Counted from the stretch's first letter, positions 1 to 64,000 are shown. The stretch is DNA of 64,000 nucleotides from an uncultured virus (IMG/VR IMGVR_UViG_3300030060_005500) (IMGVR_UViG_3300030060_005500), one strand, 5' to 3'. A program made the numbers and translations. The notes: generated by a model from the sequence alone, not told the origin.

Positions 1-1
1 T

Positions 2-535
2 GAGGCTCTAGCGGATCAGGCGGGGATGAGCGAGGACAGCAAGTACGTGATGAACGCCCACGGAATAGAGGCACCGGCAATACTAAATCAGTACGCCCTA
101 AATCTAGAAGGAATGCTAGATGATGCTGTTAAGTGGGGAAATAAAGCACAAGATTTAATAACAGGATACGCAAACTTCAGCGTTAACGAACATCAGGAAA
201 ATCTAGCTTATAACGAGATTCTTACTAATCCAGATGTACTTAGTGATTACACACTTAAGTTCTTTGGTCCAGAAGGTCCATACCCTGTGTATGAAGATGA
301 GCAACAGTTAGAGACTCAAGGTTATCCAACTGCTCCTCAGCCAGAAGGTCAGAATGTAATGTCTCAAGTAGGCCAAAACTTCCCTGCACCTCCTGAAGCT
401 GCTGCACCACAACAGCCAGAAAACTTCTGGGGTAGCTTTAGCGAGACAATGGCTCGTGACCCACAGAATGCATGGAAAGTTCTTAACCAAGTTCAGCCAA
501 ACACAGTACAGAATAAACTCTTTGTAATGGAGTAA
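2..535 (+). CDS. Putative capsid scaffolding protein, N-terminally truncated by the window edge
   Basis: Frame open from position 2; acidic/Pro-Gln rich; two genes upstream of the major capsid gene. Confidence 0.5.
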   Translation, partial: EALADQAGMSEDSKYVMNAHGIEAPAILNQYALNLEGMLDDAVKWGNKAQDLITGYANFSVNEHQENLAYNEILTNPDVLSDYTLKFFGPEGPYPVYEDEQQLETQGYPTAPQPEGQNVMSQVGQNFPAPPEAAAPQQPENFWGSFSETMARDPQNAWKVLNQVQPNTVQNKLFVME

Positions 536-539
536 GGCT

Positions 540-1130
540 ATGAGACCTATGTACCAATATGGAGTTCCTATCGTTGGAGGCGTAGGAACTTCTATTAGGG
601 CTGCCAGAGAGGATGAAAATATCGGTCCTGTTGCTTTAGCAGGTGCTGCTGGAGCTGCTGGTGCTTATGGTGGAATGATGGGAGCAAGAATGTTAGGTCC
701 GGCATTAGCTGGAAGACTAGCACCTATGCTATCTGATGCCGGAGCAAAAGTGGCACCAGTTCTCAAAGACTATGGTAGAAATCGTAGAGGAACTACTGCA
801 GTTGTTGGAGAAGGTAAAACAGTTACCAAAAATAAGGTTGTACCTAAAAAAGCCTTCATGGGTGGACAAGCCGAAAGATTAGCTGAGGCTTTAGGAGATA
901 GAGCCGGAATTCAATCTTTAATGTCAGACCCACAAGTTGCTAGAGGTTTAGGAATGACAACCGCTGCAGTTGCAATACCTTCAGCTGCTTTAGCGGCTGG
1001 TCTTGGTGGTGTTGCGGCTGGTAAGGTTCCCGGAGCCTTTGGTATACCAGGATTTGTTGATCCTGAATCTTATGGATCTAGTAACTCACCCGGTGCTAGA
1101 TACAAACAGACAACAGTAAACTATAGCTAG
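540..1130 (+). CDS. Gly/Ala-rich hypothetical virion-associated protein
   Basis: 196-aa ORF with hydrophobic GA-rich segments in the head module. Confidence 0.5.
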   Translation: MRPMYQYGVPIVGGVGTSIRAAREDENIGPVALAGAAGAAGAYGGMMGARMLGPALAGRLAPMLSDAGAKVAPVLKDYGRNRRGTTAVVGEGKTVTKNKVVPKKAFMGGQAERLAEALGDRAGIQSLMSDPQVARGLGMTTAAVAIPSAALAAGLGGVAAGKVPGAFGIPGFVDPESYGSSNSPGARYKQTTVNYS

Positions 1131-1261
1131 AAAAACTGAGCATATTCTTTATATTTAGTAAGCAAAATTAGATACTGTTAAAATTTTATTTAGATAGGAC
1201 TAAAATGTCTAATTCTTTGACCCCGATAAAACATTACTGCACCTTTGGAGGATAATACAAA

Positions 1262-2425
1262 GTGTTTATAGATAATGACTTTCCCAAGATTCTAGGTGCG
1301 GAGCTATATAGGCCCCACCCAGCATATGTTGCGGAAATGGCTACTGAGCCTGTCGTGGTACATGATTTCGCAAGACAGCCTGGACAAACTGTTCAGCTCG
1401 ATAGATATAAATTCTGGGGAACACCAGGAACTAAGGATTCGAGAGAGCGTATTGCGGATCAGACCATCGGCACAGCAAATAGTCGTAACATTACAAAAGA
1501 AAAGGTACTTGTAGTACTGAAAGAGTACACAGGACCTGCCGATCCAGGCGATGCTACACAGCCAAGTACATTTAAAATTGCTCGTGAAACTCTAGTTACA
1601 GCACAGCGTTTGCTACTAGATACTGGTAATTTAAACATGTTTCACCAGAGCATTGGCTCTCTAACCCTTTTAGACGATTACAGAAGGTGGCGTGATAGGG
1701 TCTTTATTGATGAATTAGCAAAAGCAGAAGCTAACGGAGCAGCATCCTCTTCACAAGGTGGATATTATTTTGCCGGTAGCAAAACAAAGGATTCTTCAGG
1801 ACGTATTTCATACACAGCGACAGAGTATGGAAACCAGATACAGCAGTTCTCAGTAAAAACTGACCTTTTAACTGTTGTTAAAGACTTACGTAAGCGTAAT
1901 GTTCCAACTTATGCAGACGGTTTATATCGTTGCTTAGTTGATCCAACATTCATGATGCACTTACGTCGTGACAGTGACTTCAGAGAAATCGCTCGTTACT
2001 CTGGTGCTCCTGGTCAGGGAATGTACATGGGCAACCCCATGATTCCTAACAACGCAAGTTTCTTCCAAGGACCACAAGCTGGACAAGCTTACTTCCTAGC
2101 TGGAGAGCCTGTAATGCCTACAGGTGTACAGTTTGAAGGTGTTAAATTCTTTGAATCTACTAACTTCCCTTCAAAGAGCATCACTGCTTCTATTGATGGT
2201 GGTAGTAGCTATTCTTCTCTAGAAGTTGCACAAGGATTCTTCTTTGGGCCACAAGCTATCGGAGTTGGAATTGGAGGACCAAACGCACAGGTACTAATCA
2301 ATAATAACGACGATTTTAGCCGCTTTATCATTCTGATCTGGCAACTATACGCTGGTTTTGAAATCCTTAATAAGGACTTCGTTACAACAGCATTTAGTTT
2401 CTTAACAGATGACGGATCAATCTAG
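1262..2425 (+). CDS. Major capsid protein (HK97 fold, N4-gp56-like)
   Basis: 387 aa, GTG start after a strong GGAGG RBS (1247-1251); GQTVQL near N-terminus, YRCLVDP and GVKFFESTN motifs typical of this capsid family. Confidence 0.8.
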   Translation: MFIDNDFPKILGAELYRPHPAYVAEMATEPVVVHDFARQPGQTVQLDRYKFWGTPGTKDSRERIADQTIGTANSRNITKEKVLVVLKEYTGPADPGDATQPSTFKIARETLVTAQRLLLDTGNLNMFHQSIGSLTLLDDYRRWRDRVFIDELAKAEANGAASSSQGGYYFAGSKTKDSSGRISYTATEYGNQIQQFSVKTDLLTVVKDLRKRNVPTYADGLYRCLVDPTFMMHLRRDSDFREIARYSGAPGQGMYMGNPMIPNNASFFQGPQAGQAYFLAGEPVMPTGVQFEGVKFFESTNFPSKSITASIDGGSSYSSLEVAQGFFFGPQAIGVGIGGPNAQVLINNNDDFSRFIILIWQLYAGFEILNKDFVTTAFSFLTDDGSI

Positions 2426-2466
2426 TAAATAAATAAATAAAAATAAGTAAAAAAAGGAGAAAATAA

Positions 2467-3282
2467 ATGTCTTATTTATCAGCTAAGAAAATATATCCTG
2501 GTAACTTTACAGAGGCACTGAATGGTTGGTACAAGAATATTGATACTAACGATGATTCCTCTAATGACAAGAGTGTAGGAGGTCCTACTTCTGTCTTAGC
2601 AGTTCCAGGCTATAGATATTTCCAACAGCGTGGTTACGTAGAAATCACTGGTAAAGTGGGTGCAAAAGTAGCTGCAGCTGATGTTATCGTTCCTTCACCA
2701 TATAGACAGGATGATACTCGTACAGACATAACAGGAATGGTTATCTCAGGTAGTGCAACTCTTCCTTCTTATGTATATCGTGCGGCAGTATCTGTTGCTT
2801 CTGGTTGGGATGGTCGTGTTGCTTCCGGTATTTATGCCGCAACAGGTGACGCAGTATCATTTGGACGTAGTAATGGTGGTTCACCTGTAGCAGCTTCTGG
2901 TCTTGCAGAATCAGTTGCTCAGGCAAACATCACATCTACAGTAGATGGTACTGGTGATGGTGGATCAGGTGCTATCTTCTTTGCCGCAGGTTCTGAAGGT
3001 TATAGTGGTAACCCATTCGTTACAGCTTCCGGTACAGGTGCAGGTGGAGCATTAAACCCAGCAACACCTTACAAGTCAATAACTGCTGCAACTACTTACA
3101 AAGTGTTCAGTAAAGCAGGTGCAAACGCTACAGCTTCTCAGAATGGTTTCTACCTATCTGATGCAGACGCAGATGCAGGAAAGAGAGGATACATTGTATG
3201 TGAAGTATGCTACATCCAACCAGATGAAGCTCCTAACTACAATGACATTGAGCAGTACATAATAGGTCGCACAGTTAGCTAA
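2467..3282 (+). CDS. Putative capsid decoration/minor structural protein
   Basis: Gly/Ala/Ser/Thr-rich, directly after MCP, AGGAG RBS. Confidence 0.55.
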   Translation: MSYLSAKKIYPGNFTEALNGWYKNIDTNDDSSNDKSVGGPTSVLAVPGYRYFQQRGYVEITGKVGAKVAAADVIVPSPYRQDDTRTDITGMVISGSATLPSYVYRAAVSVASGWDGRVASGIYAATGDAVSFGRSNGGSPVAASGLAESVAQANITSTVDGTGDGGSGAIFFAAGSEGYSGNPFVTASGTGAGGALNPATPYKSITAATTYKVFSKAGANATASQNGFYLSDADADAGKRGYIVCEVCYIQPDEAPNYNDIEQYIIGRTVS

Positions 3283-3324
3283 ATGAGGTAAACTAAGATC
3301 AAGGGTACTACTTTGATCTTAGTT

Positions 3325-3735
3325 ATGCTTTATAAACATAGAAAAACAGGTTCTAGAGTCAAAAAAATTAGTGAGCTCGACAATGGCGAGTGCTTTATGG
3401 TCGAAGATCAAGATGGAAAGGTCTTCCATGCTTATAGTCAGGAATTAATCCTTGATGAAAAAGCAACCACTAAAGTTAAGACACTACAAGTAAAAGATAA
3501 GGCAGCTAAAGAGGAACCCAGAAACTTCCCTCCTGATATGAGGTTGAATATAAACGGAGCTACAGCTCAGATGATTGCCGACCATATAAAGGGAATAGGA
3601 CTAAAAACTGCAAGAGAGATAAAAGATTTACAAATGTCTTTATCGGGTGAGAGGTTTGCTAATCTAGAACAACTTAAGCAGATCAAGAGGGTAGACTGGG
3701 ATTCCGTTATAGCTGCTGATTTAATCCGAGTATAA
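3325..3735 (+). CDS. Helix-hairpin-helix (ComEA-like) DNA-binding domain protein
   Basis: LNINGATAQMIADHIKGIGLKTAREI...FANLEQLKQIKRV is a ComEA-type HhH signature; ATG at 3325 preferred over TTG 3313. Confidence 0.7.
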   Translation: MLYKHRKTGSRVKKISELDNGECFMVEDQDGKVFHAYSQELILDEKATTKVKTLQVKDKAAKEEPRNFPPDMRLNINGATAQMIADHIKGIGLKTAREIKDLQMSLSGERFANLEQLKQIKRVDWDSVIAADLIRV

Positions 3736-3758
3736 TTTAGATACTTAATACTTTTAGA

Positions 3759-4220
3759 GTGGAATTATCTAGCTTTGATAAAAGTAGGGTTAGATACCAT
3801 TTGGGTTATTTTACCGTTTCCGTTCCTGCAGGTGACTTTGCTCGTTTGGAAGAAGCAATGAACACCGTTCCAGATTCGTTCTTTGTAGATAAAATAATTG
3901 TTCAAATTGGTAGATGTGACACTGCTGAGAAGAAAACAGAAGTAGCATCAACTCCTTCTACGAGATTAGAAACCATTGCTGGTGACGTAGATAGAACTAT
4001 TCGTTCCAGTAATGCTAAGGAAGCGTTGAAGGTCTGGAGTGAGATATATTTATATGAGACTAATAAATTAGCAGGTATCCTATACGTTCCTAATTATAAA
4101 GATCCTCTTCAAGCACGTTATAGATATGAACGTTCGGGAGCTGAATTCATACAAGCACTCCCTGGACCAGCTGATACAGCTGTAGGATCTAGAATGCATC
4201 TCTCAGAGAATTGGCGATGA
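3759..4220 (+). CDS. Putative head completion/head-tail connector protein
   Basis: 153 aa, DKSRVRYHLG N-terminal motif, position after capsid genes. Confidence 0.45.
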   Translation: MELSSFDKSRVRYHLGYFTVSVPAGDFARLEEAMNTVPDSFFVDKIIVQIGRCDTAEKKTEVASTPSTRLETIAGDVDRTIRSSNAKEALKVWSEIYLYETNKLAGILYVPNYKDPLQARYRYERSGAEFIQALPGPADTAVGSRMHLSENWR

Positions 4221-4465
4221 AGTATATAGACTACGCCTCTAATTACTTACCGGGAGAGGTTTATACAAGGGGACTGAAAAGTTATACTCCGCAGCAAAGA
4301 TTAGATTATAGAATAGCTAAAAAATATAAATTTAAACCGACTGATAATGGTAAAACGGGATTTACTTTTGAAGAGTTATTGAATGTATCTAAAAATCCTA
4401 CTGTCATGATGCAGAGTGAACTTAATAAAATGCCTTCAGGGTTTTTGGCTTCACCATATGGTTAA
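4217..4465 (+). CDS. Hypothetical protein
   Basis: ATGA overlap with the upstream stop. Confidence 0.5.
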   Translation: MKYIDYASNYLPGEVYTRGLKSYTPQQRLDYRIAKKYKFKPTDNGKTGFTFEELLNVSKNPTVMMQSELNKMPSGFLASPYG

Positions 4466-4498
4466 GGCTATAATAGACAAAAAGCATTGTAATTAAAA

Positions 4499-5290
4499 GT
4501 GGCATCTACCTCGACTAATAAACAACCACTTTTGGTTGATCGTCCGTTATTCGATTCTGTAAGAGTTACCACACAGACTGTTGGAAGTCAGGCAACTAAT
4601 ACTTTATTCGTACAGGGTGGTCAAGCACCATCTATCTTGGTTGATATGGACGCAGCGTTAAGTGAAGACAATAACAACGGCGGCGTAATTGATTCTATAC
4701 TCATCACTAGAAATGATTATTATCGTAGTGATGACTTTACTTTAAATGCAACCAACAAGGATTCGATTGTTTCCTTGATAAGTGGCATGGTTGTTTTTAT
4801 GGAAGATCCTACACAATCTACTGTTTCTAGTAACAGTTATCAATTCGGACATTATACATATACAGGAGCAACTGCTTTAACTGGGGTGCTTAAAGCTTTA
4901 AACTATTCTGGAGGATTAACTCAAGGTTTTACTTATCAAGGTGTTGCTTATGGACAGCAACCTGAAGTAACTTTTGTATTTTATCAGTCACGTGGAACAA
5001 CAACTCCCATACCTGCTTCTGGAGACTATAATGTTTTATTTGCTAAAAAAGTACCAGCAGGTGTACATAGTGTAGATTGTTCTGATGTAATGCCTCATGT
5101 AGCTACTCCGGGAGTCCATGCAGCGTTTGCCTCAGCTACAGGAGATGCGAATGCAGGATTACCCATAAGGAATAGAGGTATATATTTAGAACGTGGTGAC
5201 AGAGTATATGTAGGAGTATATGCAGAAGGTCCTAATACAGCCGGTTATGCCTCTGGAGTGCACGTTTCTGCACAAGGAGGGTTCTTCTAA
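4499..5290 (+). CDS. Putative structural protein
   Basis: 263 aa, beta-rich composition, own TATAAT box upstream. Confidence 0.5.
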   Translation: MASTSTNKQPLLVDRPLFDSVRVTTQTVGSQATNTLFVQGGQAPSILVDMDAALSEDNNNGGVIDSILITRNDYYRSDDFTLNATNKDSIVSLISGMVVFMEDPTQSTVSSNSYQFGHYTYTGATALTGVLKALNYSGGLTQGFTYQGVAYGQQPEVTFVFYQSRGTTTPIPASGDYNVLFAKKVPAGVHSVDCSDVMPHVATPGVHAAFASATGDANAGLPIRNRGIYLERGDRVYVGVYAEGPNTAGYASGVHVSAQGGFF

Positions 5291-5583
5291 TGATAGCTCG
5301 TATTCCTCGTAAGAAAGGGCAGCCAGCGAACAGTAAGAAACATAGTGATTTATACACAGATGAAAATCCAAAAGGAACCATAAAGGGTCTAGGATTCAAA
5401 GATAAAGCAGCAGCTGTTTCTAGTGTTGCAAAGATTAAACGTAGTGATAGAACTCATGCCCATAAGACACAAGCTGCCATAGCAATGGAACAACGTGCTA
5501 AGGCTGCTGGCAAAAAGCAACCAGCTGCAGTGTATAGAAAATTTATTGAGGAACAGAAGAGAAAGACTAAGAATAAAAAATAA
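5290..5583 (+). CDS. Small basic phage protein
   Basis: 97 aa Lys-rich, HSDLYTDENPKGTIKGLGFKD segment; TAATG coupling on both sides. Confidence 0.6.
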   Translation: MIARIPRKKGQPANSKKHSDLYTDENPKGTIKGLGFKDKAAAVSSVAKIKRSDRTHAHKTQAAIAMEQRAKAAGKKQPAAVYRKFIEEQKRKTKNKK

Positions 5584-7133
5584 TGGTTAAAAGAGGTGAT
5601 ACTTTTGGGTTTGGTGCTTTCAACGGTGCAAGTAAACCTGATAAATTTGGTGTATTACCTATAGAAGCTGAGTTCGGGGGAAGTTTACCTAACTCTCTCT
5701 ACAGAGTGAACAGTGCTTCCTCTTGGTCAAGATGGAGAAGAGGTTTTGAGATAGCTACAGCTTCTTACTATCAAAATACAATTGACTTTCCTTTTACTTA
5801 CAAAATTCCTTTGCCACAGGGAGCATCTCCAGCTGCGGGTAATCAACCTGCTATTCCCGGAGTATTTAAAGGTTTTCCAACTAAGAATAAAGAATTAGGT
5901 TGTCACTGGGCGGGAGTAAGAGTAGCAGGCAGTCTACGTTTTGATAATGTATTGGATCATACTGGAGCCAGAGCTTCTATTGCCTCTGTAACTGAAGATG
6001 AAGAATTTTATATTGTTCAATTATCAGGAAGTTGGAGTGCCACCAATCCTTTGCCTCCTCCTTTATTTATACCTGTAGCAGGAATACCTGAGGGTATAAA
6101 ACCTACCATTGGAGAGGTTATTGAAGACCGAATAATAGAAGCAGAGGGAGTGCCAATTAATAGGGAAACAATTGATCCCACCACTCAGAAAAGATTTGGA
6201 TTTATACAAGCTGTTATAGCGGAGATAAATGAAAATACTGGAGTAATTAAATTAAAGAAGAGAGGATCTATTGAAGCTACACCAGATAAAGTTCTAGTTA
6301 CTCCTACAACTAGAGGACCTAATGTTGGTCGTTTCTTTATGACAGGAACTAGATATTATTGCACCTGTCAGGATTACAGCAGAAGGGATTATGCTTATCT
6401 TTCAACATTAGGTAAGAGAAAGGCAAGTAACTTTCCAAGAACAAACGTAGCTTCTCTAAAACCTGGACGTTTTGAAGTATTGAAGATTGGTGACAAGGTT
6501 TCTAACCAAGCTATGACTAATGCTGTAACTAATAGAAGAATGGAGATTATATCTCCTAGTGTTGAATTTAATTTACCTCCATCTATTGCTCCAACTTCTT
6601 CTACCGTAGTAGGAGCTACAAGAGATAATCCCGGTGTTTATAAAGATTTTGGATCTGTTTATATAAGAAGTGGATCTGATCCTTCTCTTCCAGGAGCTAG
6701 GTCGGACGGCATGCCTTCCTTCAAAGATTATCAAGCAAAAGATAATGTAATAACTCAACTAACCGACTTTTGGGAACCTGTATTAGATGAGATACGATAT
6801 TGTAAACATATATACTCCATGAAGTTTGAAGAAGGTTTATTCCCTCCAGAACCTTCTGATTTCCCTGTGGGTATGGAAAGTATGGCCGAATGGGAACAGG
6901 CACTGGTTGAAAAGACAAGAAACGAACAAGAAACAGCGATAAGAGATCTGATGAATTATGGATTAGCTTATATGGATATACCTCCCTTCAACTGTCAGTC
7001 TCCTATGATGGTTACTATGATGCAGAAACTGTTTAACATCCCTAGTAACTTTGTTTTGCTACAGAATTTTACTATGTTTGATAAGACAGGGAAGGCATAT
7101 ACACCATCAGTAGGAGGTAAACCAGCACTATGA
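5583..7133 (+). CDS. Hypothetical protein with split SWIM-like Zn finger
   Basis: YYCTCQDY ... YCKHIY motifs. Confidence 0.55.
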   Translation: MVKRGDTFGFGAFNGASKPDKFGVLPIEAEFGGSLPNSLYRVNSASSWSRWRRGFEIATASYYQNTIDFPFTYKIPLPQGASPAAGNQPAIPGVFKGFPTKNKELGCHWAGVRVAGSLRFDNVLDHTGARASIASVTEDEEFYIVQLSGSWSATNPLPPPLFIPVAGIPEGIKPTIGEVIEDRIIEAEGVPINRETIDPTTQKRFGFIQAVIAEINENTGVIKLKKRGSIEATPDKVLVTPTTRGPNVGRFFMTGTRYYCTCQDYSRRDYAYLSTLGKRKASNFPRTNVASLKPGRFEVLKIGDKVSNQAMTNAVTNRRMEIISPSVEFNLPPSIAPTSSTVVGATRDNPGVYKDFGSVYIRSGSDPSLPGARSDGMPSFKDYQAKDNVITQLTDFWEPVLDEIRYCKHIYSMKFEEGLFPPEPSDFPVGMESMAEWEQALVEKTRNEQETAIRDLMNYGLAYMDIPPFNCQSPMMVTMMQKLFNIPSNFVLLQNFTMFDKTGKAYTPSVGGKPAL

Positions 7134-7360
7134 GTGATCCTAAATTTGGAGATATTGTCGACACTAATTTTATTTATTCAGAAGACCAGAGAAAGGTAAG
7201 AAAGTTTGGTGACAGTGAAGTATTGGTAAGTGGTCAGCCAGCTACCTATCATCCTGGTGATGTCGTACATTTACCTTACGCCAGCGGAGAGACTTCAACT
7301 ATAGAAGCTATCGGATTAGCTTGGGGAGCATTTTCTAGCGGAGTTTTACCGAGTGGTTAA
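7130..7360 (+). CDS. Hypothetical protein
   Basis: ATGA overlap, 76 aa. Confidence 0.55.
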   Translation: MSDPKFGDIVDTNFIYSEDQRKVRKFGDSEVLVSGQPATYHPGDVVHLPYASGETSTIEAIGLAWGAFSSGVLPSG

Positions 7361-7376
7361 TGTATACTAATATTAA

Positions 7377-7407
7377 GGCTTTTGTTCGCAAAAGCTGATT
7401 TTTTTTA
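7377..7407 (+). terminator. UUCG-capped hairpin plus U-run ahead of psbA
   Basis: GGCTTTTG-TTCG-CAAAAGCT then GA and a T-run. Confidence 0.5.
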
Positions 7408-7426
7408 TTCTTACCGCACTAATTTT

Positions 7427-8506
7427 ATGGCTATCGCTGTAGAGACACGTAAATCCGTGTCCGGCTGGCCTGAGTTTTGTGAGTGGGTCACTTCAAGCAA
7501 CAACAGAATTTATGTTGGTTGGTTTGGAGTATTAATGATCCCTTGCTTACTTACGGCGGCCACTTGTTTTATTTTGGCTTTTATTGCCGCACCACCAGTA
7601 GATATTGATGGAATCAGAGAACCAGTATCAGGATCATTCCTCTACGGAAACAACATTATTTCCGGAGCAGTCGTGCCATCCTCAAATGCAATCGGACTCC
7701 ATTTCTACCCAATCTGGGAAGCTGGCACCCTCGATGAATGGCTCTATAACGGAGGACCATATCAGCTCATTATCTTCCACTTCCTCATCGGTATTGCTGG
7801 GTATATGGGACGCCAATGGGAATTATCGTACAGACTTGGCATGAGACCTTGGATCTGTGTTGCATACTCTGCACCAGTATCTGCTGCCTTCGCTGTTTTC
7901 CTTGTATACCCATTCGGTCAGGGTTCTTTTTCTGATGGAATGCCTTTAGGTATATCAGGAACATTCAACTTCATGTTTGTATTCCAAGCAGAGCACAACA
8001 TTCTTATGCACCCATTCCACATGGCTGGTGTTGCTGGAATGTTTGGAGGAGCTTTATTCTCAGCTATGCACGGCTCATTAGTTACTAGCTCTCTTATCAG
8101 AGAGACAACTGACCTTGAGTCACAGAACTATGGTTACAAATTTGGACAGGAAGAGGAAACTTATAATATCGTTGCAGCCCATGGCTACTTCGGTAGACTT
8201 ATTTTCCAGTATGCGTCGTTTAACAACTCTCGTAGTTTACATTTCTTTCTTGCTGTTTTTCCTGTGGTTTGCATATGGCTTACCTCAATGGGTATATGCA
8301 CCATGGCTTTCAACTTGAATGGTTTTAACTTTAACCAGTCTATAGTTGACACTAATGGCAAAATCGTTCCAACATGGGCAGATGTGCTTAACAGAGCAAA
8401 CTTAGGTTTCGAAGTTATGCACGAGCGTAATGCTCACAACTTCCCACTTGACTTAGCATGTGCTGAGACTACATCTGTAGCTCTTACAGCTCCTGCTATC
8501 GGTTAA
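7427..8506 (+). CDS. psbA: Photosystem II D1 protein
   Basis: Unambiguous D1 sequence ([27 protein letters not shown]); 359 aa from ATG 7427; no intron. Confidence 0.99.
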
Positions 8507-8543
8507 TACTGGGTTAATTTAATTTAATTTAAATACTTTATTT

Positions 8544-8572
8544 CCCTCTCCTCACGAGAGGGTTTTCTTTTT
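8544..8572 (+). terminator. Rho-independent terminator after psbA
   Basis: CCCTCTC-CTCAC-GAGAGGG-TTTTCTTTTT. Confidence 0.85.
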
Positions 8573-8610
8573 ATATACCTTCTATACAATAAATAAAAGC
8601 TTTTAGAACA

Positions 8611-8826
8611 ATGACCCCAGAAGAAGTACAAGATTTAATTGATCAGTCGATAGCCACGGCTATAAATAAACATAACAGAAATGCCAGCATGATAAGCATG
8701 GTACTAGGATTCTCTTTCATGGGAGCATTTGTAGATGGGCTTTTTAGAGTATTAGGAATATTACCACCTTTTATGGGCTTAGATGTAAGCATTATTCCTG
8801 AGATTGCTAAGCAATGGCAGGTTTAA
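8611..8826 (+). CDS. Small membrane protein of cyanophage type
   Basis: 71 aa, HNRNASMISMVLG...GLFRVLG hydrophobic helix. Confidence 0.65.
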   Translation: MTPEEVQDLIDQSIATAINKHNRNASMISMVLGFSFMGAFVDGLFRVLGILPPFMGLDVSIIPEIAKQWQV

Positions 8827-8978
8827 TTGTTACAATTAAATAGTTTATTTTAATTAGTTTTATTTATATAAGATATAAGTAGTACCAATGAGAGATAAGA
8901 TATTTCTATATGCTGAAACTGAGTATAAATACGATGTATATATGTTACTTTATTAAAGTAACTTAATATTACTTAACA

Positions 8979-9086
8979 ATGACTCCTGAAGCAGAAAGAT
9001 TCAACGGTTGGGCAGCAATGCTTGGTTTCGTAGCAGCATTAGGTGCATACGCAACTACTGGTAACATAATCCCCGGCATATTCTAA
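8979..9086 (+). CDS. hli: High-light inducible protein (35 aa; missed by ORF track)
   Basis: MTPEAERFNGWAAMLGFVAALGAYATTGNIIPGIF: ExxNGxxAMxG and TGxIIPGxF motifs. Confidence 0.95.
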   Translation: MTPEAERFNGWAAMLGFVAALGAYATTGNIIPGIF

Positions 9087-9199
9087 TGAGTAATTTAGAT
9101 ATTTTCACAAAGGCACAAGGACGTGCAGCGATGATGGGATTTATAGCAATTCTTAGTGTTTATGCTTTCACAGGTACACTACTACCAGGTGTTGTGTAA
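9086..9199 (+). CDS. hli: High-light inducible protein, divergent (37 aa)
   Basis: MSNLDIFTKAQGRAAMMGFIAILSVYAFTGTLLPGVV; TAATG coupled. Confidence 0.85.
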   Translation: MSNLDIFTKAQGRAAMMGFIAILSVYAFTGTLLPGVV

Positions 9200-9354
9200 T
9201 GGCTAAAGCAATCGCAATTTCAATAACACGTAAGCAACCCGAAAGAGAAAAGATAGTAGCAGAACGTATCAATGGATATGCAGCTATGCTCGGCTGTATC
9301 GCAGCCATTGGAGCATGGGCAACTACTGGACAAATTATTCCCGGTGTTTTCTAA
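9199..9354 (+). CDS. hli: High-light inducible protein (51 aa)
   Basis: ...AERINGYAAMLGCIAAIGAWATTGQIIPGVF; TAATG coupled. Confidence 0.93.
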   Translation: MAKAIAISITRKQPEREKIVAERINGYAAMLGCIAAIGAWATTGQIIPGVF

Positions 9355-9356
9355 TC

Positions 9357-9548
9357 ATGACAAGAGTAACTGAAAGTGGTGGTAGACAAAACATTTATGC
9401 CACTGAACCACCCATGATCATTGATTCTAATTACACTAGCTATCCTGAAGAGGCTGAAAAAGCTAATGGACGTTGGGCAATGATGGGTTTTATAGCTTTA
9501 GTAGGAGCTTACGCAACCACTGGACAGGTTATACCTGGCATTTGGTAA
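9357..9548 (+). CDS. hli: High-light inducible protein (63 aa)
   Basis: MTRVTESGGRQNIYATEP...AEKANGRWAMMGF...TGQVIPGIW; likely start 9357. Confidence 0.95.
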   Translation: MTRVTESGGRQNIYATEPPMIIDSNYTSYPEEAEKANGRWAMMGFIALVGAYATTGQVIPGIW

Positions 9549-9563
9549 ATAAAACTTAAAGAC

Positions 9564-9603
9564 AAAAAATAACCCAGTAATTAGTTTTACTGGGTTTTTA
9601 TTT
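9564..9603. terminator. Bidirectional terminator between hli array and HTH gene
   Basis: A-run, AACCCAGTAA-TTAGTT-TTACTGGGTT, T-run. Confidence 0.85.
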
Positions 9604-9615
9604 GCAAAGATACTT

Positions 9616-9837
9616 TCAAGCTGCCGTCGGATACAGATTTTGTTTTTCAAGAGCTTCTTTTACCTTTTCTATATTCCAACGATAGGTATCACGAGAACGT
9701 GTCTTCTCGAAAGCTGCATAGTGTGGACCTAGTTTTAAAGTCCCATCATCTCGGTAACGGAAGAGAGTTTTCTTATCAATTCCGAGGATTTGAGTTGCTT
9801 TACGGGCTGTCACCCATTTTGAGTAGTCAGGAGTCAT
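9616..9837 (-). CDS. MerR/excisionase-type helix-turn-helix protein
   Basis: VTARKATQILGIDKKTLFRYRDDG...GPHY. Confidence 0.75.
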   Translation of the reverse strand: MTPDYSKWVTARKATQILGIDKKTLFRYRDDGTLKLGPHYAAFEKTRSRDTYRWNIEKVKEALEKQNLYPTAA

Positions 9838-9963
9838 TGATCCAGATATAGTGTTTGTAATAAACTACCAGCACCATATGTAGTGTCAATCGACTTTAAT
9901 AATCTCTTTATGTTATTAAGTGGGTATAGGACGATTTAAAATAAGATAACTGCAATATGGAGT

Positions 9964-10335
9964 ATGTTTAGAAATGAACAGGAACCTTTATCCCTGCTCT
10001 ACGAACTCACTCCCCGACTAGCGAAAAAACGATATCGACAATCAATCTATGAGGCGTGGCACCACCAGTGTGGGTATTGTGGGGAAATGGCTACATCTTT
10101 AGATCACATCATTCCAAGATTTCGTTCTGGTTCTAGTAATCGGAATAATCTAGTGCCTGCTTGTCGAAGTTGTAACGCAAATAAAGGAAGCCAAAATATG
10201 GAAGAGTGGTATAAGAAACAAGAGTTTTTTGATAATTTAAAATTTGTAAAGTTAGTGGAATGGACTCAGCAAGATCTATCTGAAGTTATTTGCGTTACTG
10301 CCTATAATCAATATAGAGATGTTATTAGTGCGTGA
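9964..10335 (+). CDS. HNH endonuclease
   Basis: CGYCG...LDHIIP...NLVPACRSCNANK. Confidence 0.9.
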   Translation: MFRNEQEPLSLLYELTPRLAKKRYRQSIYEAWHHQCGYCGEMATSLDHIIPRFRSGSSNRNNLVPACRSCNANKGSQNMEEWYKKQEFFDNLKFVKLVEWTQQDLSEVICVTAYNQYRDVISA

Positions 10336-10835
10336 GATTTTCTGAGTGGGAGAAAGATGTTGCTCCTAAATTAATGGCTGCTGTAACGGCTGCAGGAGAC
10401 AATAAGCATGCTTTTGATTATCTAATTCAACAAGGCTATTGCATTCGTATTTTCGACAACTTATATGATCAGGATTACCCTCCCACGAGAGAAGAGTTGT
10501 TAGATGTGACTAGACTCTTGTTTTCTGTCATGCCTAGTAATCCTTTTTACCAAGAGCATATAAAAACACTACAGCCCATAGCGACTATGGCTTGGGAGTC
10601 ATGGGAACAGGCTAATAAGTTATGTGAATTATCTTGCACAGATAGAATATATGCTCACGTTTTTCGGGATCAATTCAATCAAATGAATGAGATCGTAGCT
10701 TTACTGACACAGGGTTATGAGAAGATGCTTGAGGTTAAACAAGGATTAGAGCATACCTTTTCGGATTCTTGGATGAAATCTTTAAAAGGAACCAATGTTA
10801 CCTTAAATTACACTCCTTACATTGATCAGACATGA
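10332..10835 (+). CDS. Helical phage protein with DxxxD motif
   Basis: FDNLYDQD...MPSNPFY...WEQAN; GTGA overlap. Confidence 0.55.
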   Translation: MRFSEWEKDVAPKLMAAVTAAGDNKHAFDYLIQQGYCIRIFDNLYDQDYPPTREELLDVTRLLFSVMPSNPFYQEHIKTLQPIATMAWESWEQANKLCELSCTDRIYAHVFRDQFNQMNEIVALLTQGYEKMLEVKQGLEHTFSDSWMKSLKGTNVTLNYTPYIDQT

Positions 10836-10863
10836 GAAGATAGTAAAAGGCGGATTCATATAA

Positions 10864-13800
10864 ATGGCTTCACGTATAGTCACTATTGGTGGGTTAAAAG
10901 ACTTTGATCTTGGGAAATATTTTGCAGGAGAGATAGATCTCCCTAGTTGGTTTTATCCTGATGAGATGGATTGGGAGTTCATGCCTCCGGAGATCGCAGA
11001 ACAGGCAGGAAGAGAGATTGCAGAGTTTGAAGCTGCAGCTTCGGCTTATCAGAATGCAGTTAATAGAGGAGATACTTACGATGATAGTGGTGTTCCTTTA
11101 ACGGGAGATCCTTCTCTAACTGAACCTGAAGAAGAAGAGATAGCTGATAATACTACGGGAGTAACATTTACTAAAGGCTCACCTGGTATAATTTATGACC
11201 CTGATGATCCAAACATTTTTAAAATAGGTAAAGAAAAAACAGATTATAGAACAAACTTAAAAACTAATTATGACACTGATCCAGGTAGAGTTACTAAAAC
11301 GGAGAGTTACCGACATTGTTGGAATAATTATTGGGGTAATAGAGAGTGTGATACTAGATATAGAACGGTAACTGATAGAGAAAAAATTAAAAGACACGAA
11401 AAACTAAATAAGGACAATAAAGAGACAAATGAAAAAAATAAATTATTAAATGCAAAAAATAAAAAAAGAAATAATGCTTATGTAGATGCAGTGAATACAG
11501 CTAAAACCACCAGTACAGGAGAGTATGCCGTAAAAAGAAATACACTAAGAGATTTAGATGTAGATGATGAAGTCAAAGGTATCTTAGAAGGTGAGTTCAA
11601 AAGTTTTTATAGAGATCAAAAACTTAATAAATGGGACAGCAGATTAGGAACTAAACCGGATTATGGTGATTTCAATTCCTCTTATTATGGAAGCACTTAC
11701 TCAAACGTAAAAACTGCTTACGATGCATATGAGGCTGACGATGATATAGATGTAACAGAGGGATACGGAAGAGATAATTACTATTATTGGCATTACACTA
11801 ATCAAGGAAAAGCAGAAGGTAAAAGAGGAAATAAATCTGAGATACTAGCACAGTCAAGAGATTACTTAGAAGAAGCTCCAGAGTTTGCTGAGGGAGGTTG
11901 GGAGAATCAAACTGATGCTGATTTAGCTTTTATAAGAGACCGTCAATTAGGAATAAGTGATAACCAGACTGAAAGATTCTTAAATGTGCCTGAGATTTCC
12001 GATCTTTGGGAAGAAGCAAAGCAGGCTAAGCAAGAAGGAAAGAATAATCACTTTATTAATCTCGGAAAAGATTATTATTTGGATGTAGAAAATGCAGATG
12101 AGTTTGTAGCTTTATTCCGTTTATCTGAGAGACCTGAAGATAAAAGTATTAATTTTAAATTTAATCTGGAGAGTGGATCAGATGTGGGTATATCTGATTT
12201 AGAAGATCAGATCACGTCTACTATCGGTGCTGAGGGTATAACAGCGACAAAGAAATTTGCTGCTCTTAATCAAAATGTATTGAAAGACTCCATTAATGAA
12301 TTGAAAAAAGCTAAGCTAAGAGAACAGGAGTTAGACATGTTGTCTGGTTTTGGTACTTTCGGAGAGATATTTGATATAAATAAAACTTTAACTGATTCTT
12401 TATTAAATGACACTGGGATAGGAGGCTACCTGCCCTTCACAGGCGGTAAAGGAGGGTTTGATGAAGAATCCCTAGAGAGACAACTTAAAGGCGTTACAGG
12501 AGTTAGTAACGAGGTTGTATACAATTGGCAAGAATGGTTTGATAAAAGTATCCAAGAAAAATATCAACAGGAACTCGATTTAGGATTTACGGTAGAAGAA
12601 GCAGAAGCAAACGTTCGTATTCAAAAGGAATTTGCCGAGTCTTATATTAACGATTACTTGAAACCTAGATTTGATGAATCTCGTTCCATGAATGAGTTTG
12701 TAGAGTATTTAGATGTCAGACAAGAGGAACAAAACCCTTTTCAGACACAAAGTTTACTTAACGCTCTGAATGAAATAGGTAATAGAAGAGCAAAAACATT
12801 TTTAGACCAAATACGTCAGGATGCAATTGATGCAGGAGGAAAGAGAGGTTTTAATTCTACTTTTTATTTCGATCCTACTGTTAGTGAAGGAAGTGAAGAG
12901 AATGAAAAGTATGTGAGACAGAGAGATACCATTGCTTCTGATTGGGATAAAGCAAGAGATAACCCAGATGCTTCTATAGAAGGATTAGGTTATGACACTA
13001 CTTGGAAAGCACAGGCATATAGGTATGGTGTAGATATTAATAATCAGGATCAATTCGCTCGTTTACATTATCAGGTAAAAGGTAAAAATCCTGAATATCA
13101 ATTTGATGGAGCTGAAGATATTGTTAATGTAGATAAAGTAAAGAATCTCTTATATGACAACATATTACCTGCTTTAGAGAAAGAAGTTAAAAATACGAAA
13201 ACAATATTTGGTAATTTTATTAGACCAGAAGAATTTGCAGATGACATGCTAAAGGGACTAGATCCTAATGAACCGGAGAGTTGGAATAAAGCTTTAGAGG
13301 AATTAGGATTAGAAAACTTCGATGGAACATTAGAAGATTTAAAAGAGTTTATAACCAGCACTTTAAGCACAGGGTCAGCTGAAGATATAAGAGCACAGAT
13401 AAAGTTTCTAAATGAAAAACGAAAGAAACCCGATCAGTATCTACTAGGTGTCGAATATATTGCAAGAGAAGAGGATTACAAACCTGCTGATAAATTAAAA
13501 GGAGATACTCAACTGTATAAAATATTCCAAGATGCTGGGTATGAAGGAACGGAAGATGATTTCTATGAGAATGTATTTCCTGATTTAGATCCTGGATCAC
13601 AGGCAGTATTGTCACAAGTTGGGTCTAAGGATGGGAAAATAACATTAGAGGGATTCGGAAAAGATTACAGAGACGATCCTTTTGCTGCGTTCGCCGGAAT
13701 TTCCAGACTTACTGGAGAGGATTCTGACATCTACGGTGGTACAACTAAAGAAGAAGAAGAAAAGGAAAGAGACGTAGCAGATTCATTCAGAGTCTTTACA

Positions 13801-13917
13801 GATGACGATGATGACGATGATGATGAAAGTATATTTGGCTCATATAGAAAAACTAAGTCAGGGAAAGATATATTAGATGAATATAAAAAGAGTTTTAATT
13901 TTGGTAGTTTCTTTTAA
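10864..13917 (+). CDS. Large acidic protein, probable internal virion protein
   Basis: 1017-aa ORF, D/E rich, upstream of lysozyme. Confidence 0.5.
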   Translation: MASRIVTIGGLKDFDLGKYFAGEIDLPSWFYPDEMDWEFMPPEIAEQAGREIAEFEAAASAYQNAVNRGDTYDDSGVPLTGDPSLTEPEEEEIADNTTGVTFTKGSPGIIYDPDDPNIFKIGKEKTDYRTNLKTNYDTDPGRVTKTESYRHCWNNYWGNRECDTRYRTVTDREKIKRHEKLNKDNKETNEKNKLLNAKNKKRNNAYVDAVNTAKTTSTGEYAVKRNTLRDLDVDDEVKGILEGEFKSFYRDQKLNKWDSRLGTKPDYGDFNSSYYGSTYSNVKTAYDAYEADDDIDVTEGYGRDNYYYWHYTNQGKAEGKRGNKSEILAQSRDYLEEAPEFAEGGWENQTDADLAFIRDRQLGISDNQTERFLNVPEISDLWEEAKQAKQEGKNNHFINLGKDYYLDVENADEFVALFRLSERPEDKSINFKFNLESGSDVGISDLEDQITSTIGAEGITATKKFAALNQNVLKDSINELKKAKLREQELDMLSGFGTFGEIFDINKTLTDSLLNDTGIGGYLPFTGGKGGFDEESLERQLKGVTGVSNEVVYNWQEWFDKSIQEKYQQELDLGFTVEEAEANVRIQKEFAESYINDYLKPRFDESRSMNEFVEYLDVRQEEQNPFQTQSLLNALNEIGNRRAKTFLDQIRQDAIDAGGKRGFNSTFYFDPTVSEGSEENEKYVRQRDTIASDWDKARDNPDASIEGLGYDTTWKAQAYRYGVDINNQDQFARLHYQVKGKNPEYQFDGAEDIVNVDKVKNLLYDNILPALEKEVKNTKTIFGNFIRPEEFADDMLKGLDPNEPESWNKALEELGLENFDGTLEDLKEFITSTLSTGSAEDIRAQIKFLNEKRKKPDQYLLGVEYIAREEDYKPADKLKGDTQLYKIFQDAGYEGTEDDFYENVFPDLDPGSQAVLSQVGSKDGKITLEGFGKDYRDDPFAAFAGISRLTGEDSDIYGGTTKEEEEKERDVADSFRVFTDDDDDDDDESIFGSYRKTKSGKDILDEYKKSFNFGSFF

Positions 13918-13925
13918 CCTTACAC

Positions 13926-14225
13926 ATGTCTGATAAACGTAAAAAAGCAGCAAGTGCAGCAAAGATAGCTAAGGATAAATTAGCATGCAATAAAGCAAAG
14001 AAAACTCCTAAACATCCTACTAAGTCCCATGTAGTAAAAGCGTGTAAAGATGGTAAAGAAAAAATAATAAGATTTGGTCAACAAGGTGTAAAAGGAGCTG
14101 GTAAAAATCCTAAAACAGCAAAAGAAAAAGCCCGTAAGAAGTCTTACTATGCCAGACATAACGCACAAGACTCCAGTCCCGATATCTTTTCAGCTAGGTA
14201 TTGGTCTCATAAGGTGAAATGGTAA
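13926..14225 (+). CDS. Small basic phage protein
   Basis: KIIRFGQQG...SYYARH...SARYWSHKVKW pattern common in phages. Confidence 0.65.
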   Translation: MSDKRKKAASAAKIAKDKLACNKAKKTPKHPTKSHVVKACKDGKEKIIRFGQQGVKGAGKNPKTAKEKARKKSYYARHNAQDSSPDIFSARYWSHKVKW

Positions 14226-14266
14226 ATAAAATTGTGTATGATTAGTAATAATAAGGTATTACTATT

Positions 14267-14941
14267 ATGTCCGGTTTTCCTAAAGCCATTGATTTAATTT
14301 GCAGGTATGAAGGTTATAACGAACAGGCATATTGTGACCCCATAAGTAATAAAGAACCATACACATTTGGATATGGAACACAGTTTTATCCAGATGGATC
14401 TCCTGTTAAGAAAGGACATCGCTGTACTAAGAAAAGAGCTTTGGAATTTTTAATGAATGAGATCTACGTAATTGATACCGAACTGGATAAATTACACCTA
14501 GATATTGATAATTCAATGAGAGAATCTTTAGTCTCATTTATACACTCAATAGGATGGGAACCTTTCTTATATAGCAGCGTTGTTGATCATATTGATGCTC
14601 AAAAATACCATGCAGCTGCAGATGAGATGAATAGATGGATATTTAACCAAAATCACAGAGCAATAGGACTTTTGTTACATAGAAGACAAGAAGAGACTAA
14701 TTTATTTTTATCGGAGGTAGATTCGAATGTAGCTTCTCTTCCTAATATTCTGTTAACCGCCATGAAGGAGTATACCGGACATCCAAATCAGATACAGGCG
14801 TTAGTTAATTTGGAGCAGAGAATAAACCCTTACATACTCACTGAATTCATGAACACCTTTGCAACGGAACCTACTAAACCTTCAATTCCTGTACAAAAGA
14901 GCACAGATTACGAACTTAGCTATGGTGATTTTGATAGATAG
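14267..14941 (+). CDS. Phage lysozyme (GH24-like)
   Basis: LICRYEG...AYCDP...TFGYG, SLVSFIHSIG, GLLLHRRQEE. Confidence 0.85.
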   Translation: MSGFPKAIDLICRYEGYNEQAYCDPISNKEPYTFGYGTQFYPDGSPVKKGHRCTKKRALEFLMNEIYVIDTELDKLHLDIDNSMRESLVSFIHSIGWEPFLYSSVVDHIDAQKYHAAADEMNRWIFNQNHRAIGLLLHRRQEETNLFLSEVDSNVASLPNILLTAMKEYTGHPNQIQALVNLEQRINPYILTEFMNTFATEPTKPSIPVQKSTDYELSYGDFDR

Positions 14942-14974
14942 TCGTAGAATAGGTTTAGAAAATAGTAACAACTA

Positions 14975-15277
14975 ATGGAAAATTCAGTTGAACCAAAAGC
15001 ATTTCAGCTGCCGTTAGAGCTACAGTTTTCCATGCGGAAAGCTGAGATGAAAGCCAGTGAGATGAATTGGGATCAGCTTTACCTTGCCTTGTTAAGCTTG
15101 TATCACCAGCGTCTGATGGAATGGCATGCTCTTAAATCTCTTATGGCAGAAGAGAATGTTGATATTGATTTTGATGTACCTACAGATATTGAGCTACTAG
15201 ATCTTGTGTCTAAGTCTCAGGAACTTATTGAGGAAGAACTGGATGATGAGGAGGGAGAAGAACCTCTAAGTATCTAG
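14975..15277 (+). CDS. nblA: NblA-like phycobiliprotein degradation adaptor with acidic tail
   Basis: LPLELQFSMR...EMNWDQL...LLSLYHQRL matches the NblA L(S/P)LEQQF...MSxEQ...LxxLYxQ pattern. Confidence 0.7.
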   Translation: MENSVEPKAFQLPLELQFSMRKAEMKASEMNWDQLYLALLSLYHQRLMEWHALKSLMAEENVDIDFDVPTDIELLDLVSKSQELIEEELDDEEGEEPLSI

Positions 15278-15556
15278 TTCTATGAGCTTAGACAAATACC
15301 ATTTAGCTTTTCTTAAGGATTCTTTTCCTCCTTTATGCCGTTCACGCCACATATATTTAGCTACATTACCTTTTAGATAACCACGGAACTCTTCTGGAGT
15401 CAGCTGGGCCTCTATCGCATCTATACATTCTACAGAACTTGCTGCATAGTGTATCGGTTTTTCTACAGGATCAAAGAAGTGTAAGGTACCATCTGTCTCT
15501 GTAGTGGAGAACTGTGCAGGCATTGGGCAAAAATCATCAGTGCACTCTTCTATCAC
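15266..15556 (-). CDS. DUF3310 / T7 gp1.7-like protein
   Basis: DPVEKPIHY...ECIDAI...GYLKGNVAKYMWR..HKGG.ESLRKAKWYL; likely GTG start at 15556 overlapping upstream TGA. Confidence 0.85.
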   Translation of the reverse strand: MIEECTDDFCPMPAQFSTTETDGTLHFFDPVEKPIHYAASSVECIDAIEAQLTPEEFRGYLKGNVAKYMWRERHKGGKESLRKAKWYLSKLIELDT

Positions 15557-15870
15557 TTCTTGGTTCCCGAATTCGGAGAGTCTAAAGCCATTAAGAGGGT
15601 TCTTGGCCTGACTGAAACCGCTGGATAATTCTTCATCGCCTCTTCCATAGATGGTATGTATCCCGTCATTCCTGGGCGTTGTCCCTCCATCCCTAAATTC
15701 TTTCTCTCCATTCCCTCTTCGCATGCTGCTAATCCTCGATTATACATATCATACAGAGGAACATCATTTTTTTCATTATCTATTTCAGCTCCAAAATCTT
15801 CTATAGATAGACCTCTGCATTTGACTTCGTCTTTAACGAAATCACTTAGAAAATTAGTTGCACCAAGCAT
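15553..15870 (-). CDS. Hypothetical protein
   Basis: 105-aa ORF. Confidence 0.55.
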   Translation of the reverse strand: MLGATNFLSDFVKDEVKCRGLSIEDFGAEIDNEKNDVPLYDMYNRGLAACEEGMERKNLGMEGQRPGMTGYIPSMEEAMKNYPAVSVRPRTLLMALDSPNSGTKK

Positions 15871-15910
15871 GGCTATATAAGGTATGATTTCTTTCTCTTA
15901 CAATGGTATC

Positions 15911-16297
15911 ATGGCACGATTCTACGATTCCACTTACGACCCCAGACAAGACTCAGGTACATCTGGAGCAGAACTATCAGACTTAAATCCTGAACAAGGA
16001 TATGATGTAGACCTGCGTCGTTTCGATATGGATCAGCGAGGAGATGTAGAAGATATAAATAACCAGCAGAACAGAGTAAGACGGTTCTTCAAATCTGCAA
16101 AAGCTGCAGGAGCATTTAGACAACAATCTGGATTTGATGAGCCTTCTTTAGGAGGACGTATACCGGTAGGTAAGGCAGACATTGGTGGTACAGAGTTACC
16201 AAGTCTCAGAGGACGTAATTTTGGAGGACCGGGAGCAGGGTCTACTGAATATGCCAGTAAACCAAAACCACAGTTTGGAAAAGCTTTTTATTTATAA
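15911..16297 (+). CDS. Hypothetical protein
   Basis: 128 aa from ATG 15911. Confidence 0.55.
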   Translation: MARFYDSTYDPRQDSGTSGAELSDLNPEQGYDVDLRRFDMDQRGDVEDINNQQNRVRRFFKSAKAAGAFRQQSGFDEPSLGGRIPVGKADIGGTELPSLRGRNFGGPGAGSTEYASKPKPQFGKAFYL

Positions 16298-16870
16298 CTA
16301 AACACCTACGGGCTTATTTATACTTTTTCTCTTTCTTTCTGGATAATCAATATCGCAAGGATTACCTCTATAAAATAACAATTGGGTGATGCCTTCATTG
16401 GCATAAATTCTATTAAATAAGGAGGTACAATTACTAATTTGTAATGTTAAATAACCCTCCCATCCACTTTCAGCTGGAGTGATATTACAAAATATTCCTG
16501 ATCTTGCGTAGCTTGATTTTCCTACAGCCATTACAGTTATATCTTTAGGTAATTTTAATCTTTCTTCTGCTCTACATAGACAATATCCATAAGGTGGTAA
16601 CAAGAAGTATTTACCTCTTTCATCTTCATTTAGTTCTGTATTTTTCAGTATTTCAGTATCAAAATCTTTAGGATCACACATGCCTGTTTGTGTACCTCCA
16701 AACAGTAAACATTTTTCTTCAGACAATCTTATATCGTAGCCATAAGAGTTTAATCCATAACTTAAAGTCTTCTTACCATTAATTTCCTTAACTTCAGTTG
16801 GCACAAAGGGTTCTATCATGTTTTCTTTATCAACAAGATGCTTAATTTCCCAATCAGATAAGATACTCAT
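16298..16870 (-). CDS. dcd: dCTP deaminase
   Basis: SYGLNSYGYDIRL, GKSSYARSGI, TPAESGWEGYLTL, YANEGITQ. Confidence 0.92.
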   Translation of the reverse strand: MSILSDWEIKHLVDKENMIEPFVPTEVKEINGKKTLSYGLNSYGYDIRLSEEKCLLFGGTQTGMCDPKDFDTEILKNTELNEDERGKYFLLPPYGYCLCRAEERLKLPKDITVMAVGKSSYARSGIFCNITPAESGWEGYLTLQISNCTSLFNRIYANEGITQLLFYRGNPCDIDYPERKRKSINKPVGV

Positions 16871-16903
16871 GGTCGTTTTTTATATCGTTCGAGTATATCT
16901 AAT

Positions 16904-17491
16904 CTAACAAAGGAGTCTACCTTTTTCACCATAAATATCTATGAACTTTTCTATCATTTTTGTAGAGTCCTGTATTGGTGGTAGATATACCAAAAAGGAT
17001 GTACAAGTTTTATGCGAACTGATACCTTTGCTTGTATTTTTTAATAACGTCGGAGCTGTCTTTAATATACAAATAGGGAAGTCAAATATCTTTTGTTCGT
17101 ATCTAATCATGTCAGGACAATTTGTAAAATAGAGTCCTTGTTTCACTTCTTTTGCTAACCAAGCTTTATACAATTTACGGAACCATACAGCATGAGAAGA
17201 AGTTAAGCTCGGAGAGGACGCTCTAGTCATCTTCCACTTAACATTTTTCTTGTCCCAAAAGTACGCTCCACTAGGAGGAAAGAGGTATACATTTCCGTAC
17301 CATTGTTGACAATTAAGACCATCATCACTGGGACTAAAGAATTCATCAGCCTCTACATACTTATTGGCTGTTTTTGAACTTGCGGCGTCTAATTCTATAC
17401 CTTCTAACAAAGCATGAGCAGAAGCAATAAGGTCGTAATTAGTAATTAATTCAAGGTCTTCTCTCCTTTTGGTGACATCATGTATGGCCAT
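16904..17491 (-). CDS. Phage N6-adenine methyltransferase-like protein with degenerate motif IV
   Basis: LDAASS..AN...DDGL..QWYGNVYLFPPS (NPPY expected). Confidence 0.65.
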   Translation of the reverse strand: MAIHDVTKRREDLELITNYDLIASAHALLEGIELDAASSKTANKYVEADEFFSPSDDGLNCQQWYGNVYLFPPSGAYFWDKKNVKWKMTRASSPSLTSSHAVWFRKLYKAWLAKEVKQGLYFTNCPDMIRYEQKIFDFPICILKTAPTLLKNTSKGISSHKTCTSFLVYLPPIQDSTKMIEKFIDIYGEKGRLLC

Positions 17492-17895
17492 TAATTCATG
17501 GAACAAGGAGAGGCATCTACTTTATCAAAGTTTTCATAATCAATTTCTAGATATCTAATACCATCCTTATCTAATACCATGTATCCTGATTTCTTTTTAG
17601 GATCTATTTCCTCTGCTCTATTTAATATTCTCTTTAGACTTTCAGCTAAATCATCATTATTAATGGCTTCGCATAGTCGTATATCCTCTCGTATGTCTTC
17701 CAAACTACACCAAGTTTCTACCTTTTGATTAGGATTTAGACGCATAACCCCTGGCCCTTTAAGATTCCAAAACTTTAAATACTGTTCTCCTTGGTCTGCA
17801 AGTATGAATTTAATGGTGGTGTCTAAGAAAGCGGCTTTATTTGGGTCCATATCTGGTCCTATTACGGAAGCGATTAGTTTTTCTCTTCTATTCAT
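17491..17895 (-). CDS. Hypothetical protein
   Basis: 134 aa, coupled in operon. Confidence 0.6.
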   Translation of the reverse strand: MNRREKLIASVIGPDMDPNKAAFLDTTIKFILADQGEQYLKFWNLKGPGVMRLNPNQKVETWCSLEDIREDIRLCEAINNDDLAESLKRILNRAEEIDPKKKSGYMVLDKDGIRYLEIDYENFDKVDASPCSMN

Positions 17896-18353
17896 TTTTT
17901 TAGTAGTCCCTGTTTGGTTAGTGATTCGAGTAATTTAGGCATCGGTTGATAAAGAACAACCATTTTTCCTAAAATACCACGCTTCTTTACTAATTTGCCA
18001 TCCTTATCTCTTACTTTATTGAACTCTCCTGACCTTATTAAATATTCAGCAACACAGCGTAATCGTCTTTTTAAAGGTAACTCAGCTTGAGGAAACTTAC
18101 CACAAATAGTATCTGCCTTCATGTCTTGAAAAGCAATTCGTAATCTGTTTGCTAAAGTCATATTTGAATTTGCATCTTCTTCCTCATAATTTTTTACATT
18201 TTCTAAATATCTTTTTAAACATCCATCATCAAAAGATCCTTCGGGAGGCATAAACATTTCCACTTGTAGTTGTAAAGATTTAGATAATGTTTGTTTATAA
18301 TTTTTTACCGTAACTTTTGTTATATCGATGTTAACGAACCGATGAGCTATCAT
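17892..18353 (-). CDS. Hypothetical protein
   Basis: 153 aa, ATGA coupling. Confidence 0.6.
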   Translation of the reverse strand: MIAHRFVNIDITKVTVKNYKQTLSKSLQLQVEMFMPPEGSFDDGCLKRYLENVKNYEEEDANSNMTLANRLRIAFQDMKADTICGKFPQAELPLKRRLRCVAEYLIRSGEFNKVRDKDGKLVKKRGILGKMVVLYQPMPKLLESLTKQGLLKK

Positions 18354-18766
18354 GTTAATTTACCGGAGCTAGTTGTTATATACATAGGAGAAGCTTTTTT
18401 ACGATAATCTTGTGAATTAAAGTCTCTATTCTTAGCAAAAGATTGTACTAATTGATTCCATGGGATTCTTATCAATGCTTTTCTGCCTGAATCAGGTGAA
18501 GCATTAACATAATGTATACCTTCGACCCAACCTTTTTCAGGATTCTTTTTACCTAGAGCCATCCAATTACGAAGTGTCTGATCTGAAACTCCCAATCTAC
18601 GAGAGCATTCTTCGGTGCTAATGTATTCATCAGCAAAAGCTTGAGGGTTAAGAACATCCGTAGAATTATCTTCGTAACGACTATGCCACATTGCAGATAA
18701 AATATTTTTTATCCCTTTTAATTCCCACGCTATATCTTCCAAACCCTTGCGTAATCCTGGCCTCAT
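18350..18766 (-). CDS. MerR/excisionase-type HTH protein
   Basis: YISTEECSRRLGVSDQTLRNW...GWVEGIHY. Confidence 0.75.
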   Translation of the reverse strand: MRPGLRKGLEDIAWELKGIKNILSAMWHSRYEDNSTDVLNPQAFADEYISTEECSRRLGVSDQTLRNWMALGKKNPEKGWVEGIHYVNASPDSGRKALIRIPWNQLVQSFAKNRDFNSQDYRKKASPMYITTSSGKLT

Positions 18767-18818
18767 AATACCACTCCTGTCTATTAGATGCTAATGTGAA
18801 AGTAAATAGTTTTCGTCA

Positions 18819-19118
18819 ATGGAAGAACAAGTACCTCCTAGTCAATCACCAGTTAATCCGCAGATTACTCCCGAACAAATAGAGCAAATGAAAGCTCGTG
18901 CTAAAGAGTTGGCTATACAACAAACTTTAGCTCAAAATGCACCTACTTTGCCACCTCAAGGCCAACTTCAACCCAAAGTAGTTTATGTTAGAAGAAACTT
19001 AACGATTGCAGAGATTGTTTTACTATTAGTAGTTTCTTGTTGTTTAGTTACTGGGGTACAATTTACATGGAATGTTGTTAACGAATTCTTACCAAGATTA
19101 GAGATAAGAGTTAAATAA
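18819..19118 (+). CDS. Single-pass membrane protein
   Basis: Gln/Pro-rich N-terminus and EIVLLLVVSCCLVTGV helix. Confidence 0.6.
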   Translation: MEEQVPPSQSPVNPQITPEQIEQMKARAKELAIQQTLAQNAPTLPPQGQLQPKVVYVRRNLTIAEIVLLLVVSCCLVTGVQFTWNVVNEFLPRLEIRVK

Positions 19119-19171
19119 GCCTCAGAATACTGGATCTATAATTGTTAAATAAGCATGCATATTTATAGGTC

Positions 19172-21169
19172 GTGGCAAATCGTAGAATTAGTGAGTTACA
19201 GGAGCAAGCAGGTCTTCAATTAGCAGAAGATGATCTATTGACGGTTGTAAATGTATCTGAACCTGATCCGGGATTAAAGAATAAAAAGTTAACAATATCT
19301 GGCACAAAAGCGTACTTAAATGTTCATTATTTACCTAGAACAGGTGGTACTATCAGTGGAAGTACGGTAATTCAAAATAATTTAACGGTATCTGGCACAA
19401 CAAATATTGCAGGACTAACAGTAACCGATCTATTAACCGTTAGTGGTTTAGTTATACAGAATGATGCTACTGTCTCTGGAACTATCAGTGGTACCAACAT
19501 AACTGGTGGATCTATCGAAGGTTCTACTATAAAAGCTGTAACCTTTACGGGAACTACAATCAACGCTGAGAGTGGAAAATTCAGCACTGTTGTAAGTGGG
19601 GTCACAGTAACTGGTACTAATGCTTTATTTACTAATGCAACCGCAACTAATATCACTGGTACTACCGTCACTGGCACGACTGCAAACTTTACTACAGTTA
19701 ACGCCGTAGATCTTAACGTTACTGATGATTTAGTTATAACTGACGATCTGGCCGTAGGTGGTGATTTAACAGTCACCGGTAATACCAGCATCTTAGGTAA
19801 TACAGATATCGGTGATGCTACCAGTGATACTGTTACTTTCACAGCTCGTGTTGATGCTGATTTAGACCCAGCTGCAAATGATCAGCATGATTTTGGAGAT
19901 CCTTCTTTACGTTGGAAGGGAATACACGGCGTAACTGTCACTGCCACAACGGGAACTATAACTAATGTCACAGCAACGAATATTACAGGTACTACCGTCA
20001 CTGGTACTTCTGCTCTGTTTACTAATGCAACCGCAATCAATATTACAGGTACTACTGTTACTGGTACTTCTGCTCTATTTACAAATACCACAGCGACGAA
20101 TATAACAGGTACCACCATCACTGGTGCCACTGGTTTATTTACAAACATCACAGCTCAGGATTTTACGGTAGAAGATGATTTTGATGTAGCAGATGATGTA
20201 ACTATTGGTGGAGATGCGACTGTAACAGGAACTATTGAGGGTAAAGGAACTATATCAGGAGCAATAATAACAGGTGGAACCAAGATATTATCGCCTTTGA
20301 TAACAGGTGCAACTGTTGTTGGTACTACTACAGTTTCAGGTGTAACAGTCACTGGTACTCATGCCTTATTTACTAATGCAACAGCTACTAATATCACAGG
20401 TACCACAGTCACGGGAACCACGGCTAATTTCACTACAGTTAATGCAGTTGATTTGAATGTTTCTGACGATTTAGATGTAACAGATGACACTACTATCGGA
20501 GGAGATTTAACAGTAACTGGTAATGCTTCGGTATTAGGTAATGTAGATATAGGTAATGCAGATAGTGATACAGTCACCTTTACTGCCGTTGTGGATTCAG
20601 CGATTCTTCCTGACGCAACCGCTAATGATCGTGATTTAGGTAGCACTGCTAAAACTTGGAGAGCACTTTATGCGACTACCGTAGTAGCCACTACAGGCAC
20701 TATTACTAACGTCACAGCTACAAATATCACCGGAACCACAGTCACTGGTACTAATGCTTTATTTACTAATGCAACTGCGGCCAATATAACGGGTACTACG
20801 GTAACAGGTACGAGTGCTTTATTCACTAATGCGACAGCTACTAACATCACTGGAACCACAGTTACTGGTACTACTGCGAACTTCACCACTATTAATGCTG
20901 TCGATCTTAATGTAACTGATGATATAGGTATAACCGATGATCTAACTGTTGGTGGAGATTTAACAGTTACAGGAACCATTGAGGGTAAAGGAGCGACTAT
21001 ATCTGGTGTAACAGTCACTGGTACTCATGCTTTATTTACTAATGCAACAGCTACAAACATTACAGGCACCACAATTACAGGTGGAACTATCAAAATGAGT
21101 GGAGATACAGTAGCTACTCAGACCTTTGCTGAGGACAGTGCAATTGTATTTGCAATTGCTCTAGGTTAA
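19172..21169 (+). CDS. Thr/Gly-rich repetitive tail fibre/spike protein
   Basis: RRISEL N-terminal anchor, many TNATATNITGTTVTGT repeats, C-terminal AIVFAIALG. Confidence 0.75.
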   Translation: MANRRISELQEQAGLQLAEDDLLTVVNVSEPDPGLKNKKLTISGTKAYLNVHYLPRTGGTISGSTVIQNNLTVSGTTNIAGLTVTDLLTVSGLVIQNDATVSGTISGTNITGGSIEGSTIKAVTFTGTTINAESGKFSTVVSGVTVTGTNALFTNATATNITGTTVTGTTANFTTVNAVDLNVTDDLVITDDLAVGGDLTVTGNTSILGNTDIGDATSDTVTFTARVDADLDPAANDQHDFGDPSLRWKGIHGVTVTATTGTITNVTATNITGTTVTGTSALFTNATAINITGTTVTGTSALFTNTTATNITGTTITGATGLFTNITAQDFTVEDDFDVADDVTIGGDATVTGTIEGKGTISGAIITGGTKILSPLITGATVVGTTTVSGVTVTGTHALFTNATATNITGTTVTGTTANFTTVNAVDLNVSDDLDVTDDTTIGGDLTVTGNASVLGNVDIGNADSDTVTFTAVVDSAILPDATANDRDLGSTAKTWRALYATTVVATTGTITNVTATNITGTTVTGTNALFTNATAANITGTTVTGTSALFTNATATNITGTTVTGTTANFTTINAVDLNVTDDIGITDDLTVGGDLTVTGTIEGKGATISGVTVTGTHALFTNATATNITGTTITGGTIKMSGDTVATQTFAEDSAIVFAIALG

Positions 21170-21213
21170 CCCCTCATAAAATAGAAGAAATATCGATTAG
21201 GTTTTATAGATAA

Positions 21214-21594
21214 ATGGCTCGTTTCGTCTCAGTCTGTCGGGCAGATGTTACTAATAATTCCACGGTTGCCTCACAACAAGCGGTAATTACAGGTTCGACA
21301 AATTCGAGTGGAGTACCCGCATCTACTTATGGAGTCATATTAAGTATCCTAGCTTCCAATAAAAACGTTAACTCACAAAATGTGACCGTTACTTTATTTA
21401 AAGGAGGAGTTGGAGGTACAGCTGCCCGTTTAATCACCTCTGGAGAGATACCATCTAAGTCTGCTTTAGAGTTTATGACCGGAAATAAATTGATAGTTGA
21501 GCCTAATGATGTCATCAAGGCTTATGCCAGTGCAGCGAGCTCGATAGATATCACTGTTTCATATATGTTAAATCCTCAAGATACCAGTATCTAA
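21214..21594 (+). CDS. Putative tail-fibre adaptor/structural protein
   Basis: 126 aa beta-rich between fibre genes. Confidence 0.55.
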   Translation: MARFVSVCRADVTNNSTVASQQAVITGSTNSSGVPASTYGVILSILASNKNVNSQNVTVTLFKGGVGGTAARLITSGEIPSKSALEFMTGNKLIVEPNDVIKAYASAASSIDITVSYMLNPQDTSI

Positions 21595-21596
21595 CC

Positions 21597-23393
21597 ATGC
21601 CTTATATCGGAAATATAGTACAAGACTTTAGTGTTAACAACGCTATGCTCAATAGTGACAGTGTCACGAGTATAAAGATAGTTGATGGAACCATTGAAGG
21701 TGCTGATATAGCTGCGAATTTAGATCTAAGTGATAGTCAGAAGATAAGGTTTGGAGCAGGTAATGACCTACAAATTTATCACGATGGAACAGAAAGTGTT
21801 ATTCATGATGCAGGTACTGGTCTTCTAAGACTTCGCACAGACTCATTTAGATTAAGAAATGCTGCTAATACTGAACATATTATTAAAGCAGTCGAAGATG
21901 GAGCAGTTGAATTATATTTTAATACTGTAAAGAAGTTTGAGACAACAAGTGGTGGTGCTGCTGTAACAGGTGAGTTAGATGTATCAGATACGATTGATAT
22001 GAACACTGATACTGGCAGATTAAAAATTGGTGCTGGAGATGACCTACAAATTTATCATGATGGAAGTCACTCATATATTGATAACAATACAGGTAGTTTA
22101 AGATTTAGAGATGCAGGTGGAGCAGAAAAATTTAGAATTAGTGGAAGTGGGACACAATTTAATGATGATATAACTTTATCAAATGATAATGACAAGATAA
22201 ATATTGGAGCAAGTGCAGACCTAAAAATTTATCATGATTCAAATAATTCGCTGATAAATGCCGATGGAACGGGTAACTTAATAATACAAGGAGCTAATGA
22301 TATTATTCTTCGACCCGCAGACGGAGAAGTTGGCATTGATATAAATGCAAACGGAGCAGTAGAGCTATACCACGATAACAGTAAAAAGTTTGAGACAAAA
22401 TCTACAGGTGTAATTGTAAGCAATCAAGGTAACAATAGGATTTTAGATGTTCACCATACAAATGGAGATAGGGCTTATATAGCTTTTTTAGATCAAAATA
22501 CAACAGATAACTCATATGTCAGAATTGGTGCTTTAGCTGATGAAATGGTAATTTTTTCTGGCGGTAGCGAAGTATTAAGACTTACCTCAAATGGAAAAGT
22601 GGGAATTGGGACTACAAGTCCATCCGGAAAACTTGATGTTACAGATGGCACGACAAGCATTTCTTTTAACAAAACAAATAATACACCTCGTATTGATTTC
22701 AAAGGTAATAATGTTTCAGAGCTATGCCAAATAAAAGCAGCAGAATCTAGTGGTGGTGGAGTCTTACAACTTTTTACTAAAACTACTGGTGGCACTGCTA
22801 CAGAACGTATGCGTTTAGATGTAAATGGTCATGTTCTTTTTACAAGCGGTTCATCACAAAGGGTTGCTTTTGGTGCTACTGATAATACTAAATATGCAGG
22901 GTTTGGAAGGCATGATGGAGCAGCACAAGATGTAGGTCTAAACTTTTTTACAACAACAAATGCTGGTACAACTTTTGTCAATCATTTTAGGATTGACCAT
23001 AATGGTGATTTGTTAGGAACAGATACAAATGGTGTTAGCTCTATTTCTGACAGCAGAGTAAAAACAGATATTACTGACTACACTTATGATTTAGCAAAAT
23101 TTAAACAATTTGCACCAAAACAATTTAATTGGAAAAATCCAGAATATCATGGAGAAAAAACCAATGTAAAAGGGTTTTTAGCACAAGATTTAGAAGCTAT
23201 TGACACACAATGGGTTGGTTCGAGTTTTATAGAAAAAGATCACCCTGATTATGATTTGGTGGATAAAAGTAAAAATAGTCAAGATGAAGATGTTGGTGTT
23301 GCAAAAACATCAAAATTTGGAGGTAAAGATGCTATGTACATATCTGTAATAAATCAGCTTATTGCTAGAGTAGAAGCATTAGAGGCTGGTTAA
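21597..23393 (+). CDS. Tail fibre with C-terminal intramolecular chaperone (peptidase S74)
   Basis: MPYIG start, repeated DLQIYHDG/GAVELY/KKFET modules, SDSRVKTDI, GFLAQD, coiled-coil end. Confidence 0.85.
   Translation: MPYIGNIVQDFSVNNAMLNSDSVTSIKIVDGTIEGADIAANLDLSDSQKIRFGAGNDLQIYHDGTESVIHDAGTGLLRLRTDSFRLRNAANTEHIIKAVEDGAVELYFNTVKKFETTSGGAAVTGELDVSDTIDMNTDTGRLKIGAGDDLQIYHDGSHSYIDNNTGSLRFRDAGGAEKFRISGSGTQFNDDITLSNDNDKINIGASADLKIYHDSNNSLINADGTGNLIIQGANDIILRPADGEVGIDINANGAVELYHDNSKKFETKSTGVIVSNQGNNRILDVHHTNGDRAYIAFLDQNTTDNSYVRIGALADEMVIFSGGSEVLRLTSNGKVGIGTTSPSGKLDVTDGTTSISFNKTNNTPRIDFKGNNVSELCQIKAAESSGGGVLQLFTKTTGGTATERMRLDVNGHVLFTSGSSQRVAFGATDNTKYAGFGRHDGAAQDVGLNFFTTTNAGTTFVNHFRIDHNGDLLGTDTNGVSSISDSRVKTDITDYTYDLAKFKQFAPKQFNWKNPEYHGEKTNVKGFLAQDLEAIDTQWVGSSFIEKDHPDYDLVDKSKNSQDEDVGVAKTSKFGGKDAMYISVINQLIARVEALEAG
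22346..22414 (+). repeat. 69-bp sequence repeated in inverted orientation at 46407-46475
   Basis: 4 mismatches; 38-bp perfect core AACAGTAAAAAGTTTGAGACAAAATCTACAGGTGTAAT. Confidence 0.9.
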
Positions 23394-23396
23394 CCG

Positions 23397-23594
23397 ATGT
23401 CCATAGTCATTCTTATATACCTCATTTGTTTTGCAGCTACATTAGGAGCAGCTTTTGCTTTTATGTGGCGATCTATGGATGAAGTATTCAAAAGAGATTC
23501 AAAACCTACTTATACAAGCCATCCAGAACTAAAAGACATGAAGAAAGGAGAAAAGTTATTAGTATTTAGAGCAGAAGAAAAAGACGAAGTTTAG
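23397..23594 (+). CDS. DUF2973-like small membrane protein
   Basis: TM helix then AFMWRSM...HPELKD....EKLLVF. Confidence 0.55.
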   Translation: MSIVILIYLICFAATLGAAFAFMWRSMDEVFKRDSKPTYTSHPELKDMKKGEKLLVFRAEEKDEV

Positions 23595-23634
23595 ATGAAA
23601 TAAAATATTAATAAATATCTAATTGTATTGAATA

Positions 23635-23973
23635 ATGGCTGTTATAAAAACTTGGAATGTTATTGCTTTAGACAGTGCTCCCACAGAGGGTAGCTTAAAG
23701 GATGTAGTGAAAACTATACATTGGACCGCTACAGGAACAGAAACAGTTGGATCTGATACTTACACCGGTTCTTCCTATGGTTCGGTAGGTTTAGAAGCTC
23801 CAGATGCCAGTGATTTCACCGATTTTGCTTCGATAACTAAAGATAACGCAGTAGCTTGGGCAAAGGCTGCGATAGGCACTGACGAAGTAACTTCCATAGA
23901 ATCTGGTCTTGAATCTCAGATAACCGAACAAAAGACACCATCTATAGAAACTAAAACTCTTCCTTGGTCTTAA
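23635..23973 (+). CDS. Tail-fibre-associated small protein (paralogue of 44643-44978)
   Basis: TW.V...VKTIHW...WAKAAIGTDEV..IE...LPW. Confidence 0.7.
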   Translation: MAVIKTWNVIALDSAPTEGSLKDVVKTIHWTATGTETVGSDTYTGSSYGSVGLEAPDASDFTDFASITKDNAVAWAKAAIGTDEVTSIESGLESQITEQKTPSIETKTLPWS

Positions 23974-24014
23974 TTTATAGACTATAATTCTTATAGGTAA
24001 TTATCTAAGTATTA

Positions 24015-24194
24015 ATGGCTAAACCAACTAACGAAGAACTACAGAAGGAATTAGAAGATGTTATTAATAAGCATAATCAAGCGGTTGAGCTTATTAGCCA
24101 GTGCAAACTCAGGGCAACAGAGATAACAGCTATCTTAAAAGATAGAGCAGCTGACGAAGAGCCAGCAGAAGAGGTCACACCTGAAGCTGTCTAA
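24015..24194 (+). CDS. Small coiled-coil protein (59 aa; missed by ORF track)
   Basis: MAKPTNEELQKELEDVINKHNQ...; TATAAT 26 nt upstream. Confidence 0.65.
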   Translation: MAKPTNEELQKELEDVINKHNQAVELISQCKLRATEITAILKDRAADEEPAEEVTPEAV

Positions 24195-24255
24195 TTTCTT
24201 TCTGAAAAGTTACTAGATTTAAAATAGGAGATAAGTAAATAATTAGGATAGTAAC

Positions 24256-26817
24256 TTGTCTTATATAGGTCAGCGTCCAGTAGTAGGAAGATACATTAAA
24301 CTCGATCAGATATCAAGCGGGTTTAACGGGTCGAATACCGGTTTTAGTATGACAGCCGGTAGTCAGGCTGTATTTCCGGGAACGGCTAGGAATTTACTAC
24401 TTTCTTTAGGTGGTGTAATACAGGAACCAGACACAGACTTCACAATATCAGGATCGACATTAACATTTACCACTCCTCCTGTAGCTAATACAACGTTCTT
24501 TGGAGTTATATACGGTGACATGCAAGCCACCGGTACACCCAGTGATGGAACTGTATTACCTGCATCTATAGCAAGTAGTGGCAATTTTAGTTTTCCTGAA
24601 GTAACGGTAACAGGTGATGTAAATATAGCAGACAGTATTATTCATTCGGGAGATAGTGATACAAAGATAAGATTCCCTTCTAACGATGCTTTTCGAGTCC
24701 AAATTGGTGGAGCACAAAGGTTAGATTTTGATGGTAGCACCACGGTTTTTAATGATGATGCAGGTAATGTAGATTTTAGGATTGAGGGTGATAATGATGC
24801 AAGCTTATTCTTTGCTGATGCTAGTACTGATCGGATTGGCATAGGTACAACAAGTCCATCATCTAAATTACACATTGATGGTGGTAACGTAACTAATTCA
24901 TTTGAAATAGATGGAACTGGTGGTCACGAATTATATTCATACCACGATAGCGATGGTGTTGGTTGGGCTACTGGACCTGGTGGTAGTTATGGTGAATTAC
25001 TATATTTAGACGAAAGTGGTAGTACGGTTCGACTTTATTCAGGTGGTACAGAAAGATTTCGTGTTAGTGGTAGTGAAGTTGTTGTTAATGAACCTGGGGC
25101 AAGTGTAGATTTTAGAGTTGAAGGTGATACAGATGCAAATTTATTATTCGTTGATGCAAGTACAGATCGAGTTGGTATAGGTACATCAAGTCCTATTAAC
25201 AGTTTACATGTTGTTGATGCGGGCACTGGCGGTGATGGTACTTTAAGTATTGGAGGAAGTGGTACTAACGCAACTGGTCAATTATTTTATGAAATAAGTG
25301 GAGCTACATATTTAAGAATAAAAAATTCATATCGTGCTACAAATTCAAATGCTTATATAGAATATGATGCAGGTCATCACAGATTTACTACAGGCACTTC
25401 TGGCAATGAAGCTATGCGTATACAGTCTGGAAATGTAGGTATAGGTACAACAAGTCCAGCAAGACTTCTACATCTAAACGGATCTGATAGTGATACAGTA
25501 CAACTTCATATAACAAATTCCACAACTGGTTCAACTGGTAGTGATGGTGTATCTTTTGCTTTAGGAAGTGATGAAAGTTTAATTATAAACCAAAGAGAGA
25601 GTAATCATATTGCTTTAAAAACTGCTGATACAGAACGTATGCGTATAACTTCGGATGGAAATGTACTTATAGGAACTACTACCGCAGGTGAAGGAACAGC
25701 AGATGACTTAACTATTGCAAATTCTAGTCATGCTGGAATTACAATTCGTTCTGGAACTTCATCAGAGTCTAATATTTTCTTTGCTGATGGTACTTCTGGA
25801 AATGCACAATTTCGTGGAATGGTTCGATATTTTCATAGTAGTGATGCACTAGCTTTCAATACTTCTGCTACAGAACGTATGCGTATAGATTCACATGGTA
25901 GATTTTTACTTAGAAATACAGTAGTCAGAAGTGTTGGCGGTCATAATGCCTTGTTTCATCAAGAAGGAGCAGATTTTCATGATGCAACACATACGATAGT
26001 AGCTAATTCTGGAGATACTAATGGTGCATATTTAATATTAGGTAAACAAAGATCAGGTGGTATTGGAGGTGGAAGTGCAGTACAAAATGGTGATGAAGTA
26101 GGGGTAATTAGATTTGCAGCACATGATGGTAATGACTTTGCACATAGAGTTGCAGAAATAAAAGCAATGGTTGATGGCACTGCTGGAACTGATGATCTTC
26201 CCGGAAGATTATCATTTTTCACAGTTCCCGATGGCAGTATTACTTCTACAGAACGGTTACGGATTCATAGCACTGGGGTGGTTCAAGTCATGTCTGAGAA
26301 ATTAACGCTCGGAACTTCTGCTACTACTGGTGGAGCAAGTGAAGGGAATCTTACTATTGCATTTTCTAGTGCTACTCAAAATGGAATAAAGTTGAGAGAC
26401 ACACATAATGCTGGTTCAACTAATTACGTTGTGTTAATAGCAGGTTCAACTATTGTTGGAAGTATTACTGGAACTACAGGACAGGCATCTTTTAACAATC
26501 TTTCTGATTATAGAACTAAAGAAAATGATGTAAAAATAACTGATGGTATAGAAAAAATAAAACTTTTAAGGCCAATTAGATTTAATTTTAAACATGATTC
26601 AAAAACTCTTTGTGATGGTTTCTTTGCACATGAAGTCACACCAGCAGTACCAACAGCAGTAACAGGAGAGAAAGATGCAGTAGATTCTGAAGGTAAAATT
26701 GATCCTCAAATGCTTGATAGTTCAAAACTTATACCTTTACTTGTGGCTGCATTAAAGGAAGAGATAAGTAAGAGAGAATCATTAGAGGCTAGAGTTGCAG
26801 CATTAGAAGCTGCTTAG
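24256..26817 (+). CDS. Tail fibre with C-terminal peptidase S74 chaperone
   Basis: GNVGIGTTSP/TERMRI repeats, SDYRTKEND, GFFAHEV. Confidence 0.85.
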   Translation: MSYIGQRPVVGRYIKLDQISSGFNGSNTGFSMTAGSQAVFPGTARNLLLSLGGVIQEPDTDFTISGSTLTFTTPPVANTTFFGVIYGDMQATGTPSDGTVLPASIASSGNFSFPEVTVTGDVNIADSIIHSGDSDTKIRFPSNDAFRVQIGGAQRLDFDGSTTVFNDDAGNVDFRIEGDNDASLFFADASTDRIGIGTTSPSSKLHIDGGNVTNSFEIDGTGGHELYSYHDSDGVGWATGPGGSYGELLYLDESGSTVRLYSGGTERFRVSGSEVVVNEPGASVDFRVEGDTDANLLFVDASTDRVGIGTSSPINSLHVVDAGTGGDGTLSIGGSGTNATGQLFYEISGATYLRIKNSYRATNSNAYIEYDAGHHRFTTGTSGNEAMRIQSGNVGIGTTSPARLLHLNGSDSDTVQLHITNSTTGSTGSDGVSFALGSDESLIINQRESNHIALKTADTERMRITSDGNVLIGTTTAGEGTADDLTIANSSHAGITIRSGTSSESNIFFADGTSGNAQFRGMVRYFHSSDALAFNTSATERMRIDSHGRFLLRNTVVRSVGGHNALFHQEGADFHDATHTIVANSGDTNGAYLILGKQRSGGIGGGSAVQNGDEVGVIRFAAHDGNDFAHRVAEIKAMVDGTAGTDDLPGRLSFFTVPDGSITSTERLRIHSTGVVQVMSEKLTLGTSATTGGASEGNLTIAFSSATQNGIKLRDTHNAGSTNYVVLIAGSTIVGSITGTTGQASFNNLSDYRTKENDVKITDGIEKIKLLRPIRFNFKHDSKTLCDGFFAHEVTPAVPTAVTGEKDAVDSEGKIDPQMLDSSKLIPLLVAALKEEISKRESLEARVAALEAA

Positions 26818-26846
26818 TAAAATTTAAATAACAATATTATTTCATC

Positions 26847-27083
26847 ATGTCTTGTAAAAATTCTATCTTCCAAAAAGTTCTAACAGGATTAATTATTTTT
26901 AATACCGTTGGTTTAGTAGGTATCATTGGCGGAGGTTTCTATACCTATAAATATATAACCAGTGGTAACTTCGAGAAACTAATAAAAAGTAAAGTAATGG
27001 GAGATATACAAAGTGCTCTTCCAGATGCTATCGAAAATAAGCTACCTTCCATTACTGGAAAATCTATACCTTTTAATAAATGA
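26847..27083 (+). CDS. Small membrane protein
   Basis: One TM helix; cyanophage-type. Confidence 0.6.
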   Translation: MSCKNSIFQKVLTGLIIFNTVGLVGIIGGGFYTYKYITSGNFEKLIKSKVMGDIQSALPDAIENKLPSITGKSIPFNK

Positions 27084-27775
27084 GTATCTCCGATATATCC
27101 ATACCAGATATATCGATACCTAATGTCTCAGTTGAAATAATTCCTCCTGTCAGAGTATTTGGCGGCTTTGTATCTAACCCAGCTTTTACTGAACCTTCTC
27201 TATTACTTCCTGGCTGTTATAAGACACATCGTGATGCAGATAAAAACTCCAATCTTGTAAACGTAGATACCATGGGGACTTTCTGGTCATGTCCGTGGGG
27301 TGAGGTACCAGAAATATATCCACTTCAATATGATCGTTCTAAAATCATCTATTCAAATGACGAGATAAAGGAGAAGAAAACAGAAGAACCGATAATACTT
27401 AAAGAGACAGTAAAGACAGATATACCAGAAAAGAAAGAGGAGAAAACATTCTTTCCTCCCTGCCCAGATCCTAATTCAAAACTGAGGGTTGGCTCATTTG
27501 CTAATGAGAAACGCTTAGAACGAGTTAAGGAGTTTCGCTATAACGAGTCAAAAACCGAGTGTCTAACTATATGGGAAGATGTAGACTACGTTTCTTCTTG
27601 GATGCCGGAACCATCCCTTGTTATAAACACAGTTCTTATAGCCTCTATAGCGGCGACCTCACCTGCGATAGTAAATGTAATAAAAGGATTGACGAAAAAT
27701 ATCGTGAAGAAGATTACTTCTTCTCGGAAGAAAGGGAATGATAATGAGACTCAATCTGATTCGGACGAGGAGTAA
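27080..27775 (+). CDS. Hypothetical membrane-anchored protein
   Basis: 231 aa with Cys pairs and C-terminal TM. Confidence 0.6.
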   Translation: MSISDISIPDISIPNVSVEIIPPVRVFGGFVSNPAFTEPSLLLPGCYKTHRDADKNSNLVNVDTMGTFWSCPWGEVPEIYPLQYDRSKIIYSNDEIKEKKTEEPIILKETVKTDIPEKKEEKTFFPPCPDPNSKLRVGSFANEKRLERVKEFRYNESKTECLTIWEDVDYVSSWMPEPSLVINTVLIASIAATSPAIVNVIKGLTKNIVKKITSSRKKGNDNETQSDSDEE

Positions 27776-28532
27776 GAAAAATATCCTTACAAACATCGAA
27801 AAATGGAGAATTTTTTCGTACATTTATTCCCTTCTGCATTAATTCACCGCAGTGTTTAACCCTAGCTACATGCCACTCTAACTCTAAATTTTTTAGTTTT
27901 TGTTTTTGTATATTGATCTGCGTCTGGGCTGCAGCCTTACATTGCCTACCCAGTTCCCGATCTAAAGGTATAGAAAAGTTTAAAGTAATTCCTGTTCCAA
28001 GTGCATAACTATCCTTATTAGTACCAGAGTAATTTTGCTGATAATACAAAATGTTTCCGGGATTGTCAGGTGTACCATCTCCTATGGGATTTCCATCATC
28101 ATCAAAATCACCTTCTATATCTGTCGAATCATATACTGGTGTTTCATATCTGTGATCAAATGGTTTCTGAAAGTTTGTATTGAATGTTGAGAAGGGAGTA
28201 ATATTCATTTGAGCTCCCTGACAGACTATATTTCCTCCATATTGATTGGTGTGAAAACTCCCATTATTGACATTATAATTTTGATTCGTAACACTTCCAG
28301 TATTTGATTGACTTACTGCATTAGCTAATACCGAGGTAGGAGAAAGCAGTAGTACTAAAGCTATTTTTGAAAAATTGATTGCGTGACTGTTGTGCTTTCC
28401 ACGGTGATTTGACGATTTATAGTTGTTACGTTTGAGAGCCCTGGTCCGGAGTAATTTTCTGTCAGTTGAAAGGCCGCTCCGTTTTCTGTCTGTACGAAGG
28501 TCGGCTTTGTACTGAAATCTAAACCAGTCCAT
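27714..28532 (-). CDS. Secreted hypothetical protein (start uncertain)
   Basis: Signal-peptide-like IALVLLLSPTSVLA, NQYGGNIVCQG, FSIPLD; only in-frame ATG lies deep in upstream gene. Confidence 0.6.
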   Translation of the reverse strand: MDWFRFQYKADLRTDRKRSGLSTDRKLLRTRALKRNNYKSSNHRGKHNSHAINFSKIALVLLLSPTSVLANAVSQSNTGSVTNQNYNVNNGSFHTNQYGGNIVCQGAQMNITPFSTFNTNFQKPFDHRYETPVYDSTDIEGDFDDDGNPIGDGTPDNPGNILYYQQNYSGTNKDSYALGTGITLNFSIPLDRELGRQCKAAAQTQINIQKQKLKNLELEWHVARVKHCGELMQKGINVRKNSPFFDVCKDIFLTPRPNQIESHYHSLSSEKK

Positions 28533-28789
28533 GAATAACTAACCCCATCTGTAGTTCCCGTCGTATTTACAGCATCTGGTACCATACTACCGTTATTTTG
28601 TATCTCAATGCCAGTACCAGCAATACTGTAGCTATATCCTGAATTATAGTCCTTCGAGACCACTGATTCAACTATAGTTTGAGTCGTAGTGGTAGTAGAA
28701 TTCATCGTGCCTGTAGTGAAGGCACCAGTGATAGGCTGGGATTTCAGCGAAAAGGGTGTTAATAAAAACAGCAGTAAAAGCCGTTTCAT
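28361..28789 (-). CDS. Secreted Thr/Ser-rich hypothetical protein
   Basis: MKRLLLLFLL signal peptide. Confidence 0.65.
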   Translation of the reverse strand: MKRLLLLFLLTPFSLKSQPITGAFTTGTMNSTTTTTQTIVESVVSKDYNSGYSYSIAGTGIEIQNNGSMVPDAVNTTGTTDGVSYSWTGLDFSTKPTFVQTENGAAFQLTENYSGPGLSNVTTINRQITVESTTVTQSIFQK

Positions 28790-29277
28790 TAATCTATGGT
28801 TAGACCTACTACAAACTGACCAGTTACACTAGTTCCAGCTGATCCCGCTACTATTGTCAAATCATTTTTAGTGTCAATGGTACCTGCAAGATTACCTGCT
28901 GTACCTGCTGATGTACTTGTAAGGTCTCCGAAGGGTGATACTTCTCCAACTGTTAAGCTTGTAGCTACAGTATCACCAGCAGTGTAGCTAGAGCTGAAAC
29001 TGAAGGCGTCACCTGCAGTTAGCTGACTTGCTGTAATCGGCGTATAAGCATTTACGCCATTAGTGGCTGTTCCTAGACCACCTACTACACCTGTCGTAGT
29101 GCCGTCAGTTGTATTCACCCCAGTACCACTTATACTCATAGAATTACCAAGCCGGTCGGCGTTCGTTCCAGCTGCATGAACTTCCAGCTTGACTGAGCTA
29201 GAAATTGAGTGATACGTGTTACTTTGAGCGATTGTAGGACAGAAAAGTAATATTAATAATGATAAATACTTCAACAT
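28789..29277 (-). CDS. Secreted Thr/Gly-rich hypothetical protein
   Basis: Signal peptide; SISSSVKLEV N-terminus. Confidence 0.65.
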   Translation of the reverse strand: MLKYLSLLILLFCPTIAQSNTYHSISSSVKLEVHAAGTNADRLGNSMSISGTGVNTTDGTTTGVVGGLGTATNGVNAYTPITASQLTAGDAFSFSSSYTAGDTVATSLTVGEVSPFGDLTSTSAGTAGNLAGTIDTKNDLTIVAGSAGTSVTGQFVVGLTID

Positions 29278-29295
29278 TTTATGATCAACTTGAGA

Positions 29296-29754
29296 CTATT
29301 TTAAGTCTATCATCGCTCGATCTTTGTAATAGTTGTTTAAAAGCCAAGAGCTGCTGTTTATTTTATACTCTCCTCCAATACCCCATTTAAATATCACTCT
29401 TTTGTCGTTATTATAAGCTTCCAGTTCTGGTGTATTACCTATAATCCTATCTCCTCCATTGGCAAAGATTACTCTGTCAGCGATGGATAGACATTTTTCT
29501 ATTGCACCACAGGCAGTTTTATCTGAATCATCCCAGTTGATCACCATGGAAACCATGTTTAGATGCTTAAGGATGTTGGCTCTTTCATCCCAGTCTTGAA
29601 AAGCCTGTTTCTTTTTATCTATAAGCCATCTATCACTGTTTAATCCGATAACTAAGAAGTCAGATAGTTTTTTTGCTTCTTTAAAATATTCAATATGTCC
29701 ACTATGTATGGGATCAAAACCACCCGTTACAAGCGTAAGTTTTTCTACAAACAT
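29296..29754 (-). CDS. Cytidylyltransferase-family nucleotidyltransferase
   Basis: TGGFDPIHSGH (HxGH), GLNSD, FANGGDR, KINSSS. Confidence 0.9.
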   Translation of the reverse strand: MFVEKLTLVTGGFDPIHSGHIEYFKEAKKLSDFLVIGLNSDRWLIDKKKQAFQDWDERANILKHLNMVSMVINWDDSDKTACGAIEKCLSIADRVIFANGGDRIIGNTPELEAYNNDKRVIFKWGIGGEYKINSSSWLLNNYYKDRAMIDLK

Positions 29755-29756
29755 GA

Positions 29757-30293
29757 TTAACAGTTATTAAATGATTTAGCTATTTCTCCTCCTACCTCTC
29801 CACCTTTATTAGCTCCAAACATTGTCACCCATCCAGCTGCCAACCATCCTACTATAGGGATTTGAGAAACTGTAGGTGCAGCTTTGGCACCAATAGATGC
29901 TCCAACTAATTTACCTGTGGATTCTCCAGAGCCTTCAGTTTTTATACAGGCTATTAGTTCATCTGATAATCCTTCTTCATTCCCTGATACTGATTTACCG
30001 AGCATCGTGTTCTCTTCATACAAATGTATGTTTTCTTCTTTATTACCAAATAATCCTTTGGGGGAAGATTTTTTAGAAGTGTTTATCAATATTGCGGGAT
30101 CGTTTGCTTTATAGGAAACAGTGTACCCTTTCTCAGTAGCAACTACTTTATATGAGGTGTAAGGACCCACTGGTAAATTCATAACAGGAAATTTGTTTCT
30201 TGTTATAACGTTTGTAATTAATCCAATATTAGATAAACCTAACAGGGAAACTAAAATTACCGTTCCCCATTTATTTTCAGGTCTTCGATACAT
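29757..30293 (-). CDS. Membrane protein with glycine-zipper C-terminus
   Basis: Likely start MYRRPENK (30293); YKANDP; GASIGA...IPIVGWLAAGW. Confidence 0.65.
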   Translation of the reverse strand: MYRRPENKWGTVILVSLLGLSNIGLITNVITRNKFPVMNLPVGPYTSYKVVATEKGYTVSYKANDPAILINTSKKSSPKGLFGNKEENIHLYEENTMLGKSVSGNEEGLSDELIACIKTEGSGESTGKLVGASIGAKAAPTVSQIPIVGWLAAGWVTMFGANKGGEVGGEIAKSFNNC

Positions 30294-30666
30294 TATTTTT
30301 AGCAGAGGCTTCTGTAACAATTTTAATAGGAGCCTGTTCGATACGCAAGATCTGAGTTGGTACTGAGGACATGGTATCGTTAGGCTTCCCGTCCGTCTTT
30401 TTCTTACCACCAGGAGTAACATTAAATGTTGCGAGACACCCTGTGAAGACCGAAGCGATGAATGTAATATCCTTAGGTGAATTATCTTTTGTCATCCCTG
30501 GGAAAGAGATGTAGTTCAAAGAAATTATGAAACCTGCCCACACCATAACGCCCAGCCTAATAAAGGTACCGAGAATGGCTAACTGCTCTTCTTTATCCTC
30601 AAGGCTTTCTTTTAGTTTAGAAAAGGGATTCCTTTTTGACTCTTCTTTATCTTTCGTAGCTTCCAT
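30277..30666 (-). CDS. Two-TM cyanophage membrane protein
   Basis: EEQLAILGTFIRLGVMVW...DITFIASVFTG. Confidence 0.65.
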   Translation of the reverse strand: MEATKDKEESKRNPFSKLKESLEDKEEQLAILGTFIRLGVMVWAGFIISLNYISFPGMTKDNSPKDITFIASVFTGCLATFNVTPGGKKKTDGKPNDTMSSVPTQILRIEQAPIKIVTEASAKNNVSKT

Positions 30667-30699
30667 CTATTAAGGTAATACTACTTTTAGTTTAAGCTA

Positions 30700-30870
30700 T
30701 TACTTCTTTGTAGTAGATAAGCCTAATCCTTTTTTTACTATGGCTAGAGCAGTATCATCTAATTCTGTTTCAGTAGACTCAACTAATTTTTCTAGTAAAT
30801 CCACCACCAACTTTTTAACTGGTTCTGATGTAGCAAACTTTATCAATATTGGTTTAATTAAAGCAATCAT
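30700..30870 (-). CDS. Small cyanophage protein (56 aa; missed by ORF track)
   Basis: MIALIKPILIKFATSEPVKKLVVDLLEKLVESTETELDD. Confidence 0.65.
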   Translation of the reverse strand: MIALIKPILIKFATSEPVKKLVVDLLEKLVESTETELDDTALAIVKKGLGLSTTKK

Positions 30871-30897
30871 TTTACTAAGTTTATTTGTTGTTCTATT

Positions 30898-31368
30898 CTA
30901 AGACCTTTTCCTATAAAAGAAAAATGATTTATGTTCTTCGGATATCACCCAAGGTATGTTCTCATGTGTTTTAAACCATTTTTTATAGATTCTAAATAGT
31001 TGATCTGCCTTAGCTCCCTCAGCTCTAAATACTAAACAATCCCCTTCTGGTATCTCTGCAATCCATTTTTTTGCAGCGTTTACAGCTATGCGTAAAGCTT
31101 TGACATCTCTTTTTTTAGGATAGAAATAATTTAACTTCTTTACTATCTTCCTTTTATTTCTTTCTTTTATCCAATCGTTTATAGCTCTATTGCTTTTAGA
31201 AGCTGCCATACTCACTAACCAAAGATATCCACCATTAGGAAATTTAGAAGGACGTGCCACTACTTTAAAAGCATCTCCATTAGATAACTTGTCTTTTATT
31301 GTTTTCTTTTTTCTACTGGTTCTATACGTCATATACCTTACATTGTGGCAAGTAAGGCATCTGTTCAC
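30898..31368 (-). CDS. Hypothetical basic protein
   Basis: 156-aa ORF. Confidence 0.5.
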   Translation of the reverse strand: MNRCLTCHNVRYMTYRTSRKKKTIKDKLSNGDAFKVVARPSKFPNGGYLWLVSMAASKSNRAINDWIKERNKRKIVKKLNYFYPKKRDVKALRIAVNAAKKWIAEIPEGDCLVFRAEGAKADQLFRIYKKWFKTHENIPWVISEEHKSFFFYRKRS

Positions 31369-31460
31369 AGTTCTTTTTAAATTTATCTGTTAAATTTTTG
31401 TCTTTAGTAGGTTTTGCTTTTTCATCCAATAATAAATTATAAAGTTTTCTAGAGTTCATT

Positions 31461-32189
31461 TTATTGTGTAGTAGTGTACTCAATTAAAAATTCAGGGAAC
31501 GGTTCGTTTGCTTGCCGTTCTCTCTCCCATGCTGCTTTCCACTCTGTTAATGAATGATCATGAGCGTCATCTCCTGTGAAGTTAGGAGTTGTATCACATA
31601 TGATGTCATCCTGTTCAGGAGTGTTTTCATAAATCAATCTGGAGAAGTCTTCCAAAAGTAGAACTGGGAATGGATCTGAGATCTCAATGACTATACCTAC
31701 AGCATAATCTATAGGTTCATTTCTGACACTAGATATACAAATCAAATATTCCCCCACTGGTAAAGCGAAGAATCTATCATCACCTTTATCTAATCTATTG
31801 GGGTCAAAGGTATTGAGAGTATCGGACTGAGCAGCATTTACATGTCCTCTGTATGGATATTGTCTTGAACCATCAGTAGCACTTATCTGATCTAAACTGT
31901 CTCTTTGAAATATTGTTCTACCCTCTATTGGATTTCTGTTTAGGTCGTAAGCAGAAATATTTATAAACTTAGGCTTCACCGATCCGTTAGCGATTATTAT
32001 CCAACCACTTTCATCTAATTTTATTTTGAACCAATGATTATAAGTGCCTCCACCATATCCTCCACTGTTTACTTTATAAGTTGGACCTAAATTTCCCCGT
32101 AAAAAACGAATAGAAGTTTGATTAAAACTCCCTATCTGTAAGGGGTCATTTACTGTTCTTTGTCTCTGCGTTATCTGGTTACGAGCCAT
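31461..32189 (-). CDS. Hypothetical protein
   Basis: 242-aa ORF. Confidence 0.6.
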   Translation of the reverse strand: MARNQITQRQRTVNDPLQIGSFNQTSIRFLRGNLGPTYKVNSGGYGGGTYNHWFKIKLDESGWIIIANGSVKPKFINISAYDLNRNPIEGRTIFQRDSLDQISATDGSRQYPYRGHVNAAQSDTLNTFDPNRLDKGDDRFFALPVGEYLICISSVRNEPIDYAVGIVIEISDPFPVLLLEDFSRLIYENTPEQDDIICDTTPNFTGDDAHDHSLTEWKAAWERERQANEPFPEFLIEYTTTQ

Positions 32190-32204
32190 TATCTATTTTA
32201 ATGC

Positions 32205-32876
32205 CTACCCTTCATCATAATCTGGAGCAACCTGCACATTTAAAGGATGTGCGATTGTAGCCTTATAAGAATCTTTAATTACTTCCTGATCTCTGTTTAA
32301 TATACGTGCTTTAGATATCCTCATTAACTTTTGAGCATCAAAATCTATATGGAAAGGAATTACTTTAGAAGGAGGATGTCCACAGTTCCAGCTGGAAATC
32401 ATATGTAAAGGATTACCGCACCATGGATTGCCACATAATCTGGTTACACTCATGGAACCGATATCTCCCCAGGCACATTGATAGATAGCTTTATGAGGAT
32501 TTACGTTTTCCGATTTCTGTCTACTGTAGAAAGTACGATACGAAGGAAAACAAACACGATTAGGACTTCTCTTGCCTGTTAGTTTCATATTCCAACATTC
32601 ATCAGGTTCTTTTATATCTATTTTCTTCCAGAGTTTATAATATTTATTTTTAAAATCATTACTCAGAAAGTTTAAATCAAAGCCACATATATTCGATTTA
32701 ATCTTAATTACACATTCATAACACCAATGATATTCTAGATCCCTTATTTCATGTCCATGGGGACATTGATAACCTCGATAATAACCATGCCTATGTAATT
32801 CAGAATCAGTTAATTTATCAATGCTTTTTACACATCTAAAGTTTGTAGTTTCAAAGGTTTTTATTACATTAGCCAT
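32205..32876 (-). CDS. His-Me finger (Zn-loop homing endonuclease-like) protein
   Basis: DECW...HKAIY...VTRLCGNPWCGNPLH; N-terminal CPHGH..CYEC. Confidence 0.65.
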   Translation of the reverse strand: MANVIKTFETTNFRCVKSIDKLTDSELHRHGYYRGYQCPHGHEIRDLEYHWCYECVIKIKSNICGFDLNFLSNDFKNKYYKLWKKIDIKEPDECWNMKLTGKRSPNRVCFPSYRTFYSRQKSENVNPHKAIYQCAWGDIGSMSVTRLCGNPWCGNPLHMISSWNCGHPPSKVIPFHIDFDAQKLMRISKARILNRDQEVIKDSYKATIAHPLNVQVAPDYDEG

Positions 32877-33220
32877 TACAATTTAAATCCTGAAGCCATA
32901 AGTTTTTTATTAGTAGGTGTCTTATAAGTCTCAATTAAAGGTGTCCTGTTATCTTTAGTTTCTCCTAGATGTTGTACGCTATGTGCATCAGGACAAACTC
33001 CCATCCTTAAGTAATAAACAATACGATGAACCATATACACTTCGTTATCAACGGAGACCATATAATATCCTGTAGATTTGTTTAACTTTCCTACTGGATC
33101 TCCTACATGATTACCTGCCTTATTTACCCTCCAAATTAATCCATTTGGACACTGATTAGACAGACTAAATAACTCATTCAACCGCCAAATCGGTGGCATT
33201 GGTTTATAATTTCTTGACAT
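32876..33220 (-). CDS. HNH_3-like endonuclease homologue
   Basis: GLIWR...GYYMV...YMVHRIVYYL...VQH...DNR. Confidence 0.65.
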   Translation of the reverse strand: MSRNYKPMPPIWRLNELFSLSNQCPNGLIWRVNKAGNHVGDPVGKLNKSTGYYMVSVDNEVYMVHRIVYYLRMGVCPDAHSVQHLGETKDNRTPLIETYKTPTNKKLMASGFKL

Positions 33221-33410
33221 AAAACTGAGAATGGAATAAATTTCTTTTTGATTTTAACTTAAATAACAATTTGTCAATAGTGTAATGTTTATTCTTTGTT
33301 ATTTACTATCTTATGAGTCTATTAATAGACCTTACATTTTGTTCTAATATGTTATTTAGCTCATAAGGAAAGTAATAAGATTTCATTCTTAGTTTTGACG
33401 AAAAAATGTA

Positions 33411-33449
33411 ATAAAAAGAAACTCCCCCAGCTGTGATAGCAAGGGGAGT
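33411..33449 (-). terminator. Rho-independent terminator
   Basis: Minus strand ACTCCCC...GGGGAGT then TTCTTTTT. Confidence 0.8.
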
Positions 33450-33495
33450 AACGGTTTAGCTTTCAATGAACCTATGGCCGAGGGGACCCAATCCC

Positions 33496-33933
33496 TCAAC
33501 TAGATAATAACGTCCTACCATAGTCGTCTTCAAGTCTTTGTATATCTTCTTCATACAATTCTTTACCTTGTTGTAATTCCATGATAATTAGATCACCTTT
33601 CATTGCTTTTGCACGGTGCCAAGTATCAACATTTATCCTAAATACGTTTCCAGGATATGCGAGATGCCACATCTCATTACAATATACAGAACCGAAACCC
33701 GAAGCTATTGTCCATACTTCCCAACGATGATGGTGTCTTTGTAAACTTATTCGATTACCTTCATTTATGCAAAGTGTCTTTATCTTGAAGTTTTCTCCTT
33801 CCATTATATTTTGATACCAACCCCAAGGTCTATACACTTTCGGATGATAATTATTACTTTCTTCTTCTAATAATCGGTGGTTTTGACAACAATTACAATT
33901 GCAATCCTCCTCATTAACATGATCATTAGTCAT
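33496..33933 (-). CDS. Mannose-6-phosphate isomerase type II (cupin)
   Basis: RPWGWY, ISLQRHHHRWEVW, ELQQG..EEDIQRLEDDYGR. Confidence 0.88.
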   Translation of the reverse strand: MTNDHVNEEDCNCNCCQNHRLLEEESNNYHPKVYRPWGWYQNIMEGENFKIKTLCINEGNRISLQRHHHRWEVWTIASGFGSVYCNEMWHLAYPGNVFRINVDTWHRAKAMKGDLIIMELQQGKELYEEDIQRLEDDYGRTLLSS

Positions 33934-33967
33934 GATAATTACCTCTAAAACTTTATTCTAATTAATT

Positions 33968-35233
33968 CTATTTCTTAGATCCTATCTGTCTAGCCTTTCT
34001 TCTCTTTCTTGGCTTAATTTTTTCTTTAGTTTCTACAACAGAATGATCTACGCCGTTCAACGCATCTTGGAACACACCGCCAAACTGTGATGCTATATTT
34101 TTCCAGTGAAATTGAGGGTCCGTAGCTCTTATGTAGCAGAGTTCTGCTGTTGCTTTTGTTTTTTCTCTGTCTTCGTACAGTTGATTAAGGATACTTGTAA
34201 GGTGAGTAGCATCTGGGCAAGGCATTTCCCGAGCAAAAGTGGTGTCGACATCAACATGATTACAGTCTATAAGTTGGCCATAGCCCTCGAATATCTCCTT
34301 ACAGGAAGTGTGGTTAGGAACTACTTGGGCAACCTTGCATGCAGCATGTTCAAAGTTAACCAGGCCCCAGCCCTCACCTTTGCATGTATTCACTCCCACG
34401 TCGCATACATTATATATAGTATTCAACATGTCTACTGAAACATTAGGAGGATCTTGAGTATTCGTGGTCATTATTATTCTCCCATTAGGATCTAATCCTC
34501 GCTTACGCATTTCCCTACTAAATAAGGGCATGATGTCCCAACCTTGGTCTTTTAGCCCCATATGTAGGTACAATCTGGTGTTCGGTTTCCCGACCGCAAA
34601 CTGGGCAAAAGCATCGCAGGTTATGTCTATTCTCTTACGGAACTGGTTTCTATTCCCATTAAATACAATAAATAGATCATCATCCAGTTTAAGTTTCTTT
34701 CTAGCTTCCTTCTTATCTATTGGATAAAACTGACCCTCAGTCACTCCATGGGGAATGACGGCAATAGGTTTTGTGATGCCAGCTTTTATAAACTCTCTAG
34801 CACCGAACTCGGTATATGAAACAATCCCATCCCAATCATTAGCGGTATCTGTCAGACAACCTGTCCAGTTATAAGAATCCATCGGTACATAGCCAACGAA
34901 TTTAAACCTTTTATCCTTGTGCATATCCTGTATCTGTTTATATTGCTCATTCACAATCCACATATCATTGATGGTGAATATAATATCGGGTTCAACCTTT
35001 GCTGTTATTTCTCTAATACGTTCTTCTCCGAAGGGAGCAGTCTGGAAACGATTAGAGGAGGGATACATAGTATAAACCTGCTGTAACGGAGAGGGATCTC
35101 CCCACCAATTGTTTCCTAATACCGTTATATCAAAGTCATCTTTAAGAAATGGTAATACGTTTTCCGTTACTCTTGCAAATCCTGTTTTAGCTACTATATC
35201 CCCTATCCATAAAAGCTTAGGTTTTTTATTCAT
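33968..35233 (-). CDS. Glycosyltransferase family 4
   Basis: TGFARVT, NRNQFRKRID, GEGWGLVNFE. Confidence 0.88.
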   Translation of the reverse strand: MNKKPKLLWIGDIVAKTGFARVTENVLPFLKDDFDITVLGNNWWGDPSPLQQVYTMYPSSNRFQTAPFGEERIREITAKVEPDIIFTINDMWIVNEQYKQIQDMHKDKRFKFVGYVPMDSYNWTGCLTDTANDWDGIVSYTEFGAREFIKAGITKPIAVIPHGVTEGQFYPIDKKEARKKLKLDDDLFIVFNGNRNQFRKRIDITCDAFAQFAVGKPNTRLYLHMGLKDQGWDIMPLFSREMRKRGLDPNGRIIMTTNTQDPPNVSVDMLNTIYNVCDVGVNTCKGEGWGLVNFEHAACKVAQVVPNHTSCKEIFEGYGQLIDCNHVDVDTTFAREMPCPDATHLTSILNQLYEDREKTKATAELCYIRATDPQFHWKNIASQFGGVFQDALNGVDHSVVETKEKIKPRKRRKARQIGSKK

Positions 35234-35608
35234 TTAAGATCTGTATTCTTCCTTAAATATACACAATTTTGGAGCACGATCCAATGTTCTTTCTAAACGA
35301 GATTTAGCCCCTAACGCTATAAACAAATGATCGGCAATTCCCTGTGGTCTTGAGAAGTCTCCGCATGTATAAAAATCTACCGCACAGTAATTATGTTCAG
35401 GCCAAGTGTGTATTGAAGCATGCGATTCTGCCAACAAAGCTAACAACGTAACTCCCTGAGGTTCAAATTTATTACCTATAACATTTAATACGGTTGCATT
35501 ACATATACACAAGGTATCTTCAAAGATATACTTTAATTTTTCATAATCATTTAATAAATCTGCCTCACATCCATAGAGGTCTAGTATCAGGTGTTTCCCT
35601 GGTTCCAT
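35234..35608 (-). CDS. speD: S-adenosylmethionine decarboxylase
   Basis: GKHLILDLYGC, FEPQGVT..LLAESHASIHTWPE...VDFYTCG. Confidence 0.95.
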   Translation of the reverse strand: MEPGKHLILDLYGCEADLLNDYEKLKYIFEDTLCICNATVLNVIGNKFEPQGVTLLALLAESHASIHTWPEHNYCAVDFYTCGDFSRPQGIADHLFIALGAKSRLERTLDRAPKLCIFKEEYRS

Positions 35609-38220
35609 TAAGATGCCTGTGCCGGTGTATCTAGAATACTCCCATATTGCTCTTTCCACTTTTCTTTGTCTAGACCGACCTCGATTATTGAAGGATACTT
35701 AAGATATTTTTGGTCAGACATACGACAAGCAATGTTTATCACCCTAACTCCACGCCGTTCTTTCATCTTATATACATTGAGTCCCAGTTGATGGACACAT
35801 ACATCAATCAATAGTGTCTCGAATCTACTTCTACCTAATATATTACTGTTCGAAGCTTTGGAGAACTCACAGTAACTGGCATATAGCCATTTGTCATGTG
35901 CCATGTAAACGTTTGAAGATCCAGCTGCAGCAGATTTTGCTAATCCTATGGGTGCAGAAGCATTCTCATCGAACACCAAACAATGCTCCATCCAATCCAT
36001 TATCTGATTAGATTTAAGTATCTGTTCTCTATTGTGTTTTGCAAAGAAATCTACCTTCTGAGTTGTCTCCATTAGGTACTCTCTCATCTCTGCTTCAGAC
36101 ATATCCAGAACCCAGTTTACAAGACCAGCTAACATACCGGAGAAGTCCCCAAATGGCCTTCCTTTGTCGTCCATATCTATTAGGGTTCGTTGGTCTGCAG
36201 ACTTGCCTAGGAAGGGCTTATCGAAGGGTATGGTTAAACGTCTACGGGCTAATCCAGAAGTGGGATCAGTGGTCTGTATGGGCTCATTGGCAGTGATCAT
36301 TACCAAGCCATTAAACTTGAATGGTTTTTGTGATCCTGACTGAAATTTTCTCTCATGTCTTATTAAATCTCTACCTGTTATTGCCTTTAATACAGATACA
36401 GAACCACCATATCTTTCTACGTCATTGAAGAGTAATAACTTTTTCTTATATAAGTTAGCGGTTTCAAAACGATTTTTCTCCAAATGCTCTAATGAGGAGA
36501 TCATTGCATTATCATCACCTACCAACGCATGTGCCAAGTTAGCGTAGGTAGATTTTCCTGACTTACCTGGCCCTACTATCTCTACAAATTTCTGTATGTC
36601 TGAGTGACTCAACAGTACAGCTCGTAGCCAAGCTCTCAATACCTGTACCCTATCCCAATTGCCATCTTGCACTCTTTTCAACCATTTAACAATAGGTTCG
36701 CAGGTAGATTCTGGGGCATAGTTGTAAGGAAGCTGTTGAGTGAAGTGCATCTCTCTATCGAAAGGTAGCAGCTCTTTGGTAGCTATGCAGAGTATTCCGT
36801 TTTTAAATAGGAGATGTTTATTATCTTCATACCAATCATCAAATATTTCAGAGATTCTGAGCTGCTCTACCAAGTCATTAACGAGATTCATGCTGTAACC
36901 ACTTGGTAACAAATGATCCTTCACTATGTCTAATCGGCGTTTTACCTCTCCTTTCATCTCTATATCAGACAAACCAGACCATAAGCCTTTACTTTTATGC
37001 TCATATATAAAGAAGCAGTTTTGATTCTGGCTGTACTTTAGATTTCCTTTATATGTCTGCAATATTATTTGAGCTATCAAATCTGAAGAGGGATTCCTTG
37101 GTTTCTGATCACGTCCTCTGGGAGATAGAGGAGCTGCTGCCATTTCTAATTTGGGCATTATAGGAGTAGCTGCTGTCATTTTCACTTTCTTTCTAGGGGT
37201 ACTTGGGGTTCCTTTGTTCGTATTATTCTGTACTTCTTTCAATCTTTTTTCATCCTCTTCCAGTTGATTATCATCAACACTCATACTCTTATAGTCTTCC
37301 GATGGCTTCCATCCATGCTCTTTGGCTATATGTATTAAAGAGCCAATTCCACGACCTCCTCCTTTACTAAAAGATAACCAGCGTTTTTGACAATCCCCTT
37401 TCCTATATTTATCGGATTGCTGTGACCATTTATCCCATTCATCCAATAAGGAGTCATCCAAAGAATGAAGTGATTGTCCAATCGTAATCCAGATATCGTA
37501 GTCATCAGTAGCCTCTGGAGGCAAAGCCCACATAGCTTCTGTCGCTAATTGCATATCTCGCTCTAAGTTTATTCTAGCGTTTAAAGCGAAACCAGGACCA
37601 ACAATTCTGGTATGAACATTTGCCGGTATACCCTGTTTAGCATTCTTATTTATGATGGCATTCATCAGCCATTCAGGTAGATCCGGTAACTTATTTACAT
37701 ATTCAAACCCCTGATTTTCAGCAGTGTAATAGCCTTGTGTATCTGGGTGTAGACCCATCAATACTCCTTGGTGCTTACTCCATAGAATCTCCAGTTTTTC
37801 TTTAGGAGCATCTGCATGCCAAGTATATTTATTACGTATGAAATGCTTATGTTGTTCTCTCTTCAGCTGGTATAGTTTACGCTCCCGTCCTTCCTTACCA
37901 CTGCATATGGTTAAGGTATCAGGTAATGCCTTATCAAGTGGTAATTCGCATAGATCCTGTATTGCCTTGTATACAGTTGGTCCATCAATATCAACCCAGA
38001 CCAATCCATAGGGGTGATTATAAACAGGACCACCCAGTAATCCAATTGCCTTACATTCTCCTGTAGTTAATTCATCTTCGATATCTCTTACACTGAAAGG
38101 TTGATTCTGCCATCCTTTTACATAAGGGTCTTTATTCTTACCTAGCGGAGTCAGAGGCCAGTCAATAGGTATCCATGAAAGATTAAACTGTCCAGGTTTT
38201 AGATTCTTTTTATCGGTCAT
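35608..38220 (-). CDS. Prim-Pol/PriCT-2 primase fused to D5-like SF3 helicase
   Basis: WVDID, DDYDIWITIGQSLH...WDKWS, Walker A GPGKSGKST, ITANE. Confidence 0.92.
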   Translation of the reverse strand: MTDKKNLKPGQFNLSWIPIDWPLTPLGKNKDPYVKGWQNQPFSVRDIEDELTTGECKAIGLLGGPVYNHPYGLVWVDIDGPTVYKAIQDLCELPLDKALPDTLTICSGKEGRERKLYQLKREQHKHFIRNKYTWHADAPKEKLEILWSKHQGVLMGLHPDTQGYYTAENQGFEYVNKLPDLPEWLMNAIINKNAKQGIPANVHTRIVGPGFALNARINLERDMQLATEAMWALPPEATDDYDIWITIGQSLHSLDDSLLDEWDKWSQQSDKYRKGDCQKRWLSFSKGGGRGIGSLIHIAKEHGWKPSEDYKSMSVDDNQLEEDEKRLKEVQNNTNKGTPSTPRKKVKMTAATPIMPKLEMAAAPLSPRGRDQKPRNPSSDLIAQIILQTYKGNLKYSQNQNCFFIYEHKSKGLWSGLSDIEMKGEVKRRLDIVKDHLLPSGYSMNLVNDLVEQLRISEIFDDWYEDNKHLLFKNGILCIATKELLPFDREMHFTQQLPYNYAPESTCEPIVKWLKRVQDGNWDRVQVLRAWLRAVLLSHSDIQKFVEIVGPGKSGKSTYANLAHALVGDDNAMISSLEHLEKNRFETANLYKKKLLLFNDVERYGGSVSVLKAITGRDLIRHERKFQSGSQKPFKFNGLVMITANEPIQTTDPTSGLARRRLTIPFDKPFLGKSADQRTLIDMDDKGRPFGDFSGMLAGLVNWVLDMSEAEMREYLMETTQKVDFFAKHNREQILKSNQIMDWMEHCLVFDENASAPIGLAKSAAAGSSNVYMAHDKWLYASYCEFSKASNSNILGRSRFETLLIDVCVHQLGLNVYKMKERRGVRVINIACRMSDQKYLKYPSIIEVGLDKEKWKEQYGSILDTPAQAS

Positions 38221-38339
38221 CTTTAGATTTTAGGATGATCTGAATTGAAAAGGCAGGGGTAGCACAATAAGATACAACGGCTATACCACTTCTTCTACCT
38301 TGTATAGCATCTTCTTCCATGCGAAGCATCCTAGGTGTT

Positions 38340-38513
38340 TTAGATTCCATTGATTTTGTAGTTGAAGTGTTTATTTGGGAACTGAGGTTCCAATAGTTGA
38401 AATGCGTGAAGATGCATTACGGTGGGAAGACAGAAACAGTCTCCATCGGACGCTTTTTTCATACGTTCATTGAGGCCATTCATCCACTCACCGATAGAAA
38501 TTGAGATGTCCAT
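38340..38513 (-). CDS. Hypothetical protein (57 aa; missed by ORF track)
   Basis: MDISISIGEWMNGLNERMKK...CFCLPTVMHLHAF. Confidence 0.5.
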   Translation of the reverse strand: MDISISIGEWMNGLNERMKKASDGDCFCLPTVMHLHAFQLLEPQFPNKHFNYKINGI

Positions 38514-38629
38514 CGGCAGTTATTTATCTGTGTATTTATAATCCTATCTCTTCTTTACCGAGAAAACAATTACATTAACCTTGCAAATTATTAAGCTTAA
38601 ATGTCAAGATTTTTAAGAAATTATTAAGT

Positions 38630-39433
38630 TTAAATATCACATTCCTCTATCTGTTTGTAATATTCTTCTACGATTTTATGCCAGTCTTCTTTTAGACGGT
38701 TAAGGTATCCTCTTGATATTTTAAAAATCTGAGTACGCTCTGGAGTTGATACTAATATAGCTGCTTGTTGTATCTTTAATCCTAAAGTTTGTTCTATCGC
38801 AATGTCATATGCCGCAAGCTGTTTGCATGTTTTCTTAAATTTCATATAACCACCTAATAAGTTTCTCCATTCTGTCGTTCCTTTCTCGTAATCTTTAGGC
38901 CATCTACGGCTGTAAGGTTTCACACTAGTTTTTAAATCAGCAAGTGTAAGTTTATTATTTGCTACTGCAATTATGTCTGGTGCTCCTGCCCAAGCTCTTC
39001 CTTTACTATCTGCTCCCCATACACGAGCTATGTCATCAGAACCTAACGTAAATTTAAATCTATCTAGCACTGGAGATTCTGCCCATAAAACTTCACTGAA
39101 CTGGTCTAATATTTTGGGCATTCCTGCCCAGAAATCATGGTATTCCTCGTCTATCTCAGGGTTTTTATTACCTTTTAAGTACTGCTCCATGCCGTAATGT
39201 ATCGCGGTTCCTCTTTCAGCAGCCTTTTCTTTTACACCTGGATTATTCTTAGACCACATCTCTAACTTTCTTTTGTTCTGTTCCGATGCAGTCTGTGAAA
39301 TTATTGTAGTAACTGAAGGTGCTGGTCCTGTCGGTAATGGTGTGGTGTAATGTCTTTTTCCTTCGAGGGTAATTCTACATGGATTCTTATTAATTTCTTC
39401 TAAAGAATTAACGTCTAAATTGTTATTTAGCAT
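38630..39433 (-). CDS. PD-(D/E)XK exonuclease
   Basis: PSVTTII, RGTAIH, AGAPD...LADLKTS, QLAAY. Confidence 0.88.
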   Translation of the reverse strand: MLNNNLDVNSLEEINKNPCRITLEGKRHYTTPLPTGPAPSVTTIISQTASEQNKRKLEMWSKNNPGVKEKAAERGTAIHYGMEQYLKGNKNPEIDEEYHDFWAGMPKILDQFSEVLWAESPVLDRFKFTLGSDDIARVWGADSKGRAWAGAPDIIAVANNKLTLADLKTSVKPYSRRWPKDYEKGTTEWRNLLGGYMKFKKTCKQLAAYDIAIEQTLGLKIQQAAILVSTPERTQIFKISRGYLNRLKEDWHKIVEEYYKQIEECDI

Positions 39434-39542
39434 TAAATATTTGTGTCTTAATTATAATTTATCAGAACAATTACAAAAAAGGTAATATTTTTTGCCTCTA
39501 ATTTGAGTTATTGGTATGCTTTAATTAAGTGTTATTAAATAT

Positions 39543-39695
39543 ATGTCTTCTGCAAAAGTTCGATTTTATTATGGTGAACAAATTGGGGAGAAGTTTAAAG
39601 GTTTTGCATATGATGATTACCCTTGTGAAACGGCAGATTCTCATGAGCTTAAATTAAAACAAGAAAATATAGATTACGTAAGGATAGAGTTATGA
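39543..39695 (+). CDS. Hypothetical protein (50 aa)
   Basis: ATG 39543; ATGA coupling with next gene. Confidence 0.45.
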   Translation: MSSAKVRFYYGEQIGEKFKGFAYDDYPCETADSHELKLKQENIDYVRIEL

Positions 39696-40330
39696 AACTT
39701 AAGCAACATGACAAGTTAAAAGATTCAATTAAGAATAGTTCTAATTGGTCTGAATATTATGAAGAAGTTAAACCTTTATTGGGGCTTAGAGAGACAGGAT
39801 TTACTAAAATCTTTGAGTATTTAAGAAGAATAAAAGACCCTGTAATCGTAGAGACAGGAACGGTTCGTGAAGATTACAATTTTGAGGGTGATGGATGTTC
39901 TACTATTTTATTTGATCGCTATGTTGATACACAAGGGGGAACATTACTTACGGTAGATATTGACCCTGTAGCGTGTAAAAATGCACGAACTGTCACTACA
40001 CATGCAGAGGTGATAGAAGGAGACTCTGTGGAGTTCCTATCGACCTTAGAAGGACATGTAGATCTTTTATATTTAGACTCATTTAATATATACAATTGGT
40101 TGGATGATTGGGAGGCATCTGGACATCATTTAAAAGAATTATTTGCTGCAAAAAATGTTATTAAAGAAGGAACATTAATCGTAGTTGATGATAATTTATA
40201 CATGAAAAATACAGACACTAATAAGAAATTTGGCAAAGGACGTATGATCCAAGAATTAATGAAGTCTATAGGTATACCGCCCTATATAGACGGTTATCAC
40301 ATGGGCTGGATTTGGGAGGACACCATCTAA
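39692..40330 (+). CDS. Class I SAM-dependent methyltransferase
   Basis: IVETG, TVDID, GDSV, DLLYLDS, IVVDD. Confidence 0.85.
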   Translation: MKLKQHDKLKDSIKNSSNWSEYYEEVKPLLGLRETGFTKIFEYLRRIKDPVIVETGTVREDYNFEGDGCSTILFDRYVDTQGGTLLTVDIDPVACKNARTVTTHAEVIEGDSVEFLSTLEGHVDLLYLDSFNIYNWLDDWEASGHHLKELFAAKNVIKEGTLIVVDDNLYMKNTDTNKKFGKGRMIQELMKSIGIPPYIDGYHMGWIWEDTI

Positions 40331-41154
40331 TGACAACTTTAGTAGCAAACTTACCACCTACAAAAGTCTGGGTAAGACGTGAGTATCTAAGAGACTTACG
40401 TGACGGACACGGAGAGTATACGCTGGGATATTGGGTTACATGTAAATCTCTTTCAGGTAGGGCATTATATTTTGAAACCTATCTTACGGAGTATGGGGCG
40501 TTATATGACAAACTTCCTATCAGTGCTTTTCTATCCTGGGACCCTGACCATCCTCATGAACCTGAACCACCAACGCCTGATCTACCCTTAACTGATCTAC
40601 AGTTCTGGAATGGATTTGATACTGGTCTTACTGTTGTTGAAAAGAATCTGATATTCAATATGGACTTCGAGGTGATGACCAGAGATAACGGAATAATGAA
40701 GGGTACATATTTATTTACTATTGATAATTATCACTCACATAGGAATGAACCTGATTTCTATTTTGCAGAATCACCTGATGAGCATAAGTCTCATAATATT
40801 ATTGAGCTGGATAACGGACAGATAGGTGCATATCCCAATAACCGTTGTCGTATGACAGATACTTCCTTGAGTAATCATGAACTGAAGAGACCTGACTTCA
40901 AGGTTTCCACTAGGTACTTTAATGTAGAGCATGTACCCAAATGGGGAAGACTAGGGGAGGTTGATGATTATTTCTGGAAGACTCCTAAAGAAGTTGAACA
41001 GGAATCTGATGTCCCTCCAGCTGTTGCTATGACCGGTTTTGACCCCAATCTCTATAGTGCTGTTATAAGATCAGCTGAATTAGAAGATGAAATGGAGGTA
41101 GAAGATGACGAGAATATCGACTTCAACTCTAAGGATATTGGTCTTACTGATTGA
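40330..41154 (+). CDS. Conserved phage protein
   Basis: VRREYL, GALYDKLPISAF, GTYLFTID, EHK, YPNNR. Confidence 0.7.
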   Translation: MTTLVANLPPTKVWVRREYLRDLRDGHGEYTLGYWVTCKSLSGRALYFETYLTEYGALYDKLPISAFLSWDPDHPHEPEPPTPDLPLTDLQFWNGFDTGLTVVEKNLIFNMDFEVMTRDNGIMKGTYLFTIDNYHSHRNEPDFYFAESPDEHKSHNIIELDNGQIGAYPNNRCRMTDTSLSNHELKRPDFKVSTRYFNVEHVPKWGRLGEVDDYFWKTPKEVEQESDVPPAVAMTGFDPNLYSAVIRSAELEDEMEVEDDENIDFNSKDIGLTD

Positions 41155-41155
41155 T

Positions 41156-41446
41156 ATGCCTTGGTCTAGAGATAAAAAAAGAATAAAAGAAAATTATAAA
41201 AAGATAATTGAATATAAGAAGAAAATACGATGTGATCATTGTGGAGTTAGAGATCATAGAGTCATCGACTTTCATCATGTAAGAGATAAAGAAGGTGAGG
41301 TATCGCAGATGGTATATCAAGGTTATGGTTGGAACCGTATCAAAGAAGAGATAGATAGATGTGTTCCTTTATGTAGTAATTGTCATCGCATCCACCATTG
41401 GAAGGGAGGTAATAATGAATGCGAGACAGAGTTGGAAAGTGCTTGA
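41156..41446 (+). CDS. HNH endonuclease
   Basis: CDHCG...DFHH...CVPLCSNCHRIHH. Confidence 0.85.
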   Translation: MPWSRDKKRIKENYKKIIEYKKKIRCDHCGVRDHRVIDFHHVRDKEGEVSQMVYQGYGWNRIKEEIDRCVPLCSNCHRIHHWKGGNNECETELESA

Positions 41447-41448
41447 TC

Positions 41449-41808
41449 TTAAAAGGTAAACTTTAGACCTAGCTTGCTTCCCCAAGTGTTGGTGTCATCA
41501 GTAACTACAGATACTTCTGTGTAAGCATTTAGTTTGTCAGTTACGTCATAACCACCGCCAACTTTTGCAGATACGTTTGTTTCTGAATCTGCTCCTTTTG
41601 GATTAGATAAGTATGGGCCACCTTGTAAATAAAAGCTGCCTTTTTCTCCGATAGTGTTTTCATAACCTACGTGGAGGTCAATGCCACTACCATTCCAGTC
41701 ACTGCCTACATGACTTTGGTTGAATTCACCATTTAAGTAAAATCCTGCATGAGCAGGTACTGCAAGAGCTGTTGCTGCTGCAATTGCTGTTAAAGAGTTT
41801 TTGATCAT
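41449..41808 (-). CDS. Small outer-membrane beta-barrel-like protein
   Basis: Signal peptide, DLHVGYE, YLQGGP, C-terminal KLGLKFTF. Confidence 0.75.
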   Translation of the reverse strand: MIKNSLTAIAAATALAVPAHAGFYLNGEFNQSHVGSDWNGSGIDLHVGYENTIGEKGSFYLQGGPYLSNPKGADSETNVSAKVGGGYDVTDKLNAYTEVSVVTDDTNTWGSKLGLKFTF

Positions 41809-41917
41809 TAGTTCAAAAGCTAAAGCTCAATCTTAGTACCTTTATAGGTATTTTCAACTAGAGGTATGACAGTTTATACAGTTGCAGTAGAATTATATGA
41901 TCTAATGCACACAAACA

Positions 41918-42313
41918 ATGGGAAGTTTTCAGGATTTATTGAATAGATTTAGAAAAGGTGAGTTTAATTATGAACGTATGGGTAATATTCCGGAAGTGCA
42001 ACAGAGAACAAATTCTATATTAAATGATCCTCGCCAGATGATTCTTAACACAGATGCTAATTATAACAATCAAGGTGTAGTAGGACCAGCTAATGTAGTT
42101 CCTTCTCAGATGCCTAATGCAATGGGAGGTATGCCTACTCACGGAATTACTCAGAATTTAGCTCCAATACCAGGAACAGCCATGGGCAATATGGGTGGTA
42201 TGGTTACAGACTTCGGAAAAGGTATTGAAGCTATAAAGGAAGCTAAAGATAAAGGTGATGGTCTCATGAACCCTGAGACTCGTAAGATGCTGGAAATGTT
42301 ACAAGGATACTAA
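41918..42313 (+). CDS. Met/Gly/Asn-rich hypothetical protein
   Basis: 131-aa ORF. Confidence 0.55.
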   Translation: MGSFQDLLNRFRKGEFNYERMGNIPEVQQRTNSILNDPRQMILNTDANYNNQGVVGPANVVPSQMPNAMGGMPTHGITQNLAPIPGTAMGNMGGMVTDFGKGIEAIKEAKDKGDGLMNPETRKMLEMLQGY

Positions 42314-42330
42314 TTTATCCTGTGTTTTTA

Positions 42331-42921
42331 ATGAAAAAGTTTATATTAATCTTTATTGCTGCCTTTTTTATTTTACTTTTTTCAAATAATAAAGAAAATT
42401 TATTCTTACTTGAAGAAAACATTTTAAAAACTCAGATTGAAGACCTAGAAGATTTAAAACGTGCATATCCTAAATTAAATTGGAATATTAATGATCCATT
42501 ATCATCTGAAACTGAAGAGTTAAATCAACTCTTCTTTTATTTTAAAATGCTAGATGTAGGTGTTTATATATTTACAAATAACTCTTTTGAAGATGCAAGG
42601 ATTACTGGTCAATATTCACCATATAGGAATCGAATTTATCTAAATGAACGGATTATTAATAATAATAGAACGGTAAGTCAATTTTTAAGAACAATAAGAC
42701 ACGAAGGCATGCACCTTGCACAAGATTGTAGAGCTGGGAGTATTCATAATACTCGGAGTAAAAAAATATATTTATTAGAAGATGTGCCAGAAAAATATCA
42801 TCAAGAAGTTGAAAGTATGTATGAGAAACGACACTGGAAATTGGAAAAGGAATCTTTTTGGGCTTCTGAAACAGAAGGGTTGACCTTAAAAGCTCTTCAA
42901 TCTTGTTTAAAGAGACGCTAA
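42331..42921 (+). CDS. Zincin-like metallopeptidase domain protein
   Basis: N-terminal signal/TM; TIRHEGMHLAQDC (HExxH) and downstream E. Confidence 0.7.
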   Translation: MKKFILIFIAAFFILLFSNNKENLFLLEENILKTQIEDLEDLKRAYPKLNWNINDPLSSETEELNQLFFYFKMLDVGVYIFTNNSFEDARITGQYSPYRNRIYLNERIINNNRTVSQFLRTIRHEGMHLAQDCRAGSIHNTRSKKIYLLEDVPEKYHQEVESMYEKRHWKLEKESFWASETEGLTLKALQSCLKRR

Positions 42922-43202
42922 CTTATCTTGTGTCTTTTTAGCTTTAGAAATAATTTTCTGGGCTGCTGTTCTATTTCTACATAACTCAGCTTTTACCTGT
43001 AGTTTATTTAACTTCTTGTGTTGTTTATCCACTAGCTATCTCTTCGTCAGGTCTCCATCTTGTAGTTACTAGATTCAATTCAACTTCATAACGTTCATCT
43101 GGTATCACATGACCATCAGCTATTATGCGGTTGGCAACCGTCCATAGCTTTGCTTTCTCCTCGTCAGAGAGAAAGAGATTTAAATTTACTGTCATCATGA
43201 TG

Positions 43203-43322
43203 TTAATTTATTAAACCTAGTGAACTAGCAGTGACACCTACTCCTATGAAGAAGACAAACTCTAGTAAGGCGTGGGTTGATGTTGGGATTTTCAATAGGC
43301 TTGAAGCTAACTTTGTGTTCAT
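43203..43322 (-). CDS. Small hydrophobic protein (39 aa)
   Basis: ...HALLEFVFFIGVGVTASSLGLIN; ATGA-coupled to dps. Confidence 0.55.
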   Translation of the reverse strand: MNTKLASSLLKIPTSTHALLEFVFFIGVGVTASSLGLIN

Positions 43323-43882
43323 TGTTGGTTGCGTAGGGTTGCTTTTATCATCCATGCGGATTTAAAACAGTCTCCGCACAGCTCTGCCATATAATTTTCA
43401 ATATCTATTGCCTTCAGTTTTTTGGCTGTTGCCTGAACTTTTTTGCACAAGATACCAAGTTTTTCTAAATTTTTATAATAGCTTATCAACATCTCATCTG
43501 CCTTGTAACTTTTGACATGATCAAACTTGGGACTGGCATCCATCAGCCCTTCGTGACACATAGGTAACAAATAATCCATTGAACGTATCAATTCTCCTAC
43601 ATCATCGAACTGTTTGAGATGTAGCTCGTATTGTTTCTTCAAAAACTTATGAACGGGCAAGAAATTTCCAGCTTCATAGTTAAGATGAATCAAGTGTGCC
43701 TGTACTTGTAACTCATGAAGATACCCCGCTACTCCCGTCAACGTGTTTATGAAAGTCCCTATCTCATCTTTAGAAGAAGAGGTTTTATTTTTAGGAGTCT
43801 GTTCCTTCGTTTGAGGTTGTTGGTTATTCTCCTGATTCGCCGTCGTTGGAATCTGATTCTGGAAGGGGGCTGGTGTAAACAT
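43319..43882 (-). CDS. dps: Dps/ferritin-like protein
   Basis: QAHLIHLNYEAGNFLPVHKFLKKQY...FDDVGE, AWMI. Confidence 0.75.
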   Translation of the reverse strand: MFTPAPFQNQIPTTANQENNQQPQTKEQTPKNKTSSSKDEIGTFINTLTGVAGYLHELQVQAHLIHLNYEAGNFLPVHKFLKKQYELHLKQFDDVGELIRSMDYLLPMCHEGLMDASPKFDHVKSYKADEMLISYYKNLEKLGILCKKVQATAKKLKAIDIENYMAELCGDCFKSAWMIKATLRNQQ

Positions 43883-44162
43883 TAGCTTCTTGTTCTTTTA
43901 CCTTGTTCTCTTCATATAGTCTAACTGCCTCTAGCCTTTCAAAGAACTGTTCCCTAACTATGAGAGCAGCTTCTTCTTTGAATTCTTGCCATAGACCAGT
44001 ATAAAAACCATGCATTTCATGCTCAGGATTATTTCTACCGTAAGAATGGTATAGATGCCTCATGAAAGCAGCTCTTTTATCTTGTTCAATAAGATGTTCT
44101 CTTATTTCTTTTCTCTCTTCGAGAGTAAGATTTTTTGTAGTTAGTTTTACTTCTTCAGTCAT
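43824..44162 (-). CDS. Hypothetical cyanophage protein
   Basis: FMRHLY...GFYTGLWQ. Confidence 0.6.
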   Translation of the reverse strand: MTEEVKLTTKNLTLEERKEIREHLIEQDKRAAFMRHLYHSYGRNNPEHEMHGFYTGLWQEFKEEAALIVREQFFERLEAVRLYEENKVKEQEANVYTSPLPESDSNDGESGE

Positions 44163-44382
44163 CGTGGTCCCATGGATCAGTTAAGTTTTCTTTAGCTGGA
44201 CCGAAAGCTAGATAGATTCCGTATCCAGTGACAAATGTCAGTAGCATTAATATGATAGCCACCAATTGTCCCTGTGGAGGTAATCCGAGATAGTGCCCAT
44301 GTGGTATTAAAGGCTGCTTTTCCCATGTACCTGGAAGAAGATATACCGATGGTTTTGATAAAAAATAATCTATAAAATTCAT
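44155..44382 (-). CDS. psbN: PsbN homologue with N-terminal extension
   Basis: LLTFVTGYGIYLAFGPAKENLTDPWDHDD matches PsbN TGYxxYxAFGPPSxxLxDP. Confidence 0.8.
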   Translation of the reverse strand: MNFIDYFLSKPSVYLLPGTWEKQPLIPHGHYLGLPPQGQLVAIILMLLTFVTGYGIYLAFGPAKENLTDPWDHDD

Positions 44383-44585
44383 CTACGTGTTTTTAATTCC
44401 TGACGAAGTTGAGTCCATGCACCAGAAGGTGCGTTCCTCAACGAATTTATAGAGGTGTCTTTAATAATTAGAAGAAGATTATGATTAGTTTCTTGCAAAT
44501 CAAATAAAGAACCTATATGCTCACATGATACTTTACTTATTTTTAAATGCAAAGCTAAGTGCAGTGATATGGTTTTATTTAACAC
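44379..44585 (-). CDS. Hypothetical protein
   Basis: 68-aa ORF ending in overlap with psbN start. Confidence 0.35.
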   Translation of the reverse strand: MLNKTISLHLALHLKISKVSCEHIGSLFDLQETNHNLLLIIKDTSINSLRNAPSGAWTQLRQELKTRR

Positions 44586-44642
44586 AGCAGTGAGATATTC
44601 TATTTTAAAAGTATTATATTAGTATTTATAACTAATGCAATT

Positions 44643-44978
44643 TTACCAGGATACACCTGTTGTTTGTACCGGTGTATTAATTAGATCAATTTCGGCTTTT
44701 AGACTTGCTTCTATGGCAGCTACTTCATCTGTTCCAAGAGCATCTTTTACCCAACCAATCATAGTTGGTTCATTAGGTGTTTTAGCGGATGTGTCGAATG
44801 CGATAAAATCTGATGGTAGTGATTCAGGTTTTGTATAAACGATTTCTCCAGTGCGTCTAGCTTTTTCTTCTGTGCCGTCTAAGCCTTTAACTCTATAAAC
44901 CACATTAGTGAAATAGCCATCGGCTACATCACGCTTAGAGCAAGTACCATTTATTTCCCATATATATGTTATTGCCAT
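44643..44978 (-). CDS. Tail-fibre-associated small protein
   Basis: Paralogue of 23635-23973 (WVKDALGTDEV..IE). Confidence 0.7.
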   Translation of the reverse strand: MAITYIWEINGTCSKRDVADGYFTNVVYRVKGLDGTEEKARRTGEIVYTKPESLPSDFIAFDTSAKTPNEPTMIGWVKDALGTDEVAAIEASLKAEIDLINTPVQTTGVSW

Positions 44979-45025
44979 AGTTGTGTGAAATTACTTTTCT
45001 AAAATTCTACGATTACTTAATTTTA

Positions 45026-46834
45026 CTAAGAGGATTCTAACGCTGCTTCAAGTGTTTCAACTTTTTCAATAAGTGCTTTTAACCCAGCAGCTAACATTGG
45101 AACTATTTTGCTGTGATCTAATTTTTGATAAATCGGCATACCATTTAACGCAACTTGATCTTTTTCTCCTTTCACAGCAGTTGGCACAACATCGGAAACT
45201 TCATGTGCATAAAATCCCTGACTTAAAATTTCTGGTGTCTCTATAAAGTTAAAGTAGTAAGGTTTTAACAATTTAACTTTTTCTATTGCGTCATCAATAG
45301 GTCTTTCGTTTTCTTTTAGTCTGTAGTCTGATCCTGTGTTATAAGTAACTGCACTGTTAGAGTAAGAAATATCACCAACATTATTTGTAGGATTATTTTT
45401 ATCAAAATCAATAGCTATTACCGAGCCAGATGTGCTTGATTCTTTTTTAAATAATATTTTCTGCTCGCCTGCTATGTGCAACCCAAAGCTAGCAGTTGAT
45501 ACTTGGAGTGCGTTATCATAATATAGGTCTACGGCTCCGTCTGGAAAACAATTAATAGAAGCTTCACCCGCTTTAGGTCTTATAAAAACCTTTCGATCTG
45601 TTGAACTAGAATCGTTTTCTATGTATAGATCACCTGTGTTATTAACAATAACAGCATCAGTACCATTATGAAAAATTTGTAGGTCATCACTAGCTCCAAG
45701 TTTTATTCTGTTATTACCAGCACCAGTTGAGTCAGCCATATTCAACTCATCACAAGCAACTTGACCTGTAACAGTAATTCCAATACTTTGAGTCTCAAAC
45801 TTTTTACTGCCATCGTGATACAGTTCAACAGCTCCATTATCAATAAAAGCAGCAAAAGACTCATTGCCCGCAGCATCTTGAAAATCAATTCTATTATCAC
45901 TTCTAATAACAAGATTACCTGTAGTATTTTTTATATAAGAATTTGATCCATCGTGATAAATTTGTAGGTCATCACTAGCTCCAGCAATAAACCTATTGTT
46001 GTTACTACTTGAACTATCACCTAAATTTACATTTCCTGTAGGTATAATACTTCCTGTAACACTAATACCATTGATGGTTGTCTCAAACTTTTTACTGCTG
46101 TCGTGATATAGCTCTACTGATCCGTTCTGTATAAACCTTGCCAAGTTTTCATCTTGAGCAGCATTTTGTAATTGAACAATATTACTACTTATTATTAAAT
46201 TCCCAACATTACCTTCTGCAATATAACTATTACTTCCATCGTGATAAATTTGTAGGTCATTACTATTTCCGTATGCAGCAAGAACATTGTCTTTTAATCC
46301 AAAACGATCATTACTAGTATCAAAATGACCTCTAACTGTACCAGATTCGGTTTTAAAGAAAAATGAACCAAGATTTTCAGATCCAGACGCATCATTACCT
46401 GTAATTATTACACCTGTAGATTTTGTCTCAAACTTTTTACTGTTGTCATGATATAACTCTACTGCTCCGTTTGCAGTGCATTTCAAATAAAACTCACTGT
46501 CATCGCCTTTTTTTAGATTTAATGCATCTGATCTTAAATTAATACCTGTATCACTTCTTTGAATTAAAACACCAGTTGAATTATTAATAATTGATGCCGA
46601 GCCACTATGATAGATTTCTAAATCATTACCTGTTCCAAATCGTAATTTACCTGAGTCGTTTGGAATGTTAAGGTTACCTGAACTATCTATTGTTATCCTG
46701 GAGCCTGAGTTAGTTGCAAAAGCTAGAGTATTTGTTGCAGAGAGAAATACACCATTAGCTGGAGCACTGGCCGTACCTGTAAAGTTTAATGCTTGAACTA
46801 AATCACTAATTAGTTGGGCTTTTGTTTGACTCAT
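45026..46834 (-). CDS. Third S74-type tail fibre, in inverted orientation
   Basis: DLQIYHDG/GAVELY/KKFET repeats, SDYRLKEN, GFYAHEV. Confidence 0.85.
   Translation of the reverse strand: MSQTKAQLISDLVQALNFTGTASAPANGVFLSATNTLAFATNSGSRITIDSSGNLNIPNDSGKLRFGTGNDLEIYHSGSASIINNSTGVLIQRSDTGINLRSDALNLKKGDDSEFYLKCTANGAVELYHDNSKKFETKSTGVIITGNDASGSENLGSFFFKTESGTVRGHFDTSNDRFGLKDNVLAAYGNSNDLQIYHDGSNSYIAEGNVGNLIISSNIVQLQNAAQDENLARFIQNGSVELYHDSSKKFETTINGISVTGSIIPTGNVNLGDSSSSNNNRFIAGASDDLQIYHDGSNSYIKNTTGNLVIRSDNRIDFQDAAGNESFAAFIDNGAVELYHDGSKKFETQSIGITVTGQVACDELNMADSTGAGNNRIKLGASDDLQIFHNGTDAVIVNNTGDLYIENDSSSTDRKVFIRPKAGEASINCFPDGAVDLYYDNALQVSTASFGLHIAGEQKILFKKESSTSGSVIAIDFDKNNPTNNVGDISYSNSAVTYNTGSDYRLKENERPIDDAIEKVKLLKPYYFNFIETPEILSQGFYAHEVSDVVPTAVKGEKDQVALNGMPIYQKLDHSKIVPMLAAGLKALIEKVETLEAALESS
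46407..46475 (-). repeat. Inverted copy of 22346-22414
   Basis: Direct base comparison of the reverse complement. Confidence 0.9.
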
Positions 46835-47029
46835 CTCTTACGAATATCACTTCCAATCTCTCTATTTTACTGCTATGATTTTTTACACTCCCCCAGTTTT
46901 TCTATTATTTGTTGGTAAAGATTTAATTTAACTCCTTTATGTTTTAAAAGAATTAATTTTGAATCTGTCATCTCTTCAGAATAAAAAAGAATTGGTTCAT
47001 GCTGTAGTCCGAAGTCGCCACTCATAAAA

Positions 47030-47311
47030 TTAACTGTCAATCATTTTCTCTAAAGAATGAACCTGATTAGATCTGTAATAGGCTAGTCTTTCCTGAACTA
47101 AGTTGTAATAATTAATAGCACCATCCACCATCTCTTCTGGTGTCATACTGGCTGCTAAGTTCTTATTGGCTAACATTCCTGCTGTTAATACGGTAACTCC
47201 CCACTCTACCTTGCTGCCCAACAAAGCTTCTAAGGGAGTACCATCATTCGTGAAACTAGCTAATAGAGTAAAGAGAGCTGCGGGATCTCTACTATTATCT
47301 GGTGAACTCAT
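47030..47311 (-). CDS. Hypothetical protein
   Basis: 93-aa ORF with TAGAAT upstream. Confidence 0.6.
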   Translation of the reverse strand: MSSPDNSRDPAALFTLLASFTNDGTPLEALLGSKVEWGVTVLTAGMLANKNLAASMTPEEMVDGAINYYNLVQERLAYYRSNQVHSLEKMIDS

Positions 47312-47343
47312 GGTATTCCTTTAGAAGTATTGTTATCCCTATT

Positions 47344-47673
47344 CTATACCGCTTTTTCCAAATGGTAAGAGTATGCCTTAGCTGCATTACAATGATATCT
47401 TTTACTTTGCAGAAGTTTATGTTTCCTGTTTTTTAGCTTGAGATCATCATCTACCAGGTATGGCAAGGGCTCACCATTATCTTCCTTGAGTGTTTCTATC
47501 TCTAAGTCGATGATTTCAATTTGGGATTGAAAGTCATCGATTGCGTCTTGATGACACTTAAGTTTATCCTTTGCGTCAGTCTGATCCTTCGGGACAGGTA
47601 ATTTCTGGTAGAAGGTCTCTTGTATGTAAGGATGTTTCCATATCCAATCCGACGATACGTTTACGTCTGGCAT
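47344..47673 (-). CDS. Hypothetical coiled-coil protein (start uncertain)
   Basis: Nearest ATG (47673) overlaps upstream gene by 98 nt. Confidence 0.5.
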   Translation of the reverse strand: MPDVNVSSDWIWKHPYIQETFYQKLPVPKDQTDAKDKLKCHQDAIDDFQSQIEIIDLEIETLKEDNGEPLPYLVDDDLKLKNRKHKLLQSKRYHCNAAKAYSYHLEKAV

Positions 47674-48298
47674 TGTATTCTTGGGTGATTTTAACTCCTC
47701 GAGGTAGGACACCTGAGTTCTTATGGGTTTTGCGAAGCTCATCTAAATTAGGAATAAGAGTTGTCTTGGGTTTTGATTTGGAAGTGTATTGGTCATAGAT
47801 CTCGCCTGACATTGAGCGTAGCACCGTTTCTTTGGTAGTGTTTACTTCTTGTTGTAAACAAAACTTCTCCTTTTCCTCATCAGACCACTGATTAACGTCA
47901 GAAGATATCTCCACCGTTAAATCATTGTTCTTTACCATTGTAAATTGATAATTCTTACCGGTAAGTTTTGGTGATTTTTCAGAGAAAGGAATAGTCCTTA
48001 CTAACCAGCTTAACAGCTTTTTTATACTCTTTACATTATTTTCAGCTTTCTTCTTCTCACTCTCGAGCATTTCTTTTTCTGTCTTTATCTTTTCGAGAAT
48101 AGTTTCATTGGCTGTCAATGCATGATAGATGCTGTCTATCTTTTTACATTTATGCTTCAGGCAGTCGTCATAATCTGCCTGAGTGATCTCTATTATCTCT
48201 TTGTCACCAGAGCTTCTGGCTTTTGTAAGAGCAATAGCTTCTCTATATAGATCAATTGTAGTTAGATCTTTGTATGAGTTAGTTTGAGTTACTGTCAT
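47576..48298 (-). CDS. Siphovirus Gp157-like protein
   Basis: KIDSI...coiled coil...LKKLL, PNLDELR...LPRGV architecture. Confidence 0.65.
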   Translation of the reverse strand: MTVTQTNSYKDLTTIDLYREAIALTKARSSGDKEIIEITQADYDDCLKHKCKKIDSIYHALTANETILEKIKTEKEMLESEKKKAENNVKSIKKLLSWLVRTIPFSEKSPKLTGKNYQFTMVKNNDLTVEISSDVNQWSDEEKEKFCLQQEVNTTKETVLRSMSGEIYDQYTSKSKPKTTLIPNLDELRKTHKNSGVLPRGVKITQEYNARRKRIVGLDMETSLHTRDLLPEITCPEGSD

Positions 48299-48300
48299 GG

Positions 48301-48420
48301 TTATGCAGGTTGGATGAATGATTGAATGTTTGTGATGGCGAAAGTGATTACAGCTACAGCTGCAGCAATAAGAATGTCCTTCAACAAGGGAAGGACGGAA
48401 GTCACGATTGATTCGAGCAT
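48301..48420 (-). CDS. Small hydrophobic peptide (39 aa; missed by ORF track)
   Basis: MLESIVTSVLPLLKDILIAAAVAVITFAITNIQSFIQPA. Confidence 0.55.
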   Translation of the reverse strand: MLESIVTSVLPLLKDILIAAAVAVITFAITNIQSFIQPA

Positions 48421-48449
48421 TTAATTAAAATTGAGTTAGATGTTTTAGG

Positions 48450-48492
48450 TATGGGACTTACAGAGTTAACCGGACTTTTTCTCCAGCCCATA
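48450..48492 (-). ncRNA. Candidate cis-RNA motif copy B (UGGG-hairpin-UGUAAGU-CCCA)
   Basis: UAUGGG-CUG-GAG...CUC-UGUAAGU-CCCAUA. Confidence 0.55.
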
Positions 48493-48495
48493 TGA

Positions 48496-48693
48496 TTACT
48501 GGTTGGATTTCTTTTTCATCTCTCTTGCTATGTGATCACTTAAAACCTTGAGAGCATATTCATCAATATGCATTTTCTTCTTAGCAGAAAGTATGGTTAG
48601 ATTCCAGAATTGATCTTCATTAAAATCAAGGACAGTCCCTTGAAATATTTCTCTGTCCTGTATGGAGGTGATTGTAGTGTCGTTGAGTTTCAT
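48496..48693 (-). CDS. Small hypothetical protein
   Basis: TAATG-coupled start MKLNDTT. Confidence 0.5.
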   Translation of the reverse strand: MKLNDTTITSIQDREIFQGTVLDFNEDQFWNLTILSAKKKMHIDEYALKVLSDHIAREMKKKSNQ

Positions 48694-49694
48694 TAGAAAA
48701 ATTGTGCTATTTGAGATAAGGATGAACCGGTGTAGTAGGTGTAACCGTTGTTTACCATACTGGTGAACAGTGGCCATACATCTTCTTCTGTAAAATTCTG
48801 GTCTGGTTTATACCATCTCCAGTCTCTTGCAGGAGCCATGTACCCAGATTTGGTATACAAAAGCTTGAACTGGCCAGGCATACCAACCTGTTTCGGTGGT
48901 GTATAACCCCAAGCTGCTGCTTGTTTTGGCATCTTGCCCGGAGCTTCTTCGTGCAGTTTAGTGCGTAATCCAGATATGTGTCTAAATTTACGAATCCAAG
49001 ACAAATGCTTACAACCGATACGGTAGTATTTAATCTCCTTTTTATATTGAGAGATGCAGCGTAGTTGTTTTTGGAATGAAGGACAGGAACACCAAGGCTC
49101 TGGTTCCTTCTCCTCTACATCCTCTAATTCATCTTCATCCACATCCTCTTTAAACGGAGTCATAAGATCTATTTCTTTACTTGCGTCGTTCCTGCCATCA
49201 GGAGCTATTACATAACCAAGATCACATTCCTCAAACGGTAGTTTAAAAGGTTTAAGCACCTCTTCATCATGTAGTTTGCAATTGATCTTAGCTGTAGGCT
49301 GAATCAATGCCTGTAACCCATCTATGTATGGAATCTTATGTACACCTTTCTTTATGCACCACTCTTGTAATGCAACTAGATTCTTACGTTGTGGGTATTC
49401 ATATTTCCACCCTTTCCATAAAACATAGCAGTTCTCTCGCCAAGGGGTAAGAGCACTGCCGGTAGGTGATAGATATTCGAAGTAATTAGGAACTCTGTTT
49501 GTAAATTTTACAAACTCTTCCTGTATTGGTTTCGGATCTAATCTGGTCTTATCGTTGATAACGATCTTACCATTCTTCTTGCGTATATCTTTTATAGACA
49601 TTGCATCTATATCTGGATATGCACGAGCGATATTTGACTTGGAATAAATACAAGTCTGAGCTTCGTTGAGCTCCTTCTGAGTTGTAGTTGACAT
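48693..49694 (-). CDS. SWIM Zn-finger protein
   Basis: WCSCPSF...GCKHL. Confidence 0.65.
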   Translation of the reverse strand: MSTTTQKELNEAQTCIYSKSNIARAYPDIDAMSIKDIRKKNGKIVINDKTRLDPKPIQEEFVKFTNRVPNYFEYLSPTGSALTPWRENCYVLWKGWKYEYPQRKNLVALQEWCIKKGVHKIPYIDGLQALIQPTAKINCKLHDEEVLKPFKLPFEECDLGYVIAPDGRNDASKEIDLMTPFKEDVDEDELEDVEEKEPEPWCSCPSFQKQLRCISQYKKEIKYYRIGCKHLSWIRKFRHISGLRTKLHEEAPGKMPKQAAAWGYTPPKQVGMPGQFKLLYTKSGYMAPARDWRWYKPDQNFTEEDVWPLFTSMVNNGYTYYTGSSLSQIAQFF

Positions 49695-49706
49695 TGTTGA
49701 GTTGAA

Positions 49707-49904
49707 TTAGATAAAGAGATCGTAATGATCATCCCTTAATTTAGCATTTTGCTTGGCTTTTTTATATACAGATTTACCTAAACGATAGGTTCCGTAACCT
49801 AATACTCCCCAAGCTAGGGGTGTACCTACACAGTACAGAAGTGCAGTACCTAATAATCCATAGGTGCCTACTTTTTTTGCTGTTGATTGATGACGCTTCT
49901 TCAT
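49707..49904 (-). CDS. Small membrane protein
   Basis: 65 aa with hydrophobic hairpin. Confidence 0.5.
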   Translation of the reverse strand: MKKRHQSTAKKVGTYGLLGTALLYCVGTPLAWGVLGYGTYRLGKSVYKKAKQNAKLRDDHYDLFI

Positions 49905-49907
49905 AGT

Positions 49908-49938
49908 AAAAAGGCGACCTTGCTTTCGCAGATCGCCA
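49908..49938 (-). terminator. Terminator-like hairpin
   Basis: GGCGATC-TGC-GAAA-GCA-A-GGTCGCC-TTTTT. Confidence 0.7.
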
Positions 49939-49958
49939 TGTAACTTTCTGTTTTTATT

Positions 49959-50951
49959 TTACAGGGATGCATCTTCACCGGTAGGTAAAGCAGGGATTGT
50001 TTCTCTGCTTGCGGGAAGTATTTCTACATTTTCAGCCATTCCATATTGACCGCCTAATTTGGCAGCATCAGCTCTGGAATGTTGATTGATGTAGTCACCA
50101 TACATGTCTTGAAACTTCCATGCCTTTTCACGTTCTTCATCAGGAACAGTAAGAGCATCTAACGACTCTACCGCTTCTTCCTGTGTTCCGTAGTTAGGCA
50201 TGTCGAATGATTCAACTGCACATAGATCCACATTGTTTTCACCACGCATGTCTTCGATTAAAGAAGGAGTGAATATAGTAGTGGAATGAAACTTCTCATT
50301 GTAGTTTATCGGTATCTCTGAATCGAGAGCTTTTGATAAACACTTGTTCATCTCTTTCTCAAACGTCTTTAGATGTTCGGAAAGATCAGCACCATTCAAA
50401 CCTTTTAGTGTCAGACAGATGGGAACTTCATGGGCAGGTTTATTATCCTTTGTAAGAATGTTTATCAGATATTTGGTTCTGACTTGATACTTACGTTTGT
50501 ACAATTCACCTTTACTTCTGGCTAGATCAGCAGCCACTTTGTCGTCATCGAATTTAGATTTACATACTTCGTCATCCCAAGTGCCAATGATCTGCTTCAT
50601 GTTGTCAGTTTCTTCTATCATCAAAGGAGATTTAAGAAGTATCTGTACTCTTGGCATTACGAAGTTTAATCCATATTCAATGCTTGTTCTGGGTGGTCTA
50701 CCAAAGCTGTGCTTGTAATTCCAAAGAACAGAACCTTCTTCAAAATCAGATTCTTTGGCTGTCCATTTGCATGAATCTAATTCAGACATACGTATGAACC
50801 AGCCTACTCTTTTTGATTTGTTTAAAGGTTGAATTGATACTGGAGCCTGATAGCTCTGAACAAATTCTTTTTGTTTGAACACCGCAAAGGATGAGATGTC
50901 TCTGCTCTTTGTAATTTCGGAGCTTTTTTCGGTTTTTGTGCGAGTAATCAT
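49959..50951 (-). CDS. DUF5895-like protein
   Basis: GWFI, PRVQIL..SPL, TKYL..L...NKPAHEVP..LTLKG..GA. Confidence 0.55.
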   Translation of the reverse strand: MITRTKTEKSSEITKSRDISSFAVFKQKEFVQSYQAPVSIQPLNKSKRVGWFIRMSELDSCKWTAKESDFEEGSVLWNYKHSFGRPPRTSIEYGLNFVMPRVQILLKSPLMIEETDNMKQIIGTWDDEVCKSKFDDDKVAADLARSKGELYKRKYQVRTKYLINILTKDNKPAHEVPICLTLKGLNGADLSEHLKTFEKEMNKCLSKALDSEIPINYNEKFHSTTIFTPSLIEDMRGENNVDLCAVESFDMPNYGTQEEAVESLDALTVPDEEREKAWKFQDMYGDYINQHSRADAAKLGGQYGMAENVEILPASRETIPALPTGEDASL

Positions 50952-50983
50952 CGTGATAGTTTCGGAGATTGAATCATTTTAAT

Positions 50984-51829
50984 TTAAAAAGGAGGATCTT
51001 CACCCTCAGGTGCGGAACTGGGAACATTTGCAGCGGCTGTTGGCTGTGCATTTGTATCTCCCCATGCGGAACCTACTTGATCTAAACCAGGTAGTCCGCC
51101 TATTGCAGGACCACTGTCATCCTGTTGGTTACCCCATAAACTCTCTGGTTCAGTGTTACTGGCCAAACTGTTCTTAGGTTCTATCTCATCAGGGGCAGAT
51201 TGTGTCTTGGGACCAAGAGTCATCTGTATCAGCTGAATCTTAGTCTGCGATCTGTCCTCTCCTGTATTCTTGTCTTTCCATTTGTCAGTCAGTAAACGAC
51301 CTTGAACTGTAAGACCAACACCTTTTCTGGTGAAGTTAAGTAGAAGTTCAGCAAGTTTGTTGCGATCTTCTGTTGAATTGATGGCATAGAAGTTAAAGAT
51401 ATCTGACTGGTTTCTGCCTGTGTTTACACTCAGACTCTGATTACATATCATCAGACCAGACGGAGTAACCTTGTAGTCTCTGTCATCGTTTCTGTTTATA
51501 TTCTTTATACAGCGACCACTTAGGATGACTGTATTGAAAACAGGAAAGTATTCATGGCTAACAGTTCCGAAGTTGCCGCCTTCCAATCGAAACTCTCTAG
51601 TGTCGATGTCATAACGGAGTTTAGAACCATGTAGATAGATCTGATGACCAGCTTTAAGATTAGCTAGTTGATCTACCTGTTTTCCATAAACTGTGAGTTG
51701 TATTTTTGTAGGTGCTTTGTTTCCTATTGGAGGAAGCATCACCGTACATGTTGCGTTTGAAGATGACTCACTTGTGTAAACCCTTTTAGGATCATCAGCA
51801 AGTTGAGCACATAAGAAAGCTAAGTTCAT
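50984..51829 (-). CDS. ssb: Single-stranded DNA-binding protein (tandem OB folds)
   Basis: NTVILSGR, KGVGLTVQGRL..DKWKDK..GEDRS, acidic tail EDPPF. Confidence 0.85.
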   Translation of the reverse strand: MNLAFLCAQLADDPKRVYTSESSSNATCTVMLPPIGNKAPTKIQLTVYGKQVDQLANLKAGHQIYLHGSKLRYDIDTREFRLEGGNFGTVSHEYFPVFNTVILSGRCIKNINRNDDRDYKVTPSGLMICNQSLSVNTGRNQSDIFNFYAINSTEDRNKLAELLLNFTRKGVGLTVQGRLLTDKWKDKNTGEDRSQTKIQLIQMTLGPKTQSAPDEIEPKNSLASNTEPESLWGNQQDDSGPAIGGLPGLDQVGSAWGDTNAQPTAAANVPSSAPEGEDPPF

Positions 51830-51850
51830 AAAATTAGTAGCTATGTGAAA

Positions 51851-51877
51851 GGCAGTTTAATGTCTTACCAGGGACAA
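51851..51877 (-). ncRNA. Compact H-type pseudoknot in ssb leader
   Basis: UGUC-CCU-GGUA-A-GACA-UUAAAC-UGCC. Confidence 0.5.
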
Positions 51878-51881
51878 GTAA

Positions 51882-53750
51882 TTAATGTGTATCAGCCCAG
51901 TTGGAACCGATCTTTGAATCGCCTTCGATCTTGCATTTAAAACCGAAGAAATCCTGTGCTTCCGGAAAAGCATTTAAGGCTTGTTCATTTATTTTATCTG
52001 TATATTTAGGATTGCAAGCCAGCTGTACTTCATCATGTATCATTAGCATCTGGAACCAGTCACGACCGTACTCCAAACCTAAGTTATCTTTGATGTTTCT
52101 ATTTATATTGATCACTACCTGCTTCATAAGTATTGCTCCAGCTGACTGAAGTAATACATTTAATCCTTTGAATGCGGATCTGCAGTGCAGTGAACGTCTG
52201 TCCAATCCAATAAGGAAGCCACGGGTTGCAATAGTTTCTTCTACTTGATCTTTGAGTTTGCGTAATGCAGGAACTCCTCTAAGGAAACCATCAATCGCAT
52301 TCCGACCTAACACCCTCAACTTCTCCTCACTCTTCTCCTTAGGATCTATAATCGTGCCAGCCTTCGCCGCCCCACACCCGTAAAGCATGGCATACAGTAG
52401 ACGTTTGGCTATATCTCTGGTGGCAACACCGAACTTCTCTTGGTTGTAGGTGTGAATATCTATCTCTGGATTGACAACCAGTGAAGCATACTCACCGTCA
52501 TCCCATAAAGCTAGATAACCAGCCAGTGTTCGTATCTCTAATCCCTTTGCATCTATACCGAGTTGATCCCAGTCATAGGGTGCATGGAATAAGGATCTAC
52601 ATTCTTTACCGTATGGTGAATAAGATGCCACTACCTGTCCGAGATTGGGAGATTTATGTGAACATCTAGCAGTGATACACCCGTTGGTGATCACGTTGCC
52701 GTGCATTCTGCCTGTCTGATTGTTAACCATCTTCAACCAAGCATTCTTGCCGTCCGCTATCTGCCCTAATCTCTTCTTGACTAGCATGTATTCCGCCAGT
52801 TGCTTAGCTTCTGGGAAAGGTAACTGCTCGAGGACATCATCGTCAAGTATTGGATTTCCTTTATCAGTTGTTTTCTTTGGGGTCCATCCGTACTTTTGTT
52901 GTAGACGTTCCACAATTTGTTGACGTGATCCAGGATTGAATTGCTCATACCTAATTTTTTCGAAGGGGACATCTTTTACGTAACCTCTTTTTGTGTTGTT
53001 TACTTTGGGAGTGAACCACTCAGAGTATTTTACAGGAGGAAAGATCTCCTTCAGTTCCCCTTCCAGTCTTTCTTGCTTTGCTCGTAGAACATCCACGAGA
53101 TCAATAGCTCCATCAATATCAAATGGAACTCCTGCTCTAATCTGTTTGTTAATGTAGTAAGCAAATTCATGTTCAATGGCTAACGAAGGTTGCGGATAAT
53201 TTTGTTTAACTATGTGAAGTAATAATTTCTTTGTTACGTTCACGTCCTGAACACAATATTCAAGCATCTCTTCTGTGTATTGTGAAAAGTCCTTGAAGTC
53301 TATTTTGTGATCAGCTAAACGATAGCCCCATGCTTTTAATGAGGCTGATCCTTTTAGTCTGGGAGGAACATTCCTTGTGGATGAATAATCCAGTTCAGTT
53401 AGTTTCTCCTTTGGCCATATCAACCTCGTGCATACAAGAGTATCTATGACCTTACAGTTGAAGCTAGTGCCATATAATTTGGTCAACAACGGTATGTCAT
53501 AAAACATAATATTGTGACCAATTAATGTATCAGCAGATGCTAAATGTTCTAGTGCTTCAGTTATACTTTCAGGACCATATCTATACGTCTTATCTAACAC
53601 TAAATCATGACAAACTATGCAGTAGACCTGCGTAGCATCATCATAAAGTCCGTCTGATTCTAAGTCGAATATCAACCATGTTTCATCTTTGGTATCGGGC
53701 TGCAGGTTGAACCTCAAGGTTTTTACTGGCGAGGGCGGGATCGTTTTCAT
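51882..53750 (-). CDS. polA: Family A DNA polymerase (3'-5' exo + pol, T7-like)
   Basis: FDLESD, GHNIMFYD, YCVQDV, DAKGLEIR, AKRLLYAMLYG, HDE. Confidence 0.95.
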   Translation of the reverse strand: MKTIPPSPVKTLRFNLQPDTKDETWLIFDLESDGLYDDATQVYCIVCHDLVLDKTYRYGPESITEALEHLASADTLIGHNIMFYDIPLLTKLYGTSFNCKVIDTLVCTRLIWPKEKLTELDYSSTRNVPPRLKGSASLKAWGYRLADHKIDFKDFSQYTEEMLEYCVQDVNVTKKLLLHIVKQNYPQPSLAIEHEFAYYINKQIRAGVPFDIDGAIDLVDVLRAKQERLEGELKEIFPPVKYSEWFTPKVNNTKRGYVKDVPFEKIRYEQFNPGSRQQIVERLQQKYGWTPKKTTDKGNPILDDDVLEQLPFPEAKQLAEYMLVKKRLGQIADGKNAWLKMVNNQTGRMHGNVITNGCITARCSHKSPNLGQVVASYSPYGKECRSLFHAPYDWDQLGIDAKGLEIRTLAGYLALWDDGEYASLVVNPEIDIHTYNQEKFGVATRDIAKRLLYAMLYGCGAAKAGTIIDPKEKSEEKLRVLGRNAIDGFLRGVPALRKLKDQVEETIATRGFLIGLDRRSLHCRSAFKGLNVLLQSAGAILMKQVVININRNIKDNLGLEYGRDWFQMLMIHDEVQLACNPKYTDKINEQALNAFPEAQDFFGFKCKIEGDSKIGSNWADTH

Positions 53751-53916
53751 TAATCCAGTTTAAAATTGAAAGTGCGTTTGTGTTGTGTGGTGGTGCGAAT
53801 ACTCTGTTTAAATCATGTTGGTTTTTTATTGGTGTTAATTCAAAACATTTCTTCTCCATATTTGTTTTAATACAATAGATAGTGCCATCAATCTCCGTAG
53901 AAATTACATATGTCAT
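53683..53916 (-). CDS. Hypothetical protein
   Basis: MTYVIS..., 77 aa. Confidence 0.5.
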   Translation of the reverse strand: MTYVISTEIDGTIYCIKTNMEKKCFELTPIKNQHDLNRVFAPPHNTNALSILNWINENDPALASKNLEVQPAARYQR

Positions 53917-54165
53917 CAGTTTAAATATCACATAGATAAATGATAATTTAAACTAACGAATTAGCAATAGTTTGTATTACTTTTTGTAGTTAATCGTCCT
54001 GCCATTCTGGATACTTTTCATCGGCTAAATCTGTTAAGTTTATCCAATGTAATTTATCTTCAGAACAGGCAATTAGATCTTCTACTGGTGCTTCATCATC
54101 GTTATGAATATCAACGTTGGTGATGCTTTTAACTTTAGTCATCAGGTTTCTCCTGTTGTATACAA

Positions 54166-54942
54166 TTACTTTTTACCATAACCAACAAAGCCCCCTTCTT
54201 TCTTACGTTGTGCAATTGCCGCACTTGCATCAGAGCCAGCCGGTTGACTGCCATGAACTAGCAGTGCAAAAGGTTTGTCACCAAAACAATGAGAATCATC
54301 GTGGTCAATCTCCAGTCCACGTTCTTCGGCTTCTTGTTCGGTATACACTACATAGCAGACACGTTTGTACAGCTCGGGAAATTTATGAATCATACGATCT
54401 TCATCACCACCATAAGATGCAGTGAGATAGAAGTTGTCAGGTATCTCATTCTGTAGGTTGTACCACATTGTCAGAGACTTGGTGTAGGCATAGAACTTCT
54501 GGTGTGGACGTTCCCTAGCTGTCAACATCCAAGCTTTCATGTAATGTTGATCCCAGAAGTCACCTGATGCATGGATACGTATCATGTCCCGTTGTGGCTG
54601 TGCTTGCAATGAAGCTAAGATGAGATCTTTGATACCTAGATAATATTTAGTTGGATCATTTACTGATCGATCTACATAAATATTTCTGGCTGCTTTGAGT
54701 TGATCGAAGTTGTACCATCTGGCATTACGAACTGTAGGAAGTCTTGCCTCTTCCATAGCTGCATAGCAGCGGTACTCCGGAGATTCACTACAACCATGTG
54801 GGTTGTCCATGATCTTACCGGTAGCACGATTGGCAAATGTGTGGCACTTACCAGCATGAGGACAGGTGTAACCTGCCGGAATAGAAAAGATAAGGGTATC
54901 TACCAACTTGGCATTACCCTTACTGAATTTAAGAAGATCCAT
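54166..54942 (-). CDS. Gp88-family (radical-SAM-like) phage protein
   Basis: GNAKL, FSIPAGYTCP...C, CYA, IRIHASGDF, FYAYTK. Confidence 0.8.
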   Translation of the reverse strand: MDLLKFSKGNAKLVDTLIFSIPAGYTCPHAGKCHTFANRATGKIMDNPHGCSESPEYRCYAAMEEARLPTVRNARWYNFDQLKAARNIYVDRSVNDPTKYYLGIKDLILASLQAQPQRDMIRIHASGDFWDQHYMKAWMLTARERPHQKFYAYTKSLTMWYNLQNEIPDNFYLTASYGGDEDRMIHKFPELYKRVCYVVYTEQEAEERGLEIDHDDSHCFGDKPFALLVHGSQPAGSDASAAIAQRKKEGGFVGYGKK

Positions 54943-54946
54943 ACTT

Positions 54947-55231
54947 TTAATAAATCACAGGAGCTAAAGTTTCTCCACCTTTGGGAGGATTGGAGATGTA
55001 CAGGGCACCTCCATCATTACCTTCATCATCCATCTGGGGAATCAAAGCCTGTCCATCATTTAATTCGATAATGATAGGAGCTTTGTACCATCCCTCCAGT
55101 TCTTGAGTAGCCATGTATCTGACATTGAGGATGGTTTTTCCAACCAGTTGTTTGCGTAATTTCTCAGCCCATTCGTTTTTGAGTTTGTACTGAGGATCAT
55201 CTTCTAATTGGATTAGCTTTTCTTTAGCCAT
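54947..55231 (-). CDS. Hypothetical phage protein
   Basis: LVGKTI..VRY...DDEGNDGGAL. Confidence 0.65.
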   Translation of the reverse strand: MAKEKLIQLEDDPQYKLKNEWAEKLRKQLVGKTILNVRYMATQELEGWYKAPIIIELNDGQALIPQMDDEGNDGGALYISNPPKGGETLAPVIY

Positions 55232-55262
55232 GGTTTTAAATTGAATTGAATTGAATTAGTGA

Positions 55263-55841
55263 TTAACCCCACTGATCTGCCATTGCATCAGCGATACCCT
55301 GAAAGGTACGGGAGCGTATCTTCCAGCGATCCTTTGATGGGGGCAGATAGTGAAGACGTTGTCTTTGTTTGTCAGGTAAACCTGAGACATCTATGTATTT
55401 AGTGCCTACTAATTTAGGTAAACCCTTCAACCAAAAACCTGTTTTCTTTTGTTCGGCATGACCAAACTCGTATGGTTGTACATACTGTGTGGCCTTGCCA
55501 AGTTTTGATCTGGAAGACAGAGCACCGACAGGATTCTCGATACAAATCCTCGGACACTCTGAATCCCATATCGTCTCAACGAACTTAATAGCTGCGGGCT
55601 GTCTGCCGTCTGCTACCTTTTCAGCCCATCGAGCTGCACCACTTACGGATAAATGAGTGCAGGGTGGATGAGCTATGATCAGATCCCAGCCATCATTAAG
55701 AATTGGAAGTACATCTCCTTCTATATGTTTCTTGCTGGGTTGTTCTGTGGGAAGAAGGTCGCATGACCAGGCGTCGTGTCCTTTAGCTTTGAAAGCATTG
55801 CGAACAATACCTGAATATTCACAAGCTACTAAGACTTTCAT
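55263..55841 (-). CDS. C5-cytosine DNA methyltransferase-like protein
   Basis: MKVLVACEYSG, AHPPC (motif IV), IENPV (motif VI). Confidence 0.8.
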   Translation of the reverse strand: MKVLVACEYSGIVRNAFKAKGHDAWSCDLLPTEQPSKKHIEGDVLPILNDGWDLIIAHPPCTHLSVSGAARWAEKVADGRQPAAIKFVETIWDSECPRICIENPVGALSSRSKLGKATQYVQPYEFGHAEQKKTGFWLKGLPKLVGTKYIDVSGLPDKQRQRLHYLPPSKDRWKIRSRTFQGIADAMADQWG

Positions 55842-55902
55842 TCGTTTAGAAAATAGATATCTAAATAATAGATTCATTGTTTCTAGTAAGATGTAAAGAA
55901 AA

Positions 55903-55918
55903 TGTAACAAGTGTTACA
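55903..55918. promoter_or_regulatory. NtcA-type palindrome
   Basis: TGTA-ACAAGTGT-TACA = GTA-N8-TAC. Confidence 0.6.
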
Positions 55919-55980
55919 GCGTGAACTACAGTTTCTTGAGAAAGGTATTAATATGATTTAGTAACAACCGATACCAAATC

Positions 55981-56061
55981 ATGACCCAACTTGTATATCG
56001 TGGCATTCCCTACACAATTGGTGGGAAAAACACAAAAGACACAAAAAAAGCCCCAAATTAA
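55981..56061 (+). CDS. 26-aa YRG peptide (DUF4278-like; missed by ORF track)
   Basis: MTQLVYRGIPYTIGGKNTKDTKKAPN; LxYRGxxY motif; own -10 candidates and terminator. Confidence 0.7.
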   Translation: MTQLVYRGIPYTIGGKNTKDTKKAPN

Positions 56062-56078
56062 TCGGGGCATTTTATTTT
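56043..56078. terminator. Bidirectional terminator
   Basis: A-run, GCCCC-AAATTAATC-GGGGC, T-rich tail. Confidence 0.7.
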
Positions 56079-56436
56079 AAGCAGCTGGTTGAGTTTCTAT
56101 TACTTCACCAGCATTGGCTTCCTCCATCTTGTTCATCATGTTCTGTGCGATTTCAGCACGACGTGATGTCTCTTCAAAGAAAGTTTGAGCCTTGTCAGCA
56201 CCGCAGGTATGTTCGGTGCCATTGGCTGTTACAAACTTCCAACTACCATCTGGTTGAAGTGTACCGTTAGTTAGAGCAAGTTTTTCGCTGTTACGTACAT
56301 AACGTAGACTTACATTATGACGATCGGTAAGACCCAAGTCGTCAACAAAAGTGACACCAACATTGTAATTGCGGTCTTCACCAAGAAACGCATGGGGTTG
56401 TGGAATAAATGGCTTGATTGCGGATAAGAATTGCAT
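56077..56436 (-). CDS. Hypothetical protein
   Basis: Likely start MQFLSAIK. Confidence 0.6.
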   Translation of the reverse strand: MQFLSAIKPFIPQPHAFLGEDRNYNVGVTFVDDLGLTDRHNVSLRYVRNSEKLALTNGTLQPDGSWKFVTANGTEHTCGADKAQTFFEETSRRAEIAQNMMNKMEEANAGEVIETQPAA

Positions 56437-56467
56437 AGCATTTGATTTAATTTTTAATGTGCACAAA

Positions 56468-56500
56468 CTGGGGATAGACTTACATCTAACGAAAGCCCAG
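56468..56500 (-). ncRNA. Candidate cis-RNA motif copy C
   Basis: CUGGG-CUU-UC(GUUA)GA-UGUAAGU-CUAUC-CCCAG. Confidence 0.45.
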
Positions 56501-56553
56501 ACGAATCATATACTCTAATTTTTATATCTCTTAAACTTATAAACGAAGCAAGC

Positions 56554-57734
56554 TTACCAACTGTTTGAATAATATCTGTGTCCATGTGATTCTCGTTTAC
56601 TATCTAAAGAATTACGATTACGTTCTTTTGCAGATATTGGAGGTTCTCCTCCTGTGTTGTCGTATAAATATTGAGGAGTAGGATCTATGTTAAAGGGATC
56701 ATGATAATCATCGTAATCATCCCCACATTCATCCCACCAAGTATTGATGAGATCAACGTCTTCTGCACTAATTGCATTAGGCATCTCCTCTGGTTTATCA
56801 GCAAAGTAATTGTGATACCATTCTTGAAATTCATCGATCAGATCTTTGTGTACATCATTCTGTTCACATAATTCTTTTGCTTGTTCGTAGCAATGATCTT
56901 TGAATAATTGATTTTCAAAATCTACGTCCATCTGACGCATGACTTGATCTGGTAGTGGATTGTCAATTTCGTTGTAGTTAGTCATCATAACCTGGAATGA
57001 ATTGTCTAGGAGGGCATGTAGGATAACCAGTATCTGGTTCATCTATTGTGGTTTCAATATTATTTTTATCTACATAATCAGCTAATTTTTTAACTATATT
57101 TTTAAAGTCTCTTTCTTCTTCTTTATTGAACTCAGATGCTTGCTGTTCACAGCAATACAATATGAGATCATGTTCGTTTTTAGTTAATAAATTCATTGTG
57201 CTCTGTCCCAAAAACGTTTTTGTGCTCTCTTCGCAGCGACATGTTCTGTCTGTGCATTAGTAAGTTTTGGAAATCGTTTTTGAACCTTTTCTATTTCTTC
57301 TTCGAAGAAGTAGAGTACCAGTTCAGTGTTGCCGTTATGACTCATTGGGTACCTCCCGTTGTCTGTTTTGATTTGTTTTGATGTGTTGGTCTAGTATTTT
57401 GTTGTAGACTTTCACGAGTTTAGGATTGTCTTTTGCAGAATCACCCGAGATCAAAAAACGATCCAAATGATTCTCCAACACTCCCAACTCTTCTCCCGTA
57501 AACCTAATAGCGTATTTAGACATCTTCATCTTCTTTCACTAGGTATGAAGAACGTAAGTTAGACCAGTCCCTTTCTATGAAAGGTTGCTTGTGTCCTTTG
57601 TGTTTCATCTCGTTGTACACGTATTCTTCGAAGCCTTCGAGAGATGGTTTGGTACCATTGTCTTCACAATGCTGTACGTATTCATGGGGCTCAAAGTATA
57701 CTGTTGCCTTGAGAGGGATTAAGTTGATAGCCAT
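56554..57734 (-). other. Cluster of five small, coupled early hypothetical genes
   Basis: ORFs approx. 57516-57734, 57335-57529, 57193-57345, 56978-57196, 56554-56988 with overlapping stop/start codons. Confidence 0.6.
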
Positions 57735-57799
57735 TTTGATAATAGATAGAAGTAATAAAAAACTGCCAAGATACAGGCAAGTGCCATTAAAGATTCCAT

Positions 57800-58927
57800 T
57801 TAAGTTTCCTCTTTAATTAAATCTACTTGCTTATGTCCTTTGATGAAAGTAGGTTTGAACCATTTCATGGTTCTTTGTTTCCTACCTGGCCCTTGCAGGA
57901 TTGTATGCCAGTGTCCTCTTCTCCAATGAGATCTCTTTGGACTACAGCCCTGAGGTTCACTGCTGCTTGTTTTGGATTCAACCACTCTGGTGGTAAAGTG
58001 TTCTCCAAGCCAATGCACGTTGGGTACATTGTTAATCTTTTCAGAACCAAAGCCTTTGTTATTGGTTGCTGTGTAGTTAGATGTAGGACTTTGAACAGTA
58101 ATGATCTCAGGTTGCTGAGTCATAAGACAGAGTAAGTTAATTACAAAACGATATGGTATATTTAAATCTTTTATAAATTCATTTATTATTTCTTCTGCTT
58201 GTTTATGTTTTATAACTGGAATTCTAAATTTCACTTGACCTTTATTAGATAAAGAAGCTACACCTTTACCAACAAATTCATCAGTAACAGCATGAGCATC
58301 ATCTCTTGCGATTAAGTGAGATGATTTCATAACTTGAAAGTAATTATATTCTAATAAGTTTTTATGAAAATGTTCCCGTGTGTCACAGAACATACAGTGA
58401 CCATCACCTTTAAAAGGTATGAAAAATTTTACAGGAATATCAAGACCTAAATTTGGTACCACTCGTCTGTAATACACATCAACTGTTATGCCCTCACTAT
58501 TTTGAGACATACTTATTGTGTGGTATTTATCAAACTTTTTAGAGAATGTAACTTCAATTGAAGGTAGCACTTCGAGGTTGAGCTCCATGTGTTTAGGTGG
58601 CTCTGTTTGTATTAAAGAGTTAGCTAGATCATCAGTGATGTAATAGGTAGGACAAAGAAAGCCTTTTCCAAAGCCTTGCCCTACATACTGACCACCACTC
58701 TTATTTTTAATAGCGGTATTTACAACTTCAGAATTGAATTGATACATAGACATCCCTTTCTCAATTAAAAGAGCCTGATGAGAAGGATATCCATAGGGAG
58801 CTATTTCTTTATCGTAAAGAGTAATGGCTTCTTCTTTGGATAAATGATGTTCACTATTCTTAAGTTGTTTGTTTATTACTTCAACTATTCTGAGAAACAA
58901 CTGTTTGTTTTTTGACAATGTTTTCAT
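57800..58927 (-). CDS. Phage protein with C-terminal HWRRGHW motif
   Basis: KRSHWRRGHWH...WFKPTF. Confidence 0.65.
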   Translation of the reverse strand: MKTLSKNKQLFLRIVEVINKQLKNSEHHLSKEEAITLYDKEIAPYGYPSHQALLIEKGMSMYQFNSEVVNTAIKNKSGGQYVGQGFGKGFLCPTYYITDDLANSLIQTEPPKHMELNLEVLPSIEVTFSKKFDKYHTISMSQNSEGITVDVYYRRVVPNLGLDIPVKFFIPFKGDGHCMFCDTREHFHKNLLEYNYFQVMKSSHLIARDDAHAVTDEFVGKGVASLSNKGQVKFRIPVIKHKQAEEIINEFIKDLNIPYRFVINLLCLMTQQPEIITVQSPTSNYTATNNKGFGSEKINNVPNVHWLGEHFTTRVVESKTSSSEPQGCSPKRSHWRRGHWHTILQGPGRKQRTMKWFKPTFIKGHKQVDLIKEET

Positions 58928-59799
58928 TTGGATACCTCCGCTTTGATTAGATCGTCAATTTGTTTGTCGATATTCTCTTTGAGAAACTCAAGAGTTTTTA
59001 TGTAGTCCTCTGGATAGAAACAGGTAATGTCTGCTTCATTGTGCATGGTTAATACTTTGAGTATGAACTCTAGGATTGATTGTGCTTTAGGCATTAGTAA
59101 CCTCCTCTGTTGTAGGTTTGCATGGCTTGGGTCTCCCTGAGACTTGGTCGTCTTGAATAAGACTTCTTCTGTTGGTTTAGATTCTTCAATGCCTTTTGAG
59201 ATTCGGCAATGATACCTAATTCCCATTCTGCTTCTTGTTTGATGGTCATGGCTAATTCAGGATTACCAGAATGCTTTTTCCATTTGTTCTGTAATGATTT
59301 AACTTCTCTTTCTTTTTCAGATAAAAGAGATTCAATGTATGCAATGAATTGTTTGTCCATTAGTTTTGTTCCTCATACTTTTGTTTAATCATTCCTATGG
59401 CTAGTTCATAAGAACAATCTTTATCAGACATATATTCATACTCTTCACCGAATAGAATAGTCATGATTTCGTCAACGAATTGTGATTGATTCATTAGTTT
59501 TTCTCCTCGTCTGTTAAAAGAAATTCCATTTCGGAATCTTTGATTTCTGTGCTGTATCTAGGACCAACTAACTCAAACTTTTTAAATAGTTCAGCCATCT
59601 TCTTTTCATTAGTCATGCACTCTTCCGCATCTTTCATGCAGATAAGTTTGAATTTAAGTGCAAGATGTTCACCTATGATGGTACATTGATCCTCAACATC
59701 ATTTTCGATAGTCTTGACTAACTCTTTATCTTTTGTGACTACAGACTTACATAAAGCCATGGTTACAGATGTTCTGATTTCTTCGATTGTCATGGTCAT
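58924..59799 (-). other. Cluster of four small coupled hypothetical genes
   Basis: 59494-59799, 59360-59494, 59094-59360, 58924-59094 with TAATG/ATGA junctions. Confidence 0.6.
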
Positions 59800-62003
59800 G
59801 AGTTTTGTTCCTCTGGTTGTAGTTGAGTTGTAATTAATTGAAGGGCACGTCCGATACCGTGCTCTACAAATTGTTTCTCTTCATCGTTCAATCTTTTGTT
59901 AGCTATGTCAGCTATCTGATCTACGAGAAGAGTGCCGTCACTTAGCTTGAGCTGAATGGTAAACCTGGGTTTCTGGTCAACCATCGCCAAGACAATGAAG
60001 TAACGTTTCTGTTTAATGGAGTTTGCATAGCTGGAGTTACCGACGCAGTTACGTACGGCTCTACCCCAGTCAGCCAACTGGTGTGATGTTATTGGTTGGA
60101 AGAAGGTCATGACTGAATCTTCTTTCTCAGACCACATAGATTTACCACTGTTAACTTCTTGAGTAATGGTGGTTCCATAGCGACCCCTAGTAGCTTGATA
60201 AAGCTCATTGTCAGCAAATGCTTCTTTCCATTTAACTTTGATAGGCTTGGCAAATAGATCCTGTGGCAAATTAAAGTTCTCGTTGTTCTCTTTCCATTGC
60301 ATTCCCATTACATGGTCATGCAGTTCAGTCAAACGCCAACGACGTGGAGAATCTAGTTTCCTTAGCTTTGGTTTGGGTTCTAATTTATCCCATCTTTCAA
60401 TTACTTCATGCTGTGATCTGACAACAGAATCGAGCATGTTTACAGTGTCTGTCCATTCTCTGAAATCCCAGACTTTTCTACTCATGCGAGTTTCATAATC
60501 ATAGGAACTGTAACTAGTGTTTTCTTCTGCTTCTTTAGCACGTTGTTCACTGTACTTCTTCATAGACTCTAGAAAAGTTTTTACAGGCATACGACCGAAG
60601 TATTCTCTTTTCTTGGAAGCAATCTCCCGTACTTTCTCTTCAGTACTAGCATAACGATAGTAACCAATGTCATTCATGCGGGATGGTACGCTTAGAGTAT
60701 AGAAGTATTGTTCATAACTCTGAAAATAATCAACAGGAGTATCTGGCCAGACATCCAATATATAGTCGATCCATCTAATCAGATGATGTACACGTTCAAT
60801 GGGAGATGTAACCCAATGCATGCTTTTTTTCTCGGATTCTTCCAATCTTTTGTTAGCAGATTCAAGTGCCTTGTGTAACATCTTTCTAAAGAAAGGTTGC
60901 TCTATCCAACCATCAGGTTTCCATAGAACATGACCGATGTTATGTCTGCGTTCATTAAGATCAAGAGGAACAGTATTGCTCAAACGAAACAGTAAAGACT
61001 TGAGACTTTCCACATCCCATTTCTTTGTTGTTTCTAGACAGAGATAACCTTTGCGGTCAGCGTCATGAGCATTCATCCAGTTGGCCTGTTTTTCCTCATA
61101 GTTCTTCTTGATCACATAACCTAAGGTGTTCTGTTCAGGAAGAATACGATTGAATAATTCACTGTAAGAAGGATCACTGCTACTTCCATACTTTTCTGAT
61201 TCGGGACTGACCCAGTGAGGTATGGTGCCAGCCAAGCATCTTCCCCAGTCTTTTAGCTCTGATTTCAAGTATCTTGACTTGTCATGCCAAGTTTCTATAG
61301 TTCTGTGATGGAATATGCCATTGGTAAGGTTGTAAGTATGTCCCTGCCCGATCATTTGTTTGGTTACATACACTGTCTTGTAACGCCACCAAGATCTATC
61401 TACCTTTATACGTTCACAATCATTCCAGCTGTAACCTGAGAATAATTTTGGATCCTCATTATCAACGTACTGTCGGTGGTATGGAACACAAAAGACTTTG
61501 CGATTTTCACCATCAGCATACATCTCACATTCGAAACGAGTTCTGTTTGCTTTAGTTTCCTTGTAAGCAAAACTGTAACCATATACATATTTATTGCTAT
61601 GTGGTATCCATAGACATGTCCACATGCCTTCGAAATGATACAGAAGTATTCTTCGCTGTATTCTCATTCCCTGAGAGTTGTGTATCAACTTATCAGATTT
61701 TTGAAATGTCAGAGGTTTACCGTTGGGGTATGCCGGATTACCATCTTTATCATTGGGAGGATACTGTGTATTTATATATCTTTGATTAAGGTCACTGAGA
61801 CTGATTCTTTTAATCAGCTCTTCTCTATTGAAATTCTTTGGCAGTACATCGTTCGGAATCAATTGCTCCAATGGAGGAAGACCAAGAGAAAAAGGTTTAG
61901 ACTGTCGTCTGATTACTCTTTTCTTCTCTGATTCTTTTGCACGACGCACCTGATCATAAGGTGTGAGTTTCTCTTGCAAGACACTCGGAAGTTGAAATTC
62001 CAT
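59796..62003 (-). CDS. Large protein with C-terminal PcfJ-like domain
   Basis: LTELHD, LADWGRAVRNCVG..SYA, FTIQL...VDQI. Confidence 0.7.
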   Translation of the reverse strand: MEFQLPSVLQEKLTPYDQVRRAKESEKKRVIRRQSKPFSLGLPPLEQLIPNDVLPKNFNREELIKRISLSDLNQRYINTQYPPNDKDGNPAYPNGKPLTFQKSDKLIHNSQGMRIQRRILLYHFEGMWTCLWIPHSNKYVYGYSFAYKETKANRTRFECEMYADGENRKVFCVPYHRQYVDNEDPKLFSGYSWNDCERIKVDRSWWRYKTVYVTKQMIGQGHTYNLTNGIFHHRTIETWHDKSRYLKSELKDWGRCLAGTIPHWVSPESEKYGSSSDPSYSELFNRILPEQNTLGYVIKKNYEEKQANWMNAHDADRKGYLCLETTKKWDVESLKSLLFRLSNTVPLDLNERRHNIGHVLWKPDGWIEQPFFRKMLHKALESANKRLEESEKKSMHWVTSPIERVHHLIRWIDYILDVWPDTPVDYFQSYEQYFYTLSVPSRMNDIGYYRYASTEEKVREIASKKREYFGRMPVKTFLESMKKYSEQRAKEAEENTSYSSYDYETRMSRKVWDFREWTDTVNMLDSVVRSQHEVIERWDKLEPKPKLRKLDSPRRWRLTELHDHVMGMQWKENNENFNLPQDLFAKPIKVKWKEAFADNELYQATRGRYGTTITQEVNSGKSMWSEKEDSVMTFFQPITSHQLADWGRAVRNCVGNSSYANSIKQKRYFIVLAMVDQKPRFTIQLKLSDGTLLVDQIADIANKRLNDEEKQFVEHGIGRALQLITTQLQPEEQNS

Positions 62004-62030
62004 GGCAAATTGTAAGTTGAGTTGAATTAT

Positions 62031-62054
62031 CTGCGTGTAGGATACGCAGCCCCC
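62031..62054 (-). promoter_or_regulatory. Leader hairpin
   Basis: GGGGG-CUGCGU-AUCCUAC-ACGCAG, 27 nt before ATG 62003. Confidence 0.45.
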
Positions 62055-62078
62055 ATAAGATAAAAACTATCTACACAC

Positions 62079-62414
62079 TCAAAGCTTCTCTTCCTTAAAC
62101 ATGATACCAGGAGAGACTTCTTCGTAACCTTCTTTCAAAGGGTCAGGTTTACGATTACGTTTGGGCATCTCCACAGGTAGCAAGCGATGTTGCATATGTC
62201 TGGTACCGGATGCGGAACCTGAGTCATCCCATTTTACAGAATAATAATAGTCGACTCTGCCATTGGCTTGAGTACGTTTGTCAACAGATTCGACGATACC
62301 GTAACGTGGTTTGTAAGACTTATTCAGCATACGTTCCTGTGGTATGCTCGGCGTCTTCTTGAGTACACGATCACCTATCTGGTAACGTTGACCAACTTTC
62401 TTGTAATTAGGCAT
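62079..62414 (-). CDS. Hypothetical protein (SH3-like fold possible)
   Basis: YQIGDRV...YGIV...YYSVKWD; start MPNYKK. Confidence 0.55.
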   Translation of the reverse strand: MPNYKKVGQRYQIGDRVLKKTPSIPQERMLNKSYKPRYGIVESVDKRTQANGRVDYYYSVKWDDSGSASGTRHMQHRLLPVEMPKRNRKPDPLKEGYEEVSPGIMFKEEKL

Positions 62415-62709
62415 CAGGTTTCTTTTCCTCCTTTGGTTCTGTTTTAGGTTTAGATTGTTCTTTGCTGTGCAAAGTGTATTGTTTTGACAGGCCAGTGCCG
62501 GATACAGACGTAAGACCCTGTACTGTCTGTTTGTGTAGGTTGTAGTTGATATTGCTCTGCAGCTTGCCAAGTTTGCCTTGAGCTGTAATAGATTCAATAC
62601 CATGACTCATAGAAAGATTGACTTTGACATCACCCAGTCCGAATGGAAGTTTGATGATGGGTACTCTTTTCTTGAATCGAAAACCTTTAGTAGGTCTGTC
62701 TTTAGCCAT
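62407..62709 (-). CDS. DUF4236-like protein
   Basis: GFRFKKRV...VKVNLS..G...GTGLS. Confidence 0.55.
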   Translation of the reverse strand: MAKDRPTKGFRFKKRVPIIKLPFGLGDVKVNLSMSHGIESITAQGKLGKLQSNINYNLHKQTVQGLTSVSGTGLSKQYTLHSKEQSKPKTEPKEEKKPDA

Positions 62710-62953
62710 TGGGTTCCTCTGGTTTGTGGTCATCAGGTAGGAGGTTGTCTGTAAGAGATGATAGGTCTACGCCGTCGGGTAAGTTGTCCATCTGGAACAA
62801 CTCCCCCGTCTTCTCGTCATAGTATCCTCCTACAAACCCCATTCCTTTCTGATCCGCAAACTCTTTCATCTTGGCAACCAGCTGCATCCTCTTGAGCCTG
62901 TTGTGATCAATGGCATCGGGTATGCGTGGCTTGTTGTCTTTGCCTTTAGTCAT
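62702..62953 (-). CDS. Hypothetical protein
   Basis: 83-aa ORF. Confidence 0.55.
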   Translation of the reverse strand: MTKGKDNKPRIPDAIDHNRLKRMQLVAKMKEFADQKGMGFVGGYYDEKTGELFQMDNLPDGVDLSSLTDNLLPDDHKPEEPNG

Positions 62954-63177
62954 TGGGTTTACCTCTGGGTTGTTGTAAGCGTTTGAATTTGAATTCGTTG
63001 GTGATACCAGGTGCTAGTACAATGCTGACGACCACAGCATCATCTTTGATAAACACACTGGCATGACTTGGATTTGAGAAATCGTATTGCTGATGTTCAG
63101 ACTTTGTATCCTTCATTAATTATAAAAAACAATAGGAGAATAGTACAGAAAAAATTCAGTGATTTCTACCTATGTTT

Positions 63178-63402
63178 TCATATGGAAGTAAAAGATTTCC
63201 TTTCGTAATAATCAGTCATTTTCTCCTTGAAATCCTTTACTGAGACACACGAAGAAACCAACACGAAATCCATGGTGATCCATGAATTACCTCTGAGTTT
63301 TTGATACTCAAGAGTGTAAGGTTTCTTACTGGGTACATGCATTACTCTGTCGGGTGTGTTATTTTCCCGAGGGTAATACCAAGGTCGAATAGTAGGTGCC
63401 AT
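63178..63402 (-). CDS. Hypothetical protein
   Basis: Start MAPTIRP (63402). Confidence 0.5.
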   Translation of the reverse strand: MAPTIRPWYYPRENNTPDRVMHVPSKKPYTLEYQKLRGNSWITMDFVLVSSCVSVKDFKEKMTDYYERKSFTSI

Positions 63403-63429
63403 AAAAATGTATGTAGTTTGAATAAGAAA

Positions 63430-63471
63430 CTGGGACTTACAGATGATGTTTGGGGTCATCAGCATGCCCAG
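63430..63471 (-). ncRNA. Candidate cis-RNA motif copy A
   Basis: CUGGG-CAUGCU-GAUGA(loop)UCAUC-UGUAAGU-CCCAG. Confidence 0.55.
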
Positions 63472-63478
63472 CTAGTAG

Positions 63479-63910
63479 TTACCAAGAGCAGTAGTACAGT
63501 ATTCTCATGCCTTTCTTGAGTTCTTCTTCAGCTTTGTCGCAGAACTCGATGTCGTTTTCTCTGTAGTATTCATCTGAGGGATCACCCCAGAAAAAACCAG
63601 AGGCATCTCCATAGCCTCCATTGAGAGTCTGGTTCTTGATATCCAATCGTAATCTTTGGATGTCTTCAGCCTTCAGTTCTACGATTTCATCATTGAATGG
63701 ATCTTGCATGTATGACTGAGCCTGATAGCCTTCTCCTGTATGTGGATCAGGCTTGGCAGCATCACCATACTGACGTTTTCTCCATAGACGTTCCATCCAG
63801 CCCTGTAGGTTTGGATGTTTACGCCAGTAGTAAAGTTCTTTGTCTTTTTCCCAATCAATTGTGTTGGTGGTACCAGCTGATCGAGAAAAAGCATACTGGT
63901 CTAGTCCCAT
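63479..63910 (-). CDS. Conserved phage protein
   Basis: MGLDQY...YWRKHPNLQGWM...GFFWG...YYCSW. Confidence 0.75.
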   Translation of the reverse strand: MGLDQYAFSRSAGTTNTIDWEKDKELYYWRKHPNLQGWMERLWRKRQYGDAAKPDPHTGEGYQAQSYMQDPFNDEIVELKAEDIQRLRLDIKNQTLNGGYGDASGFFWGDPSDEYYRENDIEFCDKAEEELKKGMRILYYCSW

Positions 63911-63933
63911 AGTTTTAGTAATGAATTGAATAA

Positions 63934-63997
63934 TGACCTGGCATCATCAGGGCAGGGCGGTCAGTTCCTACCGACTCCCCGAAGGGAGTTTCGCCAG
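63934..63997 (-). ncRNA. Type II hammerhead ribozyme with pseudoknot
   Basis: CUGGC-GAAA-CUCCC(UUCG)GGGAG-UC/GGUAGG(AACUGACCGC)CCUGCC-CUGAUGA-U-GCCAG-GUCA: full catalytic core, three stems, GUC cleavage site. Confidence 0.92.
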
Positions 63998-64000
63998 TTA

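Follow-up and report, generated by a model that had tools for sequence, protein, structure and literature searches.

The window analysed here, a DNA stretch of 64,000 nucleotides, represents an S-EIV1-like cyanophage, with a polymerase 62% identical to that of Synechococcus phage S-EIVl. The phage encodes a PrimPol/D5 primase-helicase, and its largest ORF (1017 aa) is very conserved and has no assigned function. Searches with Pfam and PHROGs revealed no RNA polymerase in the window, beyond which about 20 kb of the genome extends, or in S-EIVl. PF00940 gave no match in three complete relatives or S-EIVl, a result that says little because the control genomes likewise had no match. As listed in Table 1, three hairpins on the minus strand precede small ORFs, and the sigma-70-like site upstream of copy 2 predicts a transcription start at about 56498-56500, at the 5' base of that hairpin; such consensus matches numbered 41 in the region, fewer than in shuffled sequences (56.8).

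Table 1. Coordinates of the three hairpin copies and of the features around them.
Feature	Position	Strand	Basis or remark
Copy 1	63428..63473	-	Sequence read; model match 28.1 bits, E 1e-6
Copy 1 outer stem	A63473-G63467 paired with C63434-U63428	-	Core CUGGG/CCCAG, extendable to 7 pairs
Copy 1 C-G pair	C63466 with G63436 (alternative partner G63440)	-
Copy 1 inner hairpin	63441-63465	-
Copy 1 GUAA	63440-63437	-
Copy 1 one-base bulge	U63435	-
G-free leader, copy 1 to ATG 63402	63403..63427	-	Sequence
74-aa ORF behind copy 1	63178..63402	-	No known family
Sigma-70-like site	56505..56534	-	TTAAGA, 18 nt, TATGAT; consensus match only
Copy 2, deviant	56468..56500	-	Sequence read; model match 9.7 bits, E 1.4
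Copy 2 outer stem	C56500-G56496 paired with C56472-G56468	-	CUGGG/CCCAG
Copy 2 extra bases after UAAGU	56477-56473	-	CUAUC, five bases
Leader, copy 2 to ATG 56436	56437..56467	-	Sequence
119-aa ORF behind copy 2	56077..56436	-	No known family
Terminator-like hairpin and U run closing 119-aa gene	56050..56068	-
Copy 3	48450..48492	-	Sequence read; model match 15.0 bits
Copy 3 outer stem	U48492-G48487 paired with C48455-A48450	-	UAUGGG/CCCAUA
Copy 3 GUAA	48461-48458, then G48457 and U48456	-
G-free leader, copy 3 to ATG 48420	48421..48449	-	Sequence
39-aa ORF behind copy 3	48301..48420	-
240-aa ORF directly after 39-aa ORF	47576-48298	-

The observation of three copies is confirmed. When the sequence was re-read, all three hairpins were found on the minus strand where the original prediction had placed them, with its closing stems (CUGGG/CCCAG, CUGGG/CCCAG and UAUGGG/CCCAUA in copies 1, 2 and 3) and with the shared sequence UGUAAGUC in every copy. 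The spacing to the ATGs at 63402, 56436 and 48420 was also as described, 27, 31 and 29 nt past the stem. Copies 2 and 3 each carry a U in place of a conserved A, and copy 2 is also present in one relative (L001) with one loop base different. The heptamer TGTAAGT alone was not enriched (12 observed against 12.9 expected), and TGTAAGTC was weakly enriched (5 against 2.5, with 16 of 100 shuffles reaching 5). The composite pattern TGGGC-N5-35-TGTAAGT occurred three times against an expectation of 0.16, and none of 100 shuffles reached three, a flattering figure because the pattern was taken from the same three copies. In an unfiltered search of the window with a model built from relatives only, the copies ranked first to third of 19 matches (28.1, 15.0 and 9.7 bits); copy 2, at E = 1.4, would be insufficient taken alone.

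On our re-reading, the fold most likely starts with an outer stem of 5-10 bp, from which a single bulged base sets apart a C-G pair; beyond these lie a conserved internal loop, with A opposite RUAA, and an inner hairpin that varies. About a dozen invariant bases are gathered at the junction of the two helices, with invariant G-C pairs flanking the invariant loop, and the peripheral hairpin is free to vary. The earlier description as a C plus UGUAAGU holds for the sequence of all three copies but not for the pairing: this C in all likelihood pairs with the G of UAAG, which would leave an unpaired part shorter than UGUAAGU. Across 165 distinct inner segments, the first base of UGUAAGU was U in 112, C in 35, G in 11 and A in 7; the heptamer is thus not invariant at its first U. 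A T-loop is a five-base U-N-N-N-A unit whose first U and fifth A are conserved, and the proposed likeness of UGUAA to it fails on the same counts. In this set the inner part ranged from 10 to 63 nt, most commonly 13 nt (about 4 bp and a tetraloop), and folded better than its own shuffles (median z -1.41; 65/165 below -2). The outer stem measured 5-7 bp in 184 of 209 distinct copies, the short forms are one hairpin of 31-45 nt with about 6-8 + 4 bp, and the apical loops are ordinary and variable.

The pairing of the outer stem was retained through changes of sequence. One position was GC in 68, AU in 25, UA in 13 and GU in 4 copies and never unpaired, and the next was CG in 100, AU in 6, UA in 2 and GC in 1; these counts are per sequence and not per evolutionary event, and the alignment (A2) was fitted to the model. 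The covariation score was reached by none of 500 shuffles, and 79% of the stem was paired in its register compared with at most 45% when slid. Moreover, the covariance model of the relatives gave 119 matches in 1,009,421 bases, of which 118 lay on the gene-sense strand, that of the polymerase gene. Among 95 copies, the sense strand folded better in 56 and the antisense strand in 36 (p 0.004), and G-U pairs numbered 96 against 2 A/C oppositions. The covariation, the strand bias and the abundance of G-U pairs beside rare A/C oppositions support selection on the fold of the sense strand, as the original prediction of RNA-level selection had it.

Well over a hundred further phage contigs contain the element. 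The same core lies ahead of the capsid gene in S-CBWM1-like contigs; two further phage contigs and prophage-like contigs of Clostridia have it as well. These unrelated phages carry single copies, and in a Clostridia contig the copy sits in an early leader between divergent Cro/CI-type genes. No phage protein common to all core-bearing groups was found. Rfam 15 at the gathering threshold gave no match in the window and only five tRNAs and four Glutamine-II rows in 106,376 bases of five relatives, in line with the claim that the motif belongs to no named family. At E <= 10, the region of copy 3 gave a microRNA and an sRNA, both at chance level, and that of the best-scoring copy (L016 4520-4680) gave only PsrR1 (E 1.1), aligned to the stem and U run. 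No ribozyme model appeared around either copy, and the suggested resemblance to twister-sister was not upheld; twister-sister, pistol, hatchet and hammerhead were rejected with the other Rfam 15 families for want of a covariance-model match.

The placement of the element just 5' of genes was borne out in the relatives, where an ATG-led ORF began within 150 nt of 89 of the 90 best matches, at 7-33 nt in 81 of those (median 24); in most copies the gap to the ATG is 14-33 nt. Their leaders behind the element contain 4.7% G and many YUCAA words and lack a Shine-Dalgarno sequence. Spacing from the stop codon before the element varies widely (0-121 nt), most copies lying within transcripts right after a stop codon, and the tight coupling is therefore with the downstream gene. 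At tRNA-Leu(UAA), the core ends 4-7 nt 5' of the gene in 28 of 34 relatives, and the element there lies in the 3'-terminal part of a conserved ORF of 71-88 aa, whose stop codon is inside the tRNA; in three relatives a plain hairpin with a U run occupies its place. The presence of the element before a tRNA gene and, in another phage group, before the capsid gene makes the proposed small early-gene regulon too narrow. Element density reaches about ten copies in 20 kb, and the S-EIVl record holds two, at about 40.72-40.79 kb and 41.43-41.48 kb. Homologues of the 119-aa ORF behind copy 2 have a motif match upstream in 10 of 35 loci. The element is gained and lost junction by junction and is not bound to particular genes. 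No conserved box was found 5' of it (0.29 bit at most), which argues that it is not an ordinary promoter.

RNA data were taken as Logan contigs of four runs from one study, in which ends and strand are not readable and DNA carry-over is possible. One RNA contig (X1 56150-56500) has an end exactly at 56500, the 5' base of copy 2; coverage behind this copy exceeds that before it several-fold. The bin 56052-56715 had a depth of 4.1-6.0 in all four runs, and the 119-aa ORF was the most evenly covered stretch. Another contig, with three unmatched letters, starts in copy 3 at the G that precedes UAAGU.

The likely role of the element is to mark single messages at their ends and to shield those ends. 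We tentatively read it, with a confidence a little short of even, as an RNA module of the sense strand that acts in cis at the boundaries between cistrons, where it sets and protects RNA ends. The polycistronic phage transcript would be cut in A/U-rich single strand beside the element, or started just before it, and the hairpin would thus become the 5' terminus of the downstream RNA and guard it from 5'-end-dependent decay by host RNase E or RNase J. A cut behind the hairpin would make it the 3' terminus of the upstream RNA, where it could stop 3' exonucleases. Protection alone leaves the invariant loop unexplained, because a plain hairpin would suffice; the loop may be the determinant for the end-setting nuclease or factor, or a compact fold that resists unwinding. 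RNase P sets the 5' end of a tRNA in any case, which counts against the boundary reading, as does the ORF overlapping the element at tRNA-Leu, since a cut at the tRNA would strip its message of the stop codon. Two RNA contigs that read straight through copy 1 (X1 63352-63672 and X2 63349-63574) also count against an RNA boundary there. An element that needs no protein seems quite unlikely; it would be a minimal self-cleaving RNA or a compact fold at which the host's RNase J, a 5'-to-3' exoribonuclease, stops. Such an element would explain why the same dozen bases occur in cyanobacterial and Clostridia phages without a common protein, and why the site at the 5' edge of an RNA to be kept is constant; as a roadblock to RNase J it would be the first of xrRNA type from DNA phages and bacteria.

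Other explanations were weighed against the boundary module. The hairpin might only dock a trans-acting factor without any cutting, as a put-like antitermination RNA or as the operator of an RNA-binding protein from host or phage, which we consider unlikely on balance. An invariant loop between invariant G-C pairs is what protein- or polymerase-binding hairpins have, the recurrence of one core in unrelated phages without a common phage protein accords with a universal partner, for example RNA polymerase, and both the early-leader position of the Clostridia copy and the terminator-like hairpins after some copies (e.g., 56050-56068 behind copy 2) agree with such a role. However, a translational operator leaves the copy abutting the tRNA gene unexplained, an antiterminator requires neither the tight pre-gene placement nor about ten copies in 20 kb, and put RNAs comprise two hairpins in about 70 nt, against a single one of 31-45 nt. 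A precedent is offered by phage helix-turn-helix proteins that bind 5'-leader hairpins, as documented in one report (PMC13551039). That the element is a mere family of intrinsic terminators is hardly credible. Its stems are GC-rich, the sole weak Rfam alignment covered a terminator part, and a plain hairpin with a U run replaces it before the tRNA in three relatives; but of the GC-rich hairpin and following U tract that define such terminators, the tract (at least five T among the 8 nt that follow the stem) was present in only 41 of 209 distinct copies and lacking in 168. Terminators do not need an invariant loop either, and the space before the downstream genes and the tRNA is too short for a separate promoter.

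A hairpin acting in DNA, either extruded or single-stranded and recognised by a phage enzyme, as an N4-like promoter of an unrecognised phage RNA polymerase or as a PrimPol-D5 priming signal in the template of the lagging strand, is improbable. The site just before genes and tRNA is promoter-like, and the phage has both the PrimPol/D5 protein and the conserved 1017-aa protein without assigned function. N4-type promoters are template-strand hairpins with a short stem and a 3-nt loop; here the frequent G-U (G-T) and rare A/C oppositions (96 against 2), together with the better folding of the sense strand (56 against 36), argue for folding of the sense strand, whereas N4 polymerase reads the template strand, and the inner hairpin can have anything from 10 to 63 nt. 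Furthermore, Pfam and PHROGs gave no RNA polymerase in the window or S-EIVl, the hairpin itself is contained in RNA contigs, and the same core occurs in phages with no replication or transcription gene in common with this one. It is very improbable that the element is a new class of small self-cleaving ribozyme, cutting polycistronic RNA at the internal loop or next to it. The dozen invariant bases at a two-helix junction with a variable peripheral hairpin, their conservation without any common protein, a useful cut position ahead of ORFs and tRNA, and the RNA contig starting within copy 3 would all suit a ribozyme. Against this, no known ribozyme family appeared even at E <= 10, copy 1 is crossed intact by two contigs, and the loop region of copy 2 tolerates a five-base insertion. 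We also know of no natural self-cleaving class as simple as one 1 x 4 internal loop and a one-base bulge.

Returning to the boundary module, the closest known systems share some of its properties. According to two reports (bioRxiv 10.1101/262683; PMC10520033), the xrRNAs of flaviviruses and plant viruses, including coremin, are small protein-independent conserved folds 5' of the RNA that is kept, and need a pseudoknot ring or, in coremin, two hairpins, a YGAD loop and a spacer. Like xrRNAs as described there, the element is a small sequence-conserved fold 5' of an RNA to be kept, conserved across unrelated viruses. The flavivirus, dianthovirus and coremin architectures were not found in it: its apical loops are ordinary, no pseudoknot partner of the loop was detected (ACTTA occurs in the leaders 19 times against 10 expected, not clearly enriched), and the strict coremin pattern (a 4-bp YGAD-loop hairpin, conserved spacer and second hairpin) had no match in the window and L001-L050. 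The RNA contig ending at the 5' base of copy 2 is a weak hint of exonuclease stalling of the xrRNA type.

The early genes of phage T7 are separated by RNase III signals (R0.3, R0.5, R1, R1.1 and R1.3), with similar sites in Bacillus phage SP82, and these leave hairpins at RNA ends. Like them, the element comprises several internal-loop hairpins per genome, between cistrons of a polycistronic phage transcript and shortly before a start codon. RNase III needs about two helical turns (roughly 20 bp) of double-stranded RNA, and the outer stem of 5-7 bp in most copies and the most common inner stem, of about 4 bp, fall short of this; unlike the T7 sites, the element has a loop sequence invariant across unrelated phages. 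The 5'-terminal stabilisers, namely the ompA leader and the SP82 and ermC stabilisers in B. subtilis, need no conserved sequence. The element would resemble them in a stem at the message 5' end followed by an unstructured leader, with an RNA contig ending at the 5' base of copy 2, but its sequence is conserved and most copies lie inside transcripts, directly past a stop codon. In phage HK022, put RNAs consist of two stem-loops spanning about 70 nt and occur at two sites in the genome, right downstream of the early promoters; they bind RNA polymerase and give terminator resistance without a phage protein. Like put and the lambdoid nut/boxB sites, the element would be a cis-acting nascent-RNA hairpin with conserved unpaired bases in early transcripts; unlike put, it is one hairpin, reaches about ten copies in 20 kb and abuts a tRNA. 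In T4-type phages, each PeSL (promoter-early stem-loop) cassette includes an early promoter of sigma-70 type. The element shares with them repeated intergenic stem-loops at the seams of small early cassettes, gained and lost between relatives, but has no conserved promoter box, its conserved part being the fold itself. Absent from the RNA family catalogue (Rfam 15), this fold is shared by unrelated phages of cyanobacteria and Clostridia.

The original prediction had described a motif of the form UGGG-hairpin-UGUAAGU-CCCA, repeated three times ahead of early genes and belonging to no named family. The three copies lie where it had placed them, with the stems CUGGG/CCCAG, CUGGG/CCCAG and UAUGGG/CCCAUA in copies 1, 2 and 3, respectively; UGUAAGUC is common to all three, and an ATG follows the stem at 27, 31 and 29 nt. 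No Rfam family matched in the window or in its relatives, in agreement with the absence of a named family. The heptamer alone showed no enrichment in the window (12 observed vs 12.9 expected), while the composite pattern, which was derived from these same copies, occurred 3 times vs 0.16 expected. An independent test of the three copies is given by a covariance model built from relatives. Run with filters off, its three best matches in the 64 kb were the sites of copies 1–3, at 28.1, 15.0 and 9.7 bits. Copy 2 is degenerate, having lost the conserved A and received five inserted bases, and is not significant alone. A strain variant of copy 1 (window 63462 and 63464) was seen in L071, a near-identical IMG/VR contig, and in RNA-library contigs; its two base changes in the inner hairpin lengthen a stem from 5 to 7 bp.

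The window carries psbA and genes for a family-A DNA polymerase, SSB, a PrimPol/D5 primase-helicase and a lysozyme, together with three tail-fibre-like genes and several auxiliary metabolic genes, and all three sites fall within an extended run of small early and replication genes read leftward (- strand). With the polymerase of Synechococcus phage S-EIVl (79 kb), that of the window shares 62% identity, compared to about 42% for the next relatives, and on this basis the window is assigned to the S-EIV1 lineage as a marine phage not in culture. None of 50,697 deposited phages was near-identical to it. The 1017-aa protein is more conserved than the DNA polymerase, with 70–91% identity in most of at least 120 homologues and many invariant residues, including D293, D294 and D296. 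It had no match in Pfam, PHROG or PDB, its only homologue among cultured phages is in S-EIVl, and it looks enzyme-like. A DUF7936 gene lies behind each of two Peptidase_S74 fibre-like genes, with one pair per strand. The window contains no tRNA gene, vs a tRNA-Leu(UAA) gene near the polymerase in 34 of the 48 related loci, and no Glutamine-II (RF01704) match at threshold.

Coordinates of the element copies and associated features in the window, in related IMG/VR loci (L numbers) and in phage S-EIVl
Feature	Location (strand)	Remarks
Element, copy 1	window 63428-63473 (-)	followed by a 74-aa ORF
Element, copy 2	window 56468-56500 (-)	followed by a 119-aa ORF
Element, copy 3	window 48450-48492 (-)	followed by a 39-aa and then a 240-aa ORF
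71-88-aa acidic ORF (…DPRNEDDYD.W.YG.E.LP.DHTW…SPSEPE)	L040 6617-6835 (+); L046 3779-4045 (+); eight more loci	alignment
Auxiliary genes: psbA, S-adenosylmethionine decarboxylase, glycosyltransferase, mannose-6-phosphate-isomerase-type cupin, ferritin-like protein, cytidylyltransferase	window 7382-8506 (+), 33496-35659 (-), 43319-43882 (-), 29296-29754 (-)	
Three fibre-like genes	window 21597-23973, 24256-26817, 44643-46834	endosialidase-chaperone domain (Peptidase_S74)
735-aa early protein	window 59796-62003 (-); S-EIVl 36999-38756	PcfJ-like C-terminal domain; conserved in S-EIVl
1017-aa ORF	window 10864-13917 (+)	structural block, directly behind HNH gene
G-poor leaders without Shine-Dalgarno sequence, built of YUCAA	e.g. 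window 55232-55262, 63403-63427	139 distinct leaders in the loci
Other intergenic hairpins	window 49905-49958, 55911-56076, 33221-33495, 62004-62078 (all -)	including terminator-like stems whose U runs stop just short of the following ATG, such as GGCGATC…GGTCGCC-UUUUU-ACU-ATG at 49905-49958
Glutamine-II riboswitch aptamers (RF01704)	L002 8411-8464; L004 8866-8917; L016 8633-8683; L018 5941-5995	40-49 bits; opposite strand to polymerase

The polymerase recruited 48 IMG/VR loci, 45 of them at 59–100% identity to the window polymerase and three at 36–38%. A simple expression returned 30 further copies in the relatives, every one on the polymerase strand, and TGTAAGTCCC occurred 34 times on that strand vs 0 on the opposite one. 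A covariance model built from 20 short copies gave 119 matches at E <= 1 in 1,009,421 bases (the window, the 48 recruited loci and the whole S-EIVl genome), of which 118 were on the gene strand. S-EIVl has two good copies, three complete relatives have 1, 3 and 1, and another record has 6; in the clade at about 60% polymerase identity, 20 kb may contain as many as nine or ten copies, at a spacing of one to four genes. An exact-pattern scan of IMG/VR yielded at least 142 stretches on at least 118 contigs, with at least 89 distinct motif sequences. The element stands upstream of homologues of the copy-2 gene in 10 of 35 loci and never at homologues of the genes behind copy 3, and it is not tied to particular genes.

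The core of the fold has GG-C-A as its 5' half and R-U-A-A-G-N-CC as its 3' half. Its internal loop sets A against RUAA; next come a single C-G pair, a bulge of one base (U in most cases) and the outer stem of 5–10 bp. Counted per sequence in an alignment fitted to the model, one outer-stem pair was GC in 68 cases, AU in 25, UA in 13, GU in 4 and unpaired in 0, and the adjoining pair was CG in 100, AU in 6, UA in 2 and GC in 1. The covariation score of the outer stem was reached by 0 of 500 shuffles, and when the partner was slid by one column the pairing fell from 79% to about 45%. Misalignment of the outer stem is unlikely, because its columns adjoin invariant anchors. The inner part measures 10–63 nt and is usually a stem of 4 bp capped by a GNRA- or UNCG-like loop; the inner segments were more stable than their own shuffles, with a median folding z of -1.41 and z < -2 in 65 of 165. 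For the C that had been singled out beside the stem, the likeliest partner is the G of UAAG and not the preceding G. With the G of UAAG as partner, the closing pair was CG in 106 copies, UG in 1 and unpaired in 0, compared to 96, 1 and 10 with the G before UAA. Unconstrained RNAalifold also returned the pairing with UAAG, and in the tRNA-linked copies of two relatives (L012 and L013) both bases of the closing pair had changed jointly, to U with A.

An ATG-led ORF lay within 150 nt in 89 of the 90 best matches, and in 81 of them 7–33 nt (median 24) separated the stem from the ATG that follows it. Spacing to the stop codon ahead of the element was loose (0–8 nt in 40 of 80 assignable copies, up to 121 nt), with the extra spacer upstream, and the tight coupling is therefore to the downstream gene. 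The stem-to-ATG spacers contain 4.7% G, lack a Shine-Dalgarno sequence and are rich in YUCAA repeats. CTCAA, TCAAC, ATTCA and ACTCA were each 4–5 times commoner in the leaders than in shuffles, and the YUCAA leaders may be the translation-initiation signal of this lineage. A different hairpin precedes the ATG at 62003, and the leftward block seems to be generally punctuated by hairpins.

The most conserved location is ahead of the tRNA-Leu(UAA) gene, where the core ends 4–7 nt before the gene in 28 of 34 relatives; a plain hairpin with a U run takes its place in three. The tRNA-linked element is embedded in the last ~18 codons of the conserved acidic ORF, which has no Pfam family and whose stop codon ends 10 nt inside the tRNA gene, and the changes of inner-hairpin length at this site are multiples of three. 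The message of this ORF thus overlaps the tRNA, and it would lose its stop codon if the RNA were cut at the tRNA.

Single copies with the same core were also present beyond the lineage. In S-CBWM1-related contigs (capsid protein 64% identical) the copy precedes the major capsid gene by 42–47 nt. Others were found in a GC-rich phage contig with a portal gene, in another cyanophage with an exonuclease gene on one side and a RecT-like gene on the other, and in three prophage-like Clostridia MAG contigs, of which two have integrase or Cro/CI-type genes next to the copy. Synechococcus phage S-CBWM1 itself lacks the element, and blastn with two copies as queries detected the motif in no cultured phage beyond chance. 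In 596 Gb of cellular genomes a 20-base pattern had only 3 exact matches, all in prophage-like Clostridia contigs, and weak model matches came from only 2 of the 151 Clostridia genomes sampled. No protein common to all motif-bearing phages was detected by tblastn of the window ORFs against five other motif-bearing phage contigs (G001–G005) and four Clostridia stretches, which are mostly fragments; only G005, another cyanophage, shared genes with the window (8 genes). The element is a conserved sense-strand fold at the 5' edge of ORFs and of a tRNA, modular and shared between phages. Searches of the literature on phage and cyanophage intergenic RNA motifs returned no description of it. It is a real, widespread and uncatalogued phage RNA motif, well supported by comparison and with a refined model of its structure.

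We tentatively propose, from the sequence comparison, that the element delimits RNA ends as a boundary module. If the RNA were cut, or transcription began, next to it, the downstream RNA would start with the hairpin, or alternatively the upstream RNA would end with it. The terminal hairpin would block end-dependent nucleases, and the invariant loop would be a recognition determinant or a stabilising fold. The available RNA data are Logan contigs from four marine metatranscriptome runs of one study, in which uncovered stretches are uninformative. One RNA contig (56150-56500) ends at the exact 5' base of copy 2, where a sigma-70-like consensus match would also put a transcription start. Coverage is most even over the gene that follows copy 2, with a depth of 4–6 in all four runs, and the bin just upstream has 0–1.3. 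These data give a weak hint of the hairpin as the 5' terminus of an abundant message, since neither ends nor strand can be established from contigs and carry-over of DNA may have occurred. Two RNA contigs cross copy 1, which places the hairpin inside longer RNA-library molecules; a new self-cleaving RNA is a distinctly improbable identity for the element.

A hairpin bound by a factor or by the polymerase, serving antitermination or as an operator, is an unlikely alternative to the boundary module. No phage RNA polymerase gene was found by Pfam, PHROGs, PDB sequence and profile searches or a protein atlas, with about 20 kb of the genome outside the window, and transcription by the host polymerase is therefore the default assumption. 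PF00940 had no match, nor did it in the control genomes of that search, and the DxDxD motif scan was uninformative. An ordinary promoter was rejected, as the 70 nt upstream of 213 distinct copies held no conserved -35/-10-like box (maximum 0.29 bit); sigma-70-like matches in 44.1–64 kb numbered 41, fewer than the 56.8 in shuffles. The sense fold was more stable in 56 of 95 copies vs 36 for the antisense fold, and G-U pairs numbered 96 vs 2 A/C oppositions. The folding strand is the sense strand, and a DNA hairpin read by a phage enzyme appears improbable. A terminator is highly improbable; a U tract of terminator type was present in only 41 of 209 copies. A pseudoknot between loop and leader was likewise discarded, as ACTTA occurred 19 times vs 10 expected without a partner that stood out, and the enriched words were YUCAA repeats. 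The strict coremin pattern, taken from PMC10520033, had 0 matches in the window and 50 related loci (L001–L050), and a coremin-like module was rejected.

Outside T4, T7 and lambda, little is known of how phages control gene expression after transcription, and nothing for the widespread S-EIV1 cyanophage lineage. Here, a short RNA signal whose fold is defined and whose loop is invariant recurs at many gene boundaries and has passed between unrelated phages. If the element sets or protects RNA ends, it would show how these phages derive individually tuned messages and a tRNA from long transcripts in the absence of Shine-Dalgarno-type leaders, would mark true gene starts for annotators, and might supply cyanobacterial engineers with a small insulator or stabiliser. 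Should the loop work by itself, whether as a ribozyme or as a roadblock to a nuclease, it would represent a new class of functional RNA. The known systems with which the element was compared are the T7 RNase III sites, the N4 promoters, the put RNAs and the PeSLs.
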